From the NCBI GenBank assembly GCA_038065455.1, contig JBBTQX010000002.1, positions 6,779 to 70,778 of the forward strand: a DNA stretch of 64,000 nucleotides, given 5' to 3'. The notes beneath the pieces were generated by a model. It was not told the origin of the DNA, made no database searches, and saw only the letters and a program-made list of their open reading frames with translations. The position numbers and the translations under genes were made by a program. This document shows, piece by piece, positions 1-64,000 of this stretch. Source of the stretch: Patescibacteria group bacterium (lineage in GTDB: Bacteria > Patescibacteriota > Minisyncoccia > UBA6257 > GWB1-50-10). Each line of letters opens with the position of its first letter. The first letter of the stretch is position 1.

Positions 1-146
1 TTCTCCTTCCTCTGTTCTAGGAAACGCACATGTACGCTGGTCGAAACTTTATTAAAATACCCTCCTGCCGATTGCAAAGCTGCAGACTCCGCCGCCGACA
101 TTTGAAATACCCTACGTCAGCCCGAACCGTGGAAAATAATAACATC

Positions 147-971
147 CTACTTCCCGATGTCAAACGAAGGGAAATTCGCCTCCTGGGGATAAAATACCTC
201 CCCTTCCGAAACCGCTTTTCCTTCGATGATTTCCCTGGCCAATCTCTCATAGGCCAAAGCACCGGGACTCTGGGGTGCGTAAAGCATAATGGGCTTTTGA
301 AAACTGGGCGCCTCGGCCAAGCTTACCGAGCGCGGAATCTCGACTTCGAAGACTTTGTAGGGGAAACGTTTGCGCACTTCTCGCGCGATTTCCCGCGAGA
401 GCCTTTCCCGCTTGTCATACATCGTAAGAAGCGCGCTCACGGATTTTATTTCGTGTCCCAGATTATTTTTCACCAAGTCCACGCTCTCCAGAAGCTGACT
501 CAAGCCTTCCAGGCTGTAATATTCGCACTGGACGGGCACGAGCACCTCGTCGGCGGAAGCCAAGCCGTTCACCGTCAAGAGATTCAAGCTCGGTCCCAGG
601 TCAATGAGAATAAATTCATAATTATTTCTAATTTTTTCTATGAAGTTTTTTAGATACCATTCCCGGTCCGGCAGATTCACGAGCTCCACGAGCGCCCCGG
701 CCAAATCCGGCGAGGCCGGAATCATCTGGAGATTCGAGAGATAGGTGTCCTTAATCGCCCGCTCCGGCGCCTGGCCGGCCAGAAGGATATGGTAAATGGT
801 TTCATCCGGCGCCCGCTGAATGCCGAGGCCGACCGTCGCGTTGTATTGCGGGTCGAAATCGATTAGAAGCGTCTTCCGCCCCGTCATCGCCAAATAAGCG
901 GAGAGATTCATCGCCGTGGTCGTCTTTCCAACGCCGCCTTTGGCATTGTAAATGCAAATTACTCTGGCCAT
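147..971 (-). CDS. parA: ParA/Soj-type chromosome partitioning ATPase
   Basis: Deviant Walker A KGGVGKTT. Start trimmed to the internal Met (MARVICIYNAKGG...) at 969-971, because the longer ORF would run into the tRNA. Confidence 0.8.
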   Translation of the reverse strand: MARVICIYNAKGGVGKTTTAMNLSAYLAMTGRKTLLIDFDPQYNATVGLGIQRAPDETIYHILLAGQAPERAIKDTYLSNLQMIPASPDLAGALVELVNLPDREWYLKNFIEKIRNNYEFILIDLGPSLNLLTVNGLASADEVLVPVQCEYYSLEGLSQLLESVDLVKNNLGHEIKSVSALLTMYDKRERLSREIAREVRKRFPYKVFEVEIPRSVSLAEAPSFQKPIMLYAPQSPGALAYERLAREIIEGKAVSEGEVFYPQEANFPSFDIGK

Positions 972-1014
972 TATGTTGATTTTAGTGTAAAAAAATCGTA
1001 TTATCAAATAAATT

Positions 1015-1101
1015 GCCTGGGTGGCGGAATTTGGTTTACGCGTAGCACTCAAAATGCTATGGCCTTCACTGGCCGTGTGGGTTCGAGTCCCACCTCAGGC
1101 A
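1015..1101 (+). tRNA. tRNA-Leu (anticodon CAA), type II with long variable arm
   Basis: Hand-folded cloverleaf: acceptor GCCTGGG/CTCAGGC, D-loop with GG, anticodon stem TAGCA/TGCTA, loop CTCAAAA, variable hairpin GGCC-ttcact-GGCC, T-arm GTGGG TTCGAGT CCCAC, discriminator A. The 3' CCA is not encoded. Confidence 0.8.
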
Positions 1102-1288
1102 CACATGAGAGGATATTTCAGAACCTCAAAGGTAAATAAATAATAATAAAAAATAATTGGCCTATATAATCGGCCTTTCATTGGGCGATGGCAACCTTTT
1201 TTCTTGTATTGTATCTGCCATGCTGATTGCCATATATCCGAGCATATCCCGCATGGTGCCAAATGTCCTTGCACATTACCGATTTCAC

Positions 1289-1317
1289 TTGACAGTAAGG
1301 TTATATTCTGCTATATT
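1289..1317 (+). promoter_or_regulatory. sigma70-like promoter (TTGACA, 17 nt spacer, TATATT) for the 66-aa ORF
   Basis: TTGACA at 1289-1294, 17-nt spacer, TATATT at 1312-1317; about 70 nt further down is an AGGAGG ribosome-binding site at 1384-1389. Confidence 0.45.
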
Positions 1318-1394
1318 TAAAACACTCTTAAAATGATTGGGAGTCCGGGCTACGAAGGTTTCGTGGCAAATTTGTATCTTGAAAGGAGGATCCT

Positions 1395-1595
1395 ATGGAT
1401 CCCAAACGACAGGGCGAGATCGCTCTCAAACTGGTGAAGCAACTCATGCGCAAGCGTGGCATCCAACTCTCGCAGGACAACATGCGCGAGTTCGGAAATG
1501 TCGCGAAGGCAATTGAGGTGCCTGTCGAGGAGCTGAAGCAGTTCGCCAAGCCCCTCATGCAGGAATTCCTCGACGAGTGCTTCTCCGCCAAGTAG
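1395..1595 (+). CDS. small hypothetical protein (66 aa, helical, lysine/glutamate-rich)
   Basis: ORF with a perfect AGGAGG ribosome-binding site 6 nt upstream, its own promoter and a terminator; no recognisable family. Confidence 0.5.
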   Translation: MDPKRQGEIALKLVKQLMRKRGIQLSQDNMREFGNVAKAIEVPVEELKQFAKPLMQEFLDECFSAK

Positions 1596-1707
1596 TAGTC
1601 GGGAAACTAGGGTGGAGCTTCTAGTTCCCTAAAAGGGTAATTGCACCTCGCCGTCACAAGCGGACAAGGGCAGAACAAGAACCTAACCCCATTTTCCGGC
1701 AATACAA

Positions 1708-1743
1708 CCCCACTATCCTTTAAAATAGTGGGACTTTTTTTAT
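1708..1743 (+). terminator. rho-independent terminator
   Basis: Hairpin CCCACTAT..ATAGTGGG followed by a T9 run. Confidence 0.6.
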
Positions 1744-1745
1744 TA

Positions 1746-2033
1746 TCAGTCGGGCTTCAACCATACATCATTCCCGGACCCATTATATTGCACCTTCTTT
1801 TTTAAGGATGGAAATCTTCCTGTTCTCGCCCCGATTATACCCGCGCCCAGCTTTCCGTTCGAGCGGATGACGCGGTGGCAAGGAATTTTCGGATTATAGT
1901 TGCCATTCAGGATATTCCCGACGGCCCGATAGGCCTTCGGCCGGCCCGCGAGCTTCGCGACGGCCTTATACGTCAGAACCTCGCCTTTCGGAATTTTTCC
2001 GACGATTCGAAGAACTTTTTCTTTGAATTCCAT
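1746..2033 (-). CDS. ogt: methylated-DNA-protein-cysteine methyltransferase (MGMT/Ogt DNA-binding/active-site domain only)
   Basis: PCHRVI active-site motif plus a helix-turn-helix region (TYKAVAKLAGRPKAYRAVGNIL). Confidence 0.7.
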   Translation of the reverse strand: MEFKEKVLRIVGKIPKGEVLTYKAVAKLAGRPKAYRAVGNILNGNYNPKIPCHRVIRSNGKLGAGIIGARTGRFPSLKKKVQYNGSGNDVWLKPD

Positions 2034-2254
2034 ATGTCGTCTATTTCAAATATTTTTTCTTTCGACATCGCGCCCCCGGCGAGCGCTATGTTTATCTTGG
2101 ATATCCCCAAAAATTCGGAAAGCGCGTCCGCAACCGCCTTGTTCGCCTTCCCTTCCTTAGGTGGCGCATTCACGCTCACCTTGTAGTGGGTTTCGTCGAG
2201 TTTTTCGACTTTTTCGTTTTTGGCGTTGGCTTTTACCGATACATATATTTTCAT
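1973..2254 (-). CDS. DUF167 (YggU) family protein
   Basis: KV.V.A.P.EGKANKAV...L...LGISK..I.L..G..S..K pattern. The C-terminal tail overlaps the ogt start by 61 nt in another frame. Confidence 0.55.
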   Translation of the reverse strand: MKIYVSVKANAKNEKVEKLDETHYKVSVNAPPKEGKANKAVADALSEFLGISKINIALAGGAMSKEKIFEIDDIWNSKKKFFESSEKFRKARF

Positions 2255-2296
2255 AAATTTAATTTTAAGTTTTAAATTTTAATTTAATGTTCAAAT

Positions 2297-3145
2297 TTAA
2301 GAAAAATAACTTTTTAAAATCTTAATGTTTCTTTTATCGGGACCGTTATTATCAAACCCGGGCACCTCCAAGAGCCACGCCTTGTCCCAAAGGCGCTTTT
2401 CCTTCGCGAGCGCTTTGAATCCCGGAAGGCCGACATAGCCTTCGCCGATATTTTCATGCCGGTCGTTGTGCGAATTCCAGAGGGTTTTGGAGTCATTTGC
2501 GTGAATGGCAACGACATTCTCCAAACCGATTTCCTTATCCACCCTGTCCGCGAATGCCTTAATATTTCCCGCGTCATATTTGACGATTCCCGATTCAAAA
2601 GCGTGGGCGGTATCCAAACAGATTTTTACGCGCTTCGAGCCGATTTTTTTGAAGATAAACGCGAGCTCTTCGATGGTTTTTCCGATTTTCTCTCCCCCGC
2701 CGGCGGTATTTTCCATCACGAGAAAACTTTTGCCCGGAACATTCGCCAAGACTTTTTTCATTCCGGATATCGCCTGATTCAGCGATTTTTCCTTATCCAT
2801 TCCAGTACTCGAGCCGATATGGAAGATAAGCCCGGCCGCCCCGATAAGTTCGGCGATTTTCAGATGATCCGACAGGTTTCTGATTGATTTCGAAACCAGC
2901 TCCGGATTCGGACTGCCGAGATTCACCAGATACGAGGCGTGGAGATAAGCCGGGCCGATGCCGGTTCTTTTTCCCTCCTCTTTGAATTTATTTATTTCAT
3001 CCTCATTCGGCAGCTTTGTCTGCCAGGTGCGAGGCGAGGCGCCGAAAATCTGAATGCAATCCGCGCCGATTTCTTTGGCGCGCCCGAAGGCCGTCCAAAG
3101 CCCGCCGGCGGTAGAAACATGCGCTCCGATTTTAGGCTTAGTCAT
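2297..3145 (-). CDS. nfo: endonuclease IV (AP endonuclease family 2)
   Basis: N-terminal IGAHVS..GG; TIM-barrel His/Asp/Glu metal ligands (HASYLVNL, HIGS, LVMENTAG, LDTAH). Confidence 0.8.
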   Translation of the reverse strand: MTKPKIGAHVSTAGGLWTAFGRAKEIGADCIQIFGASPRTWQTKLPNEDEINKFKEEGKRTGIGPAYLHASYLVNLGSPNPELVSKSIRNLSDHLKIAELIGAAGLIFHIGSSTGMDKEKSLNQAISGMKKVLANVPGKSFLVMENTAGGGEKIGKTIEELAFIFKKIGSKRVKICLDTAHAFESGIVKYDAGNIKAFADRVDKEIGLENVVAIHANDSKTLWNSHNDRHENIGEGYVGLPGFKALAKEKRLWDKAWLLEVPGFDNNGPDKRNIKILKSYFS

Positions 3146-3173
3146 TATTTAAATATAACATGGGCCCTAAAAT

Positions 3174-3258
3174 AAAAGGATCAGACGAATTAAAAAAGTG
3201 GGTAAGACTTGGCCTAGCGGCCCGGAGCGCACACTTTTTTGGTTCGGCTGATCCTTTT
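3174..3258 (-). terminator. nested inverted repeat / probable truB terminator
   Basis: AAAGGATCAG..CTGATCCTTT enclosing AAAAAAGTG..CACTTTTTT; T-runs on both strands; overlaps the truB stop codon. Confidence 0.4.
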
Positions 3259-4273
3259 AAGATATAGCACTTCCGGGAGGGACTTCCCTGTCTGGTTTCA
3301 ATAATACCGGCCCGCCGTCATTGGCCGCCAGGAGCATTCCTTGGCTCTCCAGACCCATCATCATTCGCGGCTCCAGATTCGCAACAACGATTATCTCGCG
3401 GCCAACCATCTCTTCCGGCAAGTAAACCTTCCCGACACCGGCTAGAATTTGTCGCGGTTCCGGTTCGCCTAAGTCCACTTTTAGCTTCAAAAGCTTTTCG
3501 GAACCTTCCACGCGTTCGGCCTCAAGCACTCTCGCGACCTTCATTTCTATCTTTTTAAATTCATCAAAATTTATGTTCATATTATTATATTTTTGTACCT
3601 CAGTGCTACAATTGATTGTAGCATCGGACTTTACGAGCTTCTCCAATTGAACGAGACTCAGGGATTCTTTTTCCGTAAAATCCCCCACTCTCGTCCTTTT
3701 GAGCGCCGCGAGATACGCGCCGGTTCCCAATTCTTTTCCGATATCGCGGGCCAAAGCCCTTACATAAACTCCTGGACCGGTCACGGCACGCAGTTCTAAA
3801 TAAGGCCACTCGTATTCCAAAATCTCAATCTCTTTTATCTCAGCTTCTCTTTCCAATAATACCGGCTTCTCGCCTTTTCTGGCAAATTTATAAGCTTCCT
3901 TACCACTCACCTTGATAGCGCTGTAAATGGGCGGAATCTGCTTGATTTTGCCGATGAATTTTTTTACCGCTTCTTTGATTTCCGAAAGAGCCGGCTTTCT
4001 GTCCGACACGGAGGTTTTCTCCCCCTCCTCGTCGTCCGTGGCGCTCGTCTCGCCCAATTTAATCTTGGCGAGATATTCTTTTTCTTTCTTCACTTCAATG
4101 CCCAATTTTTTCGTAGCTTCGCGGCCGACGCCCACGACAAGCACGCCTTCGGCCAAAGGATCGAGCGTTCCGGCATGGCCGACCTTCTCGCCTCCGGTAA
4201 TCCTCTTTATGCTCTGAACAATATCATTCGAGGTTGGGCCTTTCGGTTTATAGATAGCGAAGATTCCTTTCAT
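3257..4273 (-). CDS. truB: tRNA pseudouridine-55 synthase TruB fused to a C-terminal tRNA-binding (Myf/EMAP/CsaA-like OB) domain
   Basis: N-terminus KP.G.TS.D.V...K......KVGH.GTLDP.A.GVL; the C-terminal ~105 aa (KVARVLEAE..VEGSEKLLKLKVDLGE..) look like a tRNA_bind domain in place of the usual PUA domain. Confidence 0.7.
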   Translation of the reverse strand: MKGIFAIYKPKGPTSNDIVQSIKRITGGEKVGHAGTLDPLAEGVLVVGVGREATKKLGIEVKKEKEYLAKIKLGETSATDDEEGEKTSVSDRKPALSEIKEAVKKFIGKIKQIPPIYSAIKVSGKEAYKFARKGEKPVLLEREAEIKEIEILEYEWPYLELRAVTGPGVYVRALARDIGKELGTGAYLAALKRTRVGDFTEKESLSLVQLEKLVKSDATINCSTEVQKYNNMNINFDEFKKIEMKVARVLEAERVEGSEKLLKLKVDLGEPEPRQILAGVGKVYLPEEMVGREIIVVANLEPRMMMGLESQGMLLAANDGGPVLLKPDREVPPGSAIS

Positions 4274-5383
4274 TCAGAACTCACTTTGTAGGTCTTCGAG
4301 CAATTTCTTCGCCTTGCTAGATATATGTTTGGGCAGTTTCAAATTAAAAGTTATATAAAGATCGCCGCGCGAAGACGAACCGAGCTTCGGCATACCGCGA
4401 TGAGATACTTTCATTTTTTCCTGAAGCGAAAAACCGCCGGGAATCTTGACCGAAAACACTTCTCCGCTGATATCCGCAATCGGAATGTCTTTTTCGAGCA
4501 ATGCCTCCGCTATGCCGATATCCTTCGTAAGATATAGATCTTCTTTTTTCCTCGTAAAAGCCGAATGAGACTTAATTCTCACTATCACATAAAGGTCGCC
4601 CACTCCGCCCTGGCGCTCGCCCGCTTCGCCGGCACCATGAAGTTTGATAATCTGGCCATCCTCCACGCCCGGAGCAATATTCACGTTCGCTTCCCGATTA
4701 CCTGAAATTCGCCCTTTTCCTTTGCACTTCGGACACGGCGCTTTGGGTAATTGGCCCGAACCGGAACATTCGGAACAAATTCTCACTTGAGCGAATTGGC
4801 CGAAAAAAGTCTTGCGCTCCACGTTTATCTCACCCCGTCCGCCGCACACATTGCAGGTCTCGAAACCCTTGTTTTTATCATGGCCCAAGCCCTGACAATC
4901 GCCGCAGACGAGATAGGTTTTGAAATTAATCCGGCGATTGACGCCCCGAAAAGCTTCCTCGAGCATCAAATCCTGAACCGTTTCGATGTCCGAACCTTGG
5001 GCATAGGTCTTCCGCCTCTGGCCGGATGCGCCGCCGAACTGCTCAAAAATAGTCTCGAAAATATCGTTCAGGTCGCCGTTGCCGCCGCCGAATCCCCCAA
5101 AACCTCCGGAGAATCCGCCGAAATCGGAAGCGGAAAATCCGCCCGCGAAAGGATTGCCGCCGCCCTGGCCGCCTTCAAACACCTGGCCGAAGCGATCATA
5201 TTGCGCGCGCTTATCCTTATTGGAAAGGATTTGATAAGCCTCGTTCACTTCTTTGAACTTGCCCTCGTTGCCACCCTGCTTATCCGGATGATGCTGATGG
5301 GCCAGTTTGCGATAAGCCTTCTTTATATCCTCTTCCGTGGCCGTCTTTCCGACGCCGAGAATTTTGTAGTAATCTTTCGCCAT
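4274..5383 (-). CDS. dnaJ: molecular chaperone DnaJ
   Basis: J-domain with HPD; four CxxCxGxG zinc-finger repeats. Confidence 0.9.
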
Positions 5384-6427
5384 TTAGGATAGGAGTGTAA
5401 ACTCGCGGCTCCGCGTTTCCAAATTGAAATAAGCGAATCCGAAAACAACGAGTATTTTGAAAATAATAAATGCCAATAGAGCGACAAACCAATATAAAAG
5501 AAAGAAAGCACTTTTTACCGTGAAGAAGAAAATAAACGAAACGGCCAACGGTAAAATCCAAGATGAACTGTTGAAAGAATTAAAATATTTCGCAACGATA
5601 TCATAAGCGAAATCGGCCGTTCCCTGAACGGGATTGAGATCCACAAACTGTTTTTTGAGGACTTCCAATAGCTGATCCGTGGCCTGATCGATGAATTTAT
5701 TCTGATCCTTCTGAGGCAAGGAACGAAAATCGGTCTCCGGACTTCCGGCGCTCACGCCCGGAATTTCCAATTTAGTCCGGCTTAATTTTTCGGCAGCTAG
5801 GCTCCGCAAAAGGTTTCGAACAGTTCCGTTCAAAGAAATACCCGGCACAATGACCCGCGCGACGGGTTCGCTTGCAGTAATGGTTCCCGACACTAGCCGC
5901 CGACCCATCGCTTCGGTGAATTTCCCCCATTCGAAATAATTGAGATAGAGAACGACCGAAAGGAATATCAAAAAGCCTGTTACGATTTTCGGCAGAAACA
6001 CTCTGGTGGTTTCAAAAAAATGGAGCTTAATGCCATTCAAAACGAAGTTCCGGCCGTGCTTCATCGCTTCGACAATGAAAACAAAAGCCACGAATGCTCC
6101 AATAAGAAGCGGAACGGACGTCTCCGGATAAACCTTATCCGGAAAAACGGCGAGCGCGGCGGCCACTTCCAAAAATGCGATAAGCGAAAGTTTTCCCAGG
6201 CCTTTTATGAAAAAAACCTGGAGAATAACCACTATCAAAAAGAAAGCGAAAGCGAGAACGGTCGGCCAGAAATAAACGTTATCCAAGCCGGAGATAAGGC
6301 GCAAAAAACCGGAGAAGGTCGCGAAGCTTCCCACGATTCCCAAAAAACCTAGAAGCAGTATCTTCCAAACACTGCGGTCTACTTCCGCTTCATGGGACTC
6401 ACTGGTTATTTGAAGGCTGGGTGTCAT
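5384..6427 (-). CDS. hypothetical polytopic membrane protein inserted between dnaK and dnaJ
   Basis: Multiple hydrophobic helices. Start set at the internal Met (MTPSL); it still overlaps the dnaK 3' end by ~29 nt. Confidence 0.4.
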   Translation of the reverse strand: MTPSLQITSESHEAEVDRSVWKILLLGFLGIVGSFATFSGFLRLISGLDNVYFWPTVLAFAFFLIVVILQVFFIKGLGKLSLIAFLEVAAALAVFPDKVYPETSVPLLIGAFVAFVFIVEAMKHGRNFVLNGIKLHFFETTRVFLPKIVTGFLIFLSVVLYLNYFEWGKFTEAMGRRLVSGTITASEPVARVIVPGISLNGTVRNLLRSLAAEKLSRTKLEIPGVSAGSPETDFRSLPQKDQNKFIDQATDQLLEVLKKQFVDLNPVQGTADFAYDIVAKYFNSFNSSSWILPLAVSFIFFFTVKSAFFLLYWFVALLAFIIFKILVVFGFAYFNLETRSREFTLLS

Positions 6428-8282
6428 CTTTTTTATTATAGAGGGCTTCCCCGATCTTTTGAAGCGAGGTGGAAAGTTCATTCGCCGCCGCCGTTATTGC
6501 TGCGGCATCGCTTCCTTCTTGAATTTCTTTTATTTTGGCGATTTTTGCATTCACGTCTTCTTTCACGTCTGCCGGGACTTTGTCCCCCGCGTCCTTCAGG
6601 CCCTTCTCCGCCGCGTAGACAAGCGACTCCGCCTGGTTCTTCGCATCGATGAGTTCGCGCTTCTTCTGGTCTTCCGTCGCATGTTCGGCCGCTTCTTTCT
6701 TGAGCTTTTCAATTTCGTCTTTATTCAAGCTCGTCGAAGCTTCGATTTTCACCGACTGAGCCTTGTTTGTCGCTTTATCTTTCGCGGAAACGGTAAGGAT
6801 GCCGTTCGCGTCGATATCAAAAGTTACTTCGATCTGGGGAACGCCGCGCGCCGATGGCGGTATGCCATCCAAAATGAATCTGGCCAATGTCTTGTTGTCG
6901 GCCATCATCGGACGTTCTCCCTGTCCGATGTGGATTTCAACCGAGGTCTGATTGTCCGCGGCCGTCGAAAAAACTTGAGTCTTCGCGGTTGGCATTGTGG
7001 TGTTCTTCTGAATCATCGGAGTGGCGACCGCACCCATTGTCTCAATACTTAAAGTGAGAGGTGTCACATCAAGGAGTAAAACTTCACCTTCGGTTTTACG
7101 TCCTTCTTTTTTAGCTAAAAGTATCTCGCCTTGAATTCCAGCCCCAATCGCCACCACTTCATCGGGATTGATACCTTGATGGGGATCCTTGCCGAAGAGC
7201 TTCTTCACGGCCTCCTGAATGGCCGGCATTCTGGTCTGTCCACCGACCAAAATAATTTCATTTATATCTGAAAATTTCAGACCAGCGCCCTTCGGAGTCG
7301 GCGAAGTGACCGCGTCTTTCACGAGATCAATGGAGTGATTGATCATATCGCCGACCAGAGATTCGAGCTTCGCCCGCGTGAGCTTCATCACTAGATGCTT
7401 TGGCCCCGAAGAATCGGAAGTGACGTAGGGCAGATTTATTTCGCTCTCGGCCGCCGTCGAAAGCTCGTGCTTCGCGCGCTCGGCCGCTTCCCGCAAACGC
7501 TGGAGTGCCAGAGTGTCCTTCGAAATATCGATGCCTTCCTGTTTTTTATATTCGCCCACGAGATATTCTATGATAACCTTGTCGAAATCGTCTCCGCCCA
7601 AATGAGTGTCGCCGCCGGTCGCCTTCACTTCCACCGTCTGTTCTTTAGTCTCCGAATCGTAACTCATTTCAAGCACGGATACGTCGAAAGTGCCGCCGCC
7701 GAAATCGTATACGACGATCTTCTGATTCTTTTCTTTCCCGAATCCATAGGCAAAAGCCGCCGCAGTCGGCTCATTGATAATGCGGTCCACTTTCAATCCA
7801 GCGATTTCCCCCGCATTCTTGGTCGCCTGCCTTTGGCTGTCGTCGAAGTAAGCCGGCACCGTAATAACCGCCTCATCAACCGTTTCTCCGAGTTTCGCCT
7901 CCGCATCTGCTTTTATTTTCTGCAAAACCATCGCGGATATTTCTTCCGGCTTATACCACCGGTCCGCCATTTTTATCTCCACGCCGCCCGTCGCCGATTC
8001 CTTTATCTCGTACGAAAGCCACTTGCGGTCGCGCTGGACCTCTAGATCCGAAAACTTCCGCCCGATCAAGCGCTTCACCGAATAAATGGTATTCTGCGGA
8101 TTCACTACGCCCTGCCGCTTACCCAGAAGACCTGTCAGACGCTCGCCTGATTTGTTGACTGCGACAATCGAGGGAGTGGTGCGCGCTCCTTCGCTGTTCT
8201 CCAATATTTTCCCTTCGCCGCCTTCCATCACCGCAACCGCCGAATTCGTCGTCCCCAAATCTATTCCCAAAATTTTTGCCAT
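6399..8282 (-). CDS. dnaK: molecular chaperone DnaK (Hsp70)
   Basis: IGIDLGTTNS, DLGGGTFD and the C-terminal substrate-binding domain; full length. Confidence 0.95.
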   Translation of the reverse strand: MAKILGIDLGTTNSAVAVMEGGEGKILENSEGARTTPSIVAVNKSGERLTGLLGKRQGVVNPQNTIYSVKRLIGRKFSDLEVQRDRKWLSYEIKESATGGVEIKMADRWYKPEEISAMVLQKIKADAEAKLGETVDEAVITVPAYFDDSQRQATKNAGEIAGLKVDRIINEPTAAAFAYGFGKEKNQKIVVYDFGGGTFDVSVLEMSYDSETKEQTVEVKATGGDTHLGGDDFDKVIIEYLVGEYKKQEGIDISKDTLALQRLREAAERAKHELSTAAESEINLPYVTSDSSGPKHLVMKLTRAKLESLVGDMINHSIDLVKDAVTSPTPKGAGLKFSDINEIILVGGQTRMPAIQEAVKKLFGKDPHQGINPDEVVAIGAGIQGEILLAKKEGRKTEGEVLLLDVTPLTLSIETMGAVATPMIQKNTTMPTAKTQVFSTAADNQTSVEIHIGQGERPMMADNKTLARFILDGIPPSARGVPQIEVTFDIDANGILTVSAKDKATNKAQSVKIEASTSLNKDEIEKLKKEAAEHATEDQKKRELIDAKNQAESLVYAAEKGLKDAGDKVPADVKEDVNAKIAKIKEIQEGSDAAAITAAANELSTSLQKIGEALYNKKDDTQPSNNQ

Positions 8283-8328
8283 ATTATTGTATTTTTGTTT
8301 ATTTTTATATTTAACCTTGACCTTTTGA

Positions 8329-8389
8329 CCGGGCAGTAGAAATTCGATCAGTTCTTCTGCCGTGTTGCAATCGAATTTTCACTGCCCGG
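8329..8389. repeat. E-family inverted-repeat element, short copy E1 (61 bp)
   Basis: CCGGGCAGTAGAAATTCGAT .. ATCGAATTTTCACTGCCCGG, near-perfect 22-bp arms; flanked by a TTGA direct repeat; the right arm encodes the last three codons and the stop of grpE. Confidence 0.6.
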
Positions 8390-8864
8390 TTGACAATTTC
8401 ACCCTGACGGGTTTTATGACTTTATTGTGCAACTTGTATCCTCCCGATACCTCTTCCGCTATCGTTCCCGGCGGCTCCGCGGCATTCACTTCGCCTATCG
8501 CTTCCGCCAGATTAGTATCGAAAGGGTCGCCGCGCTGAATTTTGATTCTTTCGAGGCCGTGTTTTTTCAAAATATCCTCGAGCTGACTCCTGATCAGCTC
8601 CACTCCTTTCTTCGCCGGATCGCCGTCCTTCAAGACCGAGAGGCTCAATTCGAAGCTATCCAAAGCGGGAATAAGGTCGGCTATGAGCATTTCATTCGAG
8701 AACTTGGCAAAGTTTTCCAGACGCCCCGCTTCTTCTTTTTTGTAATTAATCAGGTCGGCTTTCGCCCGCTTCCACCCGTTCAGATACTCCTCTTTTTCCC
8801 TTTCCAGTTTCGCAATCGGGTCTTCCGGAATATTATTATTATTTAAATCTTGTTCTTCGGACAT
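8379..8864 (-). CDS. grpE: nucleotide exchange factor GrpE
   Basis: Position between hrcA and dnaK, size, and GrpE-like C-terminal beta domain. Confidence 0.8.
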   Translation of the reverse strand: MSEEQDLNNNNIPEDPIAKLEREKEEYLNGWKRAKADLINYKKEEAGRLENFAKFSNEMLIADLIPALDSFELSLSVLKDGDPAKKGVELIRSQLEDILKKHGLERIKIQRGDPFDTNLAEAIGEVNAAEPPGTIAEEVSGGYKLHNKVIKPVRVKLSTGQ

Positions 8865-9009
8865 ACCAGGTTAGTAGAAACTCGATTGCAAATTAACGAT
8901 TTGCTGAATCGAATCATGATTAATATATTTAATTTGACCTTTCATATTATATTTTTCCATATCCATTGTTAATTTGACGGCAAATCTAATCGAGTTTTCA
9001 CTACCTGGC
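8865..9009. repeat. E-family inverted-repeat element E2 (~145 bp, MITE-like)
   Basis: ACCAGGTTAGTAGAAACTCGATTGCAAAT .. AATCTAATCGAGTTTTCACTACCTGG, with an AT-rich interior. It fills the whole grpE-hrcA spacer and abuts the grpE ATG and the hrcA stop. Confidence 0.6.
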
Positions 9010-9015
9010 ATGTTT

Positions 9016-9717
9016 TTAATTTTCCATTGATTTTTCGAGCGACTTTAAGAATCTTATCGGCTTCGTGTAATCCATCCGTTTCGGACCGATGGTAATCATC
9101 AGGAAATCTTCCGGCCCGCGATTGAAATAAGTGGCGAAAACGGAAATATGGGGACTCCGCGTGACCGGGCTCTGGCCCACGAAAACGCGCGGCCAATCTT
9201 TTTCCTTCTCCCACCAGGATTTATTTTCCAATATCCTTTCCGGCAATTTCTCGAAATCCCGCACCACCTCCACCAAATCTTTCTTGGCCACGGTATCGAG
9301 CTGTTCTAAAAGTTCCTCCAGTCCGCTGCCGAAAAATTCGCCTTCGTGAGGCAGGAATCCCACACCCATAAGACCGAGTTCTTCGGCCACCTCTTCCACG
9401 AAAGATTTTCTCCCGCCTCTCATAAAATCCGCGGTCAATTCTTTTAGGACATTCGAATCCTTTTCTTTTTTCGGCTCCTCAGTCAAAAATTGTTCGGCCA
9501 AGAAGCGATAGGCTTTGTCGGTCGGAATCCGCCCGCCCGAAGGATGTTTGCGGGAAAAGTAGCCGTCTTCGGCCAACTCGGAAAGCTCCAGTCGAATCAT
9601 GGCCGGCCGGATGCCAAAATCGTAGTTCTCAAAAAGATGGTCGGAGGTGACCGGCTGGCCCGTTTTCACGAAGTCCCGCACCGCCGCTTCCAATATATCT
9701 CTGCTCCTTTCCGTCAT
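9016..9717 (-). CDS. hrcA: heat-inducible transcription repressor HrcA (short form)
   Basis: N-terminal winged-helix region (ILEAAVRDFVKTGQPVTS) and position first in the hrcA-grpE-dnaK operon. Confidence 0.75.
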   Translation of the reverse strand: MTERSRDILEAAVRDFVKTGQPVTSDHLFENYDFGIRPAMIRLELSELAEDGYFSRKHPSGGRIPTDKAYRFLAEQFLTEEPKKEKDSNVLKELTADFMRGGRKSFVEEVAEELGLMGVGFLPHEGEFFGSGLEELLEQLDTVAKKDLVEVVRDFEKLPERILENKSWWEKEKDWPRVFVGQSPVTRSPHISVFATYFNRGPEDFLMITIGPKRMDYTKPIRFLKSLEKSMEN

Positions 9718-9718
9718 A

Positions 9719-9757
9719 GTGGGAATTATATATTAGCACTCAAATGTGTCAAGCGCC
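9719..9757 (-). promoter_or_regulatory. degenerate CIRCE-like operator overlapping a -10 box, upstream of hrcA
   Basis: On the minus strand: TTGGCGCTT-N9-GAGTGCTAA, then TATATAATT, then ccact and ATG. The right half is perfect CIRCE, the left half 6/9. The TATAAT lies ~10 nt from the ATG, hinting at a leaderless mRNA. Confidence 0.4.
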
Positions 9758-9765
9758 AATTGATT

Positions 9766-9921
9766 GGGATACCGTGCCCCTATTCCCTTCAGCACCGGGT
9801 GTCGCGGTTCTCCCGCGGAACCGCGCACCACTAAGCTCTCGGCGAAAAATCCACCCTTCTGGGTGGAGCCGAGCTTTTTCGCCTCCGAGATTTGCTTCAG
9901 GGAACACGGGCACGGTATCCC
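9766..9921. ncRNA. 156-nt GC-rich highly structured element closed by a perfect 14-bp inverted repeat (candidate ncRNA/riboregulator, or MITE)
   Basis: GGGATACCGTGCCC..GGGCACGGTATCCC closing helix, extended by TTCCCTTCAGCA/TGCTTCAGGGAA. Internal hairpins CGCGGTTC-tcccgcg-GAACCGCG and CTCGGC[..CACCC-ttct-GGGTGG..]GCCGAG; alternative pairing GGCGAAAAA/TTTTTCGCC; U-runs after the hairpins. Confidence 0.4.
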
Positions 9922-10099
9922 TTATTTCCAAAAAATTATTTATTTAACAAATATCCTTATTGCAACCTACATTTATCTAAATAAATATCAAATGAATAAG
10001 GGGTTATTATCCCAGAAAATGAAATTTTCTGATTAATTTTTAATGCTGCTGCGGTTTTTGCCCAATCTGAATCAAAGAGACAATGTATTATTTAATGTT

Positions 10100-10915
10100 C
10101 TACGGGCAGGTGGCGGTCGAGGTGGCGATAGCGCCAGTATTTGAAATACCCAAAAGGAAGCAGGTGCCGCCTGCCGATTTCAAAATGACGCCGTAAGCCG
10201 AATCGGAAAATCCGATATTCCCCGCCGCTTTAATGAGCGCATTGGTAGAAGGCGAAAAATTTACTCCCAAGCCGATCTGGCCATATTGGCCGCCGATTGA
10301 AACATTATTATTGAAATAGCCCGTGTACCACGGATTCACGGCTGTACCCAATGTAAGAGAACTAGAGGCGGCGGTGGGATAAACTGCCGAATCGAATTGG
10401 GCAGCCGAAACTCGAGCAATGGCTGTCTGAAGCGAACGAGTAAGTTGAGCGGAAGGAGTAGGCGAATTGTAAGTCATTGTGACGCCCAATTGAATGATGG
10501 CGAGCCCACCGGGATTTTCGTATTTGGTAGCCGTAAAACTATTGACGGTCACGTTGGAATTGGTAATGGCGACGGGCGTGCTTGATGGAATCACCGAACC
10601 CTCGCTCAAGTAAACCGCGGTACCGCTCGCGTAAATAAGGGTCGGGTCGAGCGTCGAGGAAGTCATCCTTAACTTGATAGTCGAGGTTGCGACGCCGCCT
10701 TCCATATCAATCAGGCTCGAATCGCGAACTAATTGCTGGACAGTGCCCGCGACGAAAGAAACTTGGTTGTTAACCTCATTCACGGAGTTTTGGCGAGTTT
10801 GGATCCTCGTAACCGAGAGCAAAATCGCCGTCAAAAACACCGCGCTCCCCGCGAAGATGGCGACATAAATAAGAAGTTCAATAAGTGAATAGCCTTTTTC
10901 TTCCTTGAAATTCAT
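10100..10915 (-). CDS. type IV pilin-like / pseudopilin (class III signal peptide)
   Basis: KGYSLIELLIYVAIFA prepilin cleavage/methylation motif after the internal Met; Ser/Thr-rich body. Confidence 0.65.
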   Translation of the reverse strand: MNFKEEKGYSLIELLIYVAIFAGSAVFLTAILLSVTRIQTRQNSVNEVNNQVSFVAGTVQQLVRDSSLIDMEGGVATSTIKLRMTSSTLDPTLIYASGTAVYLSEGSVIPSSTPVAITNSNVTVNSFTATKYENPGGLAIIQLGVTMTYNSPTPSAQLTRSLQTAIARVSAAQFDSAVYPTAASSSLTLGTAVNPWYTGYFNNNVSIGGQYGQIGLGVNFSPSTNALIKAAGNIGFSDSAYGVILKSAGGTCFLLGISNTGAIATSTATCP

Positions 10916-10947
10916 AGTTCTTTTCTCTTTATAGTATAATAACACAA

Positions 10948-12768
10948 ATGAAAGATAAGTTTTACGGTTTTATTCCATCTATTCTTCTTGTAATCATCGT
11001 TCTGGGAAGCGGACTATTAATGTTTGATGTTTCCCGGCAAGAATCGGCGACAATGGATGAATTGGCCCATATTCCGGCCGGCTATTCCTATGTAAAATAT
11101 CTGGATTATCGCCTGAATCCAGAGCATCCCCCGCTCTTGAAGGTACTCGCCGCCCTTCCGCTCCTCGGCATGGACCTCAAATTTCCGACGGACAGTCCCA
11201 AATGGGAAAAAGAAGTAAATTACCAATGGGATATAGGTTCTCTTTTCCTTTTCAATTCGGGCAATAATCCGGACGACATCGTAAAAAACGCCCGAATTTT
11301 TCCGATAATCATCACACTTCTTACCGTTATTCTTATTTACCTTTGGTCCCGAGAACTTTTGGGCAAATGGTGGGCGCTTCTGCCCGCCTTCCTTTTCGCC
11401 GTCTCCCCCTCCGTATTGGCCCACGGACACTATGTGACGACGGACATCGCTGCCGCTTTCGGCTTTCTCCTCGCTACTTATCTTTTCGTTAAATTCCTGA
11501 ACCGGCGAAGCGGTCTGAATATTATTTTGGCCGGCATCGGACTCGGCATCGCTTTGCTTCTGAAATTCTCCACAGTCCTTTTGATCCCTCTTTTCATCGC
11601 GCTCGCGTTCTTCTACTGGCTCGGCGAAAAAATCCGGGGATTCGAAACGAGTTTCTGGCGACACGCGAAAAATCTGATATTAATTTTTATTGTCGCGCTC
11701 GCCGCCATCTATGCCGCTTACTTCGTCTTTACTTTGAACTATCCGATCGAGAAACAGGTAAGCGATACGAAAAGTATCTTGGAAAATTTCCAGCCTCAAG
11801 CACTCGCCCAATTCAACGTGAAATTATCGGAAAGCCGGCTCATGCGCCCGCTCGGAGAATATTTCCTCGGTGTGATGATGGTGATCCAACGCTCGGCCGG
11901 CGGAAACACTTCTTATTTTTTGGGCGAGGTTTCGAAAATCGGCTGGCATTATTACTTCCCTGTCGTCTTCCTCCTTAAAGAATCTATTCCCGCCCTTATT
12001 CTGCTCTTCCTCTCGATGTTCTTCGGGCTGAAAAACATTATTGTAAAATTCAAAGGCGGGAAAATATTCCAAAAATTCGCCGAATATCTCGGTACCAATT
12101 TTGCCGAGTTCAGTCTATTCCTCCTTATTCTCCTATATTGGGCTTACAGCATAAATAGCACGCTGAATATCGGCTTCCGCCATCTTCTGCCATTGATAGC
12201 CCCGATGTATATTCTCGCCGCGAGCGGTCTAAAAAATTGGCTGAGTGCTGGGTCAAATAACGGCCCGAAACGCGCTATTCTTGCGATTGTACTCGTCTGG
12301 TGCGCGGCCGAAACTTTTGCAGCCTACCCCTATTTCCTCTCCTATTTCAACGAAATCGGCGGCGGAACGATGAACGGCTACAAATATGTTGTGGATTCCA
12401 ATTATGACTGGGGGCAAGACTTGAAACGCCTTGCAAAATTCGTGAAGAATCCGCCGGGCGGCGGAAGTATTGAGAAAATCGCCGTGGATTATTTCGGCGC
12501 CGGCGACCCGGCATATTATCTCGGCAAAGACACGGTGGAGGGTTGGTATTCCTCGAAAGGCGACCCGCGGGAAGAGAATATCGAATGGCTCGCGGTGTCG
12601 GCGGAATTTCTTCAGAACTCCGTCCAGCCGACCGACAGTACCATTACCCGGAAACCCGGCGAGGATTACGGCTGGCTGAAAGAATTGCGCCCGGCTCCCG
12701 CCGGACTCGGCAACACTCCCCAGCCGGATTACCGTGTCGGCACCTCCATCTTCATATATCACTTGTAG
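10948..12768 (+). CDS. GT39/ArnT/PMT-family membrane glycosyltransferase (phospholipid-carrier dependent)
   Basis: About 10 TM helices; N-terminal YV..LDYRLNPEHPPL.K motif; large C-terminal periplasmic domain. Confidence 0.6.
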   Translation: MKDKFYGFIPSILLVIIVLGSGLLMFDVSRQESATMDELAHIPAGYSYVKYLDYRLNPEHPPLLKVLAALPLLGMDLKFPTDSPKWEKEVNYQWDIGSLFLFNSGNNPDDIVKNARIFPIIITLLTVILIYLWSRELLGKWWALLPAFLFAVSPSVLAHGHYVTTDIAAAFGFLLATYLFVKFLNRRSGLNIILAGIGLGIALLLKFSTVLLIPLFIALAFFYWLGEKIRGFETSFWRHAKNLILIFIVALAAIYAAYFVFTLNYPIEKQVSDTKSILENFQPQALAQFNVKLSESRLMRPLGEYFLGVMMVIQRSAGGNTSYFLGEVSKIGWHYYFPVVFLLKESIPALILLFLSMFFGLKNIIVKFKGGKIFQKFAEYLGTNFAEFSLFLLILLYWAYSINSTLNIGFRHLLPLIAPMYILAASGLKNWLSAGSNNGPKRAILAIVLVWCAAETFAAYPYFLSYFNEIGGGTMNGYKYVVDSNYDWGQDLKRLAKFVKNPPGGGSIEKIAVDYFGAGDPAYYLGKDTVEGWYSSKGDPREENIEWLAVSAEFLQNSVQPTDSTITRKPGEDYGWLKELRPAPAGLGNTPQPDYRVGTSIFIYHL

Positions 12769-13541
12769 TAAATCCGATTTGGAACCCTTAAGTCAATGTA
12801 TCCCGCCGCACCGACATTAATCTCTTTCTTCAGGTTTTTAAGAACGGAATCTAGGTTCTCAGGTGAGAAATTCAAACTGAAATAGAAATTCGATCCTTTG
12901 GCCGTGCGCGCTGTCCATTCGCGGAGCGATAAATCCCCTATTTCGGCCGAGACGACTTTCAATCCGTTCCGATTCAGGACTTCAATGGATTGCTTCAAAT
13001 TAGCAAACCATTCGGGCCTCGAAAAAAGTCCTTGGCCGGGAAAGAAAAATCTTTTGTTGATGTCACTTATCTTCAGTATCAAAAAGCCGGAAACCGAGGG
13101 TACCTTGCTGAAAATCACGCCGTTCTCGTCGAGACCGAAACAGGAAAGATTATTCTCGTCGCAAACCACCCCCCAAAGCTGTCTTTCCCCGGCTGAGATT
13201 TTCACGGAATGCTTCCAGAAATCGGTCTCGACTTTCAAATCTTTCACAGCCGGAATGCGGTAGAGCGAATCGGGATATTTGCCGAACTCCCAAAAGAGAA
13301 TATTTTCGGGACCCACCATCGCCCGGAATTTTCCCTCAAGCATCCGAGTTTTGAGGGAATCGAATATTTCTTCCCGCGAAATGCCCGGAAGATTCGGCAC
13401 GTCGAAATTCTGCACCTTAAGCCAAGGCGAACGGAGAATAAAATAAAACAAGCCAATCAATACGATAAAAAAAAGAAAGAAACCGCCCAAAACAAAATAA
13501 AACCGAAAATGGTGCTTTTTTTTTGTTATCAGGTTTTCCAT
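12759..13541 (-). CDS. FtsQ/DivIB-like cell division protein (TM helix plus POTRA-like domain)
   Basis: N-terminal basic region, single TM helix, then an LKVQNFDVPNL..ISREEI POTRA-like start. Confidence 0.4.
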   Translation of the reverse strand: MENLITKKKHHFRFYFVLGGFFLFFIVLIGLFYFILRSPWLKVQNFDVPNLPGISREEIFDSLKTRMLEGKFRAMVGPENILFWEFGKYPDSLYRIPAVKDLKVETDFWKHSVKISAGERQLWGVVCDENNLSCFGLDENGVIFSKVPSVSGFLILKISDINKRFFFPGQGLFSRPEWFANLKQSIEVLNRNGLKVVSAEIGDLSLREWTARTAKGSNFYFSLNFSPENLDSVLKNLKKEINVGAAGYIDLRVPNRIYYK

Positions 13542-13548
13542 TTTATTA

Positions 13549-14151
13549 TTACTGATACACGCGCACTGGGAACGAATAAATATTCGTGGAAACGCTGTTA
13601 CCTACGCTCACATTCACCTTATAATCGCCTTCGTTCTTCCAGATATGGCTTACAATAATAGTCTTGCCGGTTTCCGTCGCACCCTGGTCTTTCAGGCCAT
13701 CGCCCCAATCAATTTTATAAACCTGGCCGCTGTTTACGGAAAATGACAGGGGTTCATTCATCTTTATCACTATCGTCGCCGGAGGCGGCGGAACATTGAA
13801 AGCGGAGCTGGTCGGCGCGGGAATAATTCCTGAAAGCGGGCTCGCCGGAATTTGCGTTTGGACGAACGCCGGAACGGAAGAGGCCACACCGGACAAATTC
13901 AAACCAGCCGATTGGATTTCTTCTCCTACGCTCGCGATGAAATTCCCCACTTGGTTTTTTACGAACGCCGTGGCGGTTTGTTTCGTCGAACTCGCGACGG
14001 ATTTGGCATAATCGCCGATTTTTTGGCCCGCCTCTTCCCTGATCGCCTTTCCACTATCGGCCTTCCACCAATTGTCATAAGCGTAAAAACCCCCGTAAAC
14101 CGCTCCGCCCAAAATCGCAACCCAAAGAATGAATTTCAAAAAAGTCTTCAT
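13549..14151 (-). CDS. hypothetical secreted/anchored protein with a C-terminal beta-sandwich-like domain
   Basis: N-terminal TM/signal region, Pro-rich linker, beta-rich C-terminus. Confidence 0.4.
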   Translation of the reverse strand: MKTFLKFILWVAILGGAVYGGFYAYDNWWKADSGKAIREEAGQKIGDYAKSVASSTKQTATAFVKNQVGNFIASVGEEIQSAGLNLSGVASSVPAFVQTQIPASPLSGIIPAPTSSAFNVPPPPATIVIKMNEPLSFSVNSGQVYKIDWGDGLKDQGATETGKTIIVSHIWKNEGDYKVNVSVGNSVSTNIYSFPVRVYQ

Positions 14152-14199
14152 TAGATTAATTCTACTAAATTGGTAGGAGTTAGAATAGCAGAACCTTCC

Positions 14200-14420
14200 T
14201 TCTAAAACACGCTATCAAATTCCCCGGCGTGGAATTTGCGCTCGCTCTCGGCCTCACTCTTCCGCTTCGCGGAAACCTTGCCCGTTCGGCCTGCGAGACG
14301 GTTTAAGGAGCAGGAAAATAGGACTGTTTGAATCCCGAAGCGAAGCGGAGGTTAAGTTCCGCATTTTCCGTCGGCGGATGATGAGGAATGAGCCTTGAAA
14401 TTATCCGAGCGGAGAGCTGT
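14200..14420. other. GC-rich, hairpin-dense 290-nt intergenic segment (possible ncRNA or leader)
   Basis: TTCCGC-TTC-GCGGAA, CCTGC..GCAGG and GCGGAggttaagTTCCGC hairpins, plus an unusually long spacer for this genome. Confidence 0.25.
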
Positions 14421-14443
14421 TGATGAGTGGAGAAGAAATTACC

Positions 14444-15709
14444 CTACCCAATCTCCTTCTTTCCGACGTAATCCTGAAGCGCTTTCGGAACCCTCACCTT
14501 CCCCTCTTTCGTCTGATAATTTTCCAAAATAGAAATAATGGTCCGGCCGATGGCGAAGGCCGTGCCGTTCAAGGCATGCGTGAACTCCTTCTTCCCTTCG
14601 GCTGTTTTATATTTGACGTTTATGCCCCGCGTCTGGAAATCGGCGGTATTGGAACATGAATGCGTTTCGCGATACTCGTTCTGGCCCGGAAGCCAAGTTT
14701 CAATATCAAATTGGCGCGCACCTACCCAATCCATATCACCGGTGCAAATCTCCACCACCCTATATGGCAATTCCAGCTTCTGCATCAACTTCTCTTGGAG
14801 CGAAACCAAAAATTGATGCTCTTTTTCGGAATCTTCCGGTTTTGAGAAAGAGAACATTTCTACCTTATCAAACTGATGGACCCGTAATATCCCTTTTGTG
14901 TCTTTGCCATATGAACCGGCCTCGCGCCGAAAACAGGTCGAAAAACCGACATAGCGGCGCGGCAAATCTTTTCCTTCGAAAACTTCGTTCATTTGGAGCG
15001 GGCCCAAAGTATGTTCGGCGCTTCCCACTAAATATAAATCATCCTTGGGCAAATAATATTTATCTTCTTTTTGTTCGCCCACAAGTTTTCCCATGCCGGC
15101 AAATACGTCCGATTTTATCATCACGGGCGGCACCACGGGAATGAATCCCTCTTCCAATAATATTTTGAACGCGAGTTGAACCAGACCGAATTCCATGAGC
15201 GCCGCTTCATTCATCAAATATCCGAAACGACTGCCGGAAACCTCGGCGGCCTTTTTCACGTCGATAAGACCGAGCTTTTCTCCCAAAGAAAGATAATCTT
15301 TGGACTTGAATCCGTCCTCGGCGGAGAATTTTGGTTTCTCGCCCCATTCCCGGATCACTTTATTCCCGTTTTCGTCTTTCCCGATCAAAACGTCTTCGAA
15401 GGGGATATTCGGAATCTTATTCAAAATTTCATCGCGTTTGGTCTCGAGAGTTCCGCGCTCCGCTTCAATGTCGCCGATGCGCTGTTTCAAAAGCTGGGCG
15501 CGGCTTATCAAATCCTCTTTCCGTTCCTTCGCCAATTCCTTCGAGAGTTCGTTCTGCTCCGCCTTGAGCTCGTCCAATGCTTTTACCTTCGTTCGCCACT
15601 CCTCATCCACCCGCAGGAATTTATCCACCAATTTCGGATCGGCTTTTTTCTTCTCTATCCCCCTTTTTACTTTGTCGGGATTCTCCCGAATGAGATTTAT
15701 ATCGAGCAT
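14444..15709 (-). CDS. serS: seryl-tRNA synthetase
   Basis: N-terminal coiled-coil arm; class II motifs; 421 aa. Confidence 0.9.
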   Translation of the reverse strand: MLDINLIRENPDKVKRGIEKKKADPKLVDKFLRVDEEWRTKVKALDELKAEQNELSKELAKERKEDLISRAQLLKQRIGDIEAERGTLETKRDEILNKIPNIPFEDVLIGKDENGNKVIREWGEKPKFSAEDGFKSKDYLSLGEKLGLIDVKKAAEVSGSRFGYLMNEAALMEFGLVQLAFKILLEEGFIPVVPPVMIKSDVFAGMGKLVGEQKEDKYYLPKDDLYLVGSAEHTLGPLQMNEVFEGKDLPRRYVGFSTCFRREAGSYGKDTKGILRVHQFDKVEMFSFSKPEDSEKEHQFLVSLQEKLMQKLELPYRVVEICTGDMDWVGARQFDIETWLPGQNEYRETHSCSNTADFQTRGINVKYKTAEGKKEFTHALNGTAFAIGRTIISILENYQTKEGKVRVPKALQDYVGKKEIG

Positions 15710-15710
15710 T

Positions 15711-17159
15711 TTATTTTTTATCTTCGCGCATCAAGGGAAAAACGACTGTTTCCCGAATCGGCTTATCCATTAATACCGAAAAGACCCGCTCGGACATTCC
15801 GAAACCGGCCGCGGGCGGCATGCCATATTCCATCGCTTCCAAGAAATCTTCGTCCAAATACTGGGCTTCTTTATCACCCTTCGCCCGCAAGGCCATCTGG
15901 GCCTCAAAACGCTCCCGCTGGTCCAAGGGGTCGTTCAGCTCCGAAAATCCTTTGCCGAGTTCCGTACCATAAGCCATTATCTGCAGGCGCTCAACACGCC
16001 GTGAATCCTCGGCGGAACGCTTAGCCAAAGGCTCTATTTCCACCGGCGGATTTACGAGGAATCCGGGCTCCACAAGCTTCGGTCGAACAGTCTTTTTGTA
16101 GATAAGATCGATGAGCCGGCCCCTTTGTGCCGAAGGCTCGTATTTCAAACCCAGTTCATCCGCCTTCTTTTTGAGTCCGCTATCGGAAACCTTGTTCAAA
16201 TCCAATCCGGCGTATTTTTTGAAAAGCTCGTAATAATCGTAGGTCTTCCAGGGCTTGCCCCAGTCGGCTTCGTATCCCTGGCTCTTAATTTTGAGAGTTC
16301 CGAAAGTTTTTTTGATGACCGTTTGAAACATTTTCGGAAGGAATTTCATCAAATCCCGATAATTGGCATAAGCCCAATAAAACTCCATATGCGTGTAATC
16401 CTGAAGATGTTCGGCATCGATGCCTTCGTTCCGGAAGATACGCCCGATTTCGAAGACTTTTTCGTAGCCGCCCACGAGCAATTTTTTGAGCGGAAGTTCC
16501 AGGGAAATGCGCAGATAAAAATCCCGATCCAGGGCATTGTGATGGGTTTTGAATGGTTCGGCTTCCGCTCCGCCCGGCAATCCCTCCAGAACCGGCGTCT
16601 CCACTTCGAGAAAATTTTCCTGTTTCAAAAAATCCCGCACCGCGCCCCAGAAAACGCTCTTTTTTACGAACATTTCCTTCACTTCGGGATTCAGAATCGT
16701 ATCGAGATACCGCTTCCGCAGGCGGGTTTCCGTATCCTCGAGACCATACCAGCTCTGGGGCAACGGCCGCAAGCTTTTGGCGATAATCCGGGCCTGTTTC
16801 GCCAGGATGGATCTTTCTCCCCGCTTCGTTTTAAAAAGCGTTCCCTTCGCTTCCGCGAAATCTCCGATATCGAGCGTTTCCTTTAATATATCAAAATTAT
16901 CCGTCTCTCCCTTCTTGAGGATGAGCTGAATCTGCCCGCTCTCGTCTTTCAAATCGGCGAAGATTATCCCGCCCTGGCCCCTCACGGCTCCCACCCGTCC
17001 GGCGAGCCATAAAACTTTCTTCGATTTCGCCAACTTCGGAAAAGCGGAAACCGCCTCCTTTACGGACGCAGTCCTTTTTACTTCGGCGGGATATGGATCG
17101 GCGTATTTTTTGTAACGCTCGAGCTTTGCCTTCCGTTCCCGGATTAAATCTTCCAGCAT
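15711..17159 (-). CDS. lysS: lysyl-tRNA synthetase (class II)
   Basis: OB anticodon-binding domain plus class II core (FRNEG, GGxxxG motifs). Confidence 0.9.
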   Translation of the reverse strand: MLEDLIRERKAKLERYKKYADPYPAEVKRTASVKEAVSAFPKLAKSKKVLWLAGRVGAVRGQGGIIFADLKDESGQIQLILKKGETDNFDILKETLDIGDFAEAKGTLFKTKRGERSILAKQARIIAKSLRPLPQSWYGLEDTETRLRKRYLDTILNPEVKEMFVKKSVFWGAVRDFLKQENFLEVETPVLEGLPGGAEAEPFKTHHNALDRDFYLRISLELPLKKLLVGGYEKVFEIGRIFRNEGIDAEHLQDYTHMEFYWAYANYRDLMKFLPKMFQTVIKKTFGTLKIKSQGYEADWGKPWKTYDYYELFKKYAGLDLNKVSDSGLKKKADELGLKYEPSAQRGRLIDLIYKKTVRPKLVEPGFLVNPPVEIEPLAKRSAEDSRRVERLQIMAYGTELGKGFSELNDPLDQRERFEAQMALRAKGDKEAQYLDEDFLEAMEYGMPPAAGFGMSERVFSVLMDKPIRETVVFPLMREDKK

Positions 17160-17171
17160 TTATCTGGTTGG

Positions 17172-17645
17172 TTAGTCAACGCTTAAAACGATATATTCAA
17201 CCGGCCCCTTGGGGGTTTGAATCTGTATTTTTTCGCCGGATTTCTTGCCCAAAAGTTCGTGTCCCAAAGGAGACTCGTTGGAGATGAGTCCGCCCGCCGG
17301 ATCGGCTTCATTCGATCCGACCATGGTGTAATTGACGGCCGAGCCGTTCTTATTGAGCGAGATTTTGGAACCAAGCCTGACCACGCCCGTGCTCGAAAGC
17401 CCGGTGGCGGACTGCTTCTCGAAAATAGCGGAATTTTTAATGAGATCGTCCAATTCGGCGATCTTTTTCTCCAAAATGCTCTGGTCTTCCCTAGCCGACT
17501 GGTATTCGGCATTCTCCGAAAGATCACCCAAATCCTTGGCGTGCTTCAAGCGCTCCATCACGGATTGACGGCCCTCTTTCTTCAGTTTATCCAGTTCGTC
17601 CACGAGCTCGTTATAACGCTCTTTGGTCAGATATTTTTTAGCCAT
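17172..17645 (-). CDS. greA: transcription elongation factor GreA
   Basis: N-terminal coiled coil with acidic tip (DLSENAEY) and C-terminal FKBP-like domain. Confidence 0.9.
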   Translation of the reverse strand: MAKKYLTKERYNELVDELDKLKKEGRQSVMERLKHAKDLGDLSENAEYQSAREDQSILEKKIAELDDLIKNSAIFEKQSATGLSSTGVVRLGSKISLNKNGSAVNYTMVGSNEADPAGGLISNESPLGHELLGKKSGEKIQIQTPKGPVEYIVLSVD

Positions 17646-19491
17646 TGATTCGGTTATTATAGTACCACAAGAAAACGTCCCTAGCCACCGGCACGACGTT
17701 CAAACTGCCTTCCCGCGCATTTTCCACGAGTATTAAAATGGCGATTTTGGGGTCGTCATAAGGAGCGAAGCCGACGAAAAACGCGTTGGTCTTCGTGTTG
17801 TTCGAAACCTGGGCCGAGCCGGTTTTGGCGGCGACCGGAATCGGCAAGTCATGCAGAAGATAGGAAGTGCCGTAATCCCGAATCACGCCTTCGCGCATCC
17901 CCTTCCTCACTTCCGCGAGCGCCGGACCGATCTCGGCCGAAAGGTCGCGGAGAATCGCCGCCTCGTTCTTCAAAATCGTCTCGCCTTTGATATTTTTTAT
18001 TTCATTCATCACGCGCGGCTTGTTCAGCTTGCCGCCATTTGCAACTGCATTTATGTAATTCAGAAGTTCGATGGGCGTCACCGAAAAATCGCCCTGGCCA
18101 ATCGAGACGTTGAAAGTATCTCCCAAGCGCCATGGCTCGCCTTTTACTCTTTCTTTCCATGCTGGATCCGGCAAGAAACCAGCATCCTCCCCCGTTAAAT
18201 CTATATTCGTCTTTTCGTCGAGACCGAAATTATGCCACCACTTTTTCAATCTTTCTATTCCCAAGCCTTTCTGGTCTCCGAAACCGCCGCCCACGGAATA
18301 GAAATAGACATTCGAGGAACGAGCCAGAGCCGAATATAAATCCACCCAACCCTGCGGCCGCCAATCCAAAAATCGGCTCGGATGCTCCGGGTTGTAGGGA
18401 TTCGGAACATCGAGATAGCCCGGCGAATAAATTTGATGTTTCGGATCCAAGATGCCTTCCGTAAGCGCCGCGGTTCCCACCAGGGGCTTAATGGTCGAAC
18501 CGGGATTGTAAATACCGGAAATCGCCCGATTAAAGAGCGGCTGATTGGCAGAGGTAAGATACTTTCCTATTTTATTCGAATCGAACGAAGGAATATTCAC
18601 AAGAGAAAGAACTTCGCCGTTCCGCGGGTCCATCGCTATCGCAAGGCCGGTATCCCGGCCCAAATCGCGAAGCGCTTGGCTCAAGCGGTCGTAGATATAT
18701 GTCTGGAGATCCCGATCAATAAAAGATGTAAGATTGTTGCCTGGAATCGGCTCCTGAACCGTTCTTTCTTTTTCGGTTCCGCCCACTGCGTTCGTGAGCG
18801 CAACCTTCTCACCGCTCGTTCCCCGAAGATATCCGTCGTAAAAAGCCTCGAGACCATTCCGCCCGACCTGGTCGTCGATATGCAACTCCGAATCTTTCTT
18901 CATATCACTCTTGTTTGCCAAACCAGTATAGCCGACTACGTGGGAAAATTTGAAAAGCGGCGTTTGAACGCGCCGGAACGACGGGTCTATCTCCAAGCCC
19001 GGAAGATTCGCGGCGGAGAGGGATACTAATTCATCGTGATCAAGATCGGGTTTCAAAAGAAATCGGTCGGTCAAATTCCAGTCCCGTTCCTCGAGAGCTC
19101 CAAGCACCTCGTTCTCATATAAACCCAAAGTATTCAAAACATCTCCAATTGCCATTCGCCTTTCCGCAGAAGTTTTCGGAAGAGATTTCGGAACGAGATA
19201 GGCATCGAAAGCGGGCTCGTTTTCGACCATAGCCTTTCCGAAACGGTCGTAGATAATCCCCCGCGGAGCGGGCTCCGTTTTTATATCGCTCATATTCGCC
19301 GTAGCGCGCCGGGAATAGGGTTCATGATTCAAGACCGCCAAGTTCACAAATTGGGCGAAGACGGCAAGAAAAACCAGCGCGACCAAGATGATGAAATTCC
19401 TGAAAACCCGGTCCGTGAGAGGAATTTCCAAAAGGTCTTCCTCGACCGTTCGGTCGGTCAGAATGTCTTCCAGATTAAGCTCGGGATTCAT
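17638..19491 (-). CDS. mrdA: penicillin-binding protein 2 / FtsI-type peptidoglycan transpeptidase
   Basis: SxxK (STIKP), SxN and KTG transpeptidase motifs; follows mreBCD. Confidence 0.85.
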   Translation of the reverse strand: MNPELNLEDILTDRTVEEDLLEIPLTDRVFRNFIILVALVFLAVFAQFVNLAVLNHEPYSRRATANMSDIKTEPAPRGIIYDRFGKAMVENEPAFDAYLVPKSLPKTSAERRMAIGDVLNTLGLYENEVLGALEERDWNLTDRFLLKPDLDHDELVSLSAANLPGLEIDPSFRRVQTPLFKFSHVVGYTGLANKSDMKKDSELHIDDQVGRNGLEAFYDGYLRGTSGEKVALTNAVGGTEKERTVQEPIPGNNLTSFIDRDLQTYIYDRLSQALRDLGRDTGLAIAMDPRNGEVLSLVNIPSFDSNKIGKYLTSANQPLFNRAISGIYNPGSTIKPLVGTAALTEGILDPKHQIYSPGYLDVPNPYNPEHPSRFLDWRPQGWVDLYSALARSSNVYFYSVGGGFGDQKGLGIERLKKWWHNFGLDEKTNIDLTGEDAGFLPDPAWKERVKGEPWRLGDTFNVSIGQGDFSVTPIELLNYINAVANGGKLNKPRVMNEIKNIKGETILKNEAAILRDLSAEIGPALAEVRKGMREGVIRDYGTSYLLHDLPIPVAAKTGSAQVSNNTKTNAFFVGFAPYDDPKIAILILVENAREGSLNVVPVARDVFLWYYNNRING

Positions 19492-19612
19492 CCCGTTAGA
19501 AACAGGATGCGCTTAACAAGCACATCCGTCTAGATTCAAACGACTTTATTATTGCAATGTTCCCCTGTATTGTTTCCATGATATTTCTGAATTTGCCCGT
19601 TTCTAACGGGAT
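19490..19612. mobile_element. G-family MITE copy A (TIR ATCCCGTTAGAAACA / GTTTCTAACGGGAT)
   Basis: 13-15 bp TIR shared with the GIY-YIG element; flanks GGGATTCAT|..|ATTCATG (direct repeat ATTCAT). The left flank supplies the pbp2 ATG; the right TIR supplies the mreD stop. Confidence 0.75.
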
Positions 19613-20097
19613 TCATGAAGATAACCGTATTTTCCAAAAAAATTCAAACAAAGCCAAAAAATCGAACCCAAAACCAGATTATAAACGACTTCGCCAAAAA
19701 CAAAACCGCCGGCAAAAACACTGCCGGCCGTAAATTTGAGCGCTCCGTAAAATATTACTGTTCCCAAGCCGACGGCCAAAAGAAAATCTTGGAAGGACCG
19801 GCCCGTGAAGAAGTTTCGCAGGAAGAAGATTGCAAGAATTATCAAAAGGAGTATGGCCCAAGGCAACATCCAAAAATCGGACAAAATCAAAGTTACCGCA
19901 AAAGCAAAAAACAGCAGAATATATAAAAAACCCGGCTTTATCCGTTTCTTGAAATAAGGTTCGAGAAGCAAGCCAGAGAAAAATATGAGCGCCAGATTGG
20001 GATTGATTCCGCCTAAACTCAAAATTCGGGTCATTCCCAAAAAAATCAAAAGTCCCAGGAAAAGGAGTACAAAAACGAAACGGAACAAATCTCCCAT
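19603..20097 (-). CDS. mreD: rod shape-determining protein MreD (probable)
   Basis: Small polytopic membrane protein between mreC and pbp2. Its last four codons and stop lie inside MITE A. Confidence 0.55.
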   Translation of the reverse strand: MGDLFRFVFVLLFLGLLIFLGMTRILSLGGINPNLALIFFSGLLLEPYFKKRIKPGFLYILLFFAFAVTLILSDFWMLPWAILLLIILAIFFLRNFFTGRSFQDFLLAVGLGTVIFYGALKFTAGSVFAGGFVFGEVVYNLVLGSIFWLCLNFFGKYGYLHESR

Positions 20098-20102
20098 CGG
20101 CC

Positions 20103-20798
20103 TTACGGAAAATCCGTGATTACCAGGACCTTTTTGAGATTTTCGAAGCTAATGGGCGGCTCCAGCTTCACTCGCGACCAAATGCCATTCTCCCCGTCGC
20201 TTCGGCCTATGACTTTTCCGATATTCAGATTAAGGGGAGAATCTTTGGCGAGATTGAAAACCGCGTCGTTCATCTTCACGACCGCGTCTTTGGGCACCAA
20301 ATCCAGATAAGGCGCGGGGCCGCCCACGAGAAGCGCTTTTATTCTATCCGGCCCGAAAGCCGCCGCACTCCGCCAATTCGGGTCGAAAATCGTTGCCGCT
20401 TCGCTCTGGGTTTTTTTCACTTCTTTTATCCTCCCGATTAGGATTCCTTCGGCAGCCAAGACCGGCATGCCGATTTTCAAGCCGTCATCGGCGCCGGCAT
20501 TTATCACGATTGAGCCGTAATTATTGAAGGGGTAATCTGAAAAAACTCCGGCAATTTTGTAGCGGTATTCGCCGCTCAAAGGCGTTTCCTCTTTCGCGCC
20601 CGCGGAAATCTGGGCCAAAAGACCGTTCTGAATTTTCAGATTCTGCCAATTCTCATAGTTGAATTCGGGATCGGCGGCGCCAAAAACGACAACGCGGATA
20701 TTCCGGAAAAAACCGACGAGGGGCTGTCTGAAAAGAAAAATGGCTCCGACGAGCCCGGCAAAAACCATTCCCAATACCAGGATGCGGAACGACTTCAT
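20103..20798 (-). CDS. mreC: rod shape-determining protein MreC
   Basis: N-terminal TM helix, coiled coil, beta domains; operon position. Confidence 0.7.
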   Translation of the reverse strand: MKSFRILVLGMVFAGLVGAIFLFRQPLVGFFRNIRVVVFGAADPEFNYENWQNLKIQNGLLAQISAGAKEETPLSGEYRYKIAGVFSDYPFNNYGSIVINAGADDGLKIGMPVLAAEGILIGRIKEVKKTQSEAATIFDPNWRSAAAFGPDRIKALLVGGPAPYLDLVPKDAVVKMNDAVFNLAKDSPLNLNIGKVIGRSDGENGIWSRVKLEPPISFENLKKVLVITDFP

Positions 20799-21823
20799 AG
20801 ATTGATTATCTTTGAGTTCGAAAAATTATCCAAAAGATTCCGATAAGCGCCGATGTTTTCGCTCATAAGCCCCGTGCCGCGCGAAACGCAGAGAATGGGT
20901 TCGTCCGCCAGATGCACTTCGACGCCGATTTCTTTTTTTATGACTTGGTCTATGCCCCGAAGCAGGCTTCCGCCTCCGCAAAGATAAATGCCGTTCTTGA
21001 AAACGTCTCCAGTCAGTTCCGGCGGCGTCTCGTCAATCAGCTCCTTCAGCGACTCCACCATCATCTTTACCGGCTTCGCCAGCCAATAGCGCACTTGGGT
21101 GTCTTTAATAGCCGCTTCCCGTGGCAGGCCACTCGCCGCGTCCCGTCCGCGAATCATAATTTCCAAATGCTCGGTTTGGGGTATCGCCGCTCCAACCGCT
21201 ATTTTTATTTCTTCGGCCGTCGGTTCGCCGATATGTAATTTCATTTCTTCCTTCACCCCTTTCAATATTTCTTGATTCAAATAATCTCCGGCCACTTTGA
21301 GCCTGCGCGAAATAACGATGCCGTTCATCGAGATGATGGCGATGCCCGTCGTACCCGCCCCAATGTCCACGATAAGATGGGCCGTCGGTTGATTAATATC
21401 CAATTGATTCCCCAGGGCCGCGGCGACCGGCTGTTCCACCAAGTGCACCCGACTTACCCCGACTTCCTTCAAGAGGTCTTCCACCGACTTTCTTTCCACC
21501 TCCGTCAGGTTGGTCGGCACGCTTACGATGGTCTCGGTGAACCAGGACCAGGGCAATTTCTTGTTTTTCAAAATGTGCTGAATCATTTCTTTGGCCATGT
21601 CGAAATCGCCGATGACGCCGTTCACCATCGGCCGCAAAGCCGTCACGTGGGTCGGCGTACGCGAGAGCATCCGCTTGGCTTCGGTGCCCACGGCCACCAC
21701 CCGATTCGTGCGGTTGTTGAATGCCACAATCGACGGTTCGCTCAGAATTATTCCCGTGCCTTTCAAATAGACGCGGGTCGCGTCCGTTCCCAAATCTATG
21801 CCGATGATTTTTTTGAAGATCAT
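20795..21823 (-). CDS. mreB: rod shape-determining protein MreB (actin homolog)
   Basis: IGIDLGT, DIGAGTT and actin-fold phosphate loops. Confidence 0.9.
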   Translation of the reverse strand: MIFKKIIGIDLGTDATRVYLKGTGIILSEPSIVAFNNRTNRVVAVGTEAKRMLSRTPTHVTALRPMVNGVIGDFDMAKEMIQHILKNKKLPWSWFTETIVSVPTNLTEVERKSVEDLLKEVGVSRVHLVEQPVAAALGNQLDINQPTAHLIVDIGAGTTGIAIISMNGIVISRRLKVAGDYLNQEILKGVKEEMKLHIGEPTAEEIKIAVGAAIPQTEHLEIMIRGRDAASGLPREAAIKDTQVRYWLAKPVKMMVESLKELIDETPPELTGDVFKNGIYLCGGGSLLRGIDQVIKKEIGVEVHLADEPILCVSRGTGLMSENIGAYRNLLDNFSNSKIINL

Positions 21824-21826
21824 AAA

Positions 21827-23080
21827 TTAGCTTTTTATTTCTCTGATAAAATCTTGAACTTTTACCAATTTTGTTTCTTTACTGTTTCTTTTCTTTACTT
21901 CAATTTTATCCTGAACCATTGTCTTCTCGCTCACGACGACTCTCCACGGCAAGCCGATAAGGTCGGCATCGAAGAATTTTTCGCCGGCCGAAAGTCCGGC
22001 CCGATCGTCGAAAAGCGGCTCTACACCCTCTTTCACGAGCTGATTATAAACTAGGGCGCCGAACTTTTGAAGCTCGGTGGTACTTTCGCCGATTTGGAGA
22101 AGATGGGCCGGAAACGGGGCGGCTTCTTCGGGCCATAATATCCCCTTTTCGTCGTGATGAACCTCGACAATCGCGCCCATCAACCTATCCACGCCGATGC
22201 CATAACAGCCCATCACGACGGGCAAAACTTCACCCTTCTTATTCTTGAAGGTCAGCCCGACGGGCTCCGAAAACTTGGTGCCCAGTTTGAAAATATTCCC
22301 CACCTCGATGCCTTTCACTTTTTCGAGCACGCCCGCTCCGCATTTTGGACAGCTTTCTTCCGCTTTCAACTCCGCGATTTCCTTGTTACGCGCGAAACCG
22401 CAAAGCCGGCAAAGCAGTATCTCATCCTCGCCCGCCTCGCTTTCCACCATGAATTCATGGGAAATATTCTTCGTAAAATCTCCGCCGGAAGCCTCCGTCA
22501 CGTATGCCTTCAATCCGAGCCGGCTGAAAACCTTCAAGTAGGCTTTTCTGGCCTCATCGTAATATTCTTCGAGCGAAGTTTCGTTCTCGTGGAAGCTATA
22601 AAGGTCTTTCATTATGAATTGCCGCCCGCGGATGAGGCCGGATTTGGCGCGAGGCTCGTCGCGGAATTTCATCTGGATTTGGTAGACGGAAAGAGGCAAA
22701 TCGGCGTAGGAACTAATGATGGGCTTCGCGAGCGGAGTCACGATTTCCTCATGCGTGGGACCGAGGCCGAATTCGTGGCCGGCGCGGTCTTTGAACTGGT
22801 ACATTACCTTGGACATTCCCTCCCACCGGCCCGTCACGTCCCACGCCGATCGCGGATGGAGCGCGGGCATCAGTATCTCGCTCGCCCCGAGCGCGTTCAT
22901 TTCTTCGCGGATGACATTCTGGATTTTTTCGATTACCCGCCAGCCGAGCGGAAGAAATGAATAGGCGCCGGCCATCAATTTTTGGACAAAATTCGCCCGA
23001 ATCAGGAATTGGGCGTTCGCGGACGTTTCATCCTTGGGAAAATCTTTTTGGGTCTTGAAAAATAGATGCGATTGTCTCAC
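21827..23080 (-). CDS. proS: prolyl-tRNA synthetase (short form without editing insertion)
   Basis: QLFIRA/AGxY..LPLG N-terminus, class II motifs, C-terminal anticodon-binding domain. Confidence 0.8.
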   Translation of the reverse strand: MRQSHLFFKTQKDFPKDETSANAQFLIRANFVQKLMAGAYSFLPLGWRVIEKIQNVIREEMNALGASEILMPALHPRSAWDVTGRWEGMSKVMYQFKDRAGHEFGLGPTHEEIVTPLAKPIISSYADLPLSVYQIQMKFRDEPRAKSGLIRGRQFIMKDLYSFHENETSLEEYYDEARKAYLKVFSRLGLKAYVTEASGGDFTKNISHEFMVESEAGEDEILLCRLCGFARNKEIAELKAEESCPKCGAGVLEKVKGIEVGNIFKLGTKFSEPVGLTFKNKKGEVLPVVMGCYGIGVDRLMGAIVEVHHDEKGILWPEEAAPFPAHLLQIGESTTELQKFGALVYNQLVKEGVEPLFDDRAGLSAGEKFFDADLIGLPWRVVVSEKTMVQDKIEVKKRNSKETKLVKVQDFIREIKS

Positions 23081-23106
23081 ACAAAAATCTTACCAAGGAA
23101 AATGAA

Positions 23107-24075
23107 CTACTTCAACAGCGAGCCTTCAATGACGATTTCCAAAAGCTTCGGGAAGGAGATATTCAAAACTTTGGCGGCCTTTGGAAGCAGGCTGTTTTCG
23201 GTCATTCCCGGAATAGTATTGGTCTCGAGCATATAAAGCTTTCCTTTCGGGTCCAGGATAAAATCGCTTCGGGAAAAGCTCCGACAGCCCAATATCTTGT
23301 GGGCGAGAAGCGCCGTCCGCTTCACCATCTGCGTATGCGAATCCGGCAGATTAGCCGGTGTCATTTCCAAAGTCGCCGGATCGTATTTCGTCTTGTAATC
23401 GAAAAATTGGGCGCCGGCCGACACGATTTCGGTCGGCGGCAGGGCAAAAGCGGAACGGGGCATACCCGAATCCACGACGCCGCAAGTCAGCTCCCGGCCG
23501 GGAATGAATTCCTGAATAATGATTTCTTTGGATTCCTTGAAAGAAAGCTCCAGCGCTTGTTTCAAATCCTTCGCGTCTTTCTCGATTCTCACGCCCAGGC
23601 TAGAACCGCTCGCATTGGGCTTTATCACCCAAGGCTTTCCAAAAAGCGAAATGATTTTTTTCGCGACGCCATCCCGATCCTTGAACCATTCGTGTTTCGA
23701 TAAGTGGATGGTAGGCGGAACCGAAATTCCGGCGTCCCGGAAAAGGCGGAGCGAGAGCCATTTATTCATCCCGAGCGCGCTTGCCATCGCGTCCGAACCC
23801 GTATAGGGCATTCCCACGGAGTCCAGAATGGTCTGCACCGTGCCGTCCTCGCCGTAAGGGCCGTGCATCGCGATAAAAGCCAAATCGAAAAGCTTATTCA
23901 GTTCTTCGGGTTCCACGGGCCACTCCCCGCTCCGGCTTATCGTGAATTCTTTGGCTTCATATTTTTCCGGGTCGAGATTCAAAACAATATTCTTGCCGGT
24001 CGCGAGAGACACATCGTGTTCCGGCGAAGGCCCTCCGGTTAATACGGCAATTTTCTTTTTATTGTGTTTAGTCAT
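23107..24075 (-). CDS. ddl: D-alanine--D-alanine ligase
   Basis: IAVLTGG..E..VSL, HG..GEDG and ATP-grasp motifs. Confidence 0.85.
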   Translation of the reverse strand: MTKHNKKKIAVLTGGPSPEHDVSLATGKNIVLNLDPEKYEAKEFTISRSGEWPVEPEELNKLFDLAFIAMHGPYGEDGTVQTILDSVGMPYTGSDAMASALGMNKWLSLRLFRDAGISVPPTIHLSKHEWFKDRDGVAKKIISLFGKPWVIKPNASGSSLGVRIEKDAKDLKQALELSFKESKEIIIQEFIPGRELTCGVVDSGMPRSAFALPPTEIVSAGAQFFDYKTKYDPATLEMTPANLPDSHTQMVKRTALLAHKILGCRSFSRSDFILDPKGKLYMLETNTIPGMTENSLLPKAAKVLNISFPKLLEIVIEGSLLK

Positions 24076-24085
24076 GCCAGATAAT

Positions 24086-25111
24086 TTAAAAAAACCTTAC
24101 AACATCCTTTACGGTAATAAAAACCATAAGAAGGATCAATGCCGCGAAACCGGCGCCGTTCACCCATATCTGAAACTGCTTGGAGATGGGCCGGCGGATA
24201 ATCTTCTCGATTATGAGAAAGAGGAAGCGCCCGCCGTCCAAAGCCGGAAAAGGCAGAAGATTCAAAACGGCCAGATTAACCGAGATGAGCGCCAAAAGCT
24301 GGATAAGATAAATGAAACCCAAAGAGGTGGCTTGGGCCGCGATAAAGACGATTCCCACTGGCCCCGCGACATTCTCTATGGCCCGGGGCGCGGTGAAGAG
24401 CTGACCGAAAAACATAACCAGTCCCTCAATGACCATTTTGGATGTCTCCCAAACTCCGGTAAAGCCCGAAACAAAAGCGCTTGAAATCGGCTGGGCGACA
24501 AAACCCGTCTCCGTGATATTCACGCCGAGCGGACCCTGGCCTTCCGGCGGATTCAGCCGAGGCGCGATCTCGATATTCATTTTTTTGCTTCCCCGCTCGA
24601 TTCCGAGAATAATATTGGGAGCGCCTTTTACGGCTCCGGTAAAGTCCTGAGAAGATATCGGGTCGGCGAAATTCATATCCCCCGCTTTCAAATTCGATAC
24701 GACATCGCCTGCCAAAAGCCTCGCGGCCGAGGCCGGCGAACCCGGCGCCACTTCCAATATCATCAGATGTTGCGGCGCTCCAACCGCGAAAACAACGCTC
24801 AAGAGAAGCCAGCCAAGCAGAAGATTCATAAAAATCCCCGCTAGGATTACCGGGATCTTTTTTCGGGCCGGTTCGTCATTAAAACCACCCTTCTCCGAAC
24901 CATCCTCATTTTGAAGCCGCACGAAACCGCCGAAAGGCAGGAGATTCACGCTATAATCGGTTTCCCCAAATCTTTTTTTGAACAATCTCGGCGGAAAACC
25001 GATGCCGAATTCCTCCACCTTCATTCCCAGAAGCTTCGCGGTGATGAAATGGCCGAACTCGTGGATGAGAATAAGCGCCGCCAGGCCCAATATCACGACA
25101 ACAAAGGTCAT
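24086..25111 (-). CDS. rseP: RseP-like site-2 protease (M50 zinc metalloprotease)
   Basis: HEFGHF HExxH motif in TM1, PDZ-like region, LDGG motif. Confidence 0.8.
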   Translation of the reverse strand: MTFVVVILGLAALILIHEFGHFITAKLLGMKVEEFGIGFPPRLFKKRFGETDYSVNLLPFGGFVRLQNEDGSEKGGFNDEPARKKIPVILAGIFMNLLLGWLLLSVVFAVGAPQHLMILEVAPGSPASAARLLAGDVVSNLKAGDMNFADPISSQDFTGAVKGAPNIILGIERGSKKMNIEIAPRLNPPEGQGPLGVNITETGFVAQPISSAFVSGFTGVWETSKMVIEGLVMFFGQLFTAPRAIENVAGPVGIVFIAAQATSLGFIYLIQLLALISVNLAVLNLLPFPALDGGRFLFLIIEKIIRRPISKQFQIWVNGAGFAALILLMVFITVKDVVRFF

Positions 25112-25659
25112 TCGTTTATTTCTCTGATTTTATTTTCCAGGACTTTTTCCATATTTCCGTTCAACTCGTCCACTTCCTTCTGGATTTGTTCTTTCGTTTT
25201 AAACTTCCCATCCTCATCCAATTCCTTTCCGTCAAAAGCAGTTTGAACTTTTCTGTTGGTTTCATCTCGCAAATGGCGCATTTGGATTTTATGTTCTTCC
25301 ATCACTTTCTTGATGTGCTTTACGAGTTCATCTCGCCGTTCCTGACTCAATTCAGGCAAAAATATCCGGATAATCTGGCCGTCGATATTAGCCGAGAGAT
25401 TCAAAGTGGAAAGCTCGATTGCCTTGGCGACCGAAGGCACGGCGGCCTTGTCCCAAACCTGGATGACGATTTCCCGCGGCGGCTGAACGCTGATTGTTCC
25501 CAATTGCTTTATGGACGTCATTTGGTCGTAATAATTGGTCTTCAAATCTTCGACAATCGCCGCGTTCGGCCGCGTCGTGCGGACGGCGGCTAGAGCTTTT
25601 TTCAAGCTATCCAGAATCATTTGTCCCTTCGCCTCCAATTCGTTTAAAATTATTTCCAT
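25108..25659 (-). CDS. frr: ribosome recycling factor
   Basis: Characteristic RRF three-helix bundle sequence and size. Confidence 0.85.
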   Translation of the reverse strand: MEIILNELEAKGQMILDSLKKALAAVRTTRPNAAIVEDLKTNYYDQMTSIKQLGTISVQPPREIVIQVWDKAAVPSVAKAIELSTLNLSANIDGQIIRIFLPELSQERRDELVKHIKKVMEEHKIQMRHLRDETNRKVQTAFDGKELDEDGKFKTKEQIQKEVDELNGNMEKVLENKIREINE

Positions 25660-25660
25660 T

Positions 25661-26425
25661 TTATTTGTTTATTCTTTCTTCAATAGCCTTTTTCTGGAGA
25701 TTCATATTCAAATTATACCTTTTTACCGACATTTCTCTATCCAGAAGCCAAACCAGTATTTCCGCGTTCTTCTTCAGATTCGCCCGGCGCAATTCCAATA
25801 TCCTGTTTTCTAGTATTTTTTCGAGATTTTCTTCTTCCTTATCCGGCAAATCATCCAGAATTTCGAAAGCCAAACCCGGCCGGCCGAAAGACTGCCGGGT
25901 GATTTGTTCGGCTTTCTCTCCCCCGACTCCCCGCTCGTCTTTCAATATCCGGACGATTTCCGATTTCGGGAAGCGCGGAAAATAAATCTTAGTCAGGCGT
26001 GAAAGAAGCGGCGGCAAAAGAACATTCTCGTCGTGGGAAACGAATACAAGCAGTCCGTGGGTCGGCGGCTCTTCCACAACCTTCAAAAGCGCTCCCTGGG
26101 CCTCCGGCGTCAAATCCTCGGCATTATCTATGATCGCGAGCCGATAGTGCGATTTAAGAGGTTTCTGCCAAAGAAATCTTTTTGCCTCCAGAACCTTATC
26201 TATTCCCAAACTGTTTTTTTCCTCGTCCTTCACGACGAAGAGCGCGTCCAAAAGCGTCTCGGGCGTTATTTCGAATTTGCCCGTCTCGAGCGCATAAGCC
26301 AGAAGCTTCGCGAAAGAATATTTGCCGATTCCCCGGTCGCCGTAGAAAAGATACGGTTGGCCGAGCTTATCTTCCTTTATGAGTTTTTCGAAAGACTTTA
26401 TTTTTTCGTCGTATCCGAAAAGCAT
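25661..26425 (-). CDS. holB: DNA polymerase III delta-prime subunit-like AAA+ protein
   Basis: Degenerate Walker A (GDRGIGK), SRC-like motif, small clamp-loader size. Confidence 0.5.
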   Translation of the reverse strand: MLFGYDEKIKSFEKLIKEDKLGQPYLFYGDRGIGKYSFAKLLAYALETGKFEITPETLLDALFVVKDEEKNSLGIDKVLEAKRFLWQKPLKSHYRLAIIDNAEDLTPEAQGALLKVVEEPPTHGLLVFVSHDENVLLPPLLSRLTKIYFPRFPKSEIVRILKDERGVGGEKAEQITRQSFGRPGLAFEILDDLPDKEEENLEKILENRILELRRANLKKNAEILVWLLDREMSVKRYNLNMNLQKKAIEERINK

Positions 26426-26429
26426 ACGG

Positions 26430-27437
26430 TTAACGTTTATTCAAAAGAGTTCTCTTATAAACGTCCAAGTGATTCAAAATTATGGCCGTCCCCTTCGCCA
26501 CGCAAAGAATCGGGTCTTCGGCCGTGTAGGCCGACACGCCGAGCGAGCGCTTGATGAATTCTTCAAGGTCGCGTACCTGCGAACTCCCGCCCGAAAGAAT
26601 GATGCCTTTTTCCATTATATCGGCGGCGAGCTCCGGCGGCGTCACATTGAAAACAGACTGCACCGCGCCCATTATTTCCACCAAATGCGGATTGATAGCT
26701 TCGGCGATTTCGTTGGAATTGATAATGAGGTCTTTAGGCAAACCGGAGGCCAAGTCGCGCCCGCGGATTTTCATTTCTGTTTTTGTTCGATTTGGCAGCG
26801 CCGTGCCTATCGTTATTTTTATCGTCTCCGCCGTCGTTTCGCCGATCGCGAGACCATATTTTTTCTTGATGTATTCGGAGATAGATTGGTCGAAGCGATT
26901 GCCGGCGACGCGCAAACTTGCCCAAGTCACGATGCCGCCAAGGGAAATTACGGCCACCTCGGTCGTTCCTCCGCCGATATTCACCACCATATTACCTTCG
27001 GCCGAATGGATGGGAATGCCAGCACCCAAGGCCGCCAAAATCGGCTCTTTGACCAGATAAACCTCCTTCGCGCCTGATTCCTTAGCCGCGTTCATCACGG
27101 CCCGGTATTCGGTGGAGGTAATGCCGGCCGGCACCGAAATGACCACCTCCGGCCGAAAAATGTTGAAAGCGCCTATGCTTTTCGATATAAAATAGCGAAG
27201 CATCGCTTGGGTGATATAATAATCGGCGATGACGCCGTCCTTCAAAGGCTTATAGGTGACGATATTATCGGGCGTGCGCCCCACCATTTCTTTCGCCTCC
27301 GCCCCCACGGCCAAGACTCCGTTGTCGGGCTTCCGCAAAGCGACGACCGTCGGTTCGTTGATGACGATGCCCCGGTTCGGCAAAAAGACCAAAGTATTGG
27401 TCGTCCCCAAATCGATTCCTATTTTTCGGATAAACAT
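26430..27437 (-). CDS. second MreB/Mbl-like actin homolog
   Basis: IGIDLGTTNT, NIGGGTTE; paralog of the mreB at 20795-21823. Confidence 0.8.
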   Translation of the reverse strand: MFIRKIGIDLGTTNTLVFLPNRGIVINEPTVVALRKPDNGVLAVGAEAKEMVGRTPDNIVTYKPLKDGVIADYYITQAMLRYFISKSIGAFNIFRPEVVISVPAGITSTEYRAVMNAAKESGAKEVYLVKEPILAALGAGIPIHSAEGNMVVNIGGGTTEVAVISLGGIVTWASLRVAGNRFDQSISEYIKKKYGLAIGETTAETIKITIGTALPNRTKTEMKIRGRDLASGLPKDLIINSNEIAEAINPHLVEIMGAVQSVFNVTPPELAADIMEKGIILSGGSSQVRDLEEFIKRSLGVSAYTAEDPILCVAKGTAIILNHLDVYKRTLLNKR

Positions 27438-27447
27438 GATTAAAAAA

Positions 27448-28749
27448 TTAATTTGAAACTCTTTTGATGTCGGCTCCGAGGAAGCTCAAGCGCTCCACGA
27501 TCTTTTCGTACCCCCGGTCTATTTCATGCACGCCCAATATTTCCGATTCCCCTTCCGCAATCAAAGCCGCGAGCACATGGGCGATGCCCGCCCGCAAGTC
27601 CGGCACCGTGAGCGTCGCGCTATGAAGTTTCGTCGGCCCCTTCACGATTGCGCTATGCGGACAATTCTTTTCTTTGAAACGGCAAGGAACTTCGCTCAAA
27701 CATTCATTTACCACTCTAATGTCCGCGCCCATTAAATTCAAGTCTTCAATATAGCCGAAGCGAGCTTCATAGACGGTTTCGTGGATGATTGATTCGCCCT
27801 GCGCCTGCGTGAGCATAGTCAGAAACGGCTGTTGCCAGTCCGTCATAAAACCCGGATGGGTGTCGGTTTCCAACTTGATGCCGGTCAATGGCCGCGCCCG
27901 GAAGAAAAGAATGCCCTCACTCGTCACTTCATACTCTCCGCCGATTCGCCTTAAATTATTCAAAAATGTGATGAGGTCGCCCTGGTCGGCTCCCTTCACC
28001 AATATCTTCCCGTTCGTCGCGACCGCAAGGCACGCGAAAGAAACGGCCTCATTCCTGTCCGGCAATACCTTATGCCGCGCGCCATACAGTTTTGGAACGC
28101 CGTAAATCGTGACGGTGCGGTTTGTGCCAATCTCGATGATTGCCCCCATTTTCTGGAGCATCTTTATCAAGTCCGTGATTTCCGGCTCGACGGCAGAATT
28201 GATAATGGTTGTCTTCCCCTCGGCCAAAACCGAAGCGAATATTATCTGCTCCGTCGCACCGACGCTGGGATATTTTAAGGCAATAGTCGCTCCCTTGAGC
28301 CTTCCCGTGATTCTCGCCTTATATGAATCGGGGCTAGCTTCTATCTCTGCTCCAAGCGCCTTCAGGGATTCCAAATGCATATCCACGGGCCGCGGGCCGA
28401 TCTTATCTCCGCCCACGATCGGCACCTCCGCCTCCCCCGCCCGATTCAGAAGCGGCCCCAAAGCCAGAATCGATACTCGATTTTTTTGATTCAGGGAAAT
28501 CGCCTTGGTGTTTTTTATCTCCGGCGTCCTTATGACCAGATTGGAATCGATGGATTTTATTTCGCTTCCCAGCGCCACGCAAAGCTCTTTTACGATTTCC
28601 GCATCCCCGATTCGGGGGAAATTCTCGAACACGCACTCCTCATCGGTTAAAAGCGAGACGATGAGCATTTTCGTCGCCGCGTTCTTCGCCCCGGCCAGTT
28701 TTATTTCGCCCGTGAGCGGCCGCCCACCCCGGATTATGAATTTATCCAC
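27448..28749 (-). CDS. murA: UDP-N-acetylglucosamine 1-carboxyvinyltransferase
   Basis: EPSP-synthase fold motifs (K..GAKNA); 433 aa; apparent GTG start. Confidence 0.85.
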   Translation of the reverse strand: MDKFIIRGGRPLTGEIKLAGAKNAATKMLIVSLLTDEECVFENFPRIGDAEIVKELCVALGSEIKSIDSNLVIRTPEIKNTKAISLNQKNRVSILALGPLLNRAGEAEVPIVGGDKIGPRPVDMHLESLKALGAEIEASPDSYKARITGRLKGATIALKYPSVGATEQIIFASVLAEGKTTIINSAVEPEITDLIKMLQKMGAIIEIGTNRTVTIYGVPKLYGARHKVLPDRNEAVSFACLAVATNGKILVKGADQGDLITFLNNLRRIGGEYEVTSEGILFFRARPLTGIKLETDTHPGFMTDWQQPFLTMLTQAQGESIIHETVYEARFGYIEDLNLMGADIRVVNECLSEVPCRFKEKNCPHSAIVKGPTKLHSATLTVPDLRAGIAHVLAALIAEGESEILGVHEIDRGYEKIVERLSFLGADIKRVSN

Positions 28750-28757
28750 GCATCCAT

Positions 28758-28831
28758 TATACCCGGTATTACAATGTTTAGAAAAGTTGCTGGTTCATTT
28801 TTTTTTGATTAGGTTTGTAATACCGGGTATA
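28758..28831. repeat. long hairpin (17-bp perfect stem TATACCCGGTATTACAA / TTGTAATACCGGGTATA, 40-nt loop) in the murA 5' region
   Basis: Perfect inverted repeat 9 nt upstream of the murA start and 15 nt from the GIY-YIG element. Confidence 0.5.
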
Positions 28832-28846
28832 TTATTAAAGGTATGT

Positions 28847-29128
28847 ATCCCGTTAGAGACATTTCTATGTATTACAATTACGTTTTAAGAAGCAAAAAAG
28901 ATGGGAAATGGTATACTGGCTACACGAATGATCTACGGAAGCGCTTTAGCCAGCACAATAGCGATAAATTCCCTCAATGGACCAAAAATCGGGGTCCTTT
29001 TGAAATCATATACTATGAAGCCTGCAAAGATCTGCAAGATGCAAGGTCGAGGGAATATTATCTAAAAACAGGAATGGGTAAACGTTATATCAAAAATAGG
29101 CTAAAGCGCTTCCTGTCTCTAACGGGAT
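28847..29128 (+). mobile_element. G-family coding element: 282-bp unit with perfect 15-bp TIRs enclosing only a GIY-YIG nuclease ORF
   Basis: ATCCCGTTAGAGACA at 28847-28861 and TGTCTCTAACGGGAT at 29114-29128; AT-rich (~37% GC); flanks ATGTAT / ATGAAC; the TIRs encode the ORF's N- and C-termini. Confidence 0.7.
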
Positions 29129-29130
29129 GA
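28867..29130 (+). CDS. GIY-YIG nuclease family protein (YhbQ/YazA UPF0213-like, ~87-95 aa)
   Basis: YYNYVLRS..DGKWYTGYTNDLRKRFSQHN ... RGPFEIIYYE...AR.REYYLK. GIY-YIG motifs with the catalytic Arg and Glu in place. An alternative ATG at 28843 lies inside the left TIR. Confidence 0.7.
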   Translation: MYYNYVLRSKKDGKWYTGYTNDLRKRFSQHNSDKFPQWTKNRGPFEIIYYEACKDLQDARSREYYLKTGMGKRYIKNRLKRFLSLTG

Positions 29131-30371
29131 ACCTCAAAACCCGGCGAACTCTCTTTTACTTCTTCATTCTCATATTCGTCCTTGCGGGCGCTTATCTCCT
29201 CGCAACCGCCCAGGGGCTGGTCCTGGATTTCAAAAATCTGAAGATTACCGGCACTGGCGGGCTCTTTTTGAAGTACGTTCCGCCCGACGCGACTGTGGAA
29301 TTGAACGGCAAAAAAACCGATGTTTCGCCCGGCCTCGTTTCGAGCGGAATTTTCATCTCTAAATTAATTCCCGACGAATACCGGGTAAAGATTTCAAAAC
29401 CGGGCTTCTCTGCCTGGGAAAAGACACTCGCGGTTAAGAACGGCGCGGTGGCTTCGGCGAGCCAAATCAGGCTCTGGCCCGAAGTCTGGGATTTGAATGT
29501 CATTACGACGAGCTCCGTCCGGGATTTCCGGCTCACGGGTGCGGGTCTAGTACTCCAAGGAAAAAACGGAACTCTTCGGCTGGACGGATTTTCTTTGGGA
29601 AACAGGAGTGTCGCTTTGAGCGGGCCGGACTCGTCCCTCATCGTTACGACCGATGAAAAAGAAAATTTTGTAACCAATCTCGAAGATTTGTCACCCGCGC
29701 TCGATATCGTCCGGCTCTTTAATTCGCTGAAACAAAGCCAGTTGAATCTTCCCGGCACGATCATTCCTAAAAATTACTTCCTTCATCCCTTTAACGCCAA
29801 AATTCTCATCACGACCGGAAACGCGCTTTACTCGCTCGATATCAAAAGATTGAGACTTGAAAAACTGACCGATATGGCAGGAATTAAGAAGGCGGAATTA
29901 AGGGGAAACGAAATGTTTCTTTTCGATATGAAAGACAATATAACGACATTCAATCTTTTTCTCCAAACTGCCAGAATTTATGAATCGACCTCCACCGAAG
30001 CCATCGGAATAGGAGCGAGCCTGGCCGGCTTGCCGGCCCCCGACGGGAAAAAGATTTTTTTGCTTTCAAAAAACGACACGCTTTCTTTGAAAGTTTTGGA
30101 AAATTATTATGCCGACGGCGAAGTGAGAAAGGGCGATATGTGGCCCGTTTTTTCCGACCGGGGCAAAATAACGGATTTCAAATGGTTGAATGGCAATTCT
30201 AATTATGCGCTGGTACTTGCCGAAAAAAACTTGTTCATCGTTGAAACCGACCGGCGCACCCCGCAGAATATCCGACTCATATCCCAAGGAGTGGAAAAAT
30301 TCGCGACGGAGGGAAACGATCTCTATATCCTCAAAACCGACGGCACGCTTCTGAGGGCGAGTTTGAAGTAG
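29127..30371 (+). CDS. PEGA-domain envelope protein (hypothetical)
   Basis: N-terminal TM helix; PEGA-like segment (VPPDATVELNGKKTD...YRVKISKPGFSAWEKTLAVKNG). Its ATG is formed by the element's flank. Confidence 0.45.
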   Translation: MNLKTRRTLFYFFILIFVLAGAYLLATAQGLVLDFKNLKITGTGGLFLKYVPPDATVELNGKKTDVSPGLVSSGIFISKLIPDEYRVKISKPGFSAWEKTLAVKNGAVASASQIRLWPEVWDLNVITTSSVRDFRLTGAGLVLQGKNGTLRLDGFSLGNRSVALSGPDSSLIVTTDEKENFVTNLEDLSPALDIVRLFNSLKQSQLNLPGTIIPKNYFLHPFNAKILITTGNALYSLDIKRLRLEKLTDMAGIKKAELRGNEMFLFDMKDNITTFNLFLQTARIYESTSTEAIGIGASLAGLPAPDGKKIFLLSKNDTLSLKVLENYYADGEVRKGDMWPVFSDRGKITDFKWLNGNSNYALVLAEKNLFIVETDRRTPQNIRLISQGVEKFATEGNDLYILKTDGTLLRASLK

Positions 30372-30381
30372 AAGACGAATT

Positions 30382-30750
30382 TTAAAAAATATCAGAGACT
30401 CTAGTCAGTGCAAGCCGATTCATGACTTCATCGTCATAGTTATCCATATGGACACAGATGCAAAGTAAGACGATAACGGCGCCTTTTACTGCGAACCACA
30501 TTCGGGGATACTGATTGGGTCTTAAATTATCATTAGGAACAACGAGTTCTACTTTCCATAAGGTCCAGATATCATTCTGCGTTACCCTGTGTAATTTTGC
30601 CGGGGCTATTATTTGCTTCGGATTCTCCGGATTGAATTGAAATTCGCACAACCTCTTGAATGAATCTAAACCGTCTTTAAGATGACGAAATCGCCGCTCA
30701 AGGGCGGCGATTTCTTTTTCTATGCCGTCATGATACAGAAATTCAATCAT
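30382..30750 (-). CDS. hypothetical 122-aa protein with a C-terminal hydrophobic helix; candidate toxin partner (PanT-like) of the upstream antitoxin
   Basis: 4-nt ATGA overlap with the upstream gene; AT-rich; hydrophobic stretch MWFAVKGAVIVLLCICV; no recognisable family. Confidence 0.35.
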   Translation of the reverse strand: MIEFLYHDGIEKEIAALERRFRHLKDGLDSFKRLCEFQFNPENPKQIIAPAKLHRVTQNDIWTLWKVELVVPNDNLRPNQYPRMWFAVKGAVIVLLCICVHMDNYDDEVMNRLALTRVSDIF

Positions 30751-31238
30751 AGGTCGCTGAAATCCGTACCGCGATAGAACGCGAGTTCATATGAAATATC
30801 CTCTCCCGGCTTCGTCCCAACATATGGGGCCTCAGCATGGGAAAGTTCGCCAAGCTGTTTTCCATTCAATTGGCCGTATTTTATGGCAACGCGATCAAGC
30901 ATTCTTCTTTCTTCGATATCTAATATTAATTCATCCGGTTCCGCCAAAGAACTGTAAACCTCAATTGGATTATATCCATTTCCCAATTCGACGGCTTTGG
31001 CAAGAAGTATTTTTTTCTCGGACATTTCCGATATAATTTTCTCAAAAGAGACTGGTACTGGCCCCATAGGAAGGGCTTTATATGTATCCCCAGTTATAGG
31101 TTTCTGATTCTTTTCGAAGAAATCAAAATCAGCAAAATAAAGGAGTTTTGCTAGTTTTTTCTTCCCTTGGATTTCACCTCCTAATTTCTTACAGAGATAT
31201 AGTATAACTTGCTGATATTTCTTCTTTTGGAGGGTCAT
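30747..31238 (-). CDS. Panacea/DUF4065 (SocA-like) antitoxin-domain protein
   Basis: KKLAKLLYFADFDFF...PITGDTYKALPMGPVPV matches the DUF4065 signature (KLqKLLYfaD...GPV). Confidence 0.55.
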   Translation of the reverse strand: MTLQKKKYQQVILYLCKKLGGEIQGKKKLAKLLYFADFDFFEKNQKPITGDTYKALPMGPVPVSFEKIISEMSEKKILLAKAVELGNGYNPIEVYSSLAEPDELILDIEERRMLDRVAIKYGQLNGKQLGELSHAEAPYVGTKPGEDISYELAFYRGTDFSDL

Positions 31239-31353
31239 TTTACTTAACAGTATTATACCACAATAAAACTCAAAACAACAAGAAAATGGCTATCTGAATA
31301 GTAAAATGAAGACTTAACTTAAATGTTTCAATGCTCCTTCTCAATGCAACAGT

Positions 31354-31382
31354 GGAAAAAAAATCCCCGAAGGGATTTTTTT
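31354..31382. terminator. bidirectional intrinsic terminator after rpsI
   Basis: A7-ATCCC-cgaa-GGGAT-T7. Confidence 0.55.
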
Positions 31383-31833
31383 AACGCTTGCGCCACTGTT
31401 GCGGCCGTCTCGCTTTCCGCAGGCCGTATTTCTTGCGCTCCACCTTCCGGGGGTCGCGTTTCATAAAGCCGAGGGATTTCAATTTGGAACGCCAGGTGGG
31501 ATTCAAAGCGACGAGGGCGCGAGACAAGCCGAGCCGGATGGCTTCTGCCTGGGAACTCAAGCCACCTCCTCCAACCAATGCCGTCGCGTGGTATTCCTTG
31601 AGCGAAAGCTCGCCGAAGGGAGCGAGGACGGTCTTCTGCAATTTCGCGGTCGGAAAATATTCGGAAAAGGGCAAATCATTCACGATAATCTCCGGAGTCT
31701 TGCTCGCCGCTTTGCGGCCGGAAAAAAGCCGGACGCGGGCGACCGCGGTCTTCCGGCGGCCGATAGCCTCGATATATTTATCCTTTTCCTTTTCAATTTT
31801 CTTCGCCGGATGGGCGGTTGTTTTCGAAGGCAT
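31381..31833 (-). CDS. rpsI: 30S ribosomal protein S9 (basic N-terminal extension)
   Basis: GRRKTAVARV...GGG..SQAEAIRLGLSRAL...RRPQ.SKR. Start set at the internal Met (MPSK), which abuts the rplM stop. Confidence 0.85.
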   Translation of the reverse strand: MPSKTTAHPAKKIEKEKDKYIEAIGRRKTAVARVRLFSGRKAASKTPEIIVNDLPFSEYFPTAKLQKTVLAPFGELSLKEYHATALVGGGGLSSQAEAIRLGLSRALVALNPTWRSKLKSLGFMKRDPRKVERKKYGLRKARRPQQWRKR

Positions 31834-31834
31834 T

Positions 31835-32176
31835 TTATTTTTCGATAATGAGATTTTTAAGCCGTTTCGCATTCAGGCGGTTTTTGGGCAACATCAGGCG
31901 CACGGCGTGCCGGAGAACCCAGGCCGGATTCTTTTTGAAAACATCGGCGAATTTCCGCTCCTTGAGATGTCCCAGGGGGCCGGTGTGCTTATAATAAATC
32001 TTCTGATTGGTCTTCTTGCCGGAAACGGCGATTTGCGAAGCGTTCGTGACCAGTACCCGGTCGGTATTCATAAGCCGCGGATTATAATTCGGGCTCTTCT
32101 TACCTTGGAGCAAAAAAGCTATCTCCGAGGAGAGCCGGCCTAATTTTTTGTTTTTCGCGTCGATTTGATGGTCCAT
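31835..32176 (-). CDS. rplM: 50S ribosomal protein L13
   Basis: Conserved L13 core (LGRL.S.IA..L.GK). Confidence 0.85.
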   Translation of the reverse strand: MDHQIDAKNKKLGRLSSEIAFLLQGKKSPNYNPRLMNTDRVLVTNASQIAVSGKKTNQKIYYKHTGPLGHLKERKFADVFKKNPAWVLRHAVRLMLPKNRLNAKRLKNLIIEK

Positions 32177-32177
32177 A

Positions 32178-32531
32178 TTATTTTACGAATTCGATGACGG
32201 CCATTTTGGAGCCGTCGTGCTTCCTCGGAGTAACCGTTTTTACCACCCGGGTGTATCCCCCTTTCCGCTCTTTATAGCGCGGGGCGATTTCGTGGTAAAC
32301 CTTGTAGGCTGCCGCTTTCGGCAATTTCTCCAAAAGCAGTTTCATTCCGGCCAGATTTTGCTGTTTGCCGTAGGTGATATAGCGCTCCACGATGCCCTTC
32401 AATTCCTTGGCGCGCGCCTCGGTCGTCGTAATCTTTTCGTGGCTCACAAGGTTATTGGCCAGAATCCTCAAAAAAGACCTGCGAGGGCCTTTTTTCAAAC
32501 CGAATTTTCTCCCCTTGTGCATGTGCCGCAT
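32178..32531 (-). CDS. rplQ: 50S ribosomal protein L17
   Basis: MRH..KGRK.G conserved L17 N-terminus. Confidence 0.9.
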   Translation of the reverse strand: MRHMHKGRKFGLKKGPRRSFLRILANNLVSHEKITTTEARAKELKGIVERYITYGKQQNLAGMKLLLEKLPKAAAYKVYHEIAPRYKERKGGYTRVVKTVTPRKHDGSKMAVIEFVK

Positions 32532-33278
32532 TTATTTTTCTTTCTTTTTCTTTTCGGGTTTGCCGGAAATCAATTCCGCCGGAACTACTTCGATGGCCAG
32601 AACTTTGTCGAAATGGTCTTTCAAAATATTGCTCGCCTTGTGGAGCGCCTCCGAAGGGCTAATGGAGCCGTCGGTCTCTATTTCCAATTTCAAGCGGTTA
32701 TAATCGGTGCGGTCGCCCACGCGCATATCTTCCGAGTGGAAGGATACCCGGACAACCGGGGAAAAGATGGCATCAAGCACGATCGTGCCGACCGAAAGCC
32801 TCTCCATCCGGCGGGATTCGCTCATCACGTAGCCCAAGCCCTTTTCGACGGTGATTTCCATATCCAAATCGGCGGACTTTTTCGAAAGAGTCGCGAGATG
32901 CAAATCCTTGTTGATTACCCGCACGAGCGTGGAAGATTCGATATCCTCCGCCTTCACTTCCTTCTCGCCTTTCACGTGAAGTTTTAAAGTCTGCGGCTCA
33001 TCGGCGGTAAAATGAAAGCGGACTTTCTTCAGGTTCAACGTGAACTCCACGATATCCTCCACCATGCCGGGCAAAGTCGAAAATTCATGGTCTATATTCT
33101 TAATCTTAATCTGAGTAATAGCCGAACCCGGAAGCGAGGAAAGGAGCGCGCGCCGAAAAGCATTCCCCAAAGTGACGCCATAACCGGTAAAAAGACCTTC
33201 AATGTAAAAAACACCGATATTGTCCTTTTCGGAAATTTTCTTGACCTCGACCGCTTCGCTGATATGTGTATATTTCAT
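32532..33278 (-). CDS. rpoA: DNA-directed RNA polymerase alpha subunit, N-terminal domain only (248 aa; no alpha-CTD)
   Basis: Alpha-NTD motifs (EPLERGYG-like GVTLGNAFRRALLSS); the ORF ends against rplQ, leaving no room for a C-terminal domain. Confidence 0.8.
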   Translation of the reverse strand: MKYTHISEAVEVKKISEKDNIGVFYIEGLFTGYGVTLGNAFRRALLSSLPGSAITQIKIKNIDHEFSTLPGMVEDIVEFTLNLKKVRFHFTADEPQTLKLHVKGEKEVKAEDIESSTLVRVINKDLHLATLSKKSADLDMEITVEKGLGYVMSESRRMERLSVGTIVLDAIFSPVVRVSFHSEDMRVGDRTDYNRLKLEIETDGSISPSEALHKASNILKDHFDKVLAIEVVPAELISGKPEKKKKEK

Positions 33279-33296
33279 TTTTTTGTTTTATAAAAT

Positions 33297-33896
33297 TTAA
33301 CGCGAATAGAATTGGCCGACCACGTTTATATCGAAAGGTAGTTGCACTCCGGTAACGGGCGGTTTTGCCACGCACTCGCCTTTCAATTCCTCCGCTTTGA
33401 GCTTAAGCCACTCAGGCGGGGTGTATTGCTTCAACCGGAGTTGAATATCATCGAAAATCTTCGCCGAGCGGGATTCGGGCCGCACAGCAATAATGTCTTT
33501 AACCCTAACATAATAGGAAGGAATTGTCACTTTTCGGCCATTCACGTGGATATGGCCGTGGGAGACGAGCTGGCGGGCGATTCTCGGAGACTTCGCGAAT
33601 CCCAAAAGAAAAACCACGTGGTCGAGGCGGCTTTCGAGCTTGGTCATAATGCCGTCTTTGTCGGAATTCCGGAACATTCTCATCATCTGATGATTATTCA
33701 GCCCGTAAAGAATTTGGATTTTCTGTTTTTCCTGGAGCTGCTTTCCGAATTCGGAAACGGAGTGGCGCGCCTGGCCGTGCTGGCCCGGGCGGTAAGGATG
33801 GCGTACCATCGCGCACTTCGGCGAATTACAGCGGTCTCCCTTGAGGAAGAGTTTGATGCCCAGCGATCTTTCTTTTTTCTCTTTGATTCTTTTCAT
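33297..33896 (-). CDS. rpsD: 30S ribosomal protein S4
   Basis: Zn-ribbon CNSPKC, S4 domain. Start at the internal Met (MKRIKEKK), whose ATG is the flank of MITE B. Confidence 0.85.
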   Translation of the reverse strand: MKRIKEKKERSLGIKLFLKGDRCNSPKCAMVRHPYRPGQHGQARHSVSEFGKQLQEKQKIQILYGLNNHQMMRMFRNSDKDGIMTKLESRLDHVVFLLGFAKSPRIARQLVSHGHIHVNGRKVTIPSYYVRVKDIIAVRPESRSAKIFDDIQLRLKQYTPPEWLKLKAEELKGECVAKPPVTGVQLPFDINVVGQFYSR

Positions 33897-34018
33897 CCCG
33901 TTTAGAGACAGGATACGCTTAAGAAGCATATCCGTGAAGCATTAGCCGATTCGACTTTATTGGATTCTATTGATTGTTTGATAATCATGTTATTCATAAG
34001 TTTGATGTCTCTAACGGG
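33897..34018. mobile_element. G-family MITE copy B (122 bp)
   Basis: CCCGTTTAGAGACA..TGTCTCTAACGGG; flanks TTCAT|..|ATTCAT; subterminal hairpin GGATACGC-ttaagaa-GCATATCC. Confidence 0.75.
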
Positions 34019-34030
34019 ATTCATATTTTT

Positions 34031-34175
34031 ACCAGGCAGTGAAAATGCGATTGCAAATCGTGATTGAATCGACGATTCTCGCTATTTCCAATGACCTTTT
34101 ATTTATATTCATATGTTTTGATATTATGATGGTTTTCGATTTGAATTCAATCTAATCGCATTTCTACTGCCTGGT
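34031..34175. repeat. E-family inverted-repeat element E3 (145 bp)
   Basis: ACCAGGCAGTGAAAATGCGATTGCAAATCG .. AATCTAATCGCATTTCTACTGCCTGGT; interior homologous to E2 (GATTGCAAAT, TGAATCGA, TTGACCTTT, CATAT); ends on the rpsK stop codon. Confidence 0.6.
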
Positions 34176-34624
34176 TAAACCCTTCTGGTCTTGGCCGGAC
34201 GCGGTCCGTTGTGCGGAATCGGCGTCACATCCTTGATGGACAGTATATTCAAGCCCTTGCCGGCGAAAGAACGGATGGCGGAATCGCGGCCGCTACCCAC
34301 GCCGCGCACGAAAATCTCCACGGTATTCGGGCCGGTCTTTTCCAATTTCTGGGCAATGGCTTCGGCGACTTTGGAAGACGCGAAAGGAGTCGCCTTCTTG
34401 GGTCCGGAAAATCCCAAAGAGCCAGCGGACATCCATGTAATCACGGCACCCTTATCGTCGGTTACGGTAATAATGGTGTTATTATAGGTGGCTTGAATAT
34501 AGATACGGCCGTTTTCCCAGTGCTGTTTGGATGTGGACGAAGATTGCTTAGCCGGCGCCTTTTCGGCCGTCCCCGCTTCCTTCACCGCTTCGTCTTTGGT
34601 TTTTATGACTTTTTTCTTTCCCAT
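34175..34624 (-). CDS. rpsK: 30S ribosomal protein S11 (N-terminal lysine/alanine-rich extension)
   Basis: Conserved S11 core (A.I.ATFNNTI.T.TD..G....W.S.G..GF.G.KK.TPFAA). Confidence 0.85.
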   Translation of the reverse strand: MGKKKVIKTKDEAVKEAGTAEKAPAKQSSSTSKQHWENGRIYIQATYNNTIITVTDDKGAVITWMSAGSLGFSGPKKATPFASSKVAEAIAQKLEKTGPNTVEIFVRGVGSGRDSAIRSFAGKGLNILSIKDVTPIPHNGPRPAKTRRV

Positions 34625-34685
34625 TTGCCGATTATATATGAATTTTCGAGTCTACAGACGATGAAAATTCATCCATAGAATCGAG

Positions 34686-34786
34686 CACCCCGCCATCATC
34701 CCCGACTTGGAGCAGGATATTTTCTTTCATTATGATTTTCGTTATTTTATTGTTTTTCATATTTTTAGTGTAATGATGGCGGGGTA
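34686..34786. repeat. inverted repeat CACCCCGCCATCAT / ATGATGGCGGGGT bounding an AT-rich ~75-nt core in the rpsM-rpsK spacer
   Basis: 13/14-bp inverted repeat; the adjacent hairpin ATGAATTTTC/GAAAATTCAT at 34638-34673 may be a degenerate E-family remnant. Confidence 0.4.
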
Positions 34787-34795
34787 AGTGTTCCC

Positions 34796-35179
34796 TTATT
34801 TCAAATCGACTTTCCGCTTGCCACTACCGGCCGTCTTCCTGACGTTGCCGCGCACCGTCCGGGAATTCGTTTTCGTCCGCTGGCCGCGCACCGGAAGCTT
34901 TCGCAAATGACGCACGCCGCGATAGGCTTTAATATCTTTCAAGCGAGCGATGTTCTGTTTTATCACTTGCCGCAACTCTCCCTCAATCTTGTAGTTCTTC
35001 TCTATCATTGATTGGATGCGGTTCACCTCGTCCGGCGCCAAATCCTTCGCTCGTTTTTGGAGGTCGATTTTCGCGCCGACCAAAACCTTGGCGGCCAAGG
35101 TCGGGCCAATGCCGTAGATGTAGCCCAAGGCCACGTAGATTTTTTTGTTATCGGGTATGTTTACTCCGGCGATTCTCAT
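34796..35179 (-). CDS. rpsM: 30S ribosomal protein S13
   Basis: MRIAGVNIP...K.....L..IYGIG conserved S13 N-terminus. Confidence 0.9.
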   Translation of the reverse strand: MRIAGVNIPDNKKIYVALGYIYGIGPTLAAKVLVGAKIDLQKRAKDLAPDEVNRIQSMIEKNYKIEGELRQVIKQNIARLKDIKAYRGVRHLRKLPVRGQRTKTNSRTVRGNVRKTAGSGKRKVDLK

Positions 35180-35181
35180 AA

Positions 35182-35298
35182 TTATCCTTGTCTTTGTTTA
35201 TGCCTCGGGTTCTTGGCACATATGACGTAAACCCGCCCTTTTCGACGGACGGTCTTGCAAACGCTGCAGATTTTTTTTACCGATGCTCTGACTTTCAT
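35182..35298 (-). CDS. rpmJ: 50S ribosomal protein L36
   Basis: Hand translation [38 protein letters not shown], with the CxxC..C..H zinc ribbon. The ATG is supplied by the MITE C flank. Confidence 0.85.
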
Positions 35299-35418
35299 CC
35301 CGTTAGAGACAGGATACGCTTAAAAAGCGCATCCGTGATATGTCGCTTGGTTTGATTATTCCGACCTGTTGGTTATTCATATTGATACATTATTCAAAAT
35401 TTGTTTGTCTCTAACGGG
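35299..35418. mobile_element. G-family MITE copy C (120 bp)
   Basis: CCCGTTAGAGACA..TGTCTCTAACGGG; flanks TTCAT|..|ATTCAT; hairpin GGATACGC-ttaaaaa-GCGCATCC; interior homologous to copy B (GTTATTCATA). Confidence 0.75.
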
Positions 35419-35430
35419 ATTCATAAAACT

Positions 35431-35664
35431 TTACAATCTTCGCACGATTCGTCCCCGTTTGTCCAGGATGTTCGCCATCTCCACCATAACCCTGTCTCCG
35501 GGGATAACCCGGATGCGGTTGATTTTAAGCTTGCCGGCGGGATGCGCTAAAATGTCTTTTTCTTCCCCGTTTTCAAGTTTGACCTTCACGCGGAAAAGCA
35601 AACCCGGCAGTGCCTCCACCGCTATTCCCTCAATCCTGACTAAAGGCGTATTTTCCATTAACAA
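35431..35664 (-). CDS. infA: translation initiation factor IF-1
   Basis: S1-like OB fold (G.V.E.LPN..F.V.LENG......GK.R...IRI..GD.V). Confidence 0.85.
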   Translation of the reverse strand: MLMENTPLVRIEGIAVEALPGLLFRVKVKLENGEEKDILAHPAGKLKINRIRVIPGDRVMVEMANILDKRGRIVRRL

Positions 35665-35673
35665 ACAGAGTGA

Positions 35674-35702
35674 ATTTTAGACAAATACAGATTTTTTGTC
35701 AA
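35674..35702 (-). promoter_or_regulatory. near-consensus sigma70 promoter for the infA r-protein operon
   Basis: On the minus strand: TTGACA, 17-nt spacer, TAAAAT, about 8 nt upstream of the infA ATG region. Confidence 0.5.
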
Positions 35703-35817
35703 TTTTTTAATCTATAAATCGTCTTTAATATCAGTTGTGGATAACTATTGACGCTTATTCATGTAAGTCGTTATAATGATAATACAGAATAACTTCTGTC
35801 CTGCCCGTGGATATGGG

Positions 35818-36528
35818 TTAACTTTCCGCAAGACCTGATTCTCTTGAGTCAGGTTTTTGCTTTTTAACCGCAATATACTTTTTTATGTCTTGAGCATTGA
35901 TTTTATTATCAACTAGCTCTCCTAACGACGCATCAATATGCCCTCCTTTTATTAAAATTATCTTTTTCTTTTGTTTCTTTAAGAAACGGATAAGAGCGGC
36001 GAAATCGGCATCGGACGATAATAGACAGAACGTATCATATGAATTGATGAGTCTTACGGAATCAACTGAAACCTCCACGTCAAAATTGCACTTCGGAATC
36101 AATATAAAATTCCCTCCCTTATCAACATTTATCTTCCGCATTGTCTCGCTTTTTTCTTCGGAATCCAGATAATGCTTGATTTGCTGTATTGGTTTAGTGA
36201 AAACCCTAGACTTACCGAAAATATGTTCCGCGGCCCGTTTGAATCTTAAAGACCCTGGATTAACAGGGTCGTGTCCATAATAAAAACGATCATCGCTGGA
36301 AAACGCGCTCAAGAAATCTTTTAATTTTTGCAGACCAATCGTTAACAACTCATTATCTGCCATTTTCACTCCGCTCTCATCAAAATCATCTTCATCAAAC
36401 CAATGATTGACGTTCGCAAAATCAATGAATGAGATAATGTTCGGATACCTGTCCGGTAAGATATCAAGATTTTTTCTTATTTGATCTTTTTTAAGTTCTT
36501 CCAAATCCATTTTAATTTTCTCCTTCAA
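35818..36528 (-). CDS. NYN/LabA-like (PIN-fold) nuclease domain protein
   Basis: IDFANV..., CNFDVEVSVD, LLSSDADFAALIRFL acidic-residue pattern of NYN domains; AT-rich; overlaps the 3' end of the R-M gene by 17 nt. Confidence 0.5.
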   Translation of the reverse strand: MKEKIKMDLEELKKDQIRKNLDILPDRYPNIISFIDFANVNHWFDEDDFDESGVKMADNELLTIGLQKLKDFLSAFSSDDRFYYGHDPVNPGSLRFKRAAEHIFGKSRVFTKPIQQIKHYLDSEEKSETMRKINVDKGGNFILIPKCNFDVEVSVDSVRLINSYDTFCLLSSDADFAALIRFLKKQKKKIILIKGGHIDASLGELVDNKINAQDIKKYIAVKKQKPDSRESGLAES

Positions 36529-39364
36529 CTGTTTTTATTTCTTCCTCCGTTAAGCCGTAGAGCTTATATACCTCCTCATCAATTTTCTTGTCGGTTCTTC
36601 CTATTTCGGATTTCAGTCGTTCCCATTCGTTGGAATTTTCCTCGACGTCGTGAAATTCTTTATTAAGAAGGATTATCTTATCAACATAAGAAATTATTAA
36701 TTTCTGCGATGCCTCGTCTGCAATATAAATTGGTAGATCTAATAGTGGCTCCTTATCTATTTGTAGTTGATCACCCTGTAATTTCCCCTTATTTCTTAAC
36801 CAGAAATGCATGATGTTTGAATTGAGTAATCCAAGAACATATTTGAGATTCACTTTATCCAATTTTAAAATTATAAAAGCTCTTGTAACATAACAAGGAA
36901 AATCAACATATGAAAAGGATGGTTTTATGGTTTTCCTTATTGAAAAAATACAGTGGCCCTCAAAAAATCTTTCTTCGCGTGCCCTATGAAGACCATAGGG
37001 AGCATACACAGAAGTTAAAATTTTAGAAAATTTATCTAGGTGTTTTTTGAGATTAGGAAACTGTTCAATATGTTCCCGGAAATAACTGTCCGCATAAATT
37101 ATACGGAGGCTTGTGTTTTTAATAGATAAGTATCTATTTATTTCTTTTGTTGTATAGTACGGTCTTAAATATTGATCTTCAGGTTTTGTTGGTGAAAGTT
37201 CTTTAATTTCGTCCTCAGATAAAATAAATATGCCATCGCCTTTCTTTATTGTTTTATCTGACAAACCCTGTAGGTGCTTTTCAGTGATAAAATCTTGCAA
37301 AACATCAATGCCATTACCGACATCTTTTTCGTTAATGTGGTAATTCTGTTTTGATTTTATCTTTTCTAGGAGAATGTCTTTATTGCTCTCGGTAAAAATT
37401 AAAAAGTGGCCCAGTAATTTTTCTGGTTTAATCTCAATTTCGGTTTTTTCACCAAAAATTCTGGAAATAAGTTCGTTTTCCGCTATATTCCTATCGGGAA
37501 TCCTTAAATAACTTACCTTGTATTTTTCATCTGGTTTTCCTTTTTTAAAGGTAAAAATCATTGTTTGAATCCCAGCTTGTTCAAAAACCTTATAGTCACC
37601 AAAATCTAGGAAGGATTTTAGTTCGCCATCTTTTAAAATTTTATCTCTAAAAATATCTGCGCCGGCATTGCTTACCCAATTATTCGGAGCGATAAAACTC
37701 AAAATTCCCCCGTCTTTAAGTAAATCTATTGAAATGCACGCAAACATTGTCCAAATATCCATTTTACCCTGATAATATGGGCTATCGTGCAGACCATTAA
37801 AAGCTTCTTTATTCACAAACTCCTTGATATACGGCGGGTTTCCGATAATCACATCAAACCCGCCTTGTTTGAAAACCTCCGGAAATTCCTCTTCCCAGTT
37901 AAACGGCTTCTTATTGCGAAAATTTGCACCAAAATGCTTTTTAAGTTCCGAGTCGGTGCCCGAAATGAGCGAGTTTCCATTCTTTATATTTTTATCGAGC
38001 GATGGCAGCTTCTGCCTTTCATTTAAAGCGCCTACAAGAAGATTTAATCTGGCGATTTCAACCGCTTGCTCGTCCAGATCAACCCCATAGATATTCTCTA
38101 AAAGTATTTGGATTTTTGTGAAAACATTCCCTGGTGCGCCCATTTTCTTGTATTTTTCATTGATAAGTTCCAACGCCTGAACAAGAAACGAACCGGAACC
38201 ACAGGCCGGGTCCAGTACCTTTATCTTCTTCAAATCCTCTATAGTGTTGCACTTTTCCAAAACCGGCCCCAAGGCGTTTTTCACGATATACTCAACGATA
38301 AAATGGGGCGTGTAATAAATCCCCTGCTCCTTGCGCTTCTTAGCATCCTTATGAACTTCTACGCCCTTCTTTGATTGAGAAAGTTTATAGCCGAGATAGT
38401 TTTCATAAACTGTTCCTAGAACATCAGCGGGCATCGCCTTGAAATCATATTCATAATAGCCCGGTTTGCCGTAGAGAATCTGAATAACTTTCTCCGTGGC
38501 GTCGCCATATTCCTCCCATTCTTCAAACGGGTGTTCGGAAAAAAGATTGGAATTGTAGGTTTTATCCAATTCCCTGAATTTATCCACCATGTGCTTGTAA
38601 AGCGGCACCTCGTTTTGGTCTTTGCGATTTTTCCATTCACGAAGCAATGGGATAAGCGTTGGCGGTTCAATTCCTCTATCCTCGGCAACACGTAAAAAGA
38701 TAAGTCTGTCCAAAAGCTTTTGAACGCCTTCATCTAAAAATTGGGGGGCAATTTTAGAATTCCAAGCCTTCAACGATTTAGTAAGAATCTCCCGACATTC
38801 GTTCAGGTCGTTGAATAACAGCGAAGTTACCGGAATTTTCTGGAATTTCTTTCCGAATTTTTCTGCCTCTGTATCGATAAGATTTTTCTCGAATGATTCT
38901 CTTGATAAGAGCGAAAGTTGGTCAAAACATTCAATATATCTATCGTAGGAAATTTCAAAGAGAAGTTTGGCGGCCAATGTCGCTTTCGCATCCTGCGTGT
39001 TGAAAACTTTTATACTCTCAAAGTCGGTAAGCACTGCCCAAGTTACGCCCTTATTCCAAGAATATCTTATTGCTTGTTTGGCATATTCTTCGCGATGCAA
39101 ATCCACCTTAAGTGATTTGGCCTCTAAATAGAATTTCGCCCGGCCATTTAAATAAAATCCGTAATCAACTCTATCCGAGGATGATAAATTTTCTTCCGCT
39201 GAAACCTCATTTTTGTTATGGACATCCCACCCAAGCGCTTCAAAAATCGGCAGAATAAAATCTTTTTTTGTTTCCTCTTCCGTATAACTCTTTATCTTGC
39301 CGGCCGATTTAGCAATTTCATACTTATCAATAAGCAACCTTATCTTCTCTTTCGGGTCATTCAT
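36512..39364 (-). CDS. type IIG/IIL single-chain restriction endonuclease / N6-adenine DNA methyltransferase (Eco57I/MmeI-like)
   Basis: N-terminal Mrr/HsdR-N-like nuclease region; methyltransferase motif I DPACGSGSFL and motif IV GNPPYI; long C-terminal target-recognition region; ~35% GC versus ~50% around it. Confidence 0.7.
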   Translation of the reverse strand: MNDPKEKIRLLIDKYEIAKSAGKIKSYTEEETKKDFILPIFEALGWDVHNKNEVSAEENLSSSDRVDYGFYLNGRAKFYLEAKSLKVDLHREEYAKQAIRYSWNKGVTWAVLTDFESIKVFNTQDAKATLAAKLLFEISYDRYIECFDQLSLLSRESFEKNLIDTEAEKFGKKFQKIPVTSLLFNDLNECREILTKSLKAWNSKIAPQFLDEGVQKLLDRLIFLRVAEDRGIEPPTLIPLLREWKNRKDQNEVPLYKHMVDKFRELDKTYNSNLFSEHPFEEWEEYGDATEKVIQILYGKPGYYEYDFKAMPADVLGTVYENYLGYKLSQSKKGVEVHKDAKKRKEQGIYYTPHFIVEYIVKNALGPVLEKCNTIEDLKKIKVLDPACGSGSFLVQALELINEKYKKMGAPGNVFTKIQILLENIYGVDLDEQAVEIARLNLLVGALNERQKLPSLDKNIKNGNSLISGTDSELKKHFGANFRNKKPFNWEEEFPEVFKQGGFDVIIGNPPYIKEFVNKEAFNGLHDSPYYQGKMDIWTMFACISIDLLKDGGILSFIAPNNWVSNAGADIFRDKILKDGELKSFLDFGDYKVFEQAGIQTMIFTFKKGKPDEKYKVSYLRIPDRNIAENELISRIFGEKTEIEIKPEKLLGHFLIFTESNKDILLEKIKSKQNYHINEKDVGNGIDVLQDFITEKHLQGLSDKTIKKGDGIFILSEDEIKELSPTKPEDQYLRPYYTTKEINRYLSIKNTSLRIIYADSYFREHIEQFPNLKKHLDKFSKILTSVYAPYGLHRAREERFFEGHCIFSIRKTIKPSFSYVDFPCYVTRAFIILKLDKVNLKYVLGLLNSNIMHFWLRNKGKLQGDQLQIDKEPLLDLPIYIADEASQKLIISYVDKIILLNKEFHDVEENSNEWERLKSEIGRTDKKIDEEVYKLYGLTEEEIKTVEGEN

Positions 39365-39370
39365 CTTATT

Positions 39371-41107
39371 TTATTCCGCCAGAATCTTTACCTTGTTCAA
39401 ATAATTGGGAACGGATTTTACCCAGAAAGGCCAGAAAGAAATGTTGGCTTTTTGGAGGCCCGGCAGAGCGAAAATTTGTGTTTTGAGCGTTTCGCCGTCG
39501 AGGCCGAGAATCTGATTTTTGAAACTTTCCAAATTTATCTTCGGTTCGTAGGTAAGGACGCCGTTCACCGAAAAAGTCATCTTGCCGGCGGCGAAATCCG
39601 CGGTACTCGTCGAATAGTCCATCGAGAAATTCCTGACCGTAATCTCCTCGGTCGATGTACTCAAAAAATCCACCAGAGCATCTCGGAGCATTCCCTCGTT
39701 GAAACCCAGTTGGCGCAACTCCCCTGCCACGAGGACGCTGAAATTGCCGTCCTGGTCGACTTGGCTCGAAACATTCTCGCTCGTCACTTTGAATTCCGAA
39801 CCGTTATCCATTATTTTCAAATTCTGCGAATCCAAAATCATCGTTTTGCTTTTAAGCGTATTCAAAAGCGCTTCTTCTATTTTCGCCTTCGCGCCGCTCA
39901 CATCGCTTTCGGAAGGAACGATCTGATTGCCTTCCGCTCCGCCCGTCATCGAGGATATTGATTCGGCATAGAATCCTTTATAGAGCGCCGGCGTCGCCTT
40001 GAAGCCCGGTATCTTCCATCCTCCACTCGGGGGCAAGTTGTAATCCGAACCCGCCTTATCCGCCACGACTTTCACCTCGACGGATGACGGCGTTCCATTC
40101 GCGGTTTTCATTCCCGGTACCACGGCCCTATTCACCAATCTGAAAATTTTTCCTTCCGGAGATTCAAAACGGGTAGTCGCTACGAGCGTCTGGGACTTGG
40201 TGCTATAGACGTTATAAACGGTAAGCGTTCCGCCAGCCTTGGTACTCAAGGTGGAGCTGCCGGTTGCGGGAAAATTCATACTTAGATTCCCGGGCGCCAC
40301 CGAAAGCTGGCCGGGCAGACTCGCCGCGTTGCCGCTCACGGAAGGAGTATTCACCTCTTTATCCGCCGTTACCCGAATGGAAAACGGAACAGTAGTTTTT
40401 TGTATGAAAATGTTGATTATTGCTCTGGGCAGAATGTCCGCCACCGCGAAATATCCCGCCGCCAAAACGACGGCCGTGCTGACGAGCATTATCGCCCAGA
40501 ATTTTTTTCCGCGCTTCGCTTTCTTTTCGACATTCCTTTCAATCCTTTCGAAATTCTTTTCGATTCTTTCTTCCACTATCGGAGCCGGAATGTATTTCAC
40601 CAATTCCTCTTCCGACGCGACGGGCTCCGTAATCGGAATTTTGGTTTCTTCGATTGCCGGGGCTTTTTTCTTTCTCGCGACTCTCGGCTTTTTCACCCCG
40701 GACTTCCTCGCCGGTTTTCGTCCCTCGATTTTTTCCTTCCCTCCGCGTTCCGCGTTCGGGACTTCGCTTTGCCTGACCAATTCTATTTCGGCCGCACCGA
40801 CATCATCCAATCCCGGCAAAATATCCACCACAGATCTTTCCCTGGTTTTGAAAACCGGATTTATGGCCGGAATAGTCGCCAAGGACGCCAATTCCAGAAT
40901 ACGCTCGTCCACCGATTCTATCGCCAATTCCTTGCCGGCCGTTTCACACTCGCGCTCCAGTATTTGGAAATTATGGACCGAGGAACCCAGAACGGAGTTT
41001 TTGGGAATATTGAGAATGATTTTTTCCGCCTCGACGGCAGTCAGCTGGCCGACTACTTTGTTCAAGTCGTCGTCTTTGTCCAAAAATATCTTTTTTTCCG
41101 ATGCCAT
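39371..41107 (-). CDS. hypothetical bitopic membrane protein (cytoplasmic N-domain, one TM helix, large Ser/Thr-rich ectodomain)
   Basis: ORF with a Lys/Arg-rich linker, TM helix FWAIMLVSTAVVLAAGYFAV and a beta-rich C-terminus; no family recognised. Confidence 0.35.
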   Translation of the reverse strand: MASEKKIFLDKDDDLNKVVGQLTAVEAEKIILNIPKNSVLGSSVHNFQILERECETAGKELAIESVDERILELASLATIPAINPVFKTRERSVVDILPGLDDVGAAEIELVRQSEVPNAERGGKEKIEGRKPARKSGVKKPRVARKKKAPAIEETKIPITEPVASEEELVKYIPAPIVEERIEKNFERIERNVEKKAKRGKKFWAIMLVSTAVVLAAGYFAVADILPRAIINIFIQKTTVPFSIRVTADKEVNTPSVSGNAASLPGQLSVAPGNLSMNFPATGSSTLSTKAGGTLTVYNVYSTKSQTLVATTRFESPEGKIFRLVNRAVVPGMKTANGTPSSVEVKVVADKAGSDYNLPPSGGWKIPGFKATPALYKGFYAESISSMTGGAEGNQIVPSESDVSGAKAKIEEALLNTLKSKTMILDSQNLKIMDNGSEFKVTSENVSSQVDQDGNFSVLVAGELRQLGFNEGMLRDALVDFLSTSTEEITVRNFSMDYSTSTADFAAGKMTFSVNGVLTYEPKINLESFKNQILGLDGETLKTQIFALPGLQKANISFWPFWVKSVPNYLNKVKILAE

Positions 41108-41123
41108 TGGCTTTTATTTTAAC

Positions 41124-42248
41124 CTAGAAATTGGGAATCAGCCACTTCACCCGACGCTTTAAAAGCCGGTTTAGATACTCGAATTTCGGAAGATCATATT
41201 CGAAAACCAAAAGAGCTAGGGCATTCTGTTCGATGAGCGGTTCGAAGCCCAAAGCGGCATTTTTTTTCTTTATAATATACTCTTTACGCTCCAATTCCTC
41301 ATCGACCCGGATAGCCGCCCCGGGGAAATTCTTGATCCGGCCGGAAAAATAGATTTTAGGCCGGCTGATTTTTGTTTTTTTCTTGAGCGGCTCCAAAAGA
41401 CCGGCGAGCTCCCGAACGCTTTCGTTCACTCTTCCTTCCAGCCATTTTTTTACCTTGACCGAAACATTGTTTTCGAAATAAAGGCGGATTATCGCTCTGG
41501 CCGAGGCTTCGTCTATGCCCAGTTCGGCGGCTACTCCGCCGGTAAAAGTCCCCGTCCCCCAGCCATAACCGACTTCAAAGGCTTTTTCGTTTCCGTGGAC
41601 TTTGAAAACCGAGGTGGCGGTCTCGCCGATCTGAACCGAAAAGCTCCCGGATTCGGGAAGGAAGTCCCCCAAAACGCTCGCGCTTTCGAAGACGAATATC
41701 TTGCCCCAGTCTTTGAAGCGTTCCAGAGAAGGCAAAGTTTCGCGCGGAACGAATGTGCCTCGGATTTTCAAATTCAATTCTTTTCCTTCAAAGCCGACCG
41801 GGTTATACATTTTGTGAGTTCCAATGGAAACATCGCGTACCTGGACATAAGCCATAATCAAATCCGAGTCGCTCGTCTTCATTTTTTTGGCCGCCATCGC
41901 CCGATAGCGATTCAGAAAATCCCAAAATCCTTTGTGGACCAGTTGGTCCATTTCGCTTTCGGTTATCGCTTCATTGGGTTTCGGGCGCTTCAAAACCACG
42001 GTATTTTCCGCGGTCGTGGCTCTTTCGCTTCCGAGTGAAAAAATTATGTAGTCCGTCTTCTTGGTAGGCCGCCTCACGCCATCCAAATCCTTCACCGCGT
42101 ACCCTTCGCAAATCGTGATTTCTTTCTTCTTCAGATTCCGATAGGCTCGCGTAACCTCATACGCGCCGTTCCATTCCTCCACCAGAAGGAAATATTCCCG
42201 GCTGCCGTTCCAAAAATTCTGAACGAAATTCCACGTTTTCCAGACCAT
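41124..42248 (-). CDS. hypothetical protein (374 aa)
   Basis: Tightly linked upstream of the 578-aa membrane protein. A weak Gly-rich patch (GYGWGTGTFTGG) is the only feature. Confidence 0.35.
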   Translation of the reverse strand: MVWKTWNFVQNFWNGSREYFLLVEEWNGAYEVTRAYRNLKKKEITICEGYAVKDLDGVRRPTKKTDYIIFSLGSERATTAENTVVLKRPKPNEAITESEMDQLVHKGFWDFLNRYRAMAAKKMKTSDSDLIMAYVQVRDVSIGTHKMYNPVGFEGKELNLKIRGTFVPRETLPSLERFKDWGKIFVFESASVLGDFLPESGSFSVQIGETATSVFKVHGNEKAFEVGYGWGTGTFTGGVAAELGIDEASARAIIRLYFENNVSVKVKKWLEGRVNESVRELAGLLEPLKKKTKISRPKIYFSGRIKNFPGAAIRVDEELERKEYIIKKKNAALGFEPLIEQNALALLVFEYDLPKFEYLNRLLKRRVKWLIPNF

Positions 42249-42276
42249 TACTAATTAGTATAGCTCAATTCTTTTC

Positions 42277-44010
42277 CTACTCCACTGTGGCGCGGATGCG
42301 CCGGATGCCGGCCGCCACCGCCTCTTCTTTGATGATTTTGAACTTCCCTACCTCCCCCGTGCGCGCCACATGCGGCCCGCCGCAGAATTCGATGGAAAAT
42401 GATTTTTCAAATTGGGGACTTTCCGCTGTCGCACCCTTCGGGCCGACCGAATAGATTGATACAATATCGGGATACTTCTGGCCGAATTCGTGCTCGGCGC
42501 CGAGCTTCTCCGCCTCTTCGCGGGCGATTTCGCTGTGCACGACCGGCAAGTCTTCCGCAATCTTTTCGTTCACTATCCGCTCCGTTTCTTTTTTCTGCTC
42601 GTCCGTCATTTTCGCATTATGTATAAAATCCATCCGCAGACGCTCGCTTGTGATGTTGCTTCCCCGCTGTTTCACCTCCGGCCCCAGCACGATTTGGAGC
42701 GCTTTGAGAAGAAGATGGTGGGCTGTATGCAAACGTATAGTTTTTTCCGAATGGTCGGCAAGGCCGCCCTTGAACTGCCCAGCCGAAGACGTCCGAGATA
42801 ATTCTTGATGGGCTGATTTTCTGCGTTCGAAATCTGCCTTATCGATTGAAACTCCCTTCTCTTTCGCCAACTCCTCAATCATCTCAATCGGCAAGCCGTG
42901 CGTCTGGTACAGGTCGAAAACGATTTCTCCGGTCAACTCCGCTTTTTCGAATTCCCGTGCTCCTTTTTTCAACGCTTCGGAAAAAGCTTCTTTTTCCTTA
43001 TTAAACTCATCAAGCACTAGCTCCCGGTTTAATTCCGGATAGAACCCCTCGTAATTTTCGAATACTTCGCCGAATAGATGTTCGGCTAACTCTTCGTTTT
43101 TGGAAAGATGGAGATGAACCATTACCCGCCTCATCAAGCGCCGGAGGACATATCCGGCTTCTTTATTGGACGGCTTCACGCCATCGGAAATCAAAAATGC
43201 GATGCCGCGGATATGGTCGCTTAAAATACGGCGCGTCCGAACTTCCATTTCTTCCGGCAAAAGGGCTATTATCGGCGCAAATAAATCTGTTTCGAATATA
43301 GTCGCCTTCTTCTGCGACACCATAGTAAGTCTCTCCAAACCCATGCCCGTATCCACGCCCGGCGTTTCGAGCGGGGTAAGTTTTTGATTTTTCGCGTAGA
43401 ACTGATTGAAAACGATATTCCAAACCTCGACGGCTTTCCCAGCAGCGTTTTTCACGTAAATTTCCGTTGTCGGACCGCACGGGCCTTCGTTCCCCGTCGG
43501 ACCCCAGAAAACGTCCACGCCCTCGCGGATTATTTTTTTCTCCGGCATCCCGATATCTTTCCAGATATCGTAGGATTCTTGGTCGAACGGCACGCCGTTT
43601 TTCCGCCAATCTCCTGCCGGCACCTTGACCGGATCAAAAATCGTCACATAATCGATATCCAATCCCATTTCTTTCACGATGAAATCGTGGCCGAATCGAA
43701 TGGCTTCTTTTTTGAAATATCCGCCGAAGGAAAAATTGCCGAGCATTTCGAAGAATGTCAGATGACTTTCATCCCCCACTTCGTCTATATCCGAAGTGCG
43801 GAAGCATTTTTGAACCGAGGCGGTATTCTTCGAATTGAAATCCTTCATCGGGTCGGAATCGTTCGTGTAGTAGGGCTTGAACTGCTGCATGCCCGCAGTC
43901 GTAAGGAGCACCGACGGATCGTCGGGAATCAAAGATGAGGACGGCACGACCGCGTGCCCGTTCTTCTCAAAAAACTCCAGGAATTTTCTGCGTATCTCCG
44001 AAGAGGTCAT
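42277..44010 (-). CDS. alaS: alanyl-tRNA synthetase (catalytic plus editing domains; C-terminal C-Ala domain absent)
   Basis: N-terminus FLEFF...GH..V.SS.LIP..D..LL.T.AGM; editing HxxxH (HTAHHLL); 577 aa. Confidence 0.85.
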   Translation of the reverse strand: MTSSEIRRKFLEFFEKNGHAVVPSSSLIPDDPSVLLTTAGMQQFKPYYTNDSDPMKDFNSKNTASVQKCFRTSDIDEVGDESHLTFFEMLGNFSFGGYFKKEAIRFGHDFIVKEMGLDIDYVTIFDPVKVPAGDWRKNGVPFDQESYDIWKDIGMPEKKIIREGVDVFWGPTGNEGPCGPTTEIYVKNAAGKAVEVWNIVFNQFYAKNQKLTPLETPGVDTGMGLERLTMVSQKKATIFETDLFAPIIALLPEEMEVRTRRILSDHIRGIAFLISDGVKPSNKEAGYVLRRLMRRVMVHLHLSKNEELAEHLFGEVFENYEGFYPELNRELVLDEFNKEKEAFSEALKKGAREFEKAELTGEIVFDLYQTHGLPIEMIEELAKEKGVSIDKADFERRKSAHQELSRTSSAGQFKGGLADHSEKTIRLHTAHHLLLKALQIVLGPEVKQRGSNITSERLRMDFIHNAKMTDEQKKETERIVNEKIAEDLPVVHSEIAREEAEKLGAEHEFGQKYPDIVSIYSVGPKGATAESPQFEKSFSIEFCGGPHVARTGEVGKFKIIKEEAVAAGIRRIRATVE

Positions 44011-44027
44011 CTATACAATCTAGAGAA

Positions 44028-44450
44028 TTACCTCAAACTCATCAAGACGGCGCCGGCCGTGAGAAGCGCCGCGCCAAGGCCGGATTTCCAAGTCAGGTTT
44101 TCCCCTAAAAAGAGAATAGCGAGAACGAGCACAAAAACCACGCTTAGCCTATCCAAAGCCGCGACACCAGAGGCCGGGCCGTTCTTCAGGGCGAAGAAGT
44201 AGAAGAGCCACGAAAGCGCCCCGGCAACGCCGGAAAGAGCGATAAAAACCAGGGCTTTGTTATCTATGGATCTAAACGATTCCCAACTTCCGAGGCCAAA
44301 AGAAACGGCCAAAAGGAAAACTGCCATTATAACGGCGCGGACGGTCGTAGCAAGCGTCGAGTCGATGTTCGATATCCCGATTTTGCCGAAGACGGCGACG
44401 AGCGCCGCCGAAACAGCCGATAACAAAGCGAAAAATATCCAACTAGGCAT
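44028..44450 (-). CDS. EamA/DMT-superfamily small membrane transporter (single EamA domain)
   Basis: Four TM helices with EamA-like spacing. Confidence 0.5.
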   Translation of the reverse strand: MPSWIFFALLSAVSAALVAVFGKIGISNIDSTLATTVRAVIMAVFLLAVSFGLGSWESFRSIDNKALVFIALSGVAGALSWLFYFFALKNGPASGVAALDRLSVVFVLVLAILFLGENLTWKSGLGAALLTAGAVLMSLR

Positions 44451-44868
44451 TGATTTTATTATACCTCAAAGAAAATGTGAGGCCGAGAGCGAAAAGAATA
44501 ATTGAATCGAAAGCCGAGAAGAGGCAATAAAAACAAAGCGAATGGATTATGAAAAGCTGGACATATAAGAACCAAAGCGAGGCAATAAATCCGAAAATCG
44601 TCAAAAGCCCGGCCAAGAAGAACAATTTTTCGTCTCTCTTTATAAACGAAATAAGAGAAAGAATGAATATGCCGAGATAATAAACCACGCCGAGGAGCGA
44701 CACCGGCACCGAGCCTAGTGTGGCATAGGAGCTTTGGAGCACCAAATCGCAGGTATTTATAAGCAGACAAACTACCGACACATCCTGATAATGCGTTATC
44801 GTAAGATATGTAGCATCAATCAATCCAAGAAAGCTCAATACCAAAAAAATTATCGCTATTTTTTTCAT
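44443..44868 (-). CDS. vitamin K epoxide reductase (VKOR)-family thiol oxidoreductase
   Basis: Loop Cys pair (CLLINTC) and TM CxxC (CFYC). Confidence 0.55.
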   Translation of the reverse strand: MKKIAIIFLVLSFLGLIDATYLTITHYQDVSVVCLLINTCDLVLQSSYATLGSVPVSLLGVVYYLGIFILSLISFIKRDEKLFFLAGLLTIFGFIASLWFLYVQLFIIHSLCFYCLFSAFDSIILFALGLTFSLRYNKINA

Positions 44869-44884
44869 TTTAAATTAGTCTATG

Positions 44885-44917
44885 GGTGGTATAATTGACT
44901 ATACCACCTGGTTTTTT
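44885..44917. repeat. P-family palindromic unit, variant copy (GGTGGTATA-attgac-TATACCACC plus T6)
   Basis: 9-bp perfect stem followed by a T-run; overlaps the doxX 3' end, and its loop supplies the doxX stop codon. Confidence 0.5.
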
Positions 44918-45357
44918 ACTCTGGATACTTTGCCATCCAAGCCGAAATAATTTCCGGCGTCCATTATGAAGAATAAAATAAGTAGCGCGGCGTAGATAAC
45001 ATGGTCGTCCACGATAAATCCGTTCGCCACGACCGGAAAAGCGTTGCCGGCAAAATAATACAAAACCATTAAAAGCGCCCCGGGGATGGCGCTCCACCGC
45101 ACGAAGAGCCCCAATATAAGGGAAATGCCCAAAAGCAAAAGTGCCCATTCGTTTATGAAATTCACAACCCCGATGACACTCGGCCCGGCAAACCAGGCAT
45201 ATAATCCGGAAAATGTCTTGGCATTAGCCAGGAATCCCGCCGCGCTCCAACTCGCGTCCAATATCTTCACGAGTCCGGCATAAAAGAAAATCCAGCCCAG
45301 CGCTATTCTCCCGACAGCCAGCCAAACCTTCGTATTTTTATTTAAAATATTTTCCAT
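44899..45357 (-). CDS. DoxX-family membrane protein
   Basis: DoxX-like N-terminus (WLAVGRIALGWIFFYAGLVKI). Start at the internal Met, because the longer ORF would collide with the upstream gene. Confidence 0.55.
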   Translation of the reverse strand: MENILNKNTKVWLAVGRIALGWIFFYAGLVKILDASWSAAGFLANAKTFSGLYAWFAGPSVIGVVNFINEWALLLLGISLILGLFVRWSAIPGALLMVLYYFAGNAFPVVANGFIVDDHVIYAALLILFFIMDAGNYFGLDGKVSRVKNQVV

Positions 45358-45364
45358 ACTTCGA

Positions 45365-47134
45365 TTATACCACCTCGGCGTTATAGCAGCTTTCACAATA
45401 TACGATTTCCTTGCGGTCGGGGGAATATGAGGTTTCGAATTCATTCGGGCACTTCCCTTCTCTATGCTGGTGCTTCACGGTGTTTTGATAAATTCCGTTC
45501 TCCGATTTTTGACTGGAGCATTGGCATTGGCGATGCCAAAGCGAAAATGGATTGCGTAATCCAAAACGCGCCCCGGCTCGACAATGAAAACAATTATGCG
45601 GTATTGGAATACGCATTTTTCTGTAGAACATTAATTCCGACGGCACAATCCGATAATTTCTTGCGCATAATGAACAACGCAGAGTTTCATTTAAGATAGT
45701 ATCCGACACATCGGAAATGCTCTCCGGCAACTTATCCAGGGAAATAGTTTCTTTGCCGGTAGTAACTTGAAAATGTTCTTGCCAACAGATTTTTTCTTCT
45801 TCCGCCTGTTTTTGAGTTATCGGAAAAAAATCCTGCGCTACCGTTTCATTGTAGGCAAAGTACGATAGTTCAGTCGGAAAGAATTCTCCATGTTTGTATG
45901 TTCTTCCTTTCGAATCGATGTATGGTATTTCATCCATTTGTTTCTTTATTTTTGAAATCAATTCTTCATATTCTTCTTTGGAATATTGCTTATTCAAAAC
46001 GCAATATTGGGCTTTCTTCAGGCCGCAACAGCCAAAAATGTCTTTTGACGAGTGGCATCCATCGACATAGGAAACTTCCGTATTTTTCCAGGAAAATATC
46101 GAGAAGCGGCTTCTATACGAGTGGTCGGGAGTAATTCCTTCATAGCATTGATCAAGCTCGCCTCCTACACTTAGGTCATAGCTCGCTTTAGGGGTATCGG
46201 AATTTTCAACCCATCGGCAATCTTCCGGACGCTGAACATTGAAACAGTCTCTGGAATTCTTGCCGTTTATGAGGGCATCACCCGTGCAATTAACACAATT
46301 TCTTAAACTTGAGAATTTCCTGGGGTAGAGAGGAAAAATAGATAAAAGCTCTTTCATTGCTCTTTCTGCGCCTGCGTGGGTATCAAGCCGATATTCGGCG
46401 AGAATGCGATTGTATTCCTCTTTTGTATATTCTTTATTCTTGAAACAATAACGCTTATGCCTGATGCCGACAGATAGGAAACAATCGGAACAATCCCTGC
46501 AATCCCAGCAAAAATTGCAATCGGAAAGCGCGACGGAATAATAAACATTCCGACATCGATAACATTTCTCCGTATAAACAGTTTCATAAATCGCTTCGCA
46601 TTCTCCCATTGAATTAAGGCTATCCACAATTTCTTTTCCATCGAGGAGATAAACGCTATAAAGACATTCTTCAAGTTTCCAGGCAATAAAAACCATATAG
46701 CAGTTCTTGCTACGCGCGAAATCCTGGGTATATTCGCAATTCAAGCTTCCGATTCCGTTGTCATTCACCATCGCGAGCGCTGGCACGCGTCTTTGCAGTT
46801 CCGCGAATTGTTCGAAGAATGATTTGGAAAAATCATATTCTTGCGCATAAGACTTCGGATCCCATCCGTCGGACCACCAGCATTTCTGACAATACACGCT
46901 TTTCATTGGTCCATCCGGAGAATAGAGGGAAATTATGTTTTTATTGCATAAGTCGCATTTTCTGGAGTAAAGCGATAAATCATTCCGCCAGGAAAGCCGG
47001 CGCTGTTTTCGGCATTCCGGGCACCAAGTCGGCGGCGGAACCTTCATTTTCTCATAAAACAAGAAATCGTCCGGTTCGATTGTGAACGGGTTTTTGCAGT
47101 TCTGACAGTTTTTGGTTTCTATTTTATTACTCAT
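45365..47134 (-). CDS. large cysteine-rich protein with duplicated zinc-ribbon-like modules (unknown function)
   Basis: The N- and C-termini repeat the pattern C..C...F.I.P.[DE].FY.KM..P.P..C..CR...R...RN...L..R.C.C; the middle is packed with C..C..C repeats. Confidence 0.5.
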   Translation of the reverse strand: MSNKIETKNCQNCKNPFTIEPDDFLFYEKMKVPPPTWCPECRKQRRLSWRNDLSLYSRKCDLCNKNIISLYSPDGPMKSVYCQKCWWSDGWDPKSYAQEYDFSKSFFEQFAELQRRVPALAMVNDNGIGSLNCEYTQDFARSKNCYMVFIAWKLEECLYSVYLLDGKEIVDSLNSMGECEAIYETVYTEKCYRCRNVYYSVALSDCNFCWDCRDCSDCFLSVGIRHKRYCFKNKEYTKEEYNRILAEYRLDTHAGAERAMKELLSIFPLYPRKFSSLRNCVNCTGDALINGKNSRDCFNVQRPEDCRWVENSDTPKASYDLSVGGELDQCYEGITPDHSYRSRFSIFSWKNTEVSYVDGCHSSKDIFGCCGLKKAQYCVLNKQYSKEEYEELISKIKKQMDEIPYIDSKGRTYKHGEFFPTELSYFAYNETVAQDFFPITQKQAEEEKICWQEHFQVTTGKETISLDKLPESISDVSDTILNETLRCSLCARNYRIVPSELMFYRKMRIPIPHNCFHCRAGARFGLRNPFSLWHRQCQCSSQKSENGIYQNTVKHQHREGKCPNEFETSYSPDRKEIVYCESCYNAEVV

Positions 47135-47142
47135 TTTATTTC

Positions 47143-47172
47143 CTAGGTGGTGTCTTTAAAGACACCACCTAG
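47143..47172. repeat. P-family palindromic unit (CTAGGTGGTGTCTTT|AAAGACACCACCTAG)
   Basis: 30-bp perfect palindrome with a T-run on the plus strand; intergenic between the Cys-rich gene and eno. Confidence 0.6.
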
Positions 47173-47190
47173 TTTTTGTCTTATTTTATA

Positions 47191-48390
47191 TCAACCGTAT
47201 AGTCTTTCTAGCTCCTTGTATTTGGAATTGCGGCTCTCGACGGGCGCGCCGATCTTCACGCCATAGGCGCCGCCGGCCTTGGCGAAGTGGATTATGAAAG
47301 CGTCCTCCACTTCCCCCGAACGGTGGGAAACGATGGTTTTCACGCCGTTCAAGCGGGCAATCTTCATGGCTTCGCAGGTTTCGGTCACAGTGCCGATTTG
47401 ATTCGGCTTCACTATCAATCCGCTGATTAGCCCTTCGCGGACTGCCTTCTCAATCGCGATGGGATTGGTTGTCGTGAGGTCATCCCCCACCACAAGCGCT
47501 CCCGCGGAACGGGAAGTTAATTTCTTGAAGCCTTCTTCGTCGGTTTCGGCGAACGGGTCTTCGATAGACATAAGAAGCGGGAAGGATTTCAGATAGAATT
47601 CGTAAACCTCCGCCATCTCATTGGTCGAAAGATTCCGTCCGTCGAATCGGTAGCGGCCGTTCTCAAAAAATCCGCTCGCGGCGGCATCAATAGCCAGAGA
47701 AAAATCGGGCGCCAACTTCCCCTCTTCTATCGCTTTTCCGAGAACTCTCAAAGGCCCGGCATTATCGGGAAAATCCAGAGAATATCCCCCTTCGTCCCCC
47801 AGCACCAATTTTCTTAGGCCGAATTCTTCTTTGATTTTCCCTCCCAATTTTTCATAGAAATCTTTCAATTCCGCGATGCTCCTCCCGAAGGAATCGTGGG
47901 TTTTCGCCACAACCATATATTCCTGGATATCCAGATTGTTCTTCGCGTGCGTCCCGCCATTTATGAGATTAGAAAATATTAGCGGATTTTCCCCAAAAAT
48001 CTCTCCGCCGAAGAATTCCTCGTTCAAAACTTCCCACAATTCCTTGTTCTTCGACTTGGCAACCAGACGCGCGAAAGAAACCGAGATGCCTAATATCAGG
48101 TTCCCGCCCAATATTTCTTTCCGCGGCGTGCCGTCCAAAGTGATGAGGAACGCATCCAGTTCGCCGATAGATTCGAAGTTCCGCCTTAAAATCTCCGGCT
48201 TTATCTTTTTTCCTGCGACTCGTATCGCCTCCGCGGGCTCCAGAACATCCGCCTCGTTCTTTCCCCGGCTCTTACCGGAGGGAATCTGCGCCGAAGCGGT
48301 ATCGCCATATTCTCCCGTCAAAAACACCTCGATGGTCGGCTTCCCCCTGAAATCCGTTATTTCCTTTACTTCAATGTCTTTTATCCTCAT
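47191..48390 (-). CDS. eno: enolase (phosphopyruvate hydratase)
   Basis: SHRSGE(V)ED, GDDL and KPNQIGT motifs. Confidence 0.85.
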   Translation of the reverse strand: MRIKDIEVKEITDFRGKPTIEVFLTGEYGDTASAQIPSGKSRGKNEADVLEPAEAIRVAGKKIKPEILRRNFESIGELDAFLITLDGTPRKEILGGNLILGISVSFARLVAKSKNKELWEVLNEEFFGGEIFGENPLIFSNLINGGTHAKNNLDIQEYMVVAKTHDSFGRSIAELKDFYEKLGGKIKEEFGLRKLVLGDEGGYSLDFPDNAGPLRVLGKAIEEGKLAPDFSLAIDAAASGFFENGRYRFDGRNLSTNEMAEVYEFYLKSFPLLMSIEDPFAETDEEGFKKLTSRSAGALVVGDDLTTTNPIAIEKAVREGLISGLIVKPNQIGTVTETCEAMKIARLNGVKTIVSHRSGEVEDAFIIHFAKAGGAYGVKIGAPVESRNSKYKELERLYG

Positions 48391-49385
48391 GCGATGAAAT
48401 TCTTCGGGTCTGCGCTGTTATTAATAAAACCCGAGATGTTCTGGAGTGTTACGGTCAATATCCTCATTAAAGCTTCGACGGTATTGAAAGCGTTGTGCGG
48501 AGTGATTAAAACGTTCGGCATTTTTATGAGCGCGTGATTTTCGAGAATTATTTTCATCGCTTCTCCGCTCGGCTCCGGCCCTTTTTCATATTTCGTTCCG
48601 CTCTCTTCTTCGAGTACATCCAATCCCGCGCCAGCCAGTATTCCATCTTGGAGCGCTTTCACGAGCGCATTCGTCTCCACGATCGGCCCGCGGGCGGTAT
48701 TCACCAAATACGCTCCTCTTTTTATCAAACTAATGTTATTTATATTAATGAGATGGCGGGTTTCCGGAGTCAAAGGACAATGGATAGTGAGTACATCGGA
48801 CTGCTTGAGCAATTCCTCGAGCGGAAGATATATGAAACCCAGTTCCTTTGCAGCCGCCGCATTTTCTATTACATCATAGGCGATGATTTTCATCCCGAAG
48901 CCGTTCGCGATTCTCGCCGATTCCAACCCGATCCGGCCCGTACCGATAATGCCGATTGTCCGGCCCTTGAGATCGATACCTCGAAGACCTTCAAGCGAAA
49001 AAGAGCCGCTTTCCTTGATGCGGTCTACCGCCAGATAGATTTTCCGGGTTAAATTCAGAAGGAGTCCGAAGGCCAGTTCCGCCACCGTGTTGTTGCCATA
49101 GCCCGGCACGTAACCCACTTTTATTCCTTTCGCTTTGCACGCCTCAAGGTCGATATGGTCGAAGCCGGTGGAATTTGTCGTCACCATCTTCAAATTTGGG
49201 AAATGTTCCAACACCTTCGCCGTTATCTTCGAATTGACGAAAATGGCGAGAATGTCGAAATCGTTCCGTTCCGGCAGTTCTTCCTCCGTAATCGCCTTAT
49301 TCGAGAAATACAATTCGTGGCCGGGCAGGCTCTCTCGCGCCGTTTTTTCCTCCCACCCCTCCGCCTCGAAAAATCCTATTTTCAT
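48387..49385 (-). CDS. D-isomer-specific 2-hydroxyacid dehydrogenase family protein
   Basis: GxGxxG NAD fold (GIIGTGRIGL); catalytic Arg/Glu/His positions. Confidence 0.65.
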   Translation of the reverse strand: MKIGFFEAEGWEEKTARESLPGHELYFSNKAITEEELPERNDFDILAIFVNSKITAKVLEHFPNLKMVTTNSTGFDHIDLEACKAKGIKVGYVPGYGNNTVAELAFGLLLNLTRKIYLAVDRIKESGSFSLEGLRGIDLKGRTIGIIGTGRIGLESARIANGFGMKIIAYDVIENAAAAKELGFIYLPLEELLKQSDVLTIHCPLTPETRHLININNISLIKRGAYLVNTARGPIVETNALVKALQDGILAGAGLDVLEEESGTKYEKGPEPSGEAMKIILENHALIKMPNVLITPHNAFNTVEALMRILTVTLQNISGFINNSADPKNFIA

Positions 49386-49420
49386 ATGGCTTCATTATAA
49401 CGGAATGGGCCGATTTATAA

Positions 49421-49453
49421 AAACAAAAAAACCGCGGTATATAATACCGCGGC
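49421..49453 (-). terminator. intrinsic terminator (CCGCGGTAT-ata-ATACCGCGG plus U-run on the minus strand)
   Basis: 9-bp stem, preceded on the plus strand by A12. Confidence 0.55.
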
Positions 49454-49708
49454 TTATAATGACTGTAATCCGGAAAAGGCAAATTCGTCGAAATCTTCGA
49501 TTGGTTCCGAGATCAAATCATCCTTGGAGATATCGCAACCGAGTTTTTCACTTGAAATTATCCCTTTTCCCGATTTGAATATCGTTCCGATAATTTCTCT
49601 GCCTTTGATTTCCTCTATTTTTACCACAAATATCGAGGTTCCTTCTATCTTCGCATGGGAACCGTAGAATTTGCCGATCTCGAACTTTTTCGAGTCACCG
49701 TTTTTCAT
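49454..49708 (-). CDS. small hypothetical protein (84 aa)
   Basis: ORF bracketed by two terminators. Confidence 0.35.
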   Translation of the reverse strand: MKNGDSKKFEIGKFYGSHAKIEGTSIFVVKIEEIKGREIIGTIFKSGKGIISSEKLGCDISKDDLISEPIEDFDEFAFSGLQSL

Positions 49709-49754
49709 AGGGTTCTTTTCCTTTCTTTTTTGATTGGTGATATAAAACTACTGA

Positions 49755-49784
49755 ATAAAAAATAACACCGGAACGAGTCCGGTG
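49755..49784 (-). terminator. intrinsic terminator after the PspC-domain gene
   Basis: CACCGGA-acgag-TCCGGTG, with a T-run on the minus strand. Confidence 0.5.
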
Positions 49785-49813
49785 TCAAACCCAGGCGTGT
49801 TTTAGAGACGAAA

Positions 49814-50254
49814 TTAACTTTCCTTCGTTACTAGATAAATACCGAAGATTATTGCGATTACCGGCCAGATGAACATTCCCATATGAAAGAATGGGAAGAA
49901 TTGCTGAATCATGAAAAAGATGCCGGCAACGACAATAATCGCCCCGATAATGACGCGGAAGCCGCCGTGCTTCTTGTCTTTCTTGATTTCTTCCGCCACC
50001 ACCTTTGCTTCTTTTTTGACCTTCTTGGCAAAATCTTTCACCTCTTCTTTCGGGCTCGTTTCCGCTCCCGCTTCAAGCGGAGTTATAACGGAGAGTACCA
50101 AATATACGAAAAGACCCACGCCGCCGGGCATTGTAAGGAGAACGAAGATGATCCTCACGACCGTCGAATCGATATTGAAATATTTTCCCAATCCGCCGCA
50201 CAAGCCGAATATCATCCTATCGCTCCGCGAACGATAAAGTTTTTTATGTTCCAT
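49814..50254 (-). CDS. PspC-domain membrane protein
   Basis: LYRSRSDRMIFGLCGGLGKYFNIDSTVVRIIFVLL PspC signature. Confidence 0.75.
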   Translation of the reverse strand: MEHKKLYRSRSDRMIFGLCGGLGKYFNIDSTVVRIIFVLLTMPGGVGLFVYLVLSVITPLEAGAETSPKEEVKDFAKKVKKEAKVVAEEIKKDKKHGGFRVIIGAIIVVAGIFFMIQQFFPFFHMGMFIWPVIAIIFGIYLVTKES

Positions 50255-50269
50255 AATCTAAAATATAAT

Positions 50270-52684
50270 CTATTTCCGGCTTAATTTCAAAATCGTCTTG
50301 ATGACGGAATCCGGATTCAAAGAAATGCTCTTTATCCCCTCCTTTACCAAGAATTCCGCGAAATCGGGATAATCGGAGGGCGCCTGGCCGCAAATGCCAA
50401 TGTATTTTTTCTTCGCGTTGCACTTGTGGATTATTTCCGCGATGAGTTTTTTGACCGAAGGGTTATTCTCGTTCGCGATATGGGTCACGATACCAGAGTC
50501 CCTATCCAAACCGAGCGTGAGCTGAGTCAGATCGTTGGAACCGATGGACATCCCGTCGAAAATTTCCAAAAATTCGTCCGCCAAGAGTATATTGGAAGGA
50601 ATTTCGCACATCACATAAATCTTGAGATTTTTGTCTTTTTTCCTGTTCAAGCCGTACTTCGCCATTATCTCCACTACTTTTCTTCCCTCTTCGGGCGTCC
50701 GGCAGAAAGGTATCATCGCTACTACATTTTGAAGCCCCATCGTCTCACGCACTTTCTTCAGAGCTTTCACTTCCAAACTGAAAGCATCCTTGAACTTCGG
50801 GTCATAGTAGCGAGAAGCGCCGCGCCAGCCAAGCATCGGGTTTTCTTCGTTCGGCTCGTAACGCTCGCCGCCCAAAAGCTTGGAATATTCGTTTGTTTTG
50901 AAATCCGAAAAGCGGATAATCACTTCGTTCGGCCAGAAGGCCGCGCCGATTTTCGCGATGCCCTCCGCGAGCTCGTCCACGTAGAAGTCTGTCTTCCGGC
51001 GGTAACCGAGCGTGATGGCGTCTATTTTCTCTACCAATTTTTTGGTTGCGGGATTCTTCTTCGCTTCGGAAACCAATTTCGGATAGTCGATGAGCGCGTT
51101 CGGATGGATTTTGATATGCGAAGCGATAATGAATTCGAGCCGTCCCAAGCCGACGCCCTGCGCCGGCAAGAAATGATTCTTGAAAGCCTCATCCGGCGAA
51201 GCGACATTCACCATCACTTTCACTTTAGACTTCGGAAGCTTGTCCAAATGACGCTCCGTGACGCCAAAAGGCAGAATGCCCGCATATACCTTCCCCTCCT
51301 CGCCCGAGGCGCAATCCACCGTCACCTTCTGGCCGGTCTTCAAAACTTTCGTCGCCTTGCCCGCGCCTACGATGCACGGAATGCCAAGCTCGCGCGAAAC
51401 GATTGCGGCGTGGGATGTCCGGCCGCCCTTGTCCGTAACGATGGCCGAGGCGATTTTCATAATCGGCTCCCAATCCGGATCGGTAATCTCGGTCACCAGC
51501 ACCTCCCCTTTTTTGAAATCTTTTATTTTCTTAGCATCTTTGATGACGCGCACCGGACCCGCACCGATTTTCGCCCCGACAGCGATGCCATTTATAAGAA
51601 CTTTAGATTGTTTCTGAAGATGGTATTCCTTATATATTTTCTTGTCCGTCAGAGCCTGAACGGTTTCCGGTCTGGCCTGGACAATGAAAAGCTTCTTCGT
51701 CCGTCCGTCCTTCGCCCACTCTATATCCATCGGCTGATAGTGTTTATGGAGTTTCGAAAAATACTTCTCTATCTCCAAAGACCATTTCGCGAGCGTAAGC
51801 ACCTCGTCCTCCGAAATGCAGAACTTCGCCTGCTGGGACTCCGTTACCGAAACTCTCTTCGTTCCCTCTTTTCCGTATATGAGCTTCACATTCTTCTTCC
51901 CCAAATTCTGCTCGATAATGGCGCGATGGCCGGTTTCAAGCGTCGGTTTGAAAACCATGAATTCGTCCGGCGTCACCTGACCTTGAACGATCATCTCTCC
52001 TAAGCCCCAGGAGCCGGTGATAATAATGGCGTTATCGAAGCCGCTCTCGGTATCAATCGTGAAAGCCACGCCCGAGGAGGCCAGGTCGGAGTGCACCATC
52101 TTCTGCACGCCGACCGAAAGCGCAATATCCGTATTGGCGAAACCCTTATCCACGCGGTATGAAATAGCGCGGTCGGTAAAAAGCGAAGCGATGCATTTTT
52201 TAGCCGAAAGAAGAACCGCTTCCACTCCCACTACATTCAGATAAGTTTCCTGCTGGCCGGCGAAAGATGCGCCCGGCAAATCCTCTGCAGTCGCGGACGA
52301 ACGCACAGCCGTGTCGGTATTTTTGCCGTACATCTTCTCCAGTTTCCGATAGGCTTCGCGGATAGCCCTCGTGAGCTCTTTCGGTAATTCGGCTTCAATT
52401 ATTATTTTGCGAATTTCTTTTCCGCTTTTCTGCAGTTCCCGAATATCCTTTGTATTCGTCCTCTTCATTATCTCCCGGATTTTCTTGTCCAAACCGGTCT
52501 TTTTCAAAAAGAAGCGGTAGGCAAAGGCGGTGAGCGCGAAACCGTTCGGGATATTTACGCCGAGCGGAACGAGGTGCGAATACATCTCCCCCAGTGCGGC
52601 GTTCTTCCCGCCCACGAGTGGGACATCCTTGATACCAAGTTCCTTGAACCACAAAACGAACGATTTTTTCTTAGATTGAGCCAT
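50270..52684 (-). CDS. ppsA: phosphoenolpyruvate synthase (pyruvate, water dikinase)
   Basis: ATP-grasp N-domain, phospho-His domain (GGRTSHAAIVSRELGIP), PEP-utilising TIM barrel; 804 aa. Confidence 0.85.
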   Translation of the reverse strand: MAQSKKKSFVLWFKELGIKDVPLVGGKNAALGEMYSHLVPLGVNIPNGFALTAFAYRFFLKKTGLDKKIREIMKRTNTKDIRELQKSGKEIRKIIIEAELPKELTRAIREAYRKLEKMYGKNTDTAVRSSATAEDLPGASFAGQQETYLNVVGVEAVLLSAKKCIASLFTDRAISYRVDKGFANTDIALSVGVQKMVHSDLASSGVAFTIDTESGFDNAIIITGSWGLGEMIVQGQVTPDEFMVFKPTLETGHRAIIEQNLGKKNVKLIYGKEGTKRVSVTESQQAKFCISEDEVLTLAKWSLEIEKYFSKLHKHYQPMDIEWAKDGRTKKLFIVQARPETVQALTDKKIYKEYHLQKQSKVLINGIAVGAKIGAGPVRVIKDAKKIKDFKKGEVLVTEITDPDWEPIMKIASAIVTDKGGRTSHAAIVSRELGIPCIVGAGKATKVLKTGQKVTVDCASGEEGKVYAGILPFGVTERHLDKLPKSKVKVMVNVASPDEAFKNHFLPAQGVGLGRLEFIIASHIKIHPNALIDYPKLVSEAKKNPATKKLVEKIDAITLGYRRKTDFYVDELAEGIAKIGAAFWPNEVIIRFSDFKTNEYSKLLGGERYEPNEENPMLGWRGASRYYDPKFKDAFSLEVKALKKVRETMGLQNVVAMIPFCRTPEEGRKVVEIMAKYGLNRKKDKNLKIYVMCEIPSNILLADEFLEIFDGMSIGSNDLTQLTLGLDRDSGIVTHIANENNPSVKKLIAEIIHKCNAKKKYIGICGQAPSDYPDFAEFLVKEGIKSISLNPDSVIKTILKLSRK

Positions 52685-52728
52685 ATTTCGTATTTCAGAC
52701 TACCTCGCTATTATAACACTACCGATAT

Positions 52729-54006
52729 TTACCCTTTAATTGCGATAATTAAATCCGACACATTGGAACCGGTGTCGCCGGTCAGGAGATAGTCCCCAAC
52801 TTCTTTGAAAAACGCGTAGGAATCGTTGTTCTTCAAAAATTCCTCCGGCTTCAGACCGAGTTTCGCGGCCTTTTCACTGGTTATTTTATCACAAAGCGCG
52901 CCCGCGAAATCGGTGTTGTCCCGCCCATCCGAGGCAAAAGAAAGTATCAGTTCGCCGTCGCCTACCTCTCCCAAAGCACCCATCGCCACCTCCTGGTTCC
53001 GACCGCCTTCACCCGCGCCTTTCACACAAACAGTCGTCTCTCCGCCATAAAGAACGGCGGTTTTTCGGTTCTCCTTATGGAGATTGGCGGCAATTTCCTT
53101 TCCCTTATCCCTCGCTTCTCCCTCCAGGATATTGGTATGGATATCGGCATCGAAACCCAACTCCTTCGCCTTTTCGGACATAGCCGAAAGAGCGGTGATG
53201 TTGTCCATAAAAACGATATTCGCCATCTTCTCGAAGAATTTGTTTCCTTTGGGCGTTTCGAGCGGCTCTATTTTCAAGCCGATTGATTTTTCAATGCCGT
53301 ATTTTTCCAAAACGAGGCGCGCATCCTCCACTGTCGTCGTATCTTTCACCGTCGGCCCGGAAGCGACGAATTCGATGCTTCCCCGCACATCCGAAAAAAT
53401 GAGCGCGACCGAGGTGGCCGGATAGGCGTAGGCCGCGAGATGCCCGCCGCGCGCGAGCGATAAGTGCTTCCGAACCGTATTGGTTTCCTCAATATTGGCG
53501 CCCGCGCGAAAAAGCGCCTGCAGAATATCCTTTTCATCCTGACAGACCAACTCTTTGGGCTGGCATAAAAGCGTCGAGCCGCCGCCGGATATCACAAACA
53601 AAACAAAATCCTTTTCGGCCAAAGAAGAAAGTAGTTTGATTATCTCCGCCGTCGCATCGATATTCCTAGGCTCGGGAAAAGGATGGGCGCCGGCGAATGT
53701 CTTTATTTTATTTAAGCTTCCTTCGTGCACATCGAGTACGATGCCGCCGTTCAATTTTTCGCCCAAAATCTCCTCAAGCGCTCGGCCGGCCTCAAGCGCG
53801 CACTTCCCCACCCCCACCACGAAAATGCGTTCAAAATGCGAAAGGTCAAATTCCCTGCCTTTTACGGAAAGAGTGTTTTCCCCGAGAATAATTTCTTTTT
53901 TTATATATTTTTCCGTATCAATCGCATCGAGTCCCGCCTCCGCTATTTCCAAAGCGGCTTTCCGCAAATCCGTCTCCGCCAATTCCTTGAAATTCCGGAT
54001 CTTCAT
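52729..54006 (-). CDS. glycerate 2-kinase (MOFRL family)
   Basis: DUF4147/MOFRL-like architecture (VVGVGKCA, ISGGGS). Confidence 0.5.
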   Translation of the reverse strand: MKIRNFKELAETDLRKAALEIAEAGLDAIDTEKYIKKEIILGENTLSVKGREFDLSHFERIFVVGVGKCALEAGRALEEILGEKLNGGIVLDVHEGSLNKIKTFAGAHPFPEPRNIDATAEIIKLLSSLAEKDFVLFVISGGGSTLLCQPKELVCQDEKDILQALFRAGANIEETNTVRKHLSLARGGHLAAYAYPATSVALIFSDVRGSIEFVASGPTVKDTTTVEDARLVLEKYGIEKSIGLKIEPLETPKGNKFFEKMANIVFMDNITALSAMSEKAKELGFDADIHTNILEGEARDKGKEIAANLHKENRKTAVLYGGETTVCVKGAGEGGRNQEVAMGALGEVGDGELILSFASDGRDNTDFAGALCDKITSEKAAKLGLKPEEFLKNNDSYAFFKEVGDYLLTGDTGSNVSDLIIAIKG

Positions 54007-54024
54007 TTATCTAACATTTTAGCA

Positions 54025-56193
54025 CTAAAGAACCCTTCGTTTCAGCAGAACGGCATTCACCGAAACAATTACGGTGCTTAATGACATTAAAACAGCCGAA
54101 ACAGCCGGTTGAAGCAGAATTCCGTAGGAAACGAGAACGCCCGCCGCGAGCGGCATCGCGATAATGTTGTATCCGGTCGCCCACCACAAATTCTGAATCA
54201 TTTTTGCGTATGTCAGGCGCGAAAGCTTTATTATCTTCGGAATATCCCTCGGATCGTTCCTGACCAATATGATTCCGGCCGATTCCACCGCTACATTCGT
54301 TCCGGCGCCGATGGCGATTCCCAAATCCGCCTGGGTCAAAGCCGGCGCATCGTTTATGCCATCGCCCACCATCGCGACTTTAAGGCCCTTGGATTGGAGT
54401 AATTTAACCTTCTCCGATTTTTCTCCCGGCAGAACCCGAGCGAAATATTCGTCGATTTCCAGTTCGTCCGCCACCCACTTCGCCACTTCTTCGGAATCGC
54501 CGGTAACCATCGCTGTTTTTATGCCCATCGCTTTCAATCCGGCAATCGCTTCGCGCGATTCGTTTCGAATGATATCTCCCAAAACGATGAATCCAATTAT
54601 ATTTTCATCCGCTATAGCATAAATAATCGTCTTCCCCTGCCCAGCAGATAACCCGATTTCTTTTGGAGTTTGGAATTTGGAATTTGGAATTTCCGAAAGT
54701 ATCGCCTCTCCTCCGGCAAGAATCCTTTTCCCTTGCACCGAGGCGCTTACGCCTTTTCCCGAAATTCTTTTGAAATCCTCAATCGGCAGAAGCGGAATAT
54801 TTTTATCTTTCGCATACCGGACAATAGCCTTGGAAACGAAGTGCTCCGAATGGCTGTCTACCGAAGCGGCCAACTGAATCACATCGCTCTCTTTCTGATT
54901 CGGCGCGGCAACGACTTTTTCCACACCGTATTCGCCGGTCGTGAGCGTTCCCGTTTTATCGAAAAGGATTATGTCGATATTCCGGGCGGACTCCAACGCC
55001 ATTCGCTGTTTCACCAAAAATCCGTTTTTGGCGGCAAGCGTCGTCGAGATGGAAGCGATGAGCGGCACCGCAAGACCCAAAGCGTGCGGACAAGCGATGA
55101 CCAGAACCGCCACCAATCTCTCGATTGCGAATGAAGCTCCGCTCCCGCCCGAAAGCCACGCGGCGAAAGTTATAACGCCGACGGTTATAGCGATAAGCGT
55201 GAGATAGAAAGCGGCCCTATCCGAAAGAACCTGGAGGCGGGATTTCGAAGATTGGGCCTCCTGCACCAATTTCATCACGCCGGCCAGAAAAGTGTGTTCG
55301 CCGATTTTGGTCACTTGAATCTTCAATGAACCGTCGGCATTCAAGGTGCCGGCAATAACTTCGCTCCCCTCGCTCTTCAAAATCGGCTTTGACTCTCCGG
55401 TCACGGCGGATTCATTGACCTCCGATTTGCCTTCCACCACTTTTCCGTCGGCGGGAATCTTCGCTCCGGGCCGCACAAAAACCACGTCCCCGACCTTCAA
55501 TTCGGCCAGAGGGATGGATATGCTATTGCCGCCGCGCAACACTTCTGCCATATCGGGCAAGAGCTTCGACAATTCTTTCAAGGCTCCCTGAGCGCTCTGG
55601 ACCGACTTCATCTCGATATAATGGCCCAAGAGCATTATCGTTATCAGAGTCGCAAGCTCCCAAAACAGCGTGTGTTCGCTTCCGGAAATAACCGACCCAA
55701 CACTGAAAAAATAAGCGGCAGAAACCGCGATAGCGATAAGCGTCATCATTCCGGGCAAGCGCGCCCGAAGCTCGTGCCAAGCACCCATTAGAAAAACCCA
55801 GCCGCTGTAGAAAAACACTATTGAGCCCAAAATCAGCGCTAGATACCGGGAACCGACGAATGCCGGGAATTGCCAACTGAAAAGTGCTTCCGGCAAATCC
55901 GAATAAGCCAATATCGGAATCGTAAGAATCAGGCTTATCCAAAATTTACCGAGAAAACTCGATGTTTTGTGTCCGGCATGTCCCGATGGCTTTGCCATCG
56001 AGGATCCTCGATTGTTATACAATCGGGACTTGTTGAATTCTTTTTTCTTTTTCTCCGGCACCAGATTCATTCCGCATTCCGGGCAATGGCCCGGCTTGTC
56101 GCTCTTCACTTCCGGATGCATCGGACAGATGTAGGTTTTTTGCTGTTCTCCTTGATTTTCGTGATTCATATTTTTTATTTTTATACTCCGCAA
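54025..56193 (-). CDS. P1B-type heavy-metal (copper) translocating ATPase
   Basis: N-terminal CPMHPE..CPECGM metal-binding module; CPH in TM6; DKTGT; GDGINDAP. Confidence 0.8.
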   Translation of the reverse strand: MRSIKIKNMNHENQGEQQKTYICPMHPEVKSDKPGHCPECGMNLVPEKKKKEFNKSRLYNNRGSSMAKPSGHAGHKTSSFLGKFWISLILTIPILAYSDLPEALFSWQFPAFVGSRYLALILGSIVFFYSGWVFLMGAWHELRARLPGMMTLIAIAVSAAYFFSVGSVISGSEHTLFWELATLITIMLLGHYIEMKSVQSAQGALKELSKLLPDMAEVLRGGNSISIPLAELKVGDVVFVRPGAKIPADGKVVEGKSEVNESAVTGESKPILKSEGSEVIAGTLNADGSLKIQVTKIGEHTFLAGVMKLVQEAQSSKSRLQVLSDRAAFYLTLIAITVGVITFAAWLSGGSGASFAIERLVAVLVIACPHALGLAVPLIASISTTLAAKNGFLVKQRMALESARNIDIILFDKTGTLTTGEYGVEKVVAAPNQKESDVIQLAASVDSHSEHFVSKAIVRYAKDKNIPLLPIEDFKRISGKGVSASVQGKRILAGGEAILSEIPNSKFQTPKEIGLSAGQGKTIIYAIADENIIGFIVLGDIIRNESREAIAGLKAMGIKTAMVTGDSEEVAKWVADELEIDEYFARVLPGEKSEKVKLLQSKGLKVAMVGDGINDAPALTQADLGIAIGAGTNVAVESAGIILVRNDPRDIPKIIKLSRLTYAKMIQNLWWATGYNIIAMPLAAGVLVSYGILLQPAVSAVLMSLSTVIVSVNAVLLKRRVL

Positions 56194-56933
56194 GACGAGC
56201 CTTTATTCTCGGTCGGCTTTAATTTCGCGACTATCGCCTGATATCCCGAAGCGCTTGAATAGTTGGCCGAAAGAATCTCTTTGGCGGATATTCCGTCAGC
56301 TGACGAACCAATACTCTTTCCTTGTTGGGCCAAATATGCCTCAATGTTCGCATACATATCCGGAAACCAGGAAGTGTTGGCTTTTAGCGCCTCGTCATAC
56401 ATTTCCGCTTCATCCGCGCCTTGGCTTGCCATCAATTCAAGAAGCCCCAGCATCGCCATTCCGTGATTGCAATCCGGAAAATAAACCGAGTTGCCGCAAC
56501 AAGGACGAAAGATGTTTTTGGACACTCTTTCGACAAGCGCCTGCTGTTCCGGAGTCAATTCGATGAAATTATGCATCGAATAGTGATTCATCGCATTGCC
56601 GACGGAAATAGTCCAGCCGCCGGTCGAAGCGAATTTGTCCGCGCCGCCGTAGCTTGAATCCATCATCGGCCCTTTTTCCAAAATCGGATTTTTATTGGAT
56701 AAGCCGAGCGCCCAAAGAAGATTGAGGGTCGTGCTGGCCGATTCGAATTTTTTTTCGTCTATCACGCCCGCCTGAACCATTTTTATTTTAAGGCTCCCCA
56801 AATCGAGACTTCTATTTCCGGTCCGATTGGAATCGGCCGGAACACCCGCCCGATAAACTAGAGCCAAAGCGACAATCAAAACGGAAAACAAAACGCTGAT
56901 CAGAATCAAATAATTCCCATTTTTATTTATCAT
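56181..56933 (-). CDS. hypothetical secreted protein (Cys-containing)
   Basis: Signal/TM N-terminus; PCCGNS..PDCNHG motif; neighbours a copper ATPase. Confidence 0.35.
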   Translation of the reverse strand: MINKNGNYLILISVLFSVLIVALALVYRAGVPADSNRTGNRSLDLGSLKIKMVQAGVIDEKKFESASTTLNLLWALGLSNKNPILEKGPMMDSSYGGADKFASTGGWTISVGNAMNHYSMHNFIELTPEQQALVERVSKNIFRPCCGNSVYFPDCNHGMAMLGLLELMASQGADEAEMYDEALKANTSWFPDMYANIEAYLAQQGKSIGSSADGISAKEILSANYSSASGYQAIVAKLKPTENKGSSCGV

Positions 56934-56951
56934 AGTGATTTTTAAGAGCGG

Positions 56952-57329
56952 TTAATTCTGAGGCAAGGGGCACACCGTCTTGTCGGATAATTCCTGAAAA
57001 GACATTTCTCCCGCTATCCGACTGCCATCCTGGAATATCCAGGTCGGATATCCATTAATGCCCTTTGCGGTGCATTTTGCCGTTTCCTGAGTACATTCTA
57101 CATACGGCACATATTGGAACGCGCTCCCGAAAAGTTTCTTCTGATTCTGGCAATGAGGGCACCAATAGGCGCCGTACATCACGACATCTTTGGATGCCAA
57201 ACATTTGGCGAATGTATCTATCGCCGCATTGGCTTTGGTCGGGCCGTTCGTTAAAACCATCGTGAGAATCACGGCTACCAATACCAGAACTAAAACTCCC
57301 ACCGAAATTAATGTGTTTTTTGTATTCAT
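56952..57329 (-). CDS. membrane-anchored thioredoxin-fold protein (DsbA/TlpA-like)
   Basis: WCPHC CxxC motif after a TM anchor. Confidence 0.6.
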   Translation of the reverse strand: MNTKNTLISVGVLVLVLVAVILTMVLTNGPTKANAAIDTFAKCLASKDVVMYGAYWCPHCQNQKKLFGSAFQYVPYVECTQETAKCTAKGINGYPTWIFQDGSRIAGEMSFQELSDKTVCPLPQN

Positions 57330-57342
57330 AATTCCAATTAAA

Positions 57343-57840
57343 TCATTCTTTACAGCAATCGACCAGTTTATTCACGATATCCTCGTGAGTCCAAGGCCCG
57401 TCGCCCTCCGGATTTTTTTTCAAATCTTCCATATTTATCAACTTCAAACGCAAGCCCCAGAAGAGCGAGTATAATTTGTAGGATTTGTCGAACATCTCCT
57501 TCGCCTCCTTCCGCTGGCCCGCGCCCTCCAGTTTCGTACCCACTTCCATCAGCCGCATTGAGGTCGCAAGCAGATGTTTCGAGATACACCAAGTTTCTCC
57601 TTCATGCTTATCAATCAACTTCCCTAAAAGTTCTTTTCGCATCTCCCGCGTTTCCCGAAGCAAATCGAAATAATCGTCCTTCTTCGTCTTCTCGGCCGTG
57701 AAGAAAAAATGCTCCTCCAGACTTATGAGATTCATCACGGCAATCGACAAATCCTCATCGAGCGACAAATCGAAATTGCCGCTTTTTTTCAGCTCCGCCA
57801 CTTTCTTCATCAGTTCTTCGAAATTTAATTTCTTGTCCAT
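57343..57840 (-). CDS. hypothetical cytoplasmic protein (165 aa)
   Basis: ORF in an operon with ccdA; helical, charged. Confidence 0.35.
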   Translation of the reverse strand: MDKKLNFEELMKKVAELKKSGNFDLSLDEDLSIAVMNLISLEEHFFFTAEKTKKDDYFDLLRETREMRKELLGKLIDKHEGETWCISKHLLATSMRLMEVGTKLEGAGQRKEAKEMFDKSYKLYSLFWGLRLKLINMEDLKKNPEGDGPWTHEDIVNKLVDCCKE

Positions 57841-57844
57841 ATGT

Positions 57845-58627
57845 CTATATTAAAAAGGTTAATATGCCTAAAATAATGACAATGACCGCGCCCCACAAAT
57901 GAAACTTCCTTATATTATTTTTGCGCCATTCCTGAATTTTGTCCAAGACCGCCCGATTACTCGCTCCGAGGAGTATCAAAACCAGTGGCAGAACGAAAAT
58001 CAGATTGTAGAAGACGAGATAACCGAGGCCGCTCCAATATGTGCTGGTGTCGTGCAGAAGCCCCAAAATCAAAAGATAAGGGCCGCCGGTGCAGGGAAAT
58101 TCGCAGATTCCCACGAGCGCTCCCAGAATAAACGCCGTCGGAACGGAAGCTTTTTCCATCAAACCGGCGATTGTTCTGTGGCTCAAAGTCGGAATCGCAA
58201 GCCTAATCGGAAAAGACGGGAAAAACTCGTTGATAATTCCGATGAAACCCAGAAGAATCAGAAGCGTCGCACCGACCTTCGCCATAAAGTGTGGCACGCT
58301 GAAGACGTGAAGCGCCTGAAGAATTCCTAAACCAATCAGAAGATAGGCCAAAAATATCCCGAAGATATAGACTCCGCCGATTTTAAGGATACTCGAACGC
58401 ATTTTTCCCAGACTGAAGAGGAAAGCAATCGTGAGAAGCAGGACGGAAAAAGCGCAGGGATTAATACTGTCCACTGCCGCCGCGACGACGACGAGCGGCG
58501 CAAGGAATTTTCCTCCTCCGCTCCACTGCCACAGAAACGGGGCGATACCGGGAGAAAGCTTCAGAAAAACCACGAGTGCCCCGAAAGCCGCGATTGCCAA
58601 AATTATTCCCAAAAATTTCTTGTTCAT
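57845..58627 (-). CDS. ccdA: cytochrome c biogenesis CcdA / DsbD-beta family thiol-disulfide transporter
   Basis: Two conserved Cys in TM helices (NPCAF, ICEFPC). Confidence 0.65.
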   Translation of the reverse strand: MNKKFLGIILAIAAFGALVVFLKLSPGIAPFLWQWSGGGKFLAPLVVVAAAVDSINPCAFSVLLLTIAFLFSLGKMRSSILKIGGVYIFGIFLAYLLIGLGILQALHVFSVPHFMAKVGATLLILLGFIGIINEFFPSFPIRLAIPTLSHRTIAGLMEKASVPTAFILGALVGICEFPCTGGPYLLILGLLHDTSTYWSGLGYLVFYNLIFVLPLVLILLGASNRAVLDKIQEWRKNNIRKFHLWGAVIVIILGILTFLI

Positions 58628-58631
58628 AATT

Positions 58632-59135
58632 TTAAGGCCTTACAACCGCTTTTATTTCGAACTCTTTTGCATTACCACCGGATTCGAGCCGGACCAGCCG
58701 GTCAACCGGGCCCACGCCCGCCGGACCGTGCGCCGCCGGATCGAAAACCGCTCTCACTACCGCTTTTTCGCCCGCTTTCAGTTCGCGGCCCAATCCGGGC
58801 ACAAAGCCGTGCCCCGGCATTCCGAACGGGCCGGACTCTTCGCCACCCAAGATGAAATATGCGTTCGTGCACATGCAAGAAGTGAAAAGTTTTTCGAATA
58901 CGATTGTCGAGGACGAATTATTCGTTATTTCGAAATCGTGAGAAACTTTTCCGGCCGCCATGCTGATTTCGCCGAAATCGAAATTCGTTTCGGGCGCGCT
59001 AATATCGACAATCGAGCTCAATGACGCGGCCTTATCCGATACCTTTTCTTTCTGGGAATTGGGATACGAAACGGCGATAAGAGTTATAACCGCCAAAATT
59101 CCCACTCCCAACCAAATGCTTATTTTCTTGTTCAT
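58632..59135 (-). CDS. DUF1573-domain protein
   Basis: FDFGEI.....SH.F.ITN.G...L.I..V.TSCMCT signature. Confidence 0.6.
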   Translation of the reverse strand: MNKKISIWLGVGILAVITLIAVSYPNSQKEKVSDKAASLSSIVDISAPETNFDFGEISMAAGKVSHDFEITNNSSSTIVFEKLFTSCMCTNAYFILGGEESGPFGMPGHGFVPGLGRELKAGEKAVVRAVFDPAAHGPAGVGPVDRLVRLESGGNAKEFEIKAVVRP

Positions 59136-59212
59136 AGATTTGATTTAATGCGACAAAAAATCCCTTTTGGGGATTGGAGGCGCGAAATCCGATTACTCGA
59201 CAGTAATTCGAA

Positions 59213-59629
59213 TCAAGCGCCTATCGCGAAAGCGGGAGAACGTTCCAAGCCGGCGAACCACGAAATCATTTTCGGTCCGGAATCAGCGACCTTGTCCTCA
59301 TAATTTTTTCTGAAATAAGCTTGGCTTAGTATTTTATTCTTTCCGATCTCCGAAAAAATCAAAGCCAGGGAAAAGGCCAAAAGAAGAGCGGAGAGAAGAA
59401 ACAACGGCGAAACATCCAAAAAGCCCGACTGGCCCAAATTCTGGATATTCTTGAAATGGAAAGCCGCGAAAGCGAAGACGCCGTCTTTCACGGGACAGGG
59501 CGTGCCCTGGGTGGCATCGGCGAAACAATTATTTCCCATCGCGCCGTGCATCTCGTTCAAGCCGACAAAGCCGAAAACACTGATTGAAAGCAGCGCTATT
59601 AAAACTATATTGGCGAAAACGGTTTTCAT
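59213..59629 (-). CDS. hypothetical membrane protein
   Basis: Two TM helices; preceded by a GGGAG ribosome-binding site and a ~290-nt leader. Confidence 0.35.
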   Translation of the reverse strand: MKTVFANIVLIALLSISVFGFVGLNEMHGAMGNNCFADATQGTPCPVKDGVFAFAAFHFKNIQNLGQSGFLDVSPLFLLSALLLAFSLALIFSEIGKNKILSQAYFRKNYEDKVADSGPKMISWFAGLERSPAFAIGA

Positions 59630-59923
59630 TCGGTTAAATCATATCAATTTCTCCCATAAAAGCAAACCCTGCTCCTAGATTAATCCCGGCGTTTGCCAAA
59701 ATGGGTATTGTCTAGTTCCGAGGTTTAAGAAAAAATTAATTCTCTGTCGCGTCGGAAAATTTGACACCCCTGGTAAGGATTATTTGATCCGGAATCTAGC
59801 GTGAGCAGGATCACTGTTAATTATACCCCTATCCAAATGTCCGCAAATCAGCCTCTGTGCACAAAAGTTTGACAGAAACGATGAATAATGACGGCCAGCC
59901 GGAATACTAAGGTTTCTCCTTGA

Positions 59924-60517
59924 TTATTCGAGGATCCCGTTCAAATCCACATCGTAAAGCATCCGTTCGCCGATATATTGGTAATTGATTATTTCTTCAG
60001 GTTTGAACCAAATGGCAATTTCTCTTTCGGATTCTTTAGGGTCATCGGTACAATGAATGAGATTCCTGACACATCTATCATCTTCATTCGATAAATCATA
60101 AGAATCAATCGTCAAGTCACCTCGTATAGTTCCAACATCCGATGTCAGCGGCTCCGTACCGCCGACTATCTTCTTCACTATTCCTACGGCTTTATTTCCT
60201 TCCCATATCATCGGAACTATCGGCCCGCATGTGATAAACGAAACATTACCTCTGACTATATCCATACCATATTCGCGAGCTGTTTTTTCTATCGGTTTGC
60301 CGGCTTCCGTTCTTTGTTTTATGCGCAACTCGCCTTTAGCCTGGAGCCAAATTTCATCTTTTTTATAATGCTCGTTCCCTTGTTCTTTTGTGCCTAATGA
60401 AAATTTGGCGGCTATGAGCTTCAAACCAGTGCGTTCAATTCTATGAATCAGTTCACCCACCAATCCTCTCTGAATGCCGTCCGGTTTGATAATTACAAGC
60501 GTTCGTTCTTTTTTCAT
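59924..60517 (-). CDS. ndk: nucleoside diphosphate kinase (with ~50-aa insertion)
   Basis: ERTLVIIKPDGIQRGLVGE, NLIHCTD active-site region. Confidence 0.7.
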   Translation of the reverse strand: MKKERTLVIIKPDGIQRGLVGELIHRIERTGLKLIAAKFSLGTKEQGNEHYKKDEIWLQAKGELRIKQRTEAGKPIEKTAREYGMDIVRGNVSFITCGPIVPMIWEGNKAVGIVKKIVGGTEPLTSDVGTIRGDLTIDSYDLSNEDDRCVRNLIHCTDDPKESEREIAIWFKPEEIINYQYIGERMLYDVDLNGILE

Positions 60518-60518
60518 A

Positions 60519-61916
60519 TTATTTCTTTTTATCTATTTTAATGCGGAGTTCTTTTAGTTGTTCCTCCGAAACGTCCGACGGACCGTCCATCATCAAATCT
60601 CTGCCGTCGCCGGTCTTCGGGAATGCGATGACTTCCCGGATATTCGGCTCGTTTTCCAATATCATCGCAAAGCGGTCCAATCCCCAGGCAATGCCGCCGT
60701 GCGGCGGCGCGCCGAAACCCAATGCCTCGAGCATATGCCCGAAATTGCTTTTTATCCTCGCCGATTCGAATCCCATTATTTCGAAAACTTTCTCGAGCGC
60801 CTCGGGCGTATGATTCCGAATGCTTCCCCCGCCAATCTCCCAGCCATTCAGCACGATATCATACTGCGTAGTCAAAATTTCCGGAATATTTTTCTTATCC
60901 ATCAAATCCTTCATAAATTCCGGCTTCGGCGCGGAGAAAGGATTATGAGTAAAGGTCCAGTCGCCGTTATCGGTCTTCTCAAAAAACGGAAAGTCTATCA
61001 CCCAGCAAAAAGCCAGCAAATTCAAATTATTTTTATCATCCCGCAAATCCGGCCGGTCCGTACCATACTTCTCCTTCGCCTCCTTGTAGGATAGGCACGG
61101 AAAAGGAATTTCCTGGATTTTCTTCTCGGGATAAAGCTTCCCTATGAGCTCAATCAGAAGCTTTTCATTCAATTCCATCACATCCTCGCGCTCCACGAAG
61201 CTCATCTCCAAGTCCAATTGGGTGAACTCCGGCTGGCGGTCGCCACGCGTATCCTCGTCGCGGAAACAGCGGGCAATCTGGAAATACCGCTCAAGGCCTG
61301 CCACCATCAAAAGCTGCTTGTATTGCTGGGGCGACTGGGGCAAAGCGTAAAATTTGCCTTCATAAAGCCGAGACGGCACCAAATAGTCCCGCGCGCCTTC
61401 CGGCGTAGATTTGGTCAAAATCGGCGTCTCCACTTCTATAAATTCTTCCCCATCCAAATAGTCGCGAATGAATTTTATTATCCTGTGGCGATGGCGGATA
61501 TTTTTCTGGAGACGGGAACGACGCAAATCCAGATAGCGGTATTTCATCCGCACCTCCTCATTTATGTCAAGACCGTCGCTCGTAACATCGAAGGGCGGAG
61601 TCTTCGCCTCCGAAATTATCTCCAGGCTTTCCGCCGGCACCTCATGGTAGCCGCTCGGAATCTTCGGGTTTTCCATGCCCGCGGGGCGCTTTCCCACCTT
61701 GCCTTTTATTTTTACCACCCACTCCGAACGCAAAGTTTCCGCCTTCGCGTGAAGCTCTTTGTCTTTCGGAATAAAAACTACTTGGGCAATACCACTCCGA
61801 TCTCTCAAATCGATGAAGATAAGTTTGCCGTGGTCGCGCCGGACATCCACCCAACCTGTGAGTTCCACCTCCTGGCCTTCTTTCGAAGCGATGTCTTTGG
61901 CTAAAGTCCTCATCAT
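60519..61916 (-). CDS. aspS: aspartyl-tRNA synthetase (short, GAD-less type)
   Basis: OB anticodon domain; QSPQQYKQLLMVAGLERYFQIARCFRDED motif 2; 465 aa. Confidence 0.85.
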   Translation of the reverse strand: MMRTLAKDIASKEGQEVELTGWVDVRRDHGKLIFIDLRDRSGIAQVVFIPKDKELHAKAETLRSEWVVKIKGKVGKRPAGMENPKIPSGYHEVPAESLEIISEAKTPPFDVTSDGLDINEEVRMKYRYLDLRRSRLQKNIRHRHRIIKFIRDYLDGEEFIEVETPILTKSTPEGARDYLVPSRLYEGKFYALPQSPQQYKQLLMVAGLERYFQIARCFRDEDTRGDRQPEFTQLDLEMSFVEREDVMELNEKLLIELIGKLYPEKKIQEIPFPCLSYKEAKEKYGTDRPDLRDDKNNLNLLAFCWVIDFPFFEKTDNGDWTFTHNPFSAPKPEFMKDLMDKKNIPEILTTQYDIVLNGWEIGGGSIRNHTPEALEKVFEIMGFESARIKSNFGHMLEALGFGAPPHGGIAWGLDRFAMILENEPNIREVIAFPKTGDGRDLMMDGPSDVSEEQLKELRIKIDKKK

Positions 61917-61923
61917 TACGGAA

Positions 61924-62811
61924 TTATTTTATCACAAAAAACCTTAATATGTCATCCGTGGCCTCGAATTTCACCAAGCCGTCCCGATCGGTGCGAAATA
62001 TCTTCGCGCCGACATCCGCTAACCGATTCAAAGCTTCTTTTGTCGGATGGCCGTAGGAATTCTTCCCTACTTCTATAACCGCGACTTTCGGCCTGATCGA
62101 ATCCAAGAAATTCGCCGAAGACGAGAATTTCGAGCCGTGATGCCCGACTTTCAAAATATCCACCTTGTCCGCCATATCCGCCATTATTTTATTTTCCGTT
62201 TCCTCACCCATATCGCCGGTGAAAAGTGCGCGAGTGTTTTTGCTTTCTAGCTCGAGTACCAGTGCGGTCTCATTCAAACTGTCTCCGGAAGCAATGGTGT
62301 TCTTCGGAGGCCAAAGCACTTTCATTCTACTTGCACCGTACCGGATGACATCCCCCGCCGCAAGCGTTATAAGCGGGATATTCTTGTCTTTTATCGTTTT
62401 TATAAGCTCTTTCGCCGCCGAAGTGTCTTTCGGCACGCCGTTCCAAACAAACGCGCCGATGCGATAGCGTTTCAATACTTCCATTAGACCGCCGAAATGG
62501 TCCAATTCGGCATGACTCAAAGCGACGATGTCTATATAATGATCGCGCGAAGGCAATATCTTGTCCAAATTCTCGAGCACCAACGAGTCCGGCGGCCCGC
62601 CGTCAATGAGAATCTTCGCCCCGCCCGGAAATTTGACGAGTTCGCTGTCCCCTTGGCCCACCGACAGGAAATAAAGAGATAATCTGTCTTTTTCCGAAGC
62701 GTCGGCTCCGATTTGCCGGAAAACAAGAATATCCAGAATAAAAAACAAAGTCAGCCAGAAAACGACTTTCCCGAAATTATTCCCGATGAATTTACGAATG
62801 AATTCCTTCAT
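61924..62811 (-). CDS. comEC: ComEC/Rec2 C-terminal metallo-beta-lactamase domain protein (separate ORF)
   Basis: HAELDHFGG metallo-beta-lactamase motif, with one N-terminal TM helix. Confidence 0.65.
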   Translation of the reverse strand: MKEFIRKFIGNNFGKVVFWLTLFFILDILVFRQIGADASEKDRLSLYFLSVGQGDSELVKFPGGAKILIDGGPPDSLVLENLDKILPSRDHYIDIVALSHAELDHFGGLMEVLKRYRIGAFVWNGVPKDTSAAKELIKTIKDKNIPLITLAAGDVIRYGASRMKVLWPPKNTIASGDSLNETALVLELESKNTRALFTGDMGEETENKIMADMADKVDILKVGHHGSKFSSSANFLDSIRPKVAVIEVGKNSYGHPTKEALNRLADVGAKIFRTDRDGLVKFEATDDILRFFVIK

Positions 62812-62829
62812 TTTTCCATCTTCGTGCCC

Positions 62830-64000
62830 TTATCCCCAGGGTGGTGTCTTTAAAGACACCACCCTGTTTTTCGACGTTTTCAAAATGAAAGTTGCGATTG
62901 CCAGATAATAAGCAACAATAAAAATCCAACCCAAAGACACGCTTAGAGATAGATTGAAGTTGCCGAAGAATTCTATCAGTCCCGTCTCGACTTTCAATAG
63001 CGGCCAAACGAACCAGCCGGCGATGAGCGCGAGATAATGCGAGATGCCGGAGAGAACGGCGACGGCGAAGCCGAGCATCATCGTATACGGAATAAGCTCC
63101 AGAACCAGAACATTCGAGATGAGCGAAATAGGCGAAAAATTCCCGAAGTTCTGGATTAATATCGGAAGAACCATAAGCTGAGCGGAGCCGGTCATCAGGA
63201 GATTCTCCCGCCAGGAAAAAGTTTCTTTTTTCCCGCCGACCGGCAAATTGAAAAGCTCTTCGAGCGCCGGCTTCAAATATACGATGCCGATGAGCGCGAG
63301 GAATGAAAGTTCAAAACCGGCATCGAATACCAACACCTTGGGATTTATAAGCACCATCAAGAGTCCCGCTAAAGTTATGGCATTCCGCGGATTGAAGATG
63401 CGGCCGCTCTCGGTCGCAACGACGACGAGCGCGCCCATAATCGCCGCTCGCACGACCGATGCCTCCGCTCCGGTCATAAGCACGAAGGCGACAAGGAAAA
63501 TGAAGGCGACAATAAAAGCAGTCCTTCTTTTCAAGAATGAAGTGAGTAAAGCCATTGCCGCCACGATGACGATCGAGACGTTGTAGCCCGAAAGCGCGAC
63601 CAGGTGCGTCGTGCCGCTTATCTGCATCGCCACTTTGAACTCGGGAGAAAAATCGCTCCGCTCACCCAAGGTCAGGCCGGAAAGAAAAGCCGCTTCCTCG
63701 ACCGGCAATATCTCTCCGAAATTATCCACAGTGGAATTCTTGAGATTGAATAAAAAAGATTTGAAGGGCGCGCCCTTATCTTCCGCGATTAGCTTAACTT
63801 CGGGATATGAAACAATTCCGCTTATTCCCTCCTTCGCCAGATATTGGGCATAGCCTGCCTGCGCAGGCAGGCCTCCCAATTCCGGTTTTTTGACCGCGCC
63901 ATTTACCGAAATCAAGTCGCCATAATGGAATTCGGGATAGCGCGGAGCATTTACGAGAATTTTCACCTTGGCGCCGGAAAATTCCGTTTGGACGTAAAGA
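62830..64000 (-). CDS. comEC: ComEC/Rec2 competence protein, N-terminal OB/DUF4131 plus transmembrane competence domain (runs off the window)
   Basis: Polytopic membrane region with ComEC-like motifs; stops 19 nt before the metallo-beta-lactamase-domain ORF. Confidence 0.6.
   Translation of the reverse strand, partial: LYVQTEFSGAKVKILVNAPRYPEFHYGDLISVNGAVKKPELGGLPAQAGYAQYLAKEGISGIVSYPEVKLIAEDKGAPFKSFLFNLKNSTVDNFGEILPVEEAAFLSGLTLGERSDFSPEFKVAMQISGTTHLVALSGYNVSIVIVAAMALLTSFLKRRTAFIVAFIFLVAFVLMTGAEASVVRAAIMGALVVVATESGRIFNPRNAITLAGLLMVLINPKVLVFDAGFELSFLALIGIVYLKPALEELFNLPVGGKKETFSWRENLLMTGSAQLMVLPILIQNFGNFSPISLISNVLVLELIPYTMMLGFAVAVLSGISHYLALIAGWFVWPLLKVETGLIEFFGNFNLSLSVSLGWIFIVAYYLAIATFILKTSKNRVVSLKTPPWG
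62837..62866. repeat. P-family palindromic unit (CAGGGTGGTGTCTTT|AAAGACACCACCCTG) inside the 3' end of the comEC transmembrane ORF
   Basis: The 24-bp core is identical to the 47143 copy; outer pairs covary (CTA/TAG versus CAG/CTG). It encodes the last ~10 codons (..SLKTPPWG) and sits just before the stop. Confidence 0.6.

Follow-up and report, generated by a model that had tools for sequence, protein, structure and literature searches.

The window, the whole 64,000-nucleotide stretch of a Patescibacteria contig analysed here, carries the heat-shock genes hrcA, grpE and dnaK together with two short inverted-repeat elements, E1 and E2, while a third copy, E3, lies among ribosomal protein genes (Table 1). 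The three elements were proposed in a first-pass annotation of this DNA and exist where it placed them, with the limits of E1 unchanged and those of E2 (formerly 8865-9009) and E3 (formerly 34031-34175) drawn in by one base at each end after refinement. In the sense of the operon, E1 runs from the AGTGAAAA 'G' arm (8389 to 8370) to the AGTAGAAA 'A' arm; in E2 it is the hrcA side that bears the 'G' arm, and in E3 this arm comes first on the plus strand, so that E3 is reversed relative to the minus-strand operon.

Table 1. Coordinates of the host genes, E-family and D-family elements and target duplications in the window.
Feature	Position	Strand	Description
dnaK	6399-8282	minus	627 aa
E1 target-site duplication, left	8325-8328		TTGA on the plus strand, TCAA in gene sense
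E1	8329-8389 (61 bp)	minus	gene-less E-family element between grpE and dnaK
grpE	8379-8864	minus	161 aa
E1 target-site duplication, right	8390-8393		TTGA
E2 target duplication, downstream	8862-8865	minus	TATG in sense; holds present grpE ATG (8862-8864)
E2	8866-9008 (143 bp)	minus	gene-less E-family element, inserted at grpE start codon
uORF in E2	8871-9011	minus	46 codons, MPGSENSIRFAVKL...SSFY*; called by gene finders
E2 target duplication, upstream	9009-9012	minus	CATG in sense; original grpE start codon, now uORF start
hrcA	9016-9717	minus	233 aa
Operon control region	9725-9759	minus	sigma-70 promoter overlapping CIRCE-like operator
Gene-less D element	19492-19612	minus	TSD ATGA; on start codon of gene 17638-19491
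ORF-bearing D element	28847-29126	plus	arms ATCCCGTTAGAGAC...GTCTCTAACGGG; 95-aa GIY-YIG nuclease, ORF 28843-29130
Gene-less D element	33897-34020	minus	adjoins E3; ATGA/ATGA (sense); on true rpsD start codon 33894-33896
E3	34032-34174 (143 bp)	plus	gene-less E-family element, rpsK-rpsD junction
rpsK stop codon	34175-34177	minus	TAA in sense; duplicated as E3 flank, other copy 34029-34031
Gene-less D element	35299-35420	minus	TSD ATGA; start codon of MKVRAS (L36-like) gene downstream of infA

The arms of E1-E3 are 20 bp long and of the form CC(A/G)GG(C/T)AGT(AG/GA)AAA(T/C)(T/G)CGAT. Common inverted arms had been described correctly, but the terminus consensus first written for them matches only one of the six because of a 1-nt indel; the AGTAGAAA arm of E2 has one additional base after GG(T). 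The indel-free core AGTRRAAAYKCGAT has six matches in the window, which are exactly the six arms, where shuffles predict 0.01, and the arms are thus not due to chance. Each element has one arm of each type, AGTAGAAA at one end and AGTGAAAA at the other, a feature absent from the first-pass annotation, and the interiors of E2 and E3 can be aligned, as noted there, in the same orientation. E1 is flanked by a perfect 4-bp target-site duplication (TSD; TTGA/TTGA), the flanks of E2 (CATA/CATG) agree at three of four positions, and E3 lies between TTA repeats corresponding to the rpsK stop codon (TTTA/TTAA if read as 4 bp). The reported TTGA and TTA repeats are therefore real, but the duplication is not short and variable as supposed: it is 4 bp, usually TATG.

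Copies beyond the window, whose absence had been named as an argument against a mobile family, are abundant. More than 105 E-family loci were found, nearly all in Patescibacteria MAGs, and paired copies number at least 95, in at least 46 Patescibacteria MAG assemblies plus the window. The 95 paired copies listed comprise 30 short, 58 medium and 7 long ones, with a perfect 4-bp TSD in 61 and a three-of-four match in 16. The duplicated sequence is mostly TATG, where ATG is the start codon of the host gene, while at non-canonical sites (TCAA, TGGA, AAAA, CGTA and others) both flanks covary, so that the tetramer belongs to the target and not to the element. Where copies stand in tandem, exactly 4 nt separate them. 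The ATG in the flank is in most cases the start of an ORF 60 aa or longer, with 58 copies in forward and 6 in reverse orientation; the base at -1 is T at 57 of 61 sites, against about 35% of the gene starts in the window, and the ends of -10-like hexamers peak at -7 to -10 (30 of 82 sites). Much of the bias towards start codons could arise because harmless insertions survive, and not because start codons are targeted. Across the window copies and the 95 database copies, arm mismatches amount to about 1.7%, the fixed central dinucleotide aside. Among about 148 elements no AA or GG arm pair occurs, one G arm always being combined with one A arm, and the diverged CCCCGTAGT.. subfamily (CCCCG variant) has the same AG/GA heterology. 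A blastn search with a full-length element gave no match in the phage or plasmid collections, which hold few CPR sequences. Among the loci compared, the copy closest to E3 is L105 (83% identical); it was rejected as an E3 orthologue, being a related copy at a different ribosomal-protein junction, rplN-rplX.

Control of the heat-shock operon is expected upstream of hrcA, where a sigma-70 promoter (9752 to 9725; TTGACA-16-TATAAT, 12 of 12 match) is accompanied by a CIRCE-like operator (9733-9759) with three mismatches, all within one half, to the consensus TTAGCACTC-N9-GAGTGCTAA. This is the canonical place and the only CIRCE-like site, and the E arms do not match CIRCE, which contradicts the earlier view that the elements lie exactly where CIRCE/HrcA control would be expected. 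Two other statements are accurate: the hrcA-grpE spacer is taken up by E2, which reaches from the base adjoining the grpE ATG to within 7 nt of the hrcA stop, and E1 gives grpE its last three codons and stop (ACC GGG CAG TGA), encoded by the E1 'G' arm. The comparison of grpE termini suggested at that time yields ..KLSTGQ* with E1 and ..KLSKGQ(G/S/DNK)* in E1-free relatives; on this evidence the predicted C terminus of GrpE is element-derived, having been rewritten by E1.

Insertion of E2 turned a 4-nt hrcA-grpE junction into a 143-bp hairpin with a 46-codon uORF, which opens at the old grpE ATG, crosses E2 and ends 6 nt before grpE at a TAA created by the 1-nt insertion in the 'A' arm ahead of the regenerated ATG. 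The uORF was rejected as a real small protein, as its product has no Pfam match, its frame is closed early in E3, and the copy in the distant relative L114 differs by four replacement and two silent changes. Rather than a conserved protein, the uORF is probably a by-product, which could serve to couple translation. The arrangement plausibly preserves translational coupling, and the presence of a uORF between hrcA and grpE is a possible side effect of E2 on translation. E1-E3 are probably co-transcribed passengers, of which E1 rewrote the end of grpE and E3 lies after the rpsK stop.

Homologous hairpins at the same operon positions in distant relatives had been named as the mark of an ancestral regulatory structure; the sites of E1 and E2 are instead empty in six of seven relatives. 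E1 is absent from L110, L111, L112 and L195-L198, and in these loci (GrpE of L110/L111 is 91% identical) the hrcA-grpE spacer is 4-9 nt and the grpE-dnaK spacer 11-24 nt. The empty sites equal the window sequence minus the element and one TSD copy. With E1 and one TSD copy deleted, the window reads TTG TCA AAA GGT CAA GGT TAA (..LSKGQG*), which is matched by ATA TCA AAA GGT CAA AGT TAA at the empty site of L112, while the empty E2 site is hrcA-TAA-AAA(T/C)-ATG-grpE. Judged against these relatives, E1 and E2 are insertions and not ancestral regulatory hairpins. The operon includes a recent recombination block shared with L110; E1 lies inside this 95-100% identical block and is missing from L110, so its gain or loss was recent. 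Together with the many further copies, the empty sites bear out the mobile inverted-repeat family proposed at the outset.

In L114 both sites are occupied, by copies of E1 and E2 that are 96-97% identical and have the same TSDs, while the flanks are only 53-83% identical; high identity between the window and L114 ends exactly at the element ends, and no co-conversion tracts were found around E1 or E2 in this pair. Beyond the L114 copy, the E2 interior was not found among about 190 loci. Such same-site copies at this identity are not predicted by simple transposition. Since a guide in the element interior pairing with its own flank would explain them, such pairing was examined and rejected, the longest shared word being 7.48 nt against 7.43 nt for the flanks of other elements. 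Among the loci collected for other comparisons, no empty sites were found for elements other than E1 and E2. For the full-length element, the chosen test case is the dnaX start codon, which is occupied by a 317-bp element in L129 and reads ..GTATG and ..CATATG, without an element, in L199 and L200.

The full-length E element is 298-363 bp long (typically ~320 bp). It starts with the 20-bp 'G' arm CC(A/G)GGYAGTGAAAAYKCGAT, followed after 5-20 nt by the ATG start codon of a GIY-YIG nuclease (88-92 aa) that belongs to the Slx1/UPF0213 clade, and is closed by the inverted 'A' arm, which differs from the 'G' arm only by central AG for GA. The spacing between the first arm and the ORF is fixed, the two are usually in the same frame, and the stop codon of the ORF lies directly against the other arm. 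The domain is recognised as Pfam PF01541 (E 1.9e-18 and 4.6e-17, above the curated cut-off), the residues Y6, Y17, G19, R27, H31 and E63 are invariant in the family alignment, and the nearest solved structures are UPF0213 BH0048/EF2693 and SLX1 (1zg2 at 2e-11, 1ywl). The protein forms more than 900 clusters, and about 40 of 47 sampled begin with MPGSENS. At 53 of the best 80 nuclease loci E arms are present, starting 27 nt before an internal Met; these loci represent 48 distinct full-length elements, where the TSD is perfect in 31 and TATG in 24. An ATG flanks 29 of the full-length elements and is followed by a long ORF in 26 of the 29, and 21 elements are in-frame fusions. A median dN/dS of 0.115 (dS about 1.5) for the nuclease, with arms that stay nearly invariant meanwhile, indicates that an intact ORF between these arms is under purifying selection. 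In about 185 loci, examined up to 8 kb, no arm pair brackets anything but nothing or the nuclease ORF, and none holds a transposase-sized insert. A conventional transposase parent was also sought among partners up to 3.5 kb from solo arms and was rejected, the search yielding no more than short, decayed partners, ends of contigs and a fossil arm. In the window there is no E-type nuclease gene, only a D-type one, and a trans source is thus assumed for E1-E3.

The D-type gene belongs to a second set of elements in the window, with TSD ATGA. Its ORF (HMM E 1.8e-21) is read in frame from the host-side ATG and ends in a TGA that shares bases with the start ATG of the next gene downstream (29127-30371). 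The gene-less D element beside E3 lies on the start codon of rpsD, which begins at 33896. Arms, nuclease and TSD alike identify the D family as a sister arm family of the same design as the E family.

On this comparative evidence, E1-E3 are probably non-autonomous, MITE-like copies of a very small nuclease-only selfish element that is widespread in Patescibacteria (Paceibacteria-type CPR). The family has terminal inverted repeats and a fixed TSD with empty sites; its dispersed copies are gene-less, and their termini recur in a longer, coding relative. The association of the nuclease with the arms and their co-divergence suggest that it is the mobilising enzyme. It may recognise the arms and make or use 4-nt staggered breaks just outside them, acting in trans to move gene-less copies, and the central AG/GA heterology may give the element its polarity. 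Insertion duplicates 4 bp of the target, mostly TATG with the host start codon, in what is often a leaderless gene with a -10 box ending about 7 nt upstream. The upstream ATG copy would keep the host signals for the start of transcription and translation and be read through the 'G' arm (MPGSENS..) into the nuclease, while the downstream copy would regenerate the start of the host gene. To our knowledge, hydrolytic GIY-YIG enzymes do not join DNA strands, and a host ligase, repair pathway or unseen partner would thus be needed.

More tentatively, and with slightly less than even confidence, the full-length element may represent a new class of autonomous mobile DNA, of ~0.3 kb, where a minimal Slx1-like GIY-YIG nuclease is the sole mobility protein and 20-bp arms always differ by AG/GA. 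Such an element would insert with polarity and 4-bp duplication onto the TATG starts of often leaderless genes, borrow the host promoter and start codon, spawn gene-less hairpins, and excise or spread precisely, which would explain near-identical same-site copies in diverged genomes. We know of no nuclease-only DNA transposon, nor of any IS or DNA-transposon superfamily with GIY-YIG as mobility enzyme, and no published description of such an element was found in open-access full text.

The E1/E2 sharing with L114 resembles homing, where a free-standing GIY-YIG endonuclease would cut empty alleles, the element, with or without its ORF, would be copied into the same site from the filled allele of a related cell, and new sites would be rare. 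Six closer or similar relatives are empty, the E2 interior is otherwise unique among the loci searched, the recombination block shared with L110 is recent, and GIY-YIG enzymes are classic homing nucleases (PMC1564403). Free-standing GIY-YIG homing genes (phage T4 seg, I-TevI-type) likewise are selfish, small, nuclease-only genes between host genes, but they have one cognate site each and lack inverted repeats, TSD and gene-less derivatives; same-site sharing is the only homing-like trait of the E family. Homing requires homologous flanks and leaves no TSD, whereas E copies as a rule have a 4-bp TSD and lie at the start codons of many unrelated genes, and the identity with L114 stops at the element ends with no co-conversion tract. 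Homing enzymes also carry DNA-binding domains and belong to the I-TevI/UvrC+ (HEase) clade, unlike the minimal Slx1-like domain of the E nuclease (PMC1564403), and homing is on balance rather unlikely. It is very improbable that the E1/E2 hairpins are, or became, RNA regulators of the chaperone operon, whether as attenuators, processing sites or stability elements. They are highly stable on the transcribed strand (E1 -31.4 kcal/mol, z -5.7; E2 -39.7, z -5.2; E3 -42.5, z -6.7), unusually conserved between the window and L114, and associated with a uORF that is open in both and ends 6 nt before grpE. The hairpins are, however, as stable on the non-transcribed strand, their interiors are unrelated between copies, most relatives' operons do without them, and promoter and CIRCE-like site are upstream of hrcA. 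No terminator is called at E1 or E2 (scan of 8000-10100) and there is no U-tract, the sense strand continuing with TCAAAAGG after the E1 stem and TATGTCCG after the E2 stem. RNA-level selection on the stem was rejected, as would-be G.U transitions among arm mismatches number 14 on the sense and 15 on the antisense strand. Rfam 15 gives one tRNA only for the window at gathering thresholds, and a permissive search of 8250-10100 only a chance miRNA-hairpin match (E 0.48). The attenuator or mRNA-stability role once suggested for the elements is not supported.

Among transposon-based explanations, ordinary MITEs of a DDE-type insertion sequence, with the GIY-YIG ORF as a passenger in some copies, would account for the inverted repeats, fixed-length TSD and size classes, a textbook MITE signature, and several DDE families (IS5, IS701, IS1380, piggyBac) give 4-bp duplications. 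MITEs and their parent insertion sequences resemble the E family in being short and present in many copies per genome, with empty sites in relatives and size classes whose termini are common to a longer coding member. Their parents differ in encoding a transposase, while the coding E member is only about 320 bp, with a ~90-aa GIY-YIG protein and no DDE, serine, tyrosine or HUH transposase; E termini always differ by the central AG/GA swap, and E insertions cluster at start codons with a single prevailing orientation. In three arm families, E, CCCCG-variant and D, the protein has diverged together with its arms, and to find a passenger in all three would be unexpected. With the fixed, usually in-frame placement of the ORF against both arms, the exclusive content of the arm pairs, and solo arms that are contig ends, decayed partners or fossils, this makes a DDE-type parent quite improbable. 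piggyBac and IS1380 serve as a mechanistic analogy only: they duplicate a preferred tetranucleotide and leave empty sites that look exactly restored or untouched, but use a DDE transposase and a palindromic TTAA, unlike the non-palindromic TATG and polar insertion here. We see next to no chance for REP/BIME-type elements spread by a RAYT (Y1 HUH) transposase or for palindromic elements derived from IS200/IS605. The imperfect palindromes, the conserved non-Watson-Crick spot in the stem, the GTAG motif inside one arm and the orientation-biased insertion beside a 4-nt motif are reminiscent of them, but Y1 transposition proceeds without target duplication, which is real here as the flanks covary, and the ORF linked to the arms is GIY-YIG, with no RAYT/TnpA-like ORF observed in their vicinity.

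SLX1 cuts branched or structured DNA, an activity that by analogy would suit a palindromic substrate if the E nuclease is the mobilising enzyme. Standalone Slx1-like/UPF0213 proteins (BH0048, EF2693, eukaryotic SLX1) share the same minimal domain and are its best structure matches, but the E gene differs in that inverted repeats and a TSD flank it, some relatives have it and others lack it, and gene-less derivatives accompany it. Rickettsia palindromic elements, ERIC and Correia elements are 60-150-bp palindromes that are tolerated in operons and gene ends, co-transcribed, and sometimes add codons, as E1 does to grpE; in general they have different termini, no linked nuclease gene and no start-codon preference. 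A 2006 survey took the standalone Slx1-like GIY-YIG proteins of prokaryotes to be repair factors inherited vertically (PMC1564403), a view that would change if the nuclease mobilises the element. In that case, the E family would rank with the smallest DNA elements reported to mobilise themselves and would constitute a transposon type based on a GIY-YIG nuclease, and it would illustrate a parasite strategy in very compact genomes, namely to land on a start codon, use host expression signals and restore the host ATG. A compact protein recognising a 20-bp site and acting at a fixed 4-bp offset would, if true, merit testing as a tool. The family may also explain the many small 'GIY-YIG nuclease' or 'putative endonuclease' genes and short spurious MPGSENS... 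ORFs in CPR annotations; in the window, gene annotation should include neither the 46-aa ORF in E2 nor a 40-aa one in the neighbouring D element.

The sequences that the first-pass annotation had described at 8329-8389, 8865-9009 and 34031-34175 are as described. A fuzzy search of the 64-kb window identifies exactly six E arms, and the core of the arm without the indel, AGTRRAAAYKCGAT, likewise matches 6 times, where shuffled sequence gives an expectation of 0.01. The arm is 20 bp long, and each of the three gene-less elements (E1, E2 and E3) carries one arm AGTAGAAA (A arm) and one arm AGTGAAAA (G arm), a regularity absent from that annotation, whose written terminus consensus matches one arm only because one E2 arm has an extra base. 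E2 indeed forms the entire hrcA-grpE spacer, and E1 supplies the final three codons and the stop of grpE. The hrcA-grpE junction is 4 nt without E2, while with it the order is hrcA, a 46-codon uORF, 6 nt and grpE; the in-frame TAA of this uORF is created by a 1-nt insertion in the E2 A arm, a variant that recurs in other E copies, nearly always in the A arm.

Coordinates of the E and D elements and of neighbouring genes in the window
Feature	Position	Strand	Remarks
dnaK	6399-8282	minus	
E1	8329-8389		
grpE	8379-8864	minus	
E2	8866-9008		
hrcA	9016-9717	minus	
D copy, gene-less	19492-19612		duplication ATGA, on start codon
D copy, nuclease-bearing	28847-29126		arms ATCCCGTTAGAGAC / GTCTCTAACGGG
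rpsD	true start 33896	minus	
D copy, gene-less	33897-34020		duplication ATGA, adjoins E3, on rpsD true start
E3	34032-34174		
rpsK	34175-34624	minus	
D copy, gene-less	35299-35420		duplication ATGA, on start codon of L36-like gene

E1 and E2 are insertions and not an ancestral hairpin, as both sites are empty in the chaperone operons of most relatives compared, namely L110/L111 (GrpE 91% identical), L112, L195, L196, L197 and L198. In these operons TAA-AAA(T/C)-ATG-grpE follows hrcA, the grpE-dnaK spacer is 11-24 nt, and the window sequence becomes that of an empty site once the element and one 4-bp repeat are taken out (E2: ..AAACATG[E2]TATGTCC in the window vs ..AAATATGGAA in L110; E1: ..TTGTCAA[E1]TCAAAAGGTCAAGGTTAA vs ..ATATCAAAAGGTCAAAGTTAA in L112). 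The C-terminus of GrpE is ..KLSKGQ(DNK/S) in the relatives and ..KLSTGQ in the window, thus the tail has been rewritten by the arm. The block around E1 (3' half of grpE and dnaK) is 95-100% identical to L110 against a background of 83-88%, and L110 lacks E1, so the gain or loss of E1 is very recent. This mosaic ancestry extends over window positions ~6450-8650, with the surrounding genes at the background level, and this pattern of identity suggests that the chaperone operon has recently undergone homologous exchange.

The elements had been placed where CIRCE/HrcA control would be expected, but the real control region lies upstream of hrcA at 9725-9759, where a 12/12 sigma-70 promoter overlaps a CIRCE-like operator. 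No U-run follows E1 or E2, contrary to a role as attenuators, and Rfam searches of the E1/E2 region and the window gave no match to the elements; CIRCE, terminators and Rfam RNAs are ruled out. The interval separating the pilin-like gene from the hrcA promoter contains a G+C-rich 156-nt inverted-repeat structure (9766-9921, minus strand; 29-nt arms GGGATACCGTGCCC...), which contains a terminator-like hairpin (9867-9850). This structure has no match in Rfam and aligns poorly with L110 (48-64% identity).

The diverged locus L114 (76%, 71% and 80% nucleotide identity to the window in hrcA, grpE and dnaK, respectively) contains E2 (95.8%) and E1 (96.7%) at the two positions that they occupy in the window, and the duplications agree as well, even the non-canonical TCAA. 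Identity reaches 90-100% only inside E1 and E2, and falls to 53-83% at the element edges. Either the filled alleles have spread laterally in a homing-like manner that left hardly any co-conversion, or elements are often lost precisely and these two copies are unusually constrained. The E2 interior has no other occurrence among the sampled loci, and no complementarity between interior and flank was found in E elements.

An arm-pattern scan of species-representative genomes yielded more than 105 loci, nearly all in Patescibacteria MAGs, with Paceibacteria, Harrison-, Lipton-, Jorgensen-, Kaiser-, Yanofsky-, Colwell- and Portnoybacteria, together with bins labelled otherwise, as hosts among the matches listed. 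At least 95 paired elements come from 46 assemblies and the window; 30 measure 59-86 bp, 58 measure 117-165 bp and 7 measure 288-327 bp. With the G arm set left, the 4-bp flanks are identical in 61/95 and match at 3/4 positions in another 16/95 of the copies among the matches listed, where TATG is the commonest duplication. Where the site is unusual, the two flanks vary in concert (TCAA/TCAA, AAAA, TCCA, CGTA, CGCA, TATA, CTTG), hence the tetramer is a duplicated target and not part of the element. Tandem copies are spaced by exactly 4 nt; in pairs split by TATG (L011 6110-6377, L013 3547-3815, L034 6541-6807, L018 4143-4603) the duplicated target next to a resident copy has served again as target. 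Candidatus Harrisonbacteria RIFCSPLOWO2_01_FULL_44_18 contains at least 11 paired copies. A lone partnerless G arm conserved in three MAGs (L045 6309-6332; also L041 and L023) forms the end and stop of the upstream gene (..TAC TGG ACC GGG TAG), with the next ATG 2 nt on, and resembles the remnant of an ancient insertion that has become a fixed part of the gene ends.

In most copies a long ORF starts at the ATG beside the A arm (e.g. 233, 412, 573, 772 and 1064 aa, and grpE in the window), therefore the E elements sit on start codons, and with a polarity (G arm upstream in 58 cases, reverse in 6). The base before the target ATG is T at 57/61 sites vs ~35% at gene starts of the window. In a survey of the insertion-site flanks of L005-L194, Shine-Dalgarno cores are rare (5/61), and TATAAT-like hexamers cluster at positions where they end at -7 to -10 relative to the A of the ATG (30/82 sites); many targets thus resemble leaderless-gene starts, and a large proportion of the genes in these Patescibacteria may accordingly give rise to leaderless mRNAs. 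In two short copies (L079 1185-1246 and L037 3921-3985; 62 and 65 bp) the frame of the upstream ATG stays open across the entire element and continues in the host gene (..IEFLLPGM..), so the host protein may gain an element-encoded N-terminal extension.

The upstream ATG and G arm read ATG CCA GGT AGT GAA AAY TCG (MPGSENS..). Long-class copies have an 88-92-aa ORF, which begins either in this frame or at an ATG 5-20 nt inside the arm and has its stop next to the A arm. The match to PF01541 (E 1.9e-18) identifies the product as a GIY-YIG catalytic domain, with the UPF0213 proteins BH0048 and EF2693 and SLX1 as the closest solved structures and more than 900 clusters in the protein database; ~40 of 47 clusters sampled start with MPGSENS(I/T)xIMF(Y/F/H)YVY, and two with MPGSRNS, the A arm. 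In a metagenome scan with the nuclease alignment, 53 of the best 80 loci have E arms, beginning 27 nt before the internal Met and always pairing one G arm with one A arm. Among them are 48 different full-length elements (298-363 bp), where 31 have a perfect 4-bp duplication (TATG in 24), an ORF of at least 60 aa follows 26 of the 29 flanked by ATG, and in 21 the host ATG is in frame with the nuclease. The nuclease ORFs have a median dN/dS of 0.115 (dS ~1.5; 44 intact ORFs) and arm mismatch outside the fixed dinucleotide is ~1.7%, therefore protein and arms are both under selection. In a diverged branch, whose protein is 66-69% identical, the arms are CCCCGTAGT(AG/GA)AATTTC(A/C)AAT, and the TATG flanks and AG/GA heterology are kept. 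Presence and absence also differ at the dnaX start, with a 317-bp full-length element (TATG/TATG) in L129 and none in L199 (DnaX 85% identical; ..GTATG) and L200 (70%; ..CATATG).

The D family, the sister arm family and probably the inverted-repeat family counted first in the first-pass annotation, has a nuclease-bearing copy in the window, where a search with an HMM of the nuclease identified a 95-aa GIY-YIG ORF (28843-29130) with the host-side ATG in frame and its stop TGA overlapping the next start codon within the tetramer ATGA. The gene-less copy next to E3 implies that rpsD begins at 33896, not 33929, and that the 40-aa ORF at 33902-34024 is spurious. Both families share a cognate nuclease, a 4-bp ATG-containing duplication and the same expression logic, and mainly because of this common design the nuclease is read as the element's own enzyme and not as cargo.

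Gene-less E copies have all the structural features of MITEs, but their parent encodes no known transposase. Derivation from REP/RAYT or IS200/IS605 is ruled out because the duplication is real, and classic homing genes are rejected, as these have neither inverted repeats nor duplications. In a 2006 survey the standalone Slx1-like GIY-YIG proteins of prokaryotes were regarded as repair factors with vertical inheritance, and the selfish members were placed in the other clade, UvrC+ (PMC1564403). One paper lists GIY-YIG among genes predicted as horizontally transferred from Patescibacteria to other bacteria. No description of such an element was found in the open-access full-text literature, and on sequence comparison among the matches listed the family is rated as new in kind, with the three window copies as ordinary members. 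The nuclease may bind the arms and act at the outer arm edge with a 4-nt stagger, moving gene-less copies in trans, while the non-palindromic TATG target and the AG/GA heterology together would set orientation. Landing on a (leaderless) start would provide an ORF lacking promoter and SD with transcription and translation, and the host gene would be spared by the regenerated ATG, reached via re-initiation or coupling.

A further inverted repeat at 3173-3259 (TAAAAGGATCAGACGAATTAAAAAAGTG / CACTTTTTTGGTTCGGCTGATCCTTTTA) has 28-nt arms that are 89% complementary and separated by 31 nt, and its sequence is unrelated to the arms of either the E or the D family. A 74-bp palindrome with perfect arms (28758-28831; TATACCCGGTATTACAA ... 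TTGTAATACCGGGTATA) lies a short distance upstream of the nuclease-bearing D copy. Seven full-length E elements with the duplication TGGA (L122, L155, L156, L160-L162) have small palindromes of a similar kind (cttattacTGGAccgggtaata) as their target, which suggests that there is a third family of repeats and that insertions can be nested.

Follow-up and report, generated by a model that had tools for sequence, protein, structure and literature searches.

The question raised by this locus is what a long and strongly folding palindrome, 156 nt at positions 9766-9921, does beside hrcA in the window (the whole 64-kb stretch of DNA analysed here). A preliminary description had offered three identities for it, a cis-regulatory leader of the heat-shock operon, an independent small RNA, or a third kind of MITE. 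The reading that we consider probable is that it is one copy of a dispersed, ~150-nt palindromic non-coding repeat family of groundwater Patescibacteria (Minisyncoccia / Jorgensenbacteria-like), likely serving as a terminator or insulator at this site.

The palindrome and the hrcA control region

Every pairing listed in the preliminary description is present in the sequence. The outer arms form a perfect 14-bp inverted repeat, with GGGATACCGTGCCC at 9766-9779 and its exact reverse complement, GGGCACGGTATCCC, at 9908-9921, and they extend to 29 nt at 86% complementarity. They are locus-specific, in that other copies do not have the same sequence, and GGGATACCGTGCCC and its reverse complement were the sole two matches in the 64 kb when up to 2 mismatches were allowed. 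The conserved core (9780-9907, - strand), delimited on the basis of alignments, pair counts and conservation, comprises the inner portion of the long stem, which has a tandem G-A internal loop (CTGAAG on each arm), a three-way junction and two hairpins, A and B. Hairpin A (9841-9883, - strand) runs from GGCGAAAAA through a 7-nt bulge, GCTCGGC, to TCCACCC-AGAA-GGGTGGA and then TTTTTCGCC; it is thus a terminator-like stem-loop followed by a T-run, with an A-run on the 5' side that is able to pair with the T-run. Hairpin B (9803-9825, - strand) pairs CGCGGTTC with GAACCGCG (arms 9803-9810 and 9818-9825) and has the conserved loop CGCRGGA on the - strand. The CCACCC-N4-GGGTGG hairpin occupies 9850-9867. 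The GGCGAAAAA/TTTTTCGCC pairing (9841-9849 with 9875-9883) and the CTCGGC/GCCGAG pairing (9838-9843 with 9869-9874) are indeed mutually exclusive, as had been proposed, because CTCGGC/GCCGAG overlaps GGCGAAAAA.

RNA folding of the 156 nt gave -90 kcal/mol (z -8.6) for the + strand and -98 kcal/mol (z -9.5) for the - strand, and DNA folding gave -56 kcal/mol (z -9.4); in each of the three cases 0 of 200 shuffles folded as well. The element was assigned to the - strand by the lower folding energy and the larger number of G-U pairs, and we note that this is also the direction of hrcA and of the pilin-like gene described below. An identical sequence is found in three independent Hainich groundwater metagenome assemblies (L001, L008 and L009), and 9766-9921 is therefore real DNA and no assembly artefact. 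Of its six reading frames four are open throughout, and the ORFs called across element copies are artefacts of such open, GC-rich frames.

The element does adjoin hrcA, although its distance from the ATG is 48 nt and not the 45 nt first given. The hrcA gene (9717-9016, with its ATG at 9717), grpE and dnaK are all on the - strand, and the 48-nt gap holds both the hrcA promoter and its operator. Homologues of the encoded HrcA assign the organism to Patescibacteria, among Minisyncoccia or Jorgensenbacteria-like lineages. The promoter (9725-9752, - strand; -35 TTGACA at 9752-9747, -10 TATAAT at 9730-9725, spacer 16) is the only 12/12 match to the sigma-70 consensus in 20 kb. The operator, a CIRCE-like HrcA site read from the sequence (9733-9759, - strand; TTGGCGCTT-N9-GAGTGCTAA), which we take to be CIRCE from the established consensus, overlaps the -35 hexamer and stops 6 nt short of the element; relatives carry TTAGCACTT-N9-GAGTGCTAA at the same position. 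Since promoter and CIRCE separate the element from the ATG, its place is upstream of the hrcA promoter and outside any leader. The -10 hexamer lies just 7 nt from the ATG, so that, with the start site predicted from this distance, the hrcA mRNA is probably leaderless.

On its other side the element faces a type IV pilin-like gene (10100-10915, - strand; N-terminus MNFKEEKG/YSLIELLIYVAIF, of the form ...G/YSLIELL), which reads into it and whose orthologues give a weak N_methyl Pfam match. The spacer between the element and the pilin-like stop codon is 178 nt long and AT-rich, and contains a degenerate third copy of an arm (9994-10014, - strand; TGGGATAATAACCCCTTATTC as compared to TGGGATACCGTGCCCCTATTC, 21 nt, 71% complementary), for which the chance estimate of ~0.01-0.02 is a rough one made after the match had been noticed.

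Comparison with related strains indicates that this intergenic slot changes while its surroundings do not. In L002-L007 the HrcA protein is identical to that of the window and the DNA is 99.8% identical from 9760 into hrcA-grpE and 96% identical outward from the stop codon of the pilin-like gene, whereas the entire 340-nt intergenic stretch differs: the element is absent and the slot is filled by another repeat, of a GAATCCC family that also occurs at 14305-14384 of the window. The GAATCCC repeat lies upstream of the hrcA promoter in the more distant relatives L019, L020 and L021 as well, and is therefore probably the older state of the slot. The L012-L017 strain (96% HrcA identity) has still other sequences upstream of hrcA. 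Conservation upstream of orthologous hrcA genes was not borne out: the element is missing beside an identical HrcA and from relatives L018-L023, no close copy occupies the hrcA site in relatives with 76-96% HrcA identity, and L012 carries no more than a very distant member of the superfamily at that position. Among the hrcA-upstream regions of relatives compared, none had significant similarity to the intergenic region of the window. By contrast, all relatives compared retain the promoter/CIRCE block (with 7-11 nt from the -10 to the ATG), whereas the sequence upstream of it is replaced, and so there is no conserved hrcA leader. The slot between the pilin-like gene and the hrcA promoter is hypervariable, a hot spot of repeat turnover.

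A dispersed family with a conserved fold

Further copies were sought by an exhaustive HMMER protein search with the 62-residue translation of one element frame. Because frames are open across the element, gene prediction at times places a spurious ORF on a copy, and the search returned three such ORFs on other copies, to which a profile search added a fourth. One copy (L039 319-480, Hainich well H32) is directly 3' of rpmA; another (L040 213-358, GCA_030841365.1) is 5 nt from the serS stop codon; a third (L041 968-1136) is intergenic, between two genes that are adjacent in the window; and the last (L042/L043/L044, Hainich H41 and H52) overlaps the dnaE stop codon. An IS3-family element lies ~70 nt from the L042 copy, and its ends are unrelated.

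Covariance models were built from a single sequence (R1), from the five close copies (R2) and from the R2 set together with a distant L012 member (R3); 9766-9921 scores 182 bits with R2 and 172 bits with R3. The distant L012 member (18934-19099; 43.6 bits, E 1e-8 with R2, scored before it joined the model) is in frame inside parB, in the linker that joins the GRGLSSLIP motif to the ParB_N domain, where residues 16-71 would be the putative insertion. A second distant member (L012/L014 9794-9950; 56.5 bits with R3) is upstream of hrcA in the same position and orientation as the window element. A third is in the window itself (14185-14329, - strand; 36.6 bits, E 9e-8 with R3, filters off), where it lies 3' of serS and abuts the different repeat at 14305-14384; its homologue in the L012 strain is the element upstream of hrcA. 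In these distant members the fold and the G-A loop are retained, as are the motifs GUCUCG...GCCGAGAG and CGCNGG, and the A-run and T-run are missing.

The five close and three distant copies are 146-169 nt long and have mutually unrelated flanks; their AT-rich left flanks showed no significant homology to one another. The family as found thus has only eight members, and a single close copy is present in the 64-kb window. With two members in the window (one close, one distant) and two in the 20.7 kb of L012, rough extrapolation suggests tens of copies per genome. Neither blastn, nhmmer nor model R1 found a further close copy in the window and 200 kb of relatives, and no match to arm or core was found elsewhere in the window. 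An exact scan for the pair of terminal inverted repeats, with the locus-specific arms as bait, gave 0 matches in GTDB genomes and, in JGI metagenomes, 2 matches, both due to chance and within coding sequence of a high-GC organism. A scan with the arm consensus gave 14 single matches in GTDB genomes and 1 in IMG/VR, all in unrelated taxa and none confirmed by the covariance model, against a chance expectation of ~17 estimated from collection size and pattern length. Being locus-specific, the arms are unsuitable as search bait. A core-pattern scan of viral contigs gave 0 matches, and there was no match of the concatenated six-frame translation in a word-indexed protein database or, by BLAST, in plasmid and phage collections.

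Each of the five close copies folds independently into one architecture, a long outer stem with the symmetric tandem G-A loop, a three-way junction, and hairpins A and B. In these copies hairpin A consists of an A-run, the 7-nt bulge GCTYGGY, a short G+C stem-loop and a T-run. The stem of hairpin B covaries (GGTTC/GAACC, TTTGC/GCAAA, TTCTGC/GCAGAA, CTCGG/CGAG), and hairpin A of L042 has a compensatory A-T to G-C change. In six sequences (five close and one distant), 95% of the cells assigned to pairs are paired and 42 of 61 pairs have changes on both sides, which 0 of 500 shuffles reached and for which slid controls were 38-54% paired; these counts come from a model-fitted alignment, and a palindrome in DNA would yield an equal signal from either strand.

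Conservation is concentrated in the core, which is 78-96% identical among close copies, while outer arms are 14-54% identical between loci (75% for L040 as compared to L041). For instance, the window and L039 copies are 96% identical in the core and 46% in the outer arms. The outermost 10-14 bp are perfect within each copy and unrelated between most copies. Within the core, 56% of unpaired positions are invariant as compared to 31% of paired ones, and CGACACCCGGTGCT and TTTTCGCCGAGAGC are invariant words. In the orientation of the window - strand G-U cells number 16 and A-C cells 4 (10 and 4 columns, respectively), and the MFE is 8-12 kcal/mol lower in that orientation in five of five close copies. 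We note that the conserved unpaired positions, the tandem G-A loop and the preponderance of G-U over A-C point to selection on a folded single strand over selfish DNA.

The absence of a match to known RNA families that had been noted by eye held in a scan of the window with Rfam 15, which gave none at gathering thresholds; with E up to 10, the region 9650-10110 gave chance-level matches only (11-17 bits), and related loci gave no Rfam match. By eye, there was no hammerhead core (CUGANGA/GAAA), no features of SRP, 6S or tmRNA, and no integron attC motif (GTTRRRY); a retron or DGR was set aside as no reverse transcriptase gene is among the called genes beside any copy.

Possible termination and spread of the repeat

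The combination of A-run, hairpin and T-run is the layout of a two-way intrinsic terminator. The U-runs reported to follow the CACCC/GGGTGG hairpin on both strands follow it directly on the - strand, whereas on the + strand the run begins 8 nt further on. As the A-run lies across the hairpin from the T-run, this layout also accounts for the "mutually exclusive pairings", and what had been likened to a terminator/antiterminator switch has an arrangement typical of a two-way intrinsic terminator. A terminator scan matched the window at 9867 to 9850 (TCCACCCAGAAGGGTGGA) plus TTTTTCGCCG, and the same site in L039 and L040; L041 and L042 have variant hairpins with a T-run. From these sequences we infer that the close subfamily is a portable two-way terminator. 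Such termination would not be universal in the superfamily, given that the distant subfamily is without the A-run and the T-run. A simple terminator scan of this genome found 38 sites as compared to 30.8 +/- 6 in shuffles, with no enrichment.

Hairpin A is the one terminator-like site on the way from the pilin-like gene to the hrcA promoter. The most likely role of the element at this locus, as predicted from sequence, would be that of an insulator which keeps transcription of the pilin-like gene from continuing into the heat-shock operon under HrcA/CIRCE control. On the - strand the stop would be made by TCCACCC-AGAA-GGGTGGA followed by TTTTT. On the opposite strand the whole fold with its T-rich tract may resemble a giant terminator: in the direction of the window + strand a T-rich tract follows the outer stem in all five close copies, three of which directly adjoin the stop codon of a gene with that same reading direction, and in the - orientation no T-run follows the outer stem.

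With regard to the family as a whole, each copy has a ~125-nt conserved core, with its three-way junction and two hairpins, carried on a long stem. Copies are found in unrelated intergenic sites, often right behind a stop codon and in one distant case in frame within a gene, and at hrcA the element fills the hypervariable slot and would form no part of the hrcA transcript. Presence and absence between near-identical strains suggest spread or exchange of the family at the DNA level. The window and its relatives hold at least four families of structured repeats, 70-200 nt in length, which replace one another in shared intergenic slots among strains of 96-100% identity, as in the slot immediately upstream of the heat-shock operon promoter.

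Of the three suggestions, a third kind of MITE came closest, in that additional copies exist elsewhere as multiple, dispersed, small sequences with unrelated flanks and without coding capacity. Two features that define MITEs, conserved terminal repeats and consistent target-site duplications, were not found. No terminal repeat is conserved across copies, the arms differing by locus (GGGATACCGTGCCC, AGCAGAAATCTCC, GCCCCGCCTGT, AGATATTTTCTTAT), and the flank duplications (AA/AA, AAA/AAA, GA/GA, GA/GA, and none for L042) vary in length and are of the kind expected by chance in A-rich flanks. A classical cut-and-paste MITE was therefore rejected, and transposition of the family would be conjectural. 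No partner transposase is known for the repeat family. We speculate that the contrast between perfect arms and imperfect inner stems could come from hairpin-templated repair.

The evidence that makes a dispersed repeat probable bears on other explanations as well. The proposed cis-acting leader of hrcA-grpE-dnaK, whether as an RNA thermometer or as a terminator/antiterminator attenuator, draws on the proximity to hrcA, the alternative pairings and the U-runs, but CIRCE and the -35 of a perfect promoter both lie downstream of the element, the same element occurs beside rpmA, serS and dnaE, and it is missing in a strain whose HrcA and promoter are both identical; moreover, the 7-11 nt between -10 and ATG in relatives leave no room for a structured leader. 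With the sequence upstream of the promoter replaced in relatives, we regard a leader as extremely improbable. A structured non-coding RNA or 3' UTR RNA motif, which would be a folded transcript of the window - strand with a protein-binding, ribozyme-like or stabilising function and whose copies would reflect repeated use and not selfish spread, is favoured by several observations. Compensatory change is extensive among copies that are just 42-52% identical in the core, unpaired residues of junction, bulge and loop are more conserved than paired ones, and the tandem G-A loop, which on the other strand would be a destabilising U-C/C-U, is kept in every member including the distant ones. The excess of G-U over A-C cells (16 to 4) and the MFE lower by 8-12 kcal/mol in all five copies likewise favour the - orientation, and in L039 and L040 the bulge GCUYGGY remains able, via G-U wobbles, to form its alternative pairing with GCCGAG. 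However, none of the five copies is preceded by a promoter-like site and there is no match to an Rfam family, which also leaves the independent small RNA suggested at the outset without support. In addition, the internal hairpin with U5 would stop such a transcript halfway and leave the 3' half and the outer stem unmade, the outer stem has no T-run after it in this orientation, three of the five copies are head-on to the neighbouring gene, one copy is inside a coding region, and presence varies between near-identical strains. The perfect locus-specific outer arms suggest a process at the DNA level, and with a structure-fitted alignment and shared ancestry the pair counts and G-U bias are made up of non-independent events. 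On balance an RNA gene or motif of this kind seems unlikely to us.

Alternatively, as a variant of the dispersed repeat, the core might be a mobile insert that targets terminator hairpin loops, or is swapped by recombination, so that the arms and T-tract are the host gene's own terminator. The sharp fall from 96% core identity to 46% arm identity between the window and L039 would fit, as would the arms and T-rich tract of L039, L040 and L042, which look like a canonical terminator right after the rpmA, serS and dnaE stop codons. Ordinary terminators of this genome are long perfect palindromes (47146-47169, 62840-62863), and at the hrcA site the window and the L012 strains have different cores, in the same orientation, within common GGATACC...GGTATCC flanks. 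Yet the L040 and L041 arms are shared (GCCCCGCC, 75% identity) despite unrelated flanks, the end point of similarity varies among copies, and neither the window copy nor that of L041 has a gene running into it in the direction of termination. An orthologous site with an empty hairpin was not recovered, and the shared GGATACC heptamer is short and was spotted after the fact. Insertion into terminator loops therefore appears decidedly less plausible to us than even an RNA motif. Somewhat more room, though still as a tentative and rather doubtful alternative, is left for a Patescibacteria-specific, structure-selected element, which might be either a folded RNA that has, besides its conserved three-way junction and tandem G-A motif, a defined molecular partner, or an ssDNA hairpin moved by a hairpin-recognising enzyme that rebuilds perfect locus-specific arms wherever it inserts. 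If true, either version would represent a mobility or RNA mechanism undescribed in these reduced genomes.

Relation to known small repeats

The genomes of Patescibacteria (the Candidate Phyla Radiation) are very small and streamlined, and to our knowledge little has been reported on small repeat elements in them; our search of the literature for small repeats in Patescibacteria/CPR returned nothing relevant. The best reading of the comparisons that follow is that the family of 9766-9921 is a previously undescribed, structurally conserved, small palindromic intergenic repeat, similar to SPRITE, ERIC, Correia and RPE elements and a member of none of these. The conserved fold together with locus-specific perfect arms and the lack of target duplication places it outside the standard MITE model and points to some other means of spread. 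If the terminator activity is real, the family would also be a natural set of portable transcription insulators from organisms that are not yet genetically tractable. For annotation, the locus is a caution that a striking hairpin beside a regulator need not regulate that gene.

The REP/BIME system (RAYT/HUH) resembles the present family in consisting of structure-defined palindromes at gene ends, without target duplications, which are recognised as hairpins without terminal repeats. REPs are 20-40 nt long, with a conserved GTAG motif, hundreds of copies and a RAYT gene, and none of the GTAG motif, such copy numbers or a RAYT gene was seen here. Correia elements end in conserved inverted repeats and are flanked by a TA target duplication, whereas in the present family the outer arms vary among copies and there is no consistent duplication. 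Nevertheless, the Correia elements (CREE/NEMIS) of Neisseria are similar in size (~100-200 bp), in the long hairpin formed by their ends, in their intergenic location near promoters and gene ends and in their variability among strains, and they have known effects on the transcription of their neighbours (PMC10969869).

ERIC sequences, or intergenic repeat units, of enterobacteria are ~127-bp imperfect palindromes of transcribed intergenic regions, often 3' of genes and low in copy number, that affect the fate of mRNA (PMC10969869, PMC2759123). They have no sequence relation to the present family and are conserved over their full length, as compared to the core only here. Rickettsia palindromic elements (RPE) are ~150-bp palindromes that can sit in frame in coding genes (PMC10969869). 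The distant member in frame in the N-terminal linker of ParB in L012 is a candidate insertion of this type, although the present copies are mostly intergenic and this is the one intragenic case seen.

A further parallel to the close subfamily is offered by the SPRITE repeats, which are small, dispersed, non-coding intergenic elements with a terminator-like stem-loop and a U-tract (PMC10969869); the close subfamily likewise combines repetition with a G+C-rich stem-loop and a U-tract. The differences are an unrelated sequence, another phylum, a more elaborate structure with a three-way junction on a long stem, and the lack of the terminator feature in the distant subfamily. The same study covers terminator-like motifs, clustering of repeats, RNase processing and in-frame insertions for SPRITE, Correia, ERIC and RPE elements, and it describes BOX, RUP and SPRITE repeats as clustering with and abutting other repeat families (PMC10969869). 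Other multi-copy small repeats in this genome cluster with the family of 9766-9921 in a comparable manner, and SPRITE-like bunching is seen at 14185-14384 of the window and at L039 130-480.

The hrcA promoter and a break in strain identity

A perfect TTGACA-16-TATAAT promoter precedes hrcA, its -35 hexamer overlapped by a CIRCE-like operator (window 9715-9759). Since the -10 hexamer stands just 7 nt from the hrcA ATG in the window (7-11 nt in relatives), and no Shine-Dalgarno sequence lies between the two in the window, the hrcA mRNA is probably leaderless. The HrcA protein encoded here is short (233 aa) and scores slightly under the Pfam threshold. In the related contig L022, whose HrcA is 77% identical, a distance of about 240 nt separates the upstream CIRCE/promoter block from the hrcA ATG (L022 9745-10002), with a long hairpin-rich sequence inserted in between; there, therefore, a repeat-like insert lies within the hrcA leader.

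Compared with L002, from a strain that encodes an identical HrcA and does not carry the 156-nt palindromic element found upstream of the hrcA promoter (window 9766-9921), the window is 96% identical in the pilin-like gene and beyond and 99.8% identical in hrcA-grpE, the jump falling across a replaced intergenic region with its edges at window 9760/9761 and 10100/10101. This step in identity over the replaced region indicates that recombination took place here recently, with a breakpoint at the promoter of hrcA.

Sequences occupying and flanking the intergenic region

A conserved repeat distinct from the element, reading ...GGACTGTTTGAATCCCGA...GGATGA...GCGAATGGAGGCCTGCGAGAGAGGGAA, was found at window 14305-14384, L002 2789-2894, L019 7785-7876, L020 9825-9890, L021 about 9790-9930 and L039 130-234. 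Several species (HrcA identity 77-100%) carry it upstream of their hrcA promoter, a further copy lies 3' of serS in the window, and it has no Rfam match. Its inner hairpin differs by copy, being GAGCGATAGCGAGG in L020 and TCGGGTTTCATGCATGAAACCCGAGG in L021.

On the far side of the interval, the type IV pilin-like gene upstream of the element (window 10100-10945) is represented by two to five tandem paralogues at the same position in relatives (L019, L021, L022), and the region adjoining the heat-shock operon is thus a variable pilin locus. A degenerate third copy of the element arm, TGGGATAATAACCCCTTATTC, stands in the AT-rich spacer at window 9994-10014, 73 nt from the element, and may be the remnant of an older hairpin, or chance.

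Mobile and repeated sequences elsewhere

The element copy 3' of dnaE in L042 has an IS3-family insertion sequence about 70 nt away (L042 139-1165; HTH_Tnp_1 and rve genes), one end of which reads TGACCCCC, and contigs of other samples end within this insertion sequence. In L012, parB contains a diverged, in-frame member of the element family (18934-19099; residues 16-71, the N-terminal linker), which codes for about 55 residues of low complexity between the GRGLSSLIP motif and the ParB_N domain; this candidate insert resembles Rickettsia palindromic elements in its manner of insertion.

The 64-kb window also holds a true MITE-like multi-copy family, whose ends TTCATCCCGTTAGAGACAGGA ... GTCTCTAACGGGATTCAT are conserved, in three copies of about 130 nt (19487-19617, 33893-34025 and 35294-35425) and one of about 300 nt (28836-29136, - strand). 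An additional inverted-repeat element, ACCGGGCAGTAGAAATTCGAT ... ATCGAATTTTCACTGCCCGGT, occurs at window 8324-8390 and 34031-34179, one copy sitting in the grpE-dnaK gap. For the L002 strain, several public contigs stop just short of the copy near grpE (L002-L004 extend to window 8231), as expected of assembly breaks at a repeat. Finally, a 24-nt perfect palindrome, GGTGGTGTCTTTAAAGACACCACC, followed by TTTTT, is identical at window 47146-47169 and 62840-62863, which lie 15 kb from each other and have similar flanking sequence; further sites listed with these palindromes are window 44875-44916 and L042 5348-5426. In this genome even ordinary terminators look like a repeated family.

Follow-up and report, generated by a model that had tools for sequence, protein, structure and literature searches.

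The 64-kb stretch of DNA analysed here (the window) carries three ORF-less repeats of about 120 bp at the start codons of pbp2, rpsD and rpmJ, and a related copy that encodes a GIY-YIG nuclease. This raises the question of what these repeats are, how they came to lie at gene starts inside operons, and whether they serve the host or are simply tolerated.

Four Copies of One Element in the Window

Copy A (19491..19611, minus strand; 121 bp) lies at the pbp2 start, copy B (33896..34019, minus; 124 bp) at the rpsD start, copy C (35298..35419, minus; 122 bp) between infA and rpmJ, and copy D (28848..29127, plus; 280 bp) at the start of a PEGA-domain gene; A, B and C are non-autonomous and D is autonomous. 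An earlier note on this DNA had placed all four correctly, although with a mixed convention (A was given with its outer AT pair, B and C without). The copies share 14-bp terminal inverted repeats (YCCCGTTAGAGACA). The arm TGTCTCTAACGGG, with up to two mismatches, occurs eight times in the window as four inverted pairs, compared with a mean of 0.68 in shuffled windows (0 of 100 reached eight), and a profile search of the 64 kb found no fifth copy. The arms of copy A are at 19598-19611 and 19491-19504 (minus), the gene-proximal one being abutted by a 10-bp internal hairpin (19505-19527, minus). In copy B the gene-proximal arm (33897-33910) contains a 1-nt insertion and reads TGTCTCTAAACGGG in gene orientation and CCCGTTTAGAGACA on the plus strand.

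Each copy is co-oriented with the gene that begins at its own right end, namely those for PBP2 (17638-19491, minus), S4 (33297-33896, minus), L36 (35182-35298, minus; profile positions 1-38 of 38 matched) and the PEGA-domain protein (29127-30371, plus), whose identities were checked by Pfam and by the called genes of related contigs. In host-gene orientation, the flanks are ATGAAT / ATGAAT for A, ATGAAT / ATGAAA for both B and C, and ATGTAT / ATGAAC for D. Around copy A the duplicated TGAA occupies 19612..19615 upstream and 19487..19490 downstream (minus); the upstream one together with 19616 is the displaced original pbp2 ATG, and the regenerated start codon is 19489-19491, its A (19491) being the terminal base of the element. 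The TGAA pairs of copies B (34020-34023 and 33892-33895, minus) and C (35420-35423 and 35294-35297, minus) are arranged likewise, with the L36 start codon at 35296-35298 (minus), and copy D has an imperfect duplication with one mismatch (TGTA 28844-28847 on the left, TGAA 29128-29131 on the right, plus).

Uninterrupted sites at three of the four genes in related genomes demonstrate that the copies are insertions. At pbp2, the element is missing from the relative L271 (PBP2 92% identical), where the site reads TATCTCCATGAATCCCGATCTT, and likewise from the outgroup L272 (75% identical); at rpsD and rpmJ, the relative L121 (86–95% nucleotide identity in this comparison) reads AAAAAACATGAAAAGAATC and AAGTTTTATGAAAGTCAGAGC respectively. 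The comparison with relatives lacking the copies that the earlier note had called for gave empty sites, and these, together with the census described below, bear out its view that the copies sit within operons, each directly upstream of a gene start. The junctions of the window copies recur in independent assemblies; in other assemblies of the same organism the contigs end inside copy D.

Genes for MreB, MreC and an MreD-like protein lie upstream of copy A, and infA lies upstream of copy C. The mreD-like ORF (19603-20097) now terminates at a TAG within the arm of copy A; at the empty pbp2 site of L271 it overlaps pbp2 by 17 nt. Copy B contains an upstream ORF of 40 codons (33902-34024) that begins at the displaced ATG and ends 5 nt before the S4 start.

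The Autonomous Form and Its Nuclease

The autonomous form measures 273–280 bp and consists of perfect 14-bp terminal inverted repeats (YCCCGTTAGAGACA...TGTCTCTAACGGGR) around one ORF. In copy D this ORF (28867..29130, plus) encodes 87 aa and would encode 95 aa with the displaced, in-frame host ATG at 28843 as its start; across the family the nuclease is a single-domain protein of 86–87 aa whose ORF starts 14–21 nt within the element. The right arm itself forms the final five codons of the ORF (L-S-L-T-G). The element has no stop codon of its own, and in 13 of 16 autonomous copies a TGA or TAA is supplied by the flank; in copy D this is the TGA at 29128-29130, which belongs to the duplicated target and shares bases with the host ATG (29127-29129).

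The copy D protein matches Pfam PF01541 (E = 5.5e-16; score 59.1 bits, cut-off 22.6). Homologous protein clusters number at least 1992, with an almost invariant C-terminus (LKRFLSLTG) and the invariant residues Y, Y, G, R, H, N, E and N. The nuclease is UPF0213/SLX1-like: the nearest proteins by sequence are UPF0213 members (YazA, 44% identity, and BH0048), and the structural neighbours of its AlphaFold2 model (pLDDT 85.7) are UPF0213 BH0048 and Slx1 (TM ~0.6), not I-TevI.

Miniature Copies

Copies A, B and C derive from the coding form by deletion between the halves of an internal inverted repeat, which in copy D are GGAAGCGCTTTAGCC (28937..28951) and GGCTAAAGCGCTTCC (29099-29113, plus); loss of the intervening DNA produces the internal hairpin of the miniatures. 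Internal repeats of 11–12 nt, which vary in sequence, are present in 13 of 16 autonomous copies, and a hairpin of at least 7 bp adjoins the right arm in 45 of 74 miniatures, compared with 2.4% of shuffles. A shared GTTATTCATA (ATGAATAAC; ATGTATTAC in D) is a relic of the start of the nuclease ORF, and an upstream ORF reaches the right arm in just 9 of 44 miniatures. Predicted RNA folds are strong in copies A (-42.8 kcal/mol, z = -4.6), B (z = -5.9) and C (z = -6.4).

The miniatures retain the terminal repeats and the internal hairpin and spread as such, since the interiors of A, B and C are far closer to one another (76–85% identity in aligned columns, z = 6.4–8.3 against shuffles) than to D (z = 2.1–3.4), and since the CCGCGGTCGC subfamily is found again at unrelated genes in many genomes. 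The empty sites and the census support the earlier note's reading of the miniatures as GIY-YIG element derivatives that lack the ORF, and they also support an origin by internal deletion.

Target Site and Preference for Gene Starts

A census of about 200 further elements was carried out in two independent collections (110 elements from genome contigs and 88 from metagenome contigs) with a probe that demanded a perfect right arm, which biases the sample to young copies. Exact 15-mer matches in genome contigs had a partner arm within 400 bp in 103 of 128 cases, compared with 0 of 24 in viral contigs, the negative control. The duplicated target is 4 bp, with consensus TGAA and sometimes just 3 bp. 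It is perfect over 4 nt in 64 of 110 elements, the remaining ~40% showing decay or a 3-bp shifted register, and its sequence varies (TGAA, TGGA, TTGA, CAAA and others).

The ATGAA-type duplication proposed earlier was thus found, although not at the proposed 5–6 bp. Positions -1 and +1 are Watson–Crick paired in 107 of 110 elements (T:A 80, C:G 27) with mutual information of 0.76 bits (0.49 for -3/+4 and 0.33 for -4/+3), and position -6 is unlike +1 in 13 of the 64 perfect duplications, as in ATGAAC-element-GTGAAA. Since the +1 base pairs with the opposite terminus and can differ from the left flank, it belongs to the element and the duplication is 4 bp. Where +2 is other than T it copies position -5 (L113, L026, L018, L043), and a tandem array in L068 reads A-TTCA-C, then G-TTCA-C. 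The terminal pair, T..A or C..G, gives the first base of the rebuilt ATG or GTG.

Insertion is found overwhelmingly at start codons and in the orientation of the gene. Among 53 elements with clean duplications, the reconstructed site contained a start codon in 46, and in 41 an ORF of 60 codons or more began there; an upstream in-frame stop lay within 30 codons (median 9) in 40 of these 41, compared with 31% of control ATGRA sites. About 77% of clean elements lie at genuine gene starts, compared with the ~10% expected from site availability by crude ORF calling. The metagenome contigs, with 94 new elements, replicated this pattern: 64 of 88 had ATG at +1, and 37 of 47 clean ones lay at gene starts. 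The earlier note had explained the position by the ATG that ATGAA contains. This accounts for the survival of the gene but not for the bias, since at the same loci intergenic DNA has about nine times as many TGRA sites (1547) as the gene starts have (178).

Co-orientation with the gene is about 20:1, opposite-orientation flanks making up ~5% or less. In the window, copy D (plus) lies between A (minus) and B and C (minus) while the GC skew keeps one sign throughout, which indicates that orientation follows the gene and not the replication fork. Shine–Dalgarno-like motifs occur at 13% of element-bearing starts against a background of 17%, with the host gene behind a 15-bp stem. Relatives of 57–64 nt were also seen in frame within long Planctomycetota ORFs.

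Proposed Mechanism and Alternative Explanations

These features are best explained, with a probability of about 0.7, by a selfish inverted-repeat transposon and its miniature derivatives, moved by the element's own nuclease and tolerated in the window operons. On insertion, the last element base (A or G) and the duplicated TG form a new ATG or GTG directly before an intact ORF, and the original start codon remains at the left end of the element behind the native upstream region of the gene. The element has no recognisable expression signals of its own, and would probably depend on host transcription and on ribosomes reaching the displaced start codon; each of the three frames of the right arm enters the host frame or meets a stop no more than 8 nt from the host ATG. 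In autonomous copies, the overlap of nuclease stop and host start (ATGA) may permit termination–reinitiation. By analogy with Ssn and SLX1, the nuclease may recognise the folded repeat and hairpin, probably as single-stranded DNA, with a predicted cut at the element boundary. The 4-bp duplication fits staggered double-strand cuts and is harder to reconcile with an Ssn-like activity confined to single strands. To our knowledge, GIY-YIG proteins are not established as a transposase class in prokaryotes.

The most serious alternative, although an unlikely one, is a domesticated system beneficial to the host, with roles in limiting recombination or transformation, in RNA processing or in translational control. 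Its model is the Neisseria Ssn/NTS pair, which modulates natural transformation and whose NTS repeats cluster near particular genes (PMC11893778). The strong, significant folds, the conservation of hairpin structure over variable sequence and the striking positions at essential-gene starts would suit it; however, structural conservation is equally expected if needed for mobility, relatives at 86–95% nucleotide identity have no copies at the same genes with junctions otherwise intact, and the host genes are mutually unrelated. Moreover, the nuclease is present in multiple copies and keeps an identity of at least 70% between phyla, which points to horizontal spread (see also PMC12455944), and neither an Rfam family nor a ribozyme-like match was found for the elements. 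The elements could also be read as a free-standing homing endonuclease gene that spreads by allelic break repair without transposition, A, B and C being remnants decayed in place. This is improbable: the enzyme is a GIY-YIG nuclease whose gene is squeezed between host genes, with a stop that overlaps the next start, like free-standing phage homing genes, and both ends of its ORF can be aligned with the miniatures, but the sites share just 4–5 nt across dozens of unrelated genes, the flanks are duplicated with varying sequence, and the protein has no DNA-binding domain and a fold nearer SLX1/UPF0213 than I-TevI. Decay in place also disagrees with the similarity of A, B and C, which are much nearer each other than D, and with distinct miniature subfamilies recurring between genomes.

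DDE transposases move most bacterial miniature inverted-repeat elements in trans, and we know of no transposition activity of GIY-YIG proteins, so an unrelated transposase encoded elsewhere might act on the repeats with the GIY-YIG ORF as a passenger. We consider this highly improbable given that the right repeat lies within the ORF and encodes LSLTG in 24 of 24 sampled homologues, that the 273–280-bp unit keeps a constant layout with no second gene, and that the same repeats accompany the same protein in four phyla. Chance similarity or assembly artefact is already refuted: a lone 15-mer does occur randomly in huge databases, as in the 24 viral and some genome matches without a partner, but four paired copies in 64 kb (0.68 single arms expected), hundreds of paired copies elsewhere and identical junctions in independent assemblies contradict it.

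Comparison With Known Systems

Among published systems, the Ssn/NTS pair (Chenal 2025, Nat Commun, PMC11893778) comes closest. Ssn is a 94-aa single-domain GIY-YIG nuclease that binds hairpin repeats and makes directional cuts next to them in single-stranded DNA; its gene is flanked by these repeats, a layout that is, in the authors' words, "identical to" an insertion sequence. Both systems have a ~90-aa single-domain GIY-YIG protein whose gene is bracketed by the repeat presumed to be its substrate, gene-less repeats that far exceed the gene, and a repeat direction set by a conserved flank beside the hairpin. However, the arms here pair around the gene, whereas each NTS repeat is a separate hairpin, and the published SRM motif matched 0 of 204 elements. 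PMC11893778 reports neither target duplications nor empty sites, and it describes no internally deleted derivatives, no insertion at start codons and no hosts among the CPR.

Correia elements of Neisseria are similar in size (100–150 bp), terminal inverted repeats, short target duplications, gene-adjacent insertion, co-transcription and long RNA hairpins, but they duplicate TA and have no known autonomous partner; the present elements have one, with a GIY-YIG nuclease rather than a DDE transposase, and insert orientation-specifically at the start codon. REP/REPIN-RAYT (Y1/HUH) and IS200/IS605 systems also place a nuclease gene between the hairpin repeats it acts on, with many short non-autonomous copies and structure-dependent recognition of single-stranded DNA. 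They differ by the HUH fold and the absence of target duplication; IS200/IS605 elements (~0.7 kb, the smallest insertion sequences until now) track the replication fork and not the gene, and RAYTs occur as single copies and are inherited vertically. Rickettsia palindromic elements are likewise short mobile repeats tolerated within expressed genes, although of unrelated sequence, with no associated nuclease gene known, and inside ORFs rather than at start codons as in the window. GIY-YIG homing endonucleases (I-TevI, Seg) and the endonuclease domain of Penelope-like elements show the same domain used by selfish DNA, and free-standing homing genes are nested between host genes too; unlike the present family, they have long DNA-binding domains and long specific targets, with no inverted repeats or miniatures, and Penelope-like elements are eukaryotic retroelements.

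Concluding Remarks

Two collections thus provided the census that the earlier note had suggested, with TGAA duplication and about 77% of clean elements at gene starts. As far as sequence tells, the question of a host function is answered negatively, since close relatives lack the copies, and no sequence evidence for host benefit was found. A consensus terminator scan flagged solely the internal hairpin of copy A, and shuffled sequences give matches of this kind at least as often; from their position in the operons, the copies are probably co-transcribed with the operon genes. The best reading is that the copies in the mreBCD-pbp2 and infA-rpmJ-rpsM-rpsK-rpsD operons are tolerated passengers and not host regulatory parts, and the family to which they belong is very widespread in ultra-small (CPR) bacteria.

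Four Copies of One Inverted-Repeat Element

The arm TGTCTCTAACGGG, searched for with up to 2 mismatches, has eight matches in the window that form four inverted pairs, against a mean of 0.68 in shuffled windows (0 of 100 shuffles reached 8), and a search with a profile built from 73 related elements found no fifth copy in the window. All four copies share one layout in the direction of the gene: ATG-A/T-A-T, the element itself (CCCGTTAGAGACA ... TGTCTCTAACGGG), and then ATGAA with the gene. Copy A (19491–19611, minus strand) stands before the gene for PBP2, copy B (33896–34019, minus strand) before that for ribosomal protein S4, copy C (35298–35419, minus strand) before that for L36 and the coding copy D (28848–29127, plus strand) before a PEGA-domain gene. 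The identities of these host genes are backed by Pfam and by the genes called in related contigs; upstream, A is preceded by MreB, MreC and a MreD-like gene, and C by infA. The window organism is one of the groundwater Patescibacteria (CPR), a name under which the identical nuclease and PBP2 proteins are recorded, and contigs that match it come from samples of the Hainich aquifer.

A, B and C measure 121–124 bp, with arms of 13–14 nt that are perfect or carry compensated changes; TGAA is duplicated at each of them and no ORF of the three has a protein-family match. They are small and non-coding, have terminal inverted repeats, a target duplication and empty sites, and are multiple copies derived from an autonomous element, with hundreds more in other genomes, which are the traits of a MITE. 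We class the four copies as an inverted-repeat transposon family with miniature derivatives, whose logic is akin to that of the Ssn nuclease and hairpin systems. The arms in the window, the empty sites and the census described below indicate that the observation made in the earlier note was real and its interpretation essentially right.

Empty Sites in Related Genomes

Comparison with relatives that lack individual copies, as the earlier note had proposed, revealed empty sites for B and C in one contig and for A in another. The former (L121, a separate assembly with 86–95% nucleotide identity to the window) has uninterrupted infA-rpmJ (AAGTTTTATGAAAGTCAGAGC) and rpsK-rpsD (AAAAAACATGAAAAGAATC) junctions, which in the window are split into ATGAA-T, the core and ATGAA. 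The latter (L271, with a PBP2 92% identical) has an uninterrupted pbp2 junction (TATCTCCATGAATCCCGAT) and a more distant contig (L272, 75% identical) is also without copy A; since both lack the element, copy A is a gain in the lineage of the window. Before the insertion, the mreD-like gene and pbp2 shared a 17-nt overlap; the former now ends at a TAG within the arm of copy A. In three independent assemblies of the same organism (L124, L125 and L126) the contigs terminate inside D, indicating that the coding element fragments short-read assemblies.

Some host genes start with ATGAATCCC(G), encoding Met-Asn-Pro, and match the left junction of the element (window 19483–19491, L271 801–812, L157 and L179); at the pbp2 site this sequence was present before the insertion, the outgroup start being ATGAAAGAT. 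L179 also holds a solitary left arm fused to an ORF, and CCC follows a gene-start ATGAAT in 5 of 128 cases. The Met-Asn-Pro starts and the lone left arm may be excision footprints or arm remnants.

Other insertions lie close to copies B and C. A second, unrelated hairpin element (CCAGGCAGTAGAAATGCGATT.../...AATCGCATTTTCACTGCCTGG) is located between rpsK and copy B (34022–34184) and is missing from the L121 junction, with a 67-nt relative at 8324–8390. A third insertion type of about 171 nt (34625–34795), with the inverted repeat CCCCGCCATCATT/GATGATGGCGGGG and a 42-codon ORF without a family match, is found between rpsM and rpsK, where the intergenic gap of L121 is just 4 nt. Together with B and C, these make four small insertions in one ribosomal-protein operon relative to L121. 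Upstream of infA, a 3.7-kb segment of low GC (35685–39371, GC 0.39) that is missing from L121 encodes a 950-aa fused Eco57I/MmeI-type restriction-modification enzyme and a NYN-domain protein, and a strong promoter-like site (TTGACA-17-TAAAAT) is present at 35702–35674. Additionally, a perfect 24-nt palindrome followed by a T-run (GGTGGTGTCTTTAAAGACACCACC) is identical at 47146–47169 and 62840–62863, and at 37484 and 44875 it has weaker relatives; the palindromes are probably shared terminator hairpins.

Census, Target Duplication and Element Termini

An exact probe (CCTGTCTCTAACGGG), with the flanks left unconstrained, matched at least 120 loci in genome contigs. A partner arm was present for 103 of the 128 probe matches listed for genome contigs and for 0 of 24 matches in viral contigs, which serve as a negative control for chance 15-mers and argue against spread by phage. 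The hosts comprise many CPR lineages (Saccharibacteria and numerous Parcubacteria groups), Planctomycetota, Omnitrophota and Elusimicrobiota, and the elements fall into size classes of about 60, 112–124, about 186–192 and 273–289 bp.

Positions are numbered in gene orientation, negative in the left flank and positive in the right one, with +1 as the first base of the regenerated start codon. The right flank of 110 oriented elements begins with ATG in 72, GTT in 11 and GTG in 8, and its +1 to +5 consensus is A/G-T-G-A-A. Positions -5 to -2 equal +2 to +5, a perfect 4-nt duplication, in 64 of the 110 genome elements and 55 of the 88 metagenome elements, so the census of flanks suggested in the earlier note bears out a duplication of the ATGAA type. 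Positions -1 and +1 form a Watson-Crick pair in 107 of 110 elements (T:A 80, C:G 27) and share the highest mutual information (0.76 bits, complementary), followed by the identical pairs -3/+4 (0.49 bits) and -4/+3 (0.33 bits).

The earlier note had proposed a duplication of 5–6 bp with a TTCAT/ATGAA preference; the duplication and the preference hold, and the length is corrected to 4 bp. A duplication of 5 bp is ruled out because -6 is unlike +1, yet +1 pairs with -1, in 13 of 64 clean cases and again in 13 of 55, as in ATGAAC-element-GTGAAA (in three unrelated genes) and GTGAAT-element-ATGAAT, which favors 4 bp and a terminal pair. GIY-YIG enzymes typically cut to leave 2-nt overhangs; a duplication of 2 bp with AY..RT termini is ruled out by the rare elements with a base other than T at +2 (L113, L026, L018 and L043), where this base equals position -5, e.g., GCTCAC-element-GCTCAA. 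In one tandem array (L068) the junctions read A-TTCA-C and then G-TTCA-C. We conclude that the element termini are Y...R, hence inverted repeats of 14 bp, that the duplication is 4 bp (3 bp, in a shifted register, in ~10% of elements) and that the start codon at the right junction takes its first base from the element. Since the element supplies this base, ATG and GTG are interchangeable. Tandem arrays of two or three elements, with one 4-nt duplication common to neighbors, occur at eight loci (L019, L029, L031, L047, L068, L082, L083 and L088); the shared duplication is expected if the target is rebuilt on either side with every insertion.

Association with Start Codons and Orientation

Empty sites were rebuilt for 53 elements, each of at least 100 bp and with a clean duplication. 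A start codon is found at 46 of these sites, 41 of which begin an ORF of 60 codons or more, and in 40 of the 41 an in-frame stop lies upstream within 30 codons (median 9), compared with just 31% among ATGRA sites at the head of long ORFs that were used as controls. Insertion just 5' of gene starts, as claimed from the window, is therefore seen at 41 of 53 rebuilt sites, and it was replicated in 94 new metagenome elements, with ATG at +1 in 64 of 88 and gene starts at 37 of 47 clean sites. With a crude gene call of the same loci, 1547 TGRA sites fall in intergenic DNA and 178 at gene starts, so tolerance alone predicts ~10% of surviving copies at starts and not 77%; the start-codon bias exceeds what tolerance alone explains.

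About 95% of elements point the same way as their gene. For the window, a fork-determined orientation like that of IS200/IS605 is rejected because GC skew does not change sign across the stretch where D (plus strand) stands between A and B/C (minus strand); both strands are thus occupied on one replichore, each copy according to its own gene, and orientation follows the gene and not the fork.

The Autonomous Element and Its Nuclease

The ORF of copy D encodes 87 aa with a GIY-YIG domain (Pfam PF01541, E = 5.5e-16, 59.1 bits vs. a cut-off of 22.6), and its homologues form at least 1992 protein clusters, typically of 86–87 aa and with >70% identity across phyla. The protein consists of the GIY-YIG domain alone, a build like that of the Ssn family (single-domain, about 90–100 aa). 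Residues Y11, Y13, Y24, G26, R34, H38, N39, E59, E71 and N85 do not vary among 24 homologues; judged from its sequence, the protein is a member of the superfamily of GIY-YIG nucleases in which the predicted catalytic residues (Tyr, Tyr, Arg, Glu, Asn) are conserved, and the predicted structure (pLDDT 85.7) shows the GIY-YIG fold. By sequence and predicted fold its nearest relatives are UPF0213 (BH0048, YazA) and the Slx1 nuclease domain, I-TevI not being close; the closest sequences are UPF0213 BH0048 (E = 2e-11) and YazA (44% identity). By similarity, the nuclease would be placed nearer to UPF0213 (cd10456), assignments to the Ssn family (cd10448) and to the SLX1-like group being the alternatives.

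In 16 autonomous copies, the ORF starts 14–32 nt inside the element or, as in D, in frame with the displaced host ATG. The stop codon is provided by the flank (+2 to +4, TGA or TAA) in 13 of the 16, overlapping the regenerated start, and the nearly invariant C-terminus LKRFLSLTG is coded by the right repeat. An internal inverted repeat of 11–12 nt, different in sequence from copy to copy, joins the segments coding for LRKRF and LKRF in 13 of the 16; in D its halves are 15 nt long (28937–28951 and 29099–29113, plus strand). Gene callers sometimes add MNPVRD, the translated left flank and arm, to the N-terminus of the nuclease, and C-terminally extended nucleases are called where the duplicated target has no TGA or TAA.

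Miniature Copies

A, B and C align to both ends of D, which has the same arms, confirming the description of them as ORF-less derivatives of the GIY-YIG element. The part that is missing lies between the internal repeat halves, and the miniatures are the remainder after loss of the DNA between D-type halves. Of 74 miniature copies, 45 have a hairpin of at least 7 bp directly beside the right arm (vs. 2.4% of shuffles), with 44 different stem sequences. A second miniature subfamily, with the extended terminal stem CCGCGGTCGC.../...GACCGCGACC, is found at unrelated genes in many genomes; this recurrence, together with the fact that A, B and C are far nearer to each other than to D, indicates that miniatures spread as miniatures.

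Shorter members of 57–64 nt (L002, L007, L054, L057, L061, L082, L106 and L114; Planctomycetota and Omnitrophota) end in C...G and are flanked by duplications, TTGA for example. They lie mostly within long ORFs, co-oriented and with one frame left open, a situation which can be likened to that of Rickettsia palindromic elements; a 63-nt core with 2 terminal bases and a 4-nt duplication amounts to 69 nt, i.e., 23 codons.

Effects on Host-Gene RNA and Translation

The RNA of each copy is predicted to fold (-39.7 to -44.3 kcal/mol, z = -4.6 to -6.4) with a 15-bp stem that takes in the A and U of the regenerated AUG. Of the three frames of the right arm, one ends at a TAA 8 nt before the host ATG, another at a TGA overlapping it, and the third enters the host frame; TGA and TAG occur in those that enter the left arm from the duplicated target. 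Translational coupling through an upstream ORF would fit copy B, where a 40-codon uORF begins at the displaced ATG and ends 5 nt short of the S4 start, but it is rejected as a general explanation because only 9 of 44 miniature-copy uORFs, B included, reach the right arm. Restoration by the stem of Shine-Dalgarno spacing to the start is not supported either, such motifs being rare, at 13% of starts that bear an element and 17% of the background. Most likely, the regenerated start would be freed by ribosomes that come from the upstream gene or the displaced ATG and melt the left arm.

An identity with a known RNA family or ribozyme is rejected: at the gathering threshold, Rfam 15 recovers just a tRNA (1015–1101), with nothing meaningful at E up to 5 in 33700–35600. 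An intrinsic terminator or promoter within the copies is also rejected, as consensus matches are weak and no more frequent than in shuffles; the terminator scan of the copies flags the internal hairpin of A alone.

Relation to Known Systems

A homing endonuclease gene recognizes a long (14–40 bp) specific target common to all its sites and produces no target duplication. The present sites share just N-TGAA in unrelated genes and show duplications, which argues against this origin despite the GIY-YIG domain. Transposons of the IS200/IS605 type use a HUH (Y1) transposase, make no target duplication and have a fork-tied orientation; here the only protein is a GIY-YIG nuclease, 4 bp are duplicated and orientation follows the gene. 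Correia-type miniature elements, REP/RAYT, IS200/IS605, Rickettsia palindromic elements and GIY-YIG homing endonucleases each have only single features in common with the transposon family.

A literature search on the repeat sequence, on GIY-YIG proteins with miniature elements, transposases or CPR, and on UPF0213/YhbQ returned no description of the element, and only one study came close. In the Ssn/NTS system the nuclease, a single-domain GIY-YIG protein of 94 aa, binds a hairpin repeat that has a direction and cuts solely single-stranded DNA a few nt upstream of the repeat; the gene is typically flanked by repeats, and the authors described this arrangement as "identical to" an insertion sequence and suggested domestication (PMC11893778). 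Target duplications, empty sites, association with start codons and CPR hosts are found here and are not reported in that study (PMC11893778). The published SRM motif (HGTCWYN(0-2)YYVSBRHN(0-5)WNVSBRGN(0-2)RNCYNB) is rejected as the repeat of the element, with matches in 0 of 204 elements and at 0 window sites by a regular expression that does match the canonical NTS.

Concluding Remarks

This analysis sharpens the interpretation by a duplication of 4 bp, by the rebuilding of the start codon from a terminal base and by a start bias larger than tolerance alone would give. The GIY-YIG protein is a candidate, unproven, for the mobilizing enzyme. A more far-reaching and tentative reading, to which we give a probability of roughly 0.45, is that no autonomous DNA transposon smaller than this one (~275 bp, 86 aa) has yet been seen, that the single-domain GIY-YIG nuclease is a new kind of prokaryotic transposase, that the element evolved to reside precisely at start codons, and that Ssn systems are, or descend from, such transposons. 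Under this joint reading, the element would borrow transcription and the translation start from its host, take its own stop codon from the duplicated target and give the start codon back from its last base, sometimes exchanging ATG and GTG.

If the nuclease moves the element, prokaryotic DNA transposition would have a further catalyst in GIY-YIG, next to the DDE, HUH, serine, tyrosine and Cas1 enzymes, and the lower size limit of an autonomous mobile element would fall to ~275 bp. A testable origin is also offered for the Ssn nuclease and hairpin-repeat systems, which are under development as ssDNA-cutting tools. For annotation, the element accounts for errors such as MNPVRD-extended nucleases, fused or mis-started host genes and contigs broken at the coding copy. 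The ~200 elements additionally serve as natural experiments in which a start codon directly carries a 15-bp stem, in hosts that seem to rely little on Shine-Dalgarno motifs. Insertion at start codons and their rebuilding allow a parasite to persist in genomes that are ~90% coding, even before ribosomal-protein and cell-wall genes.
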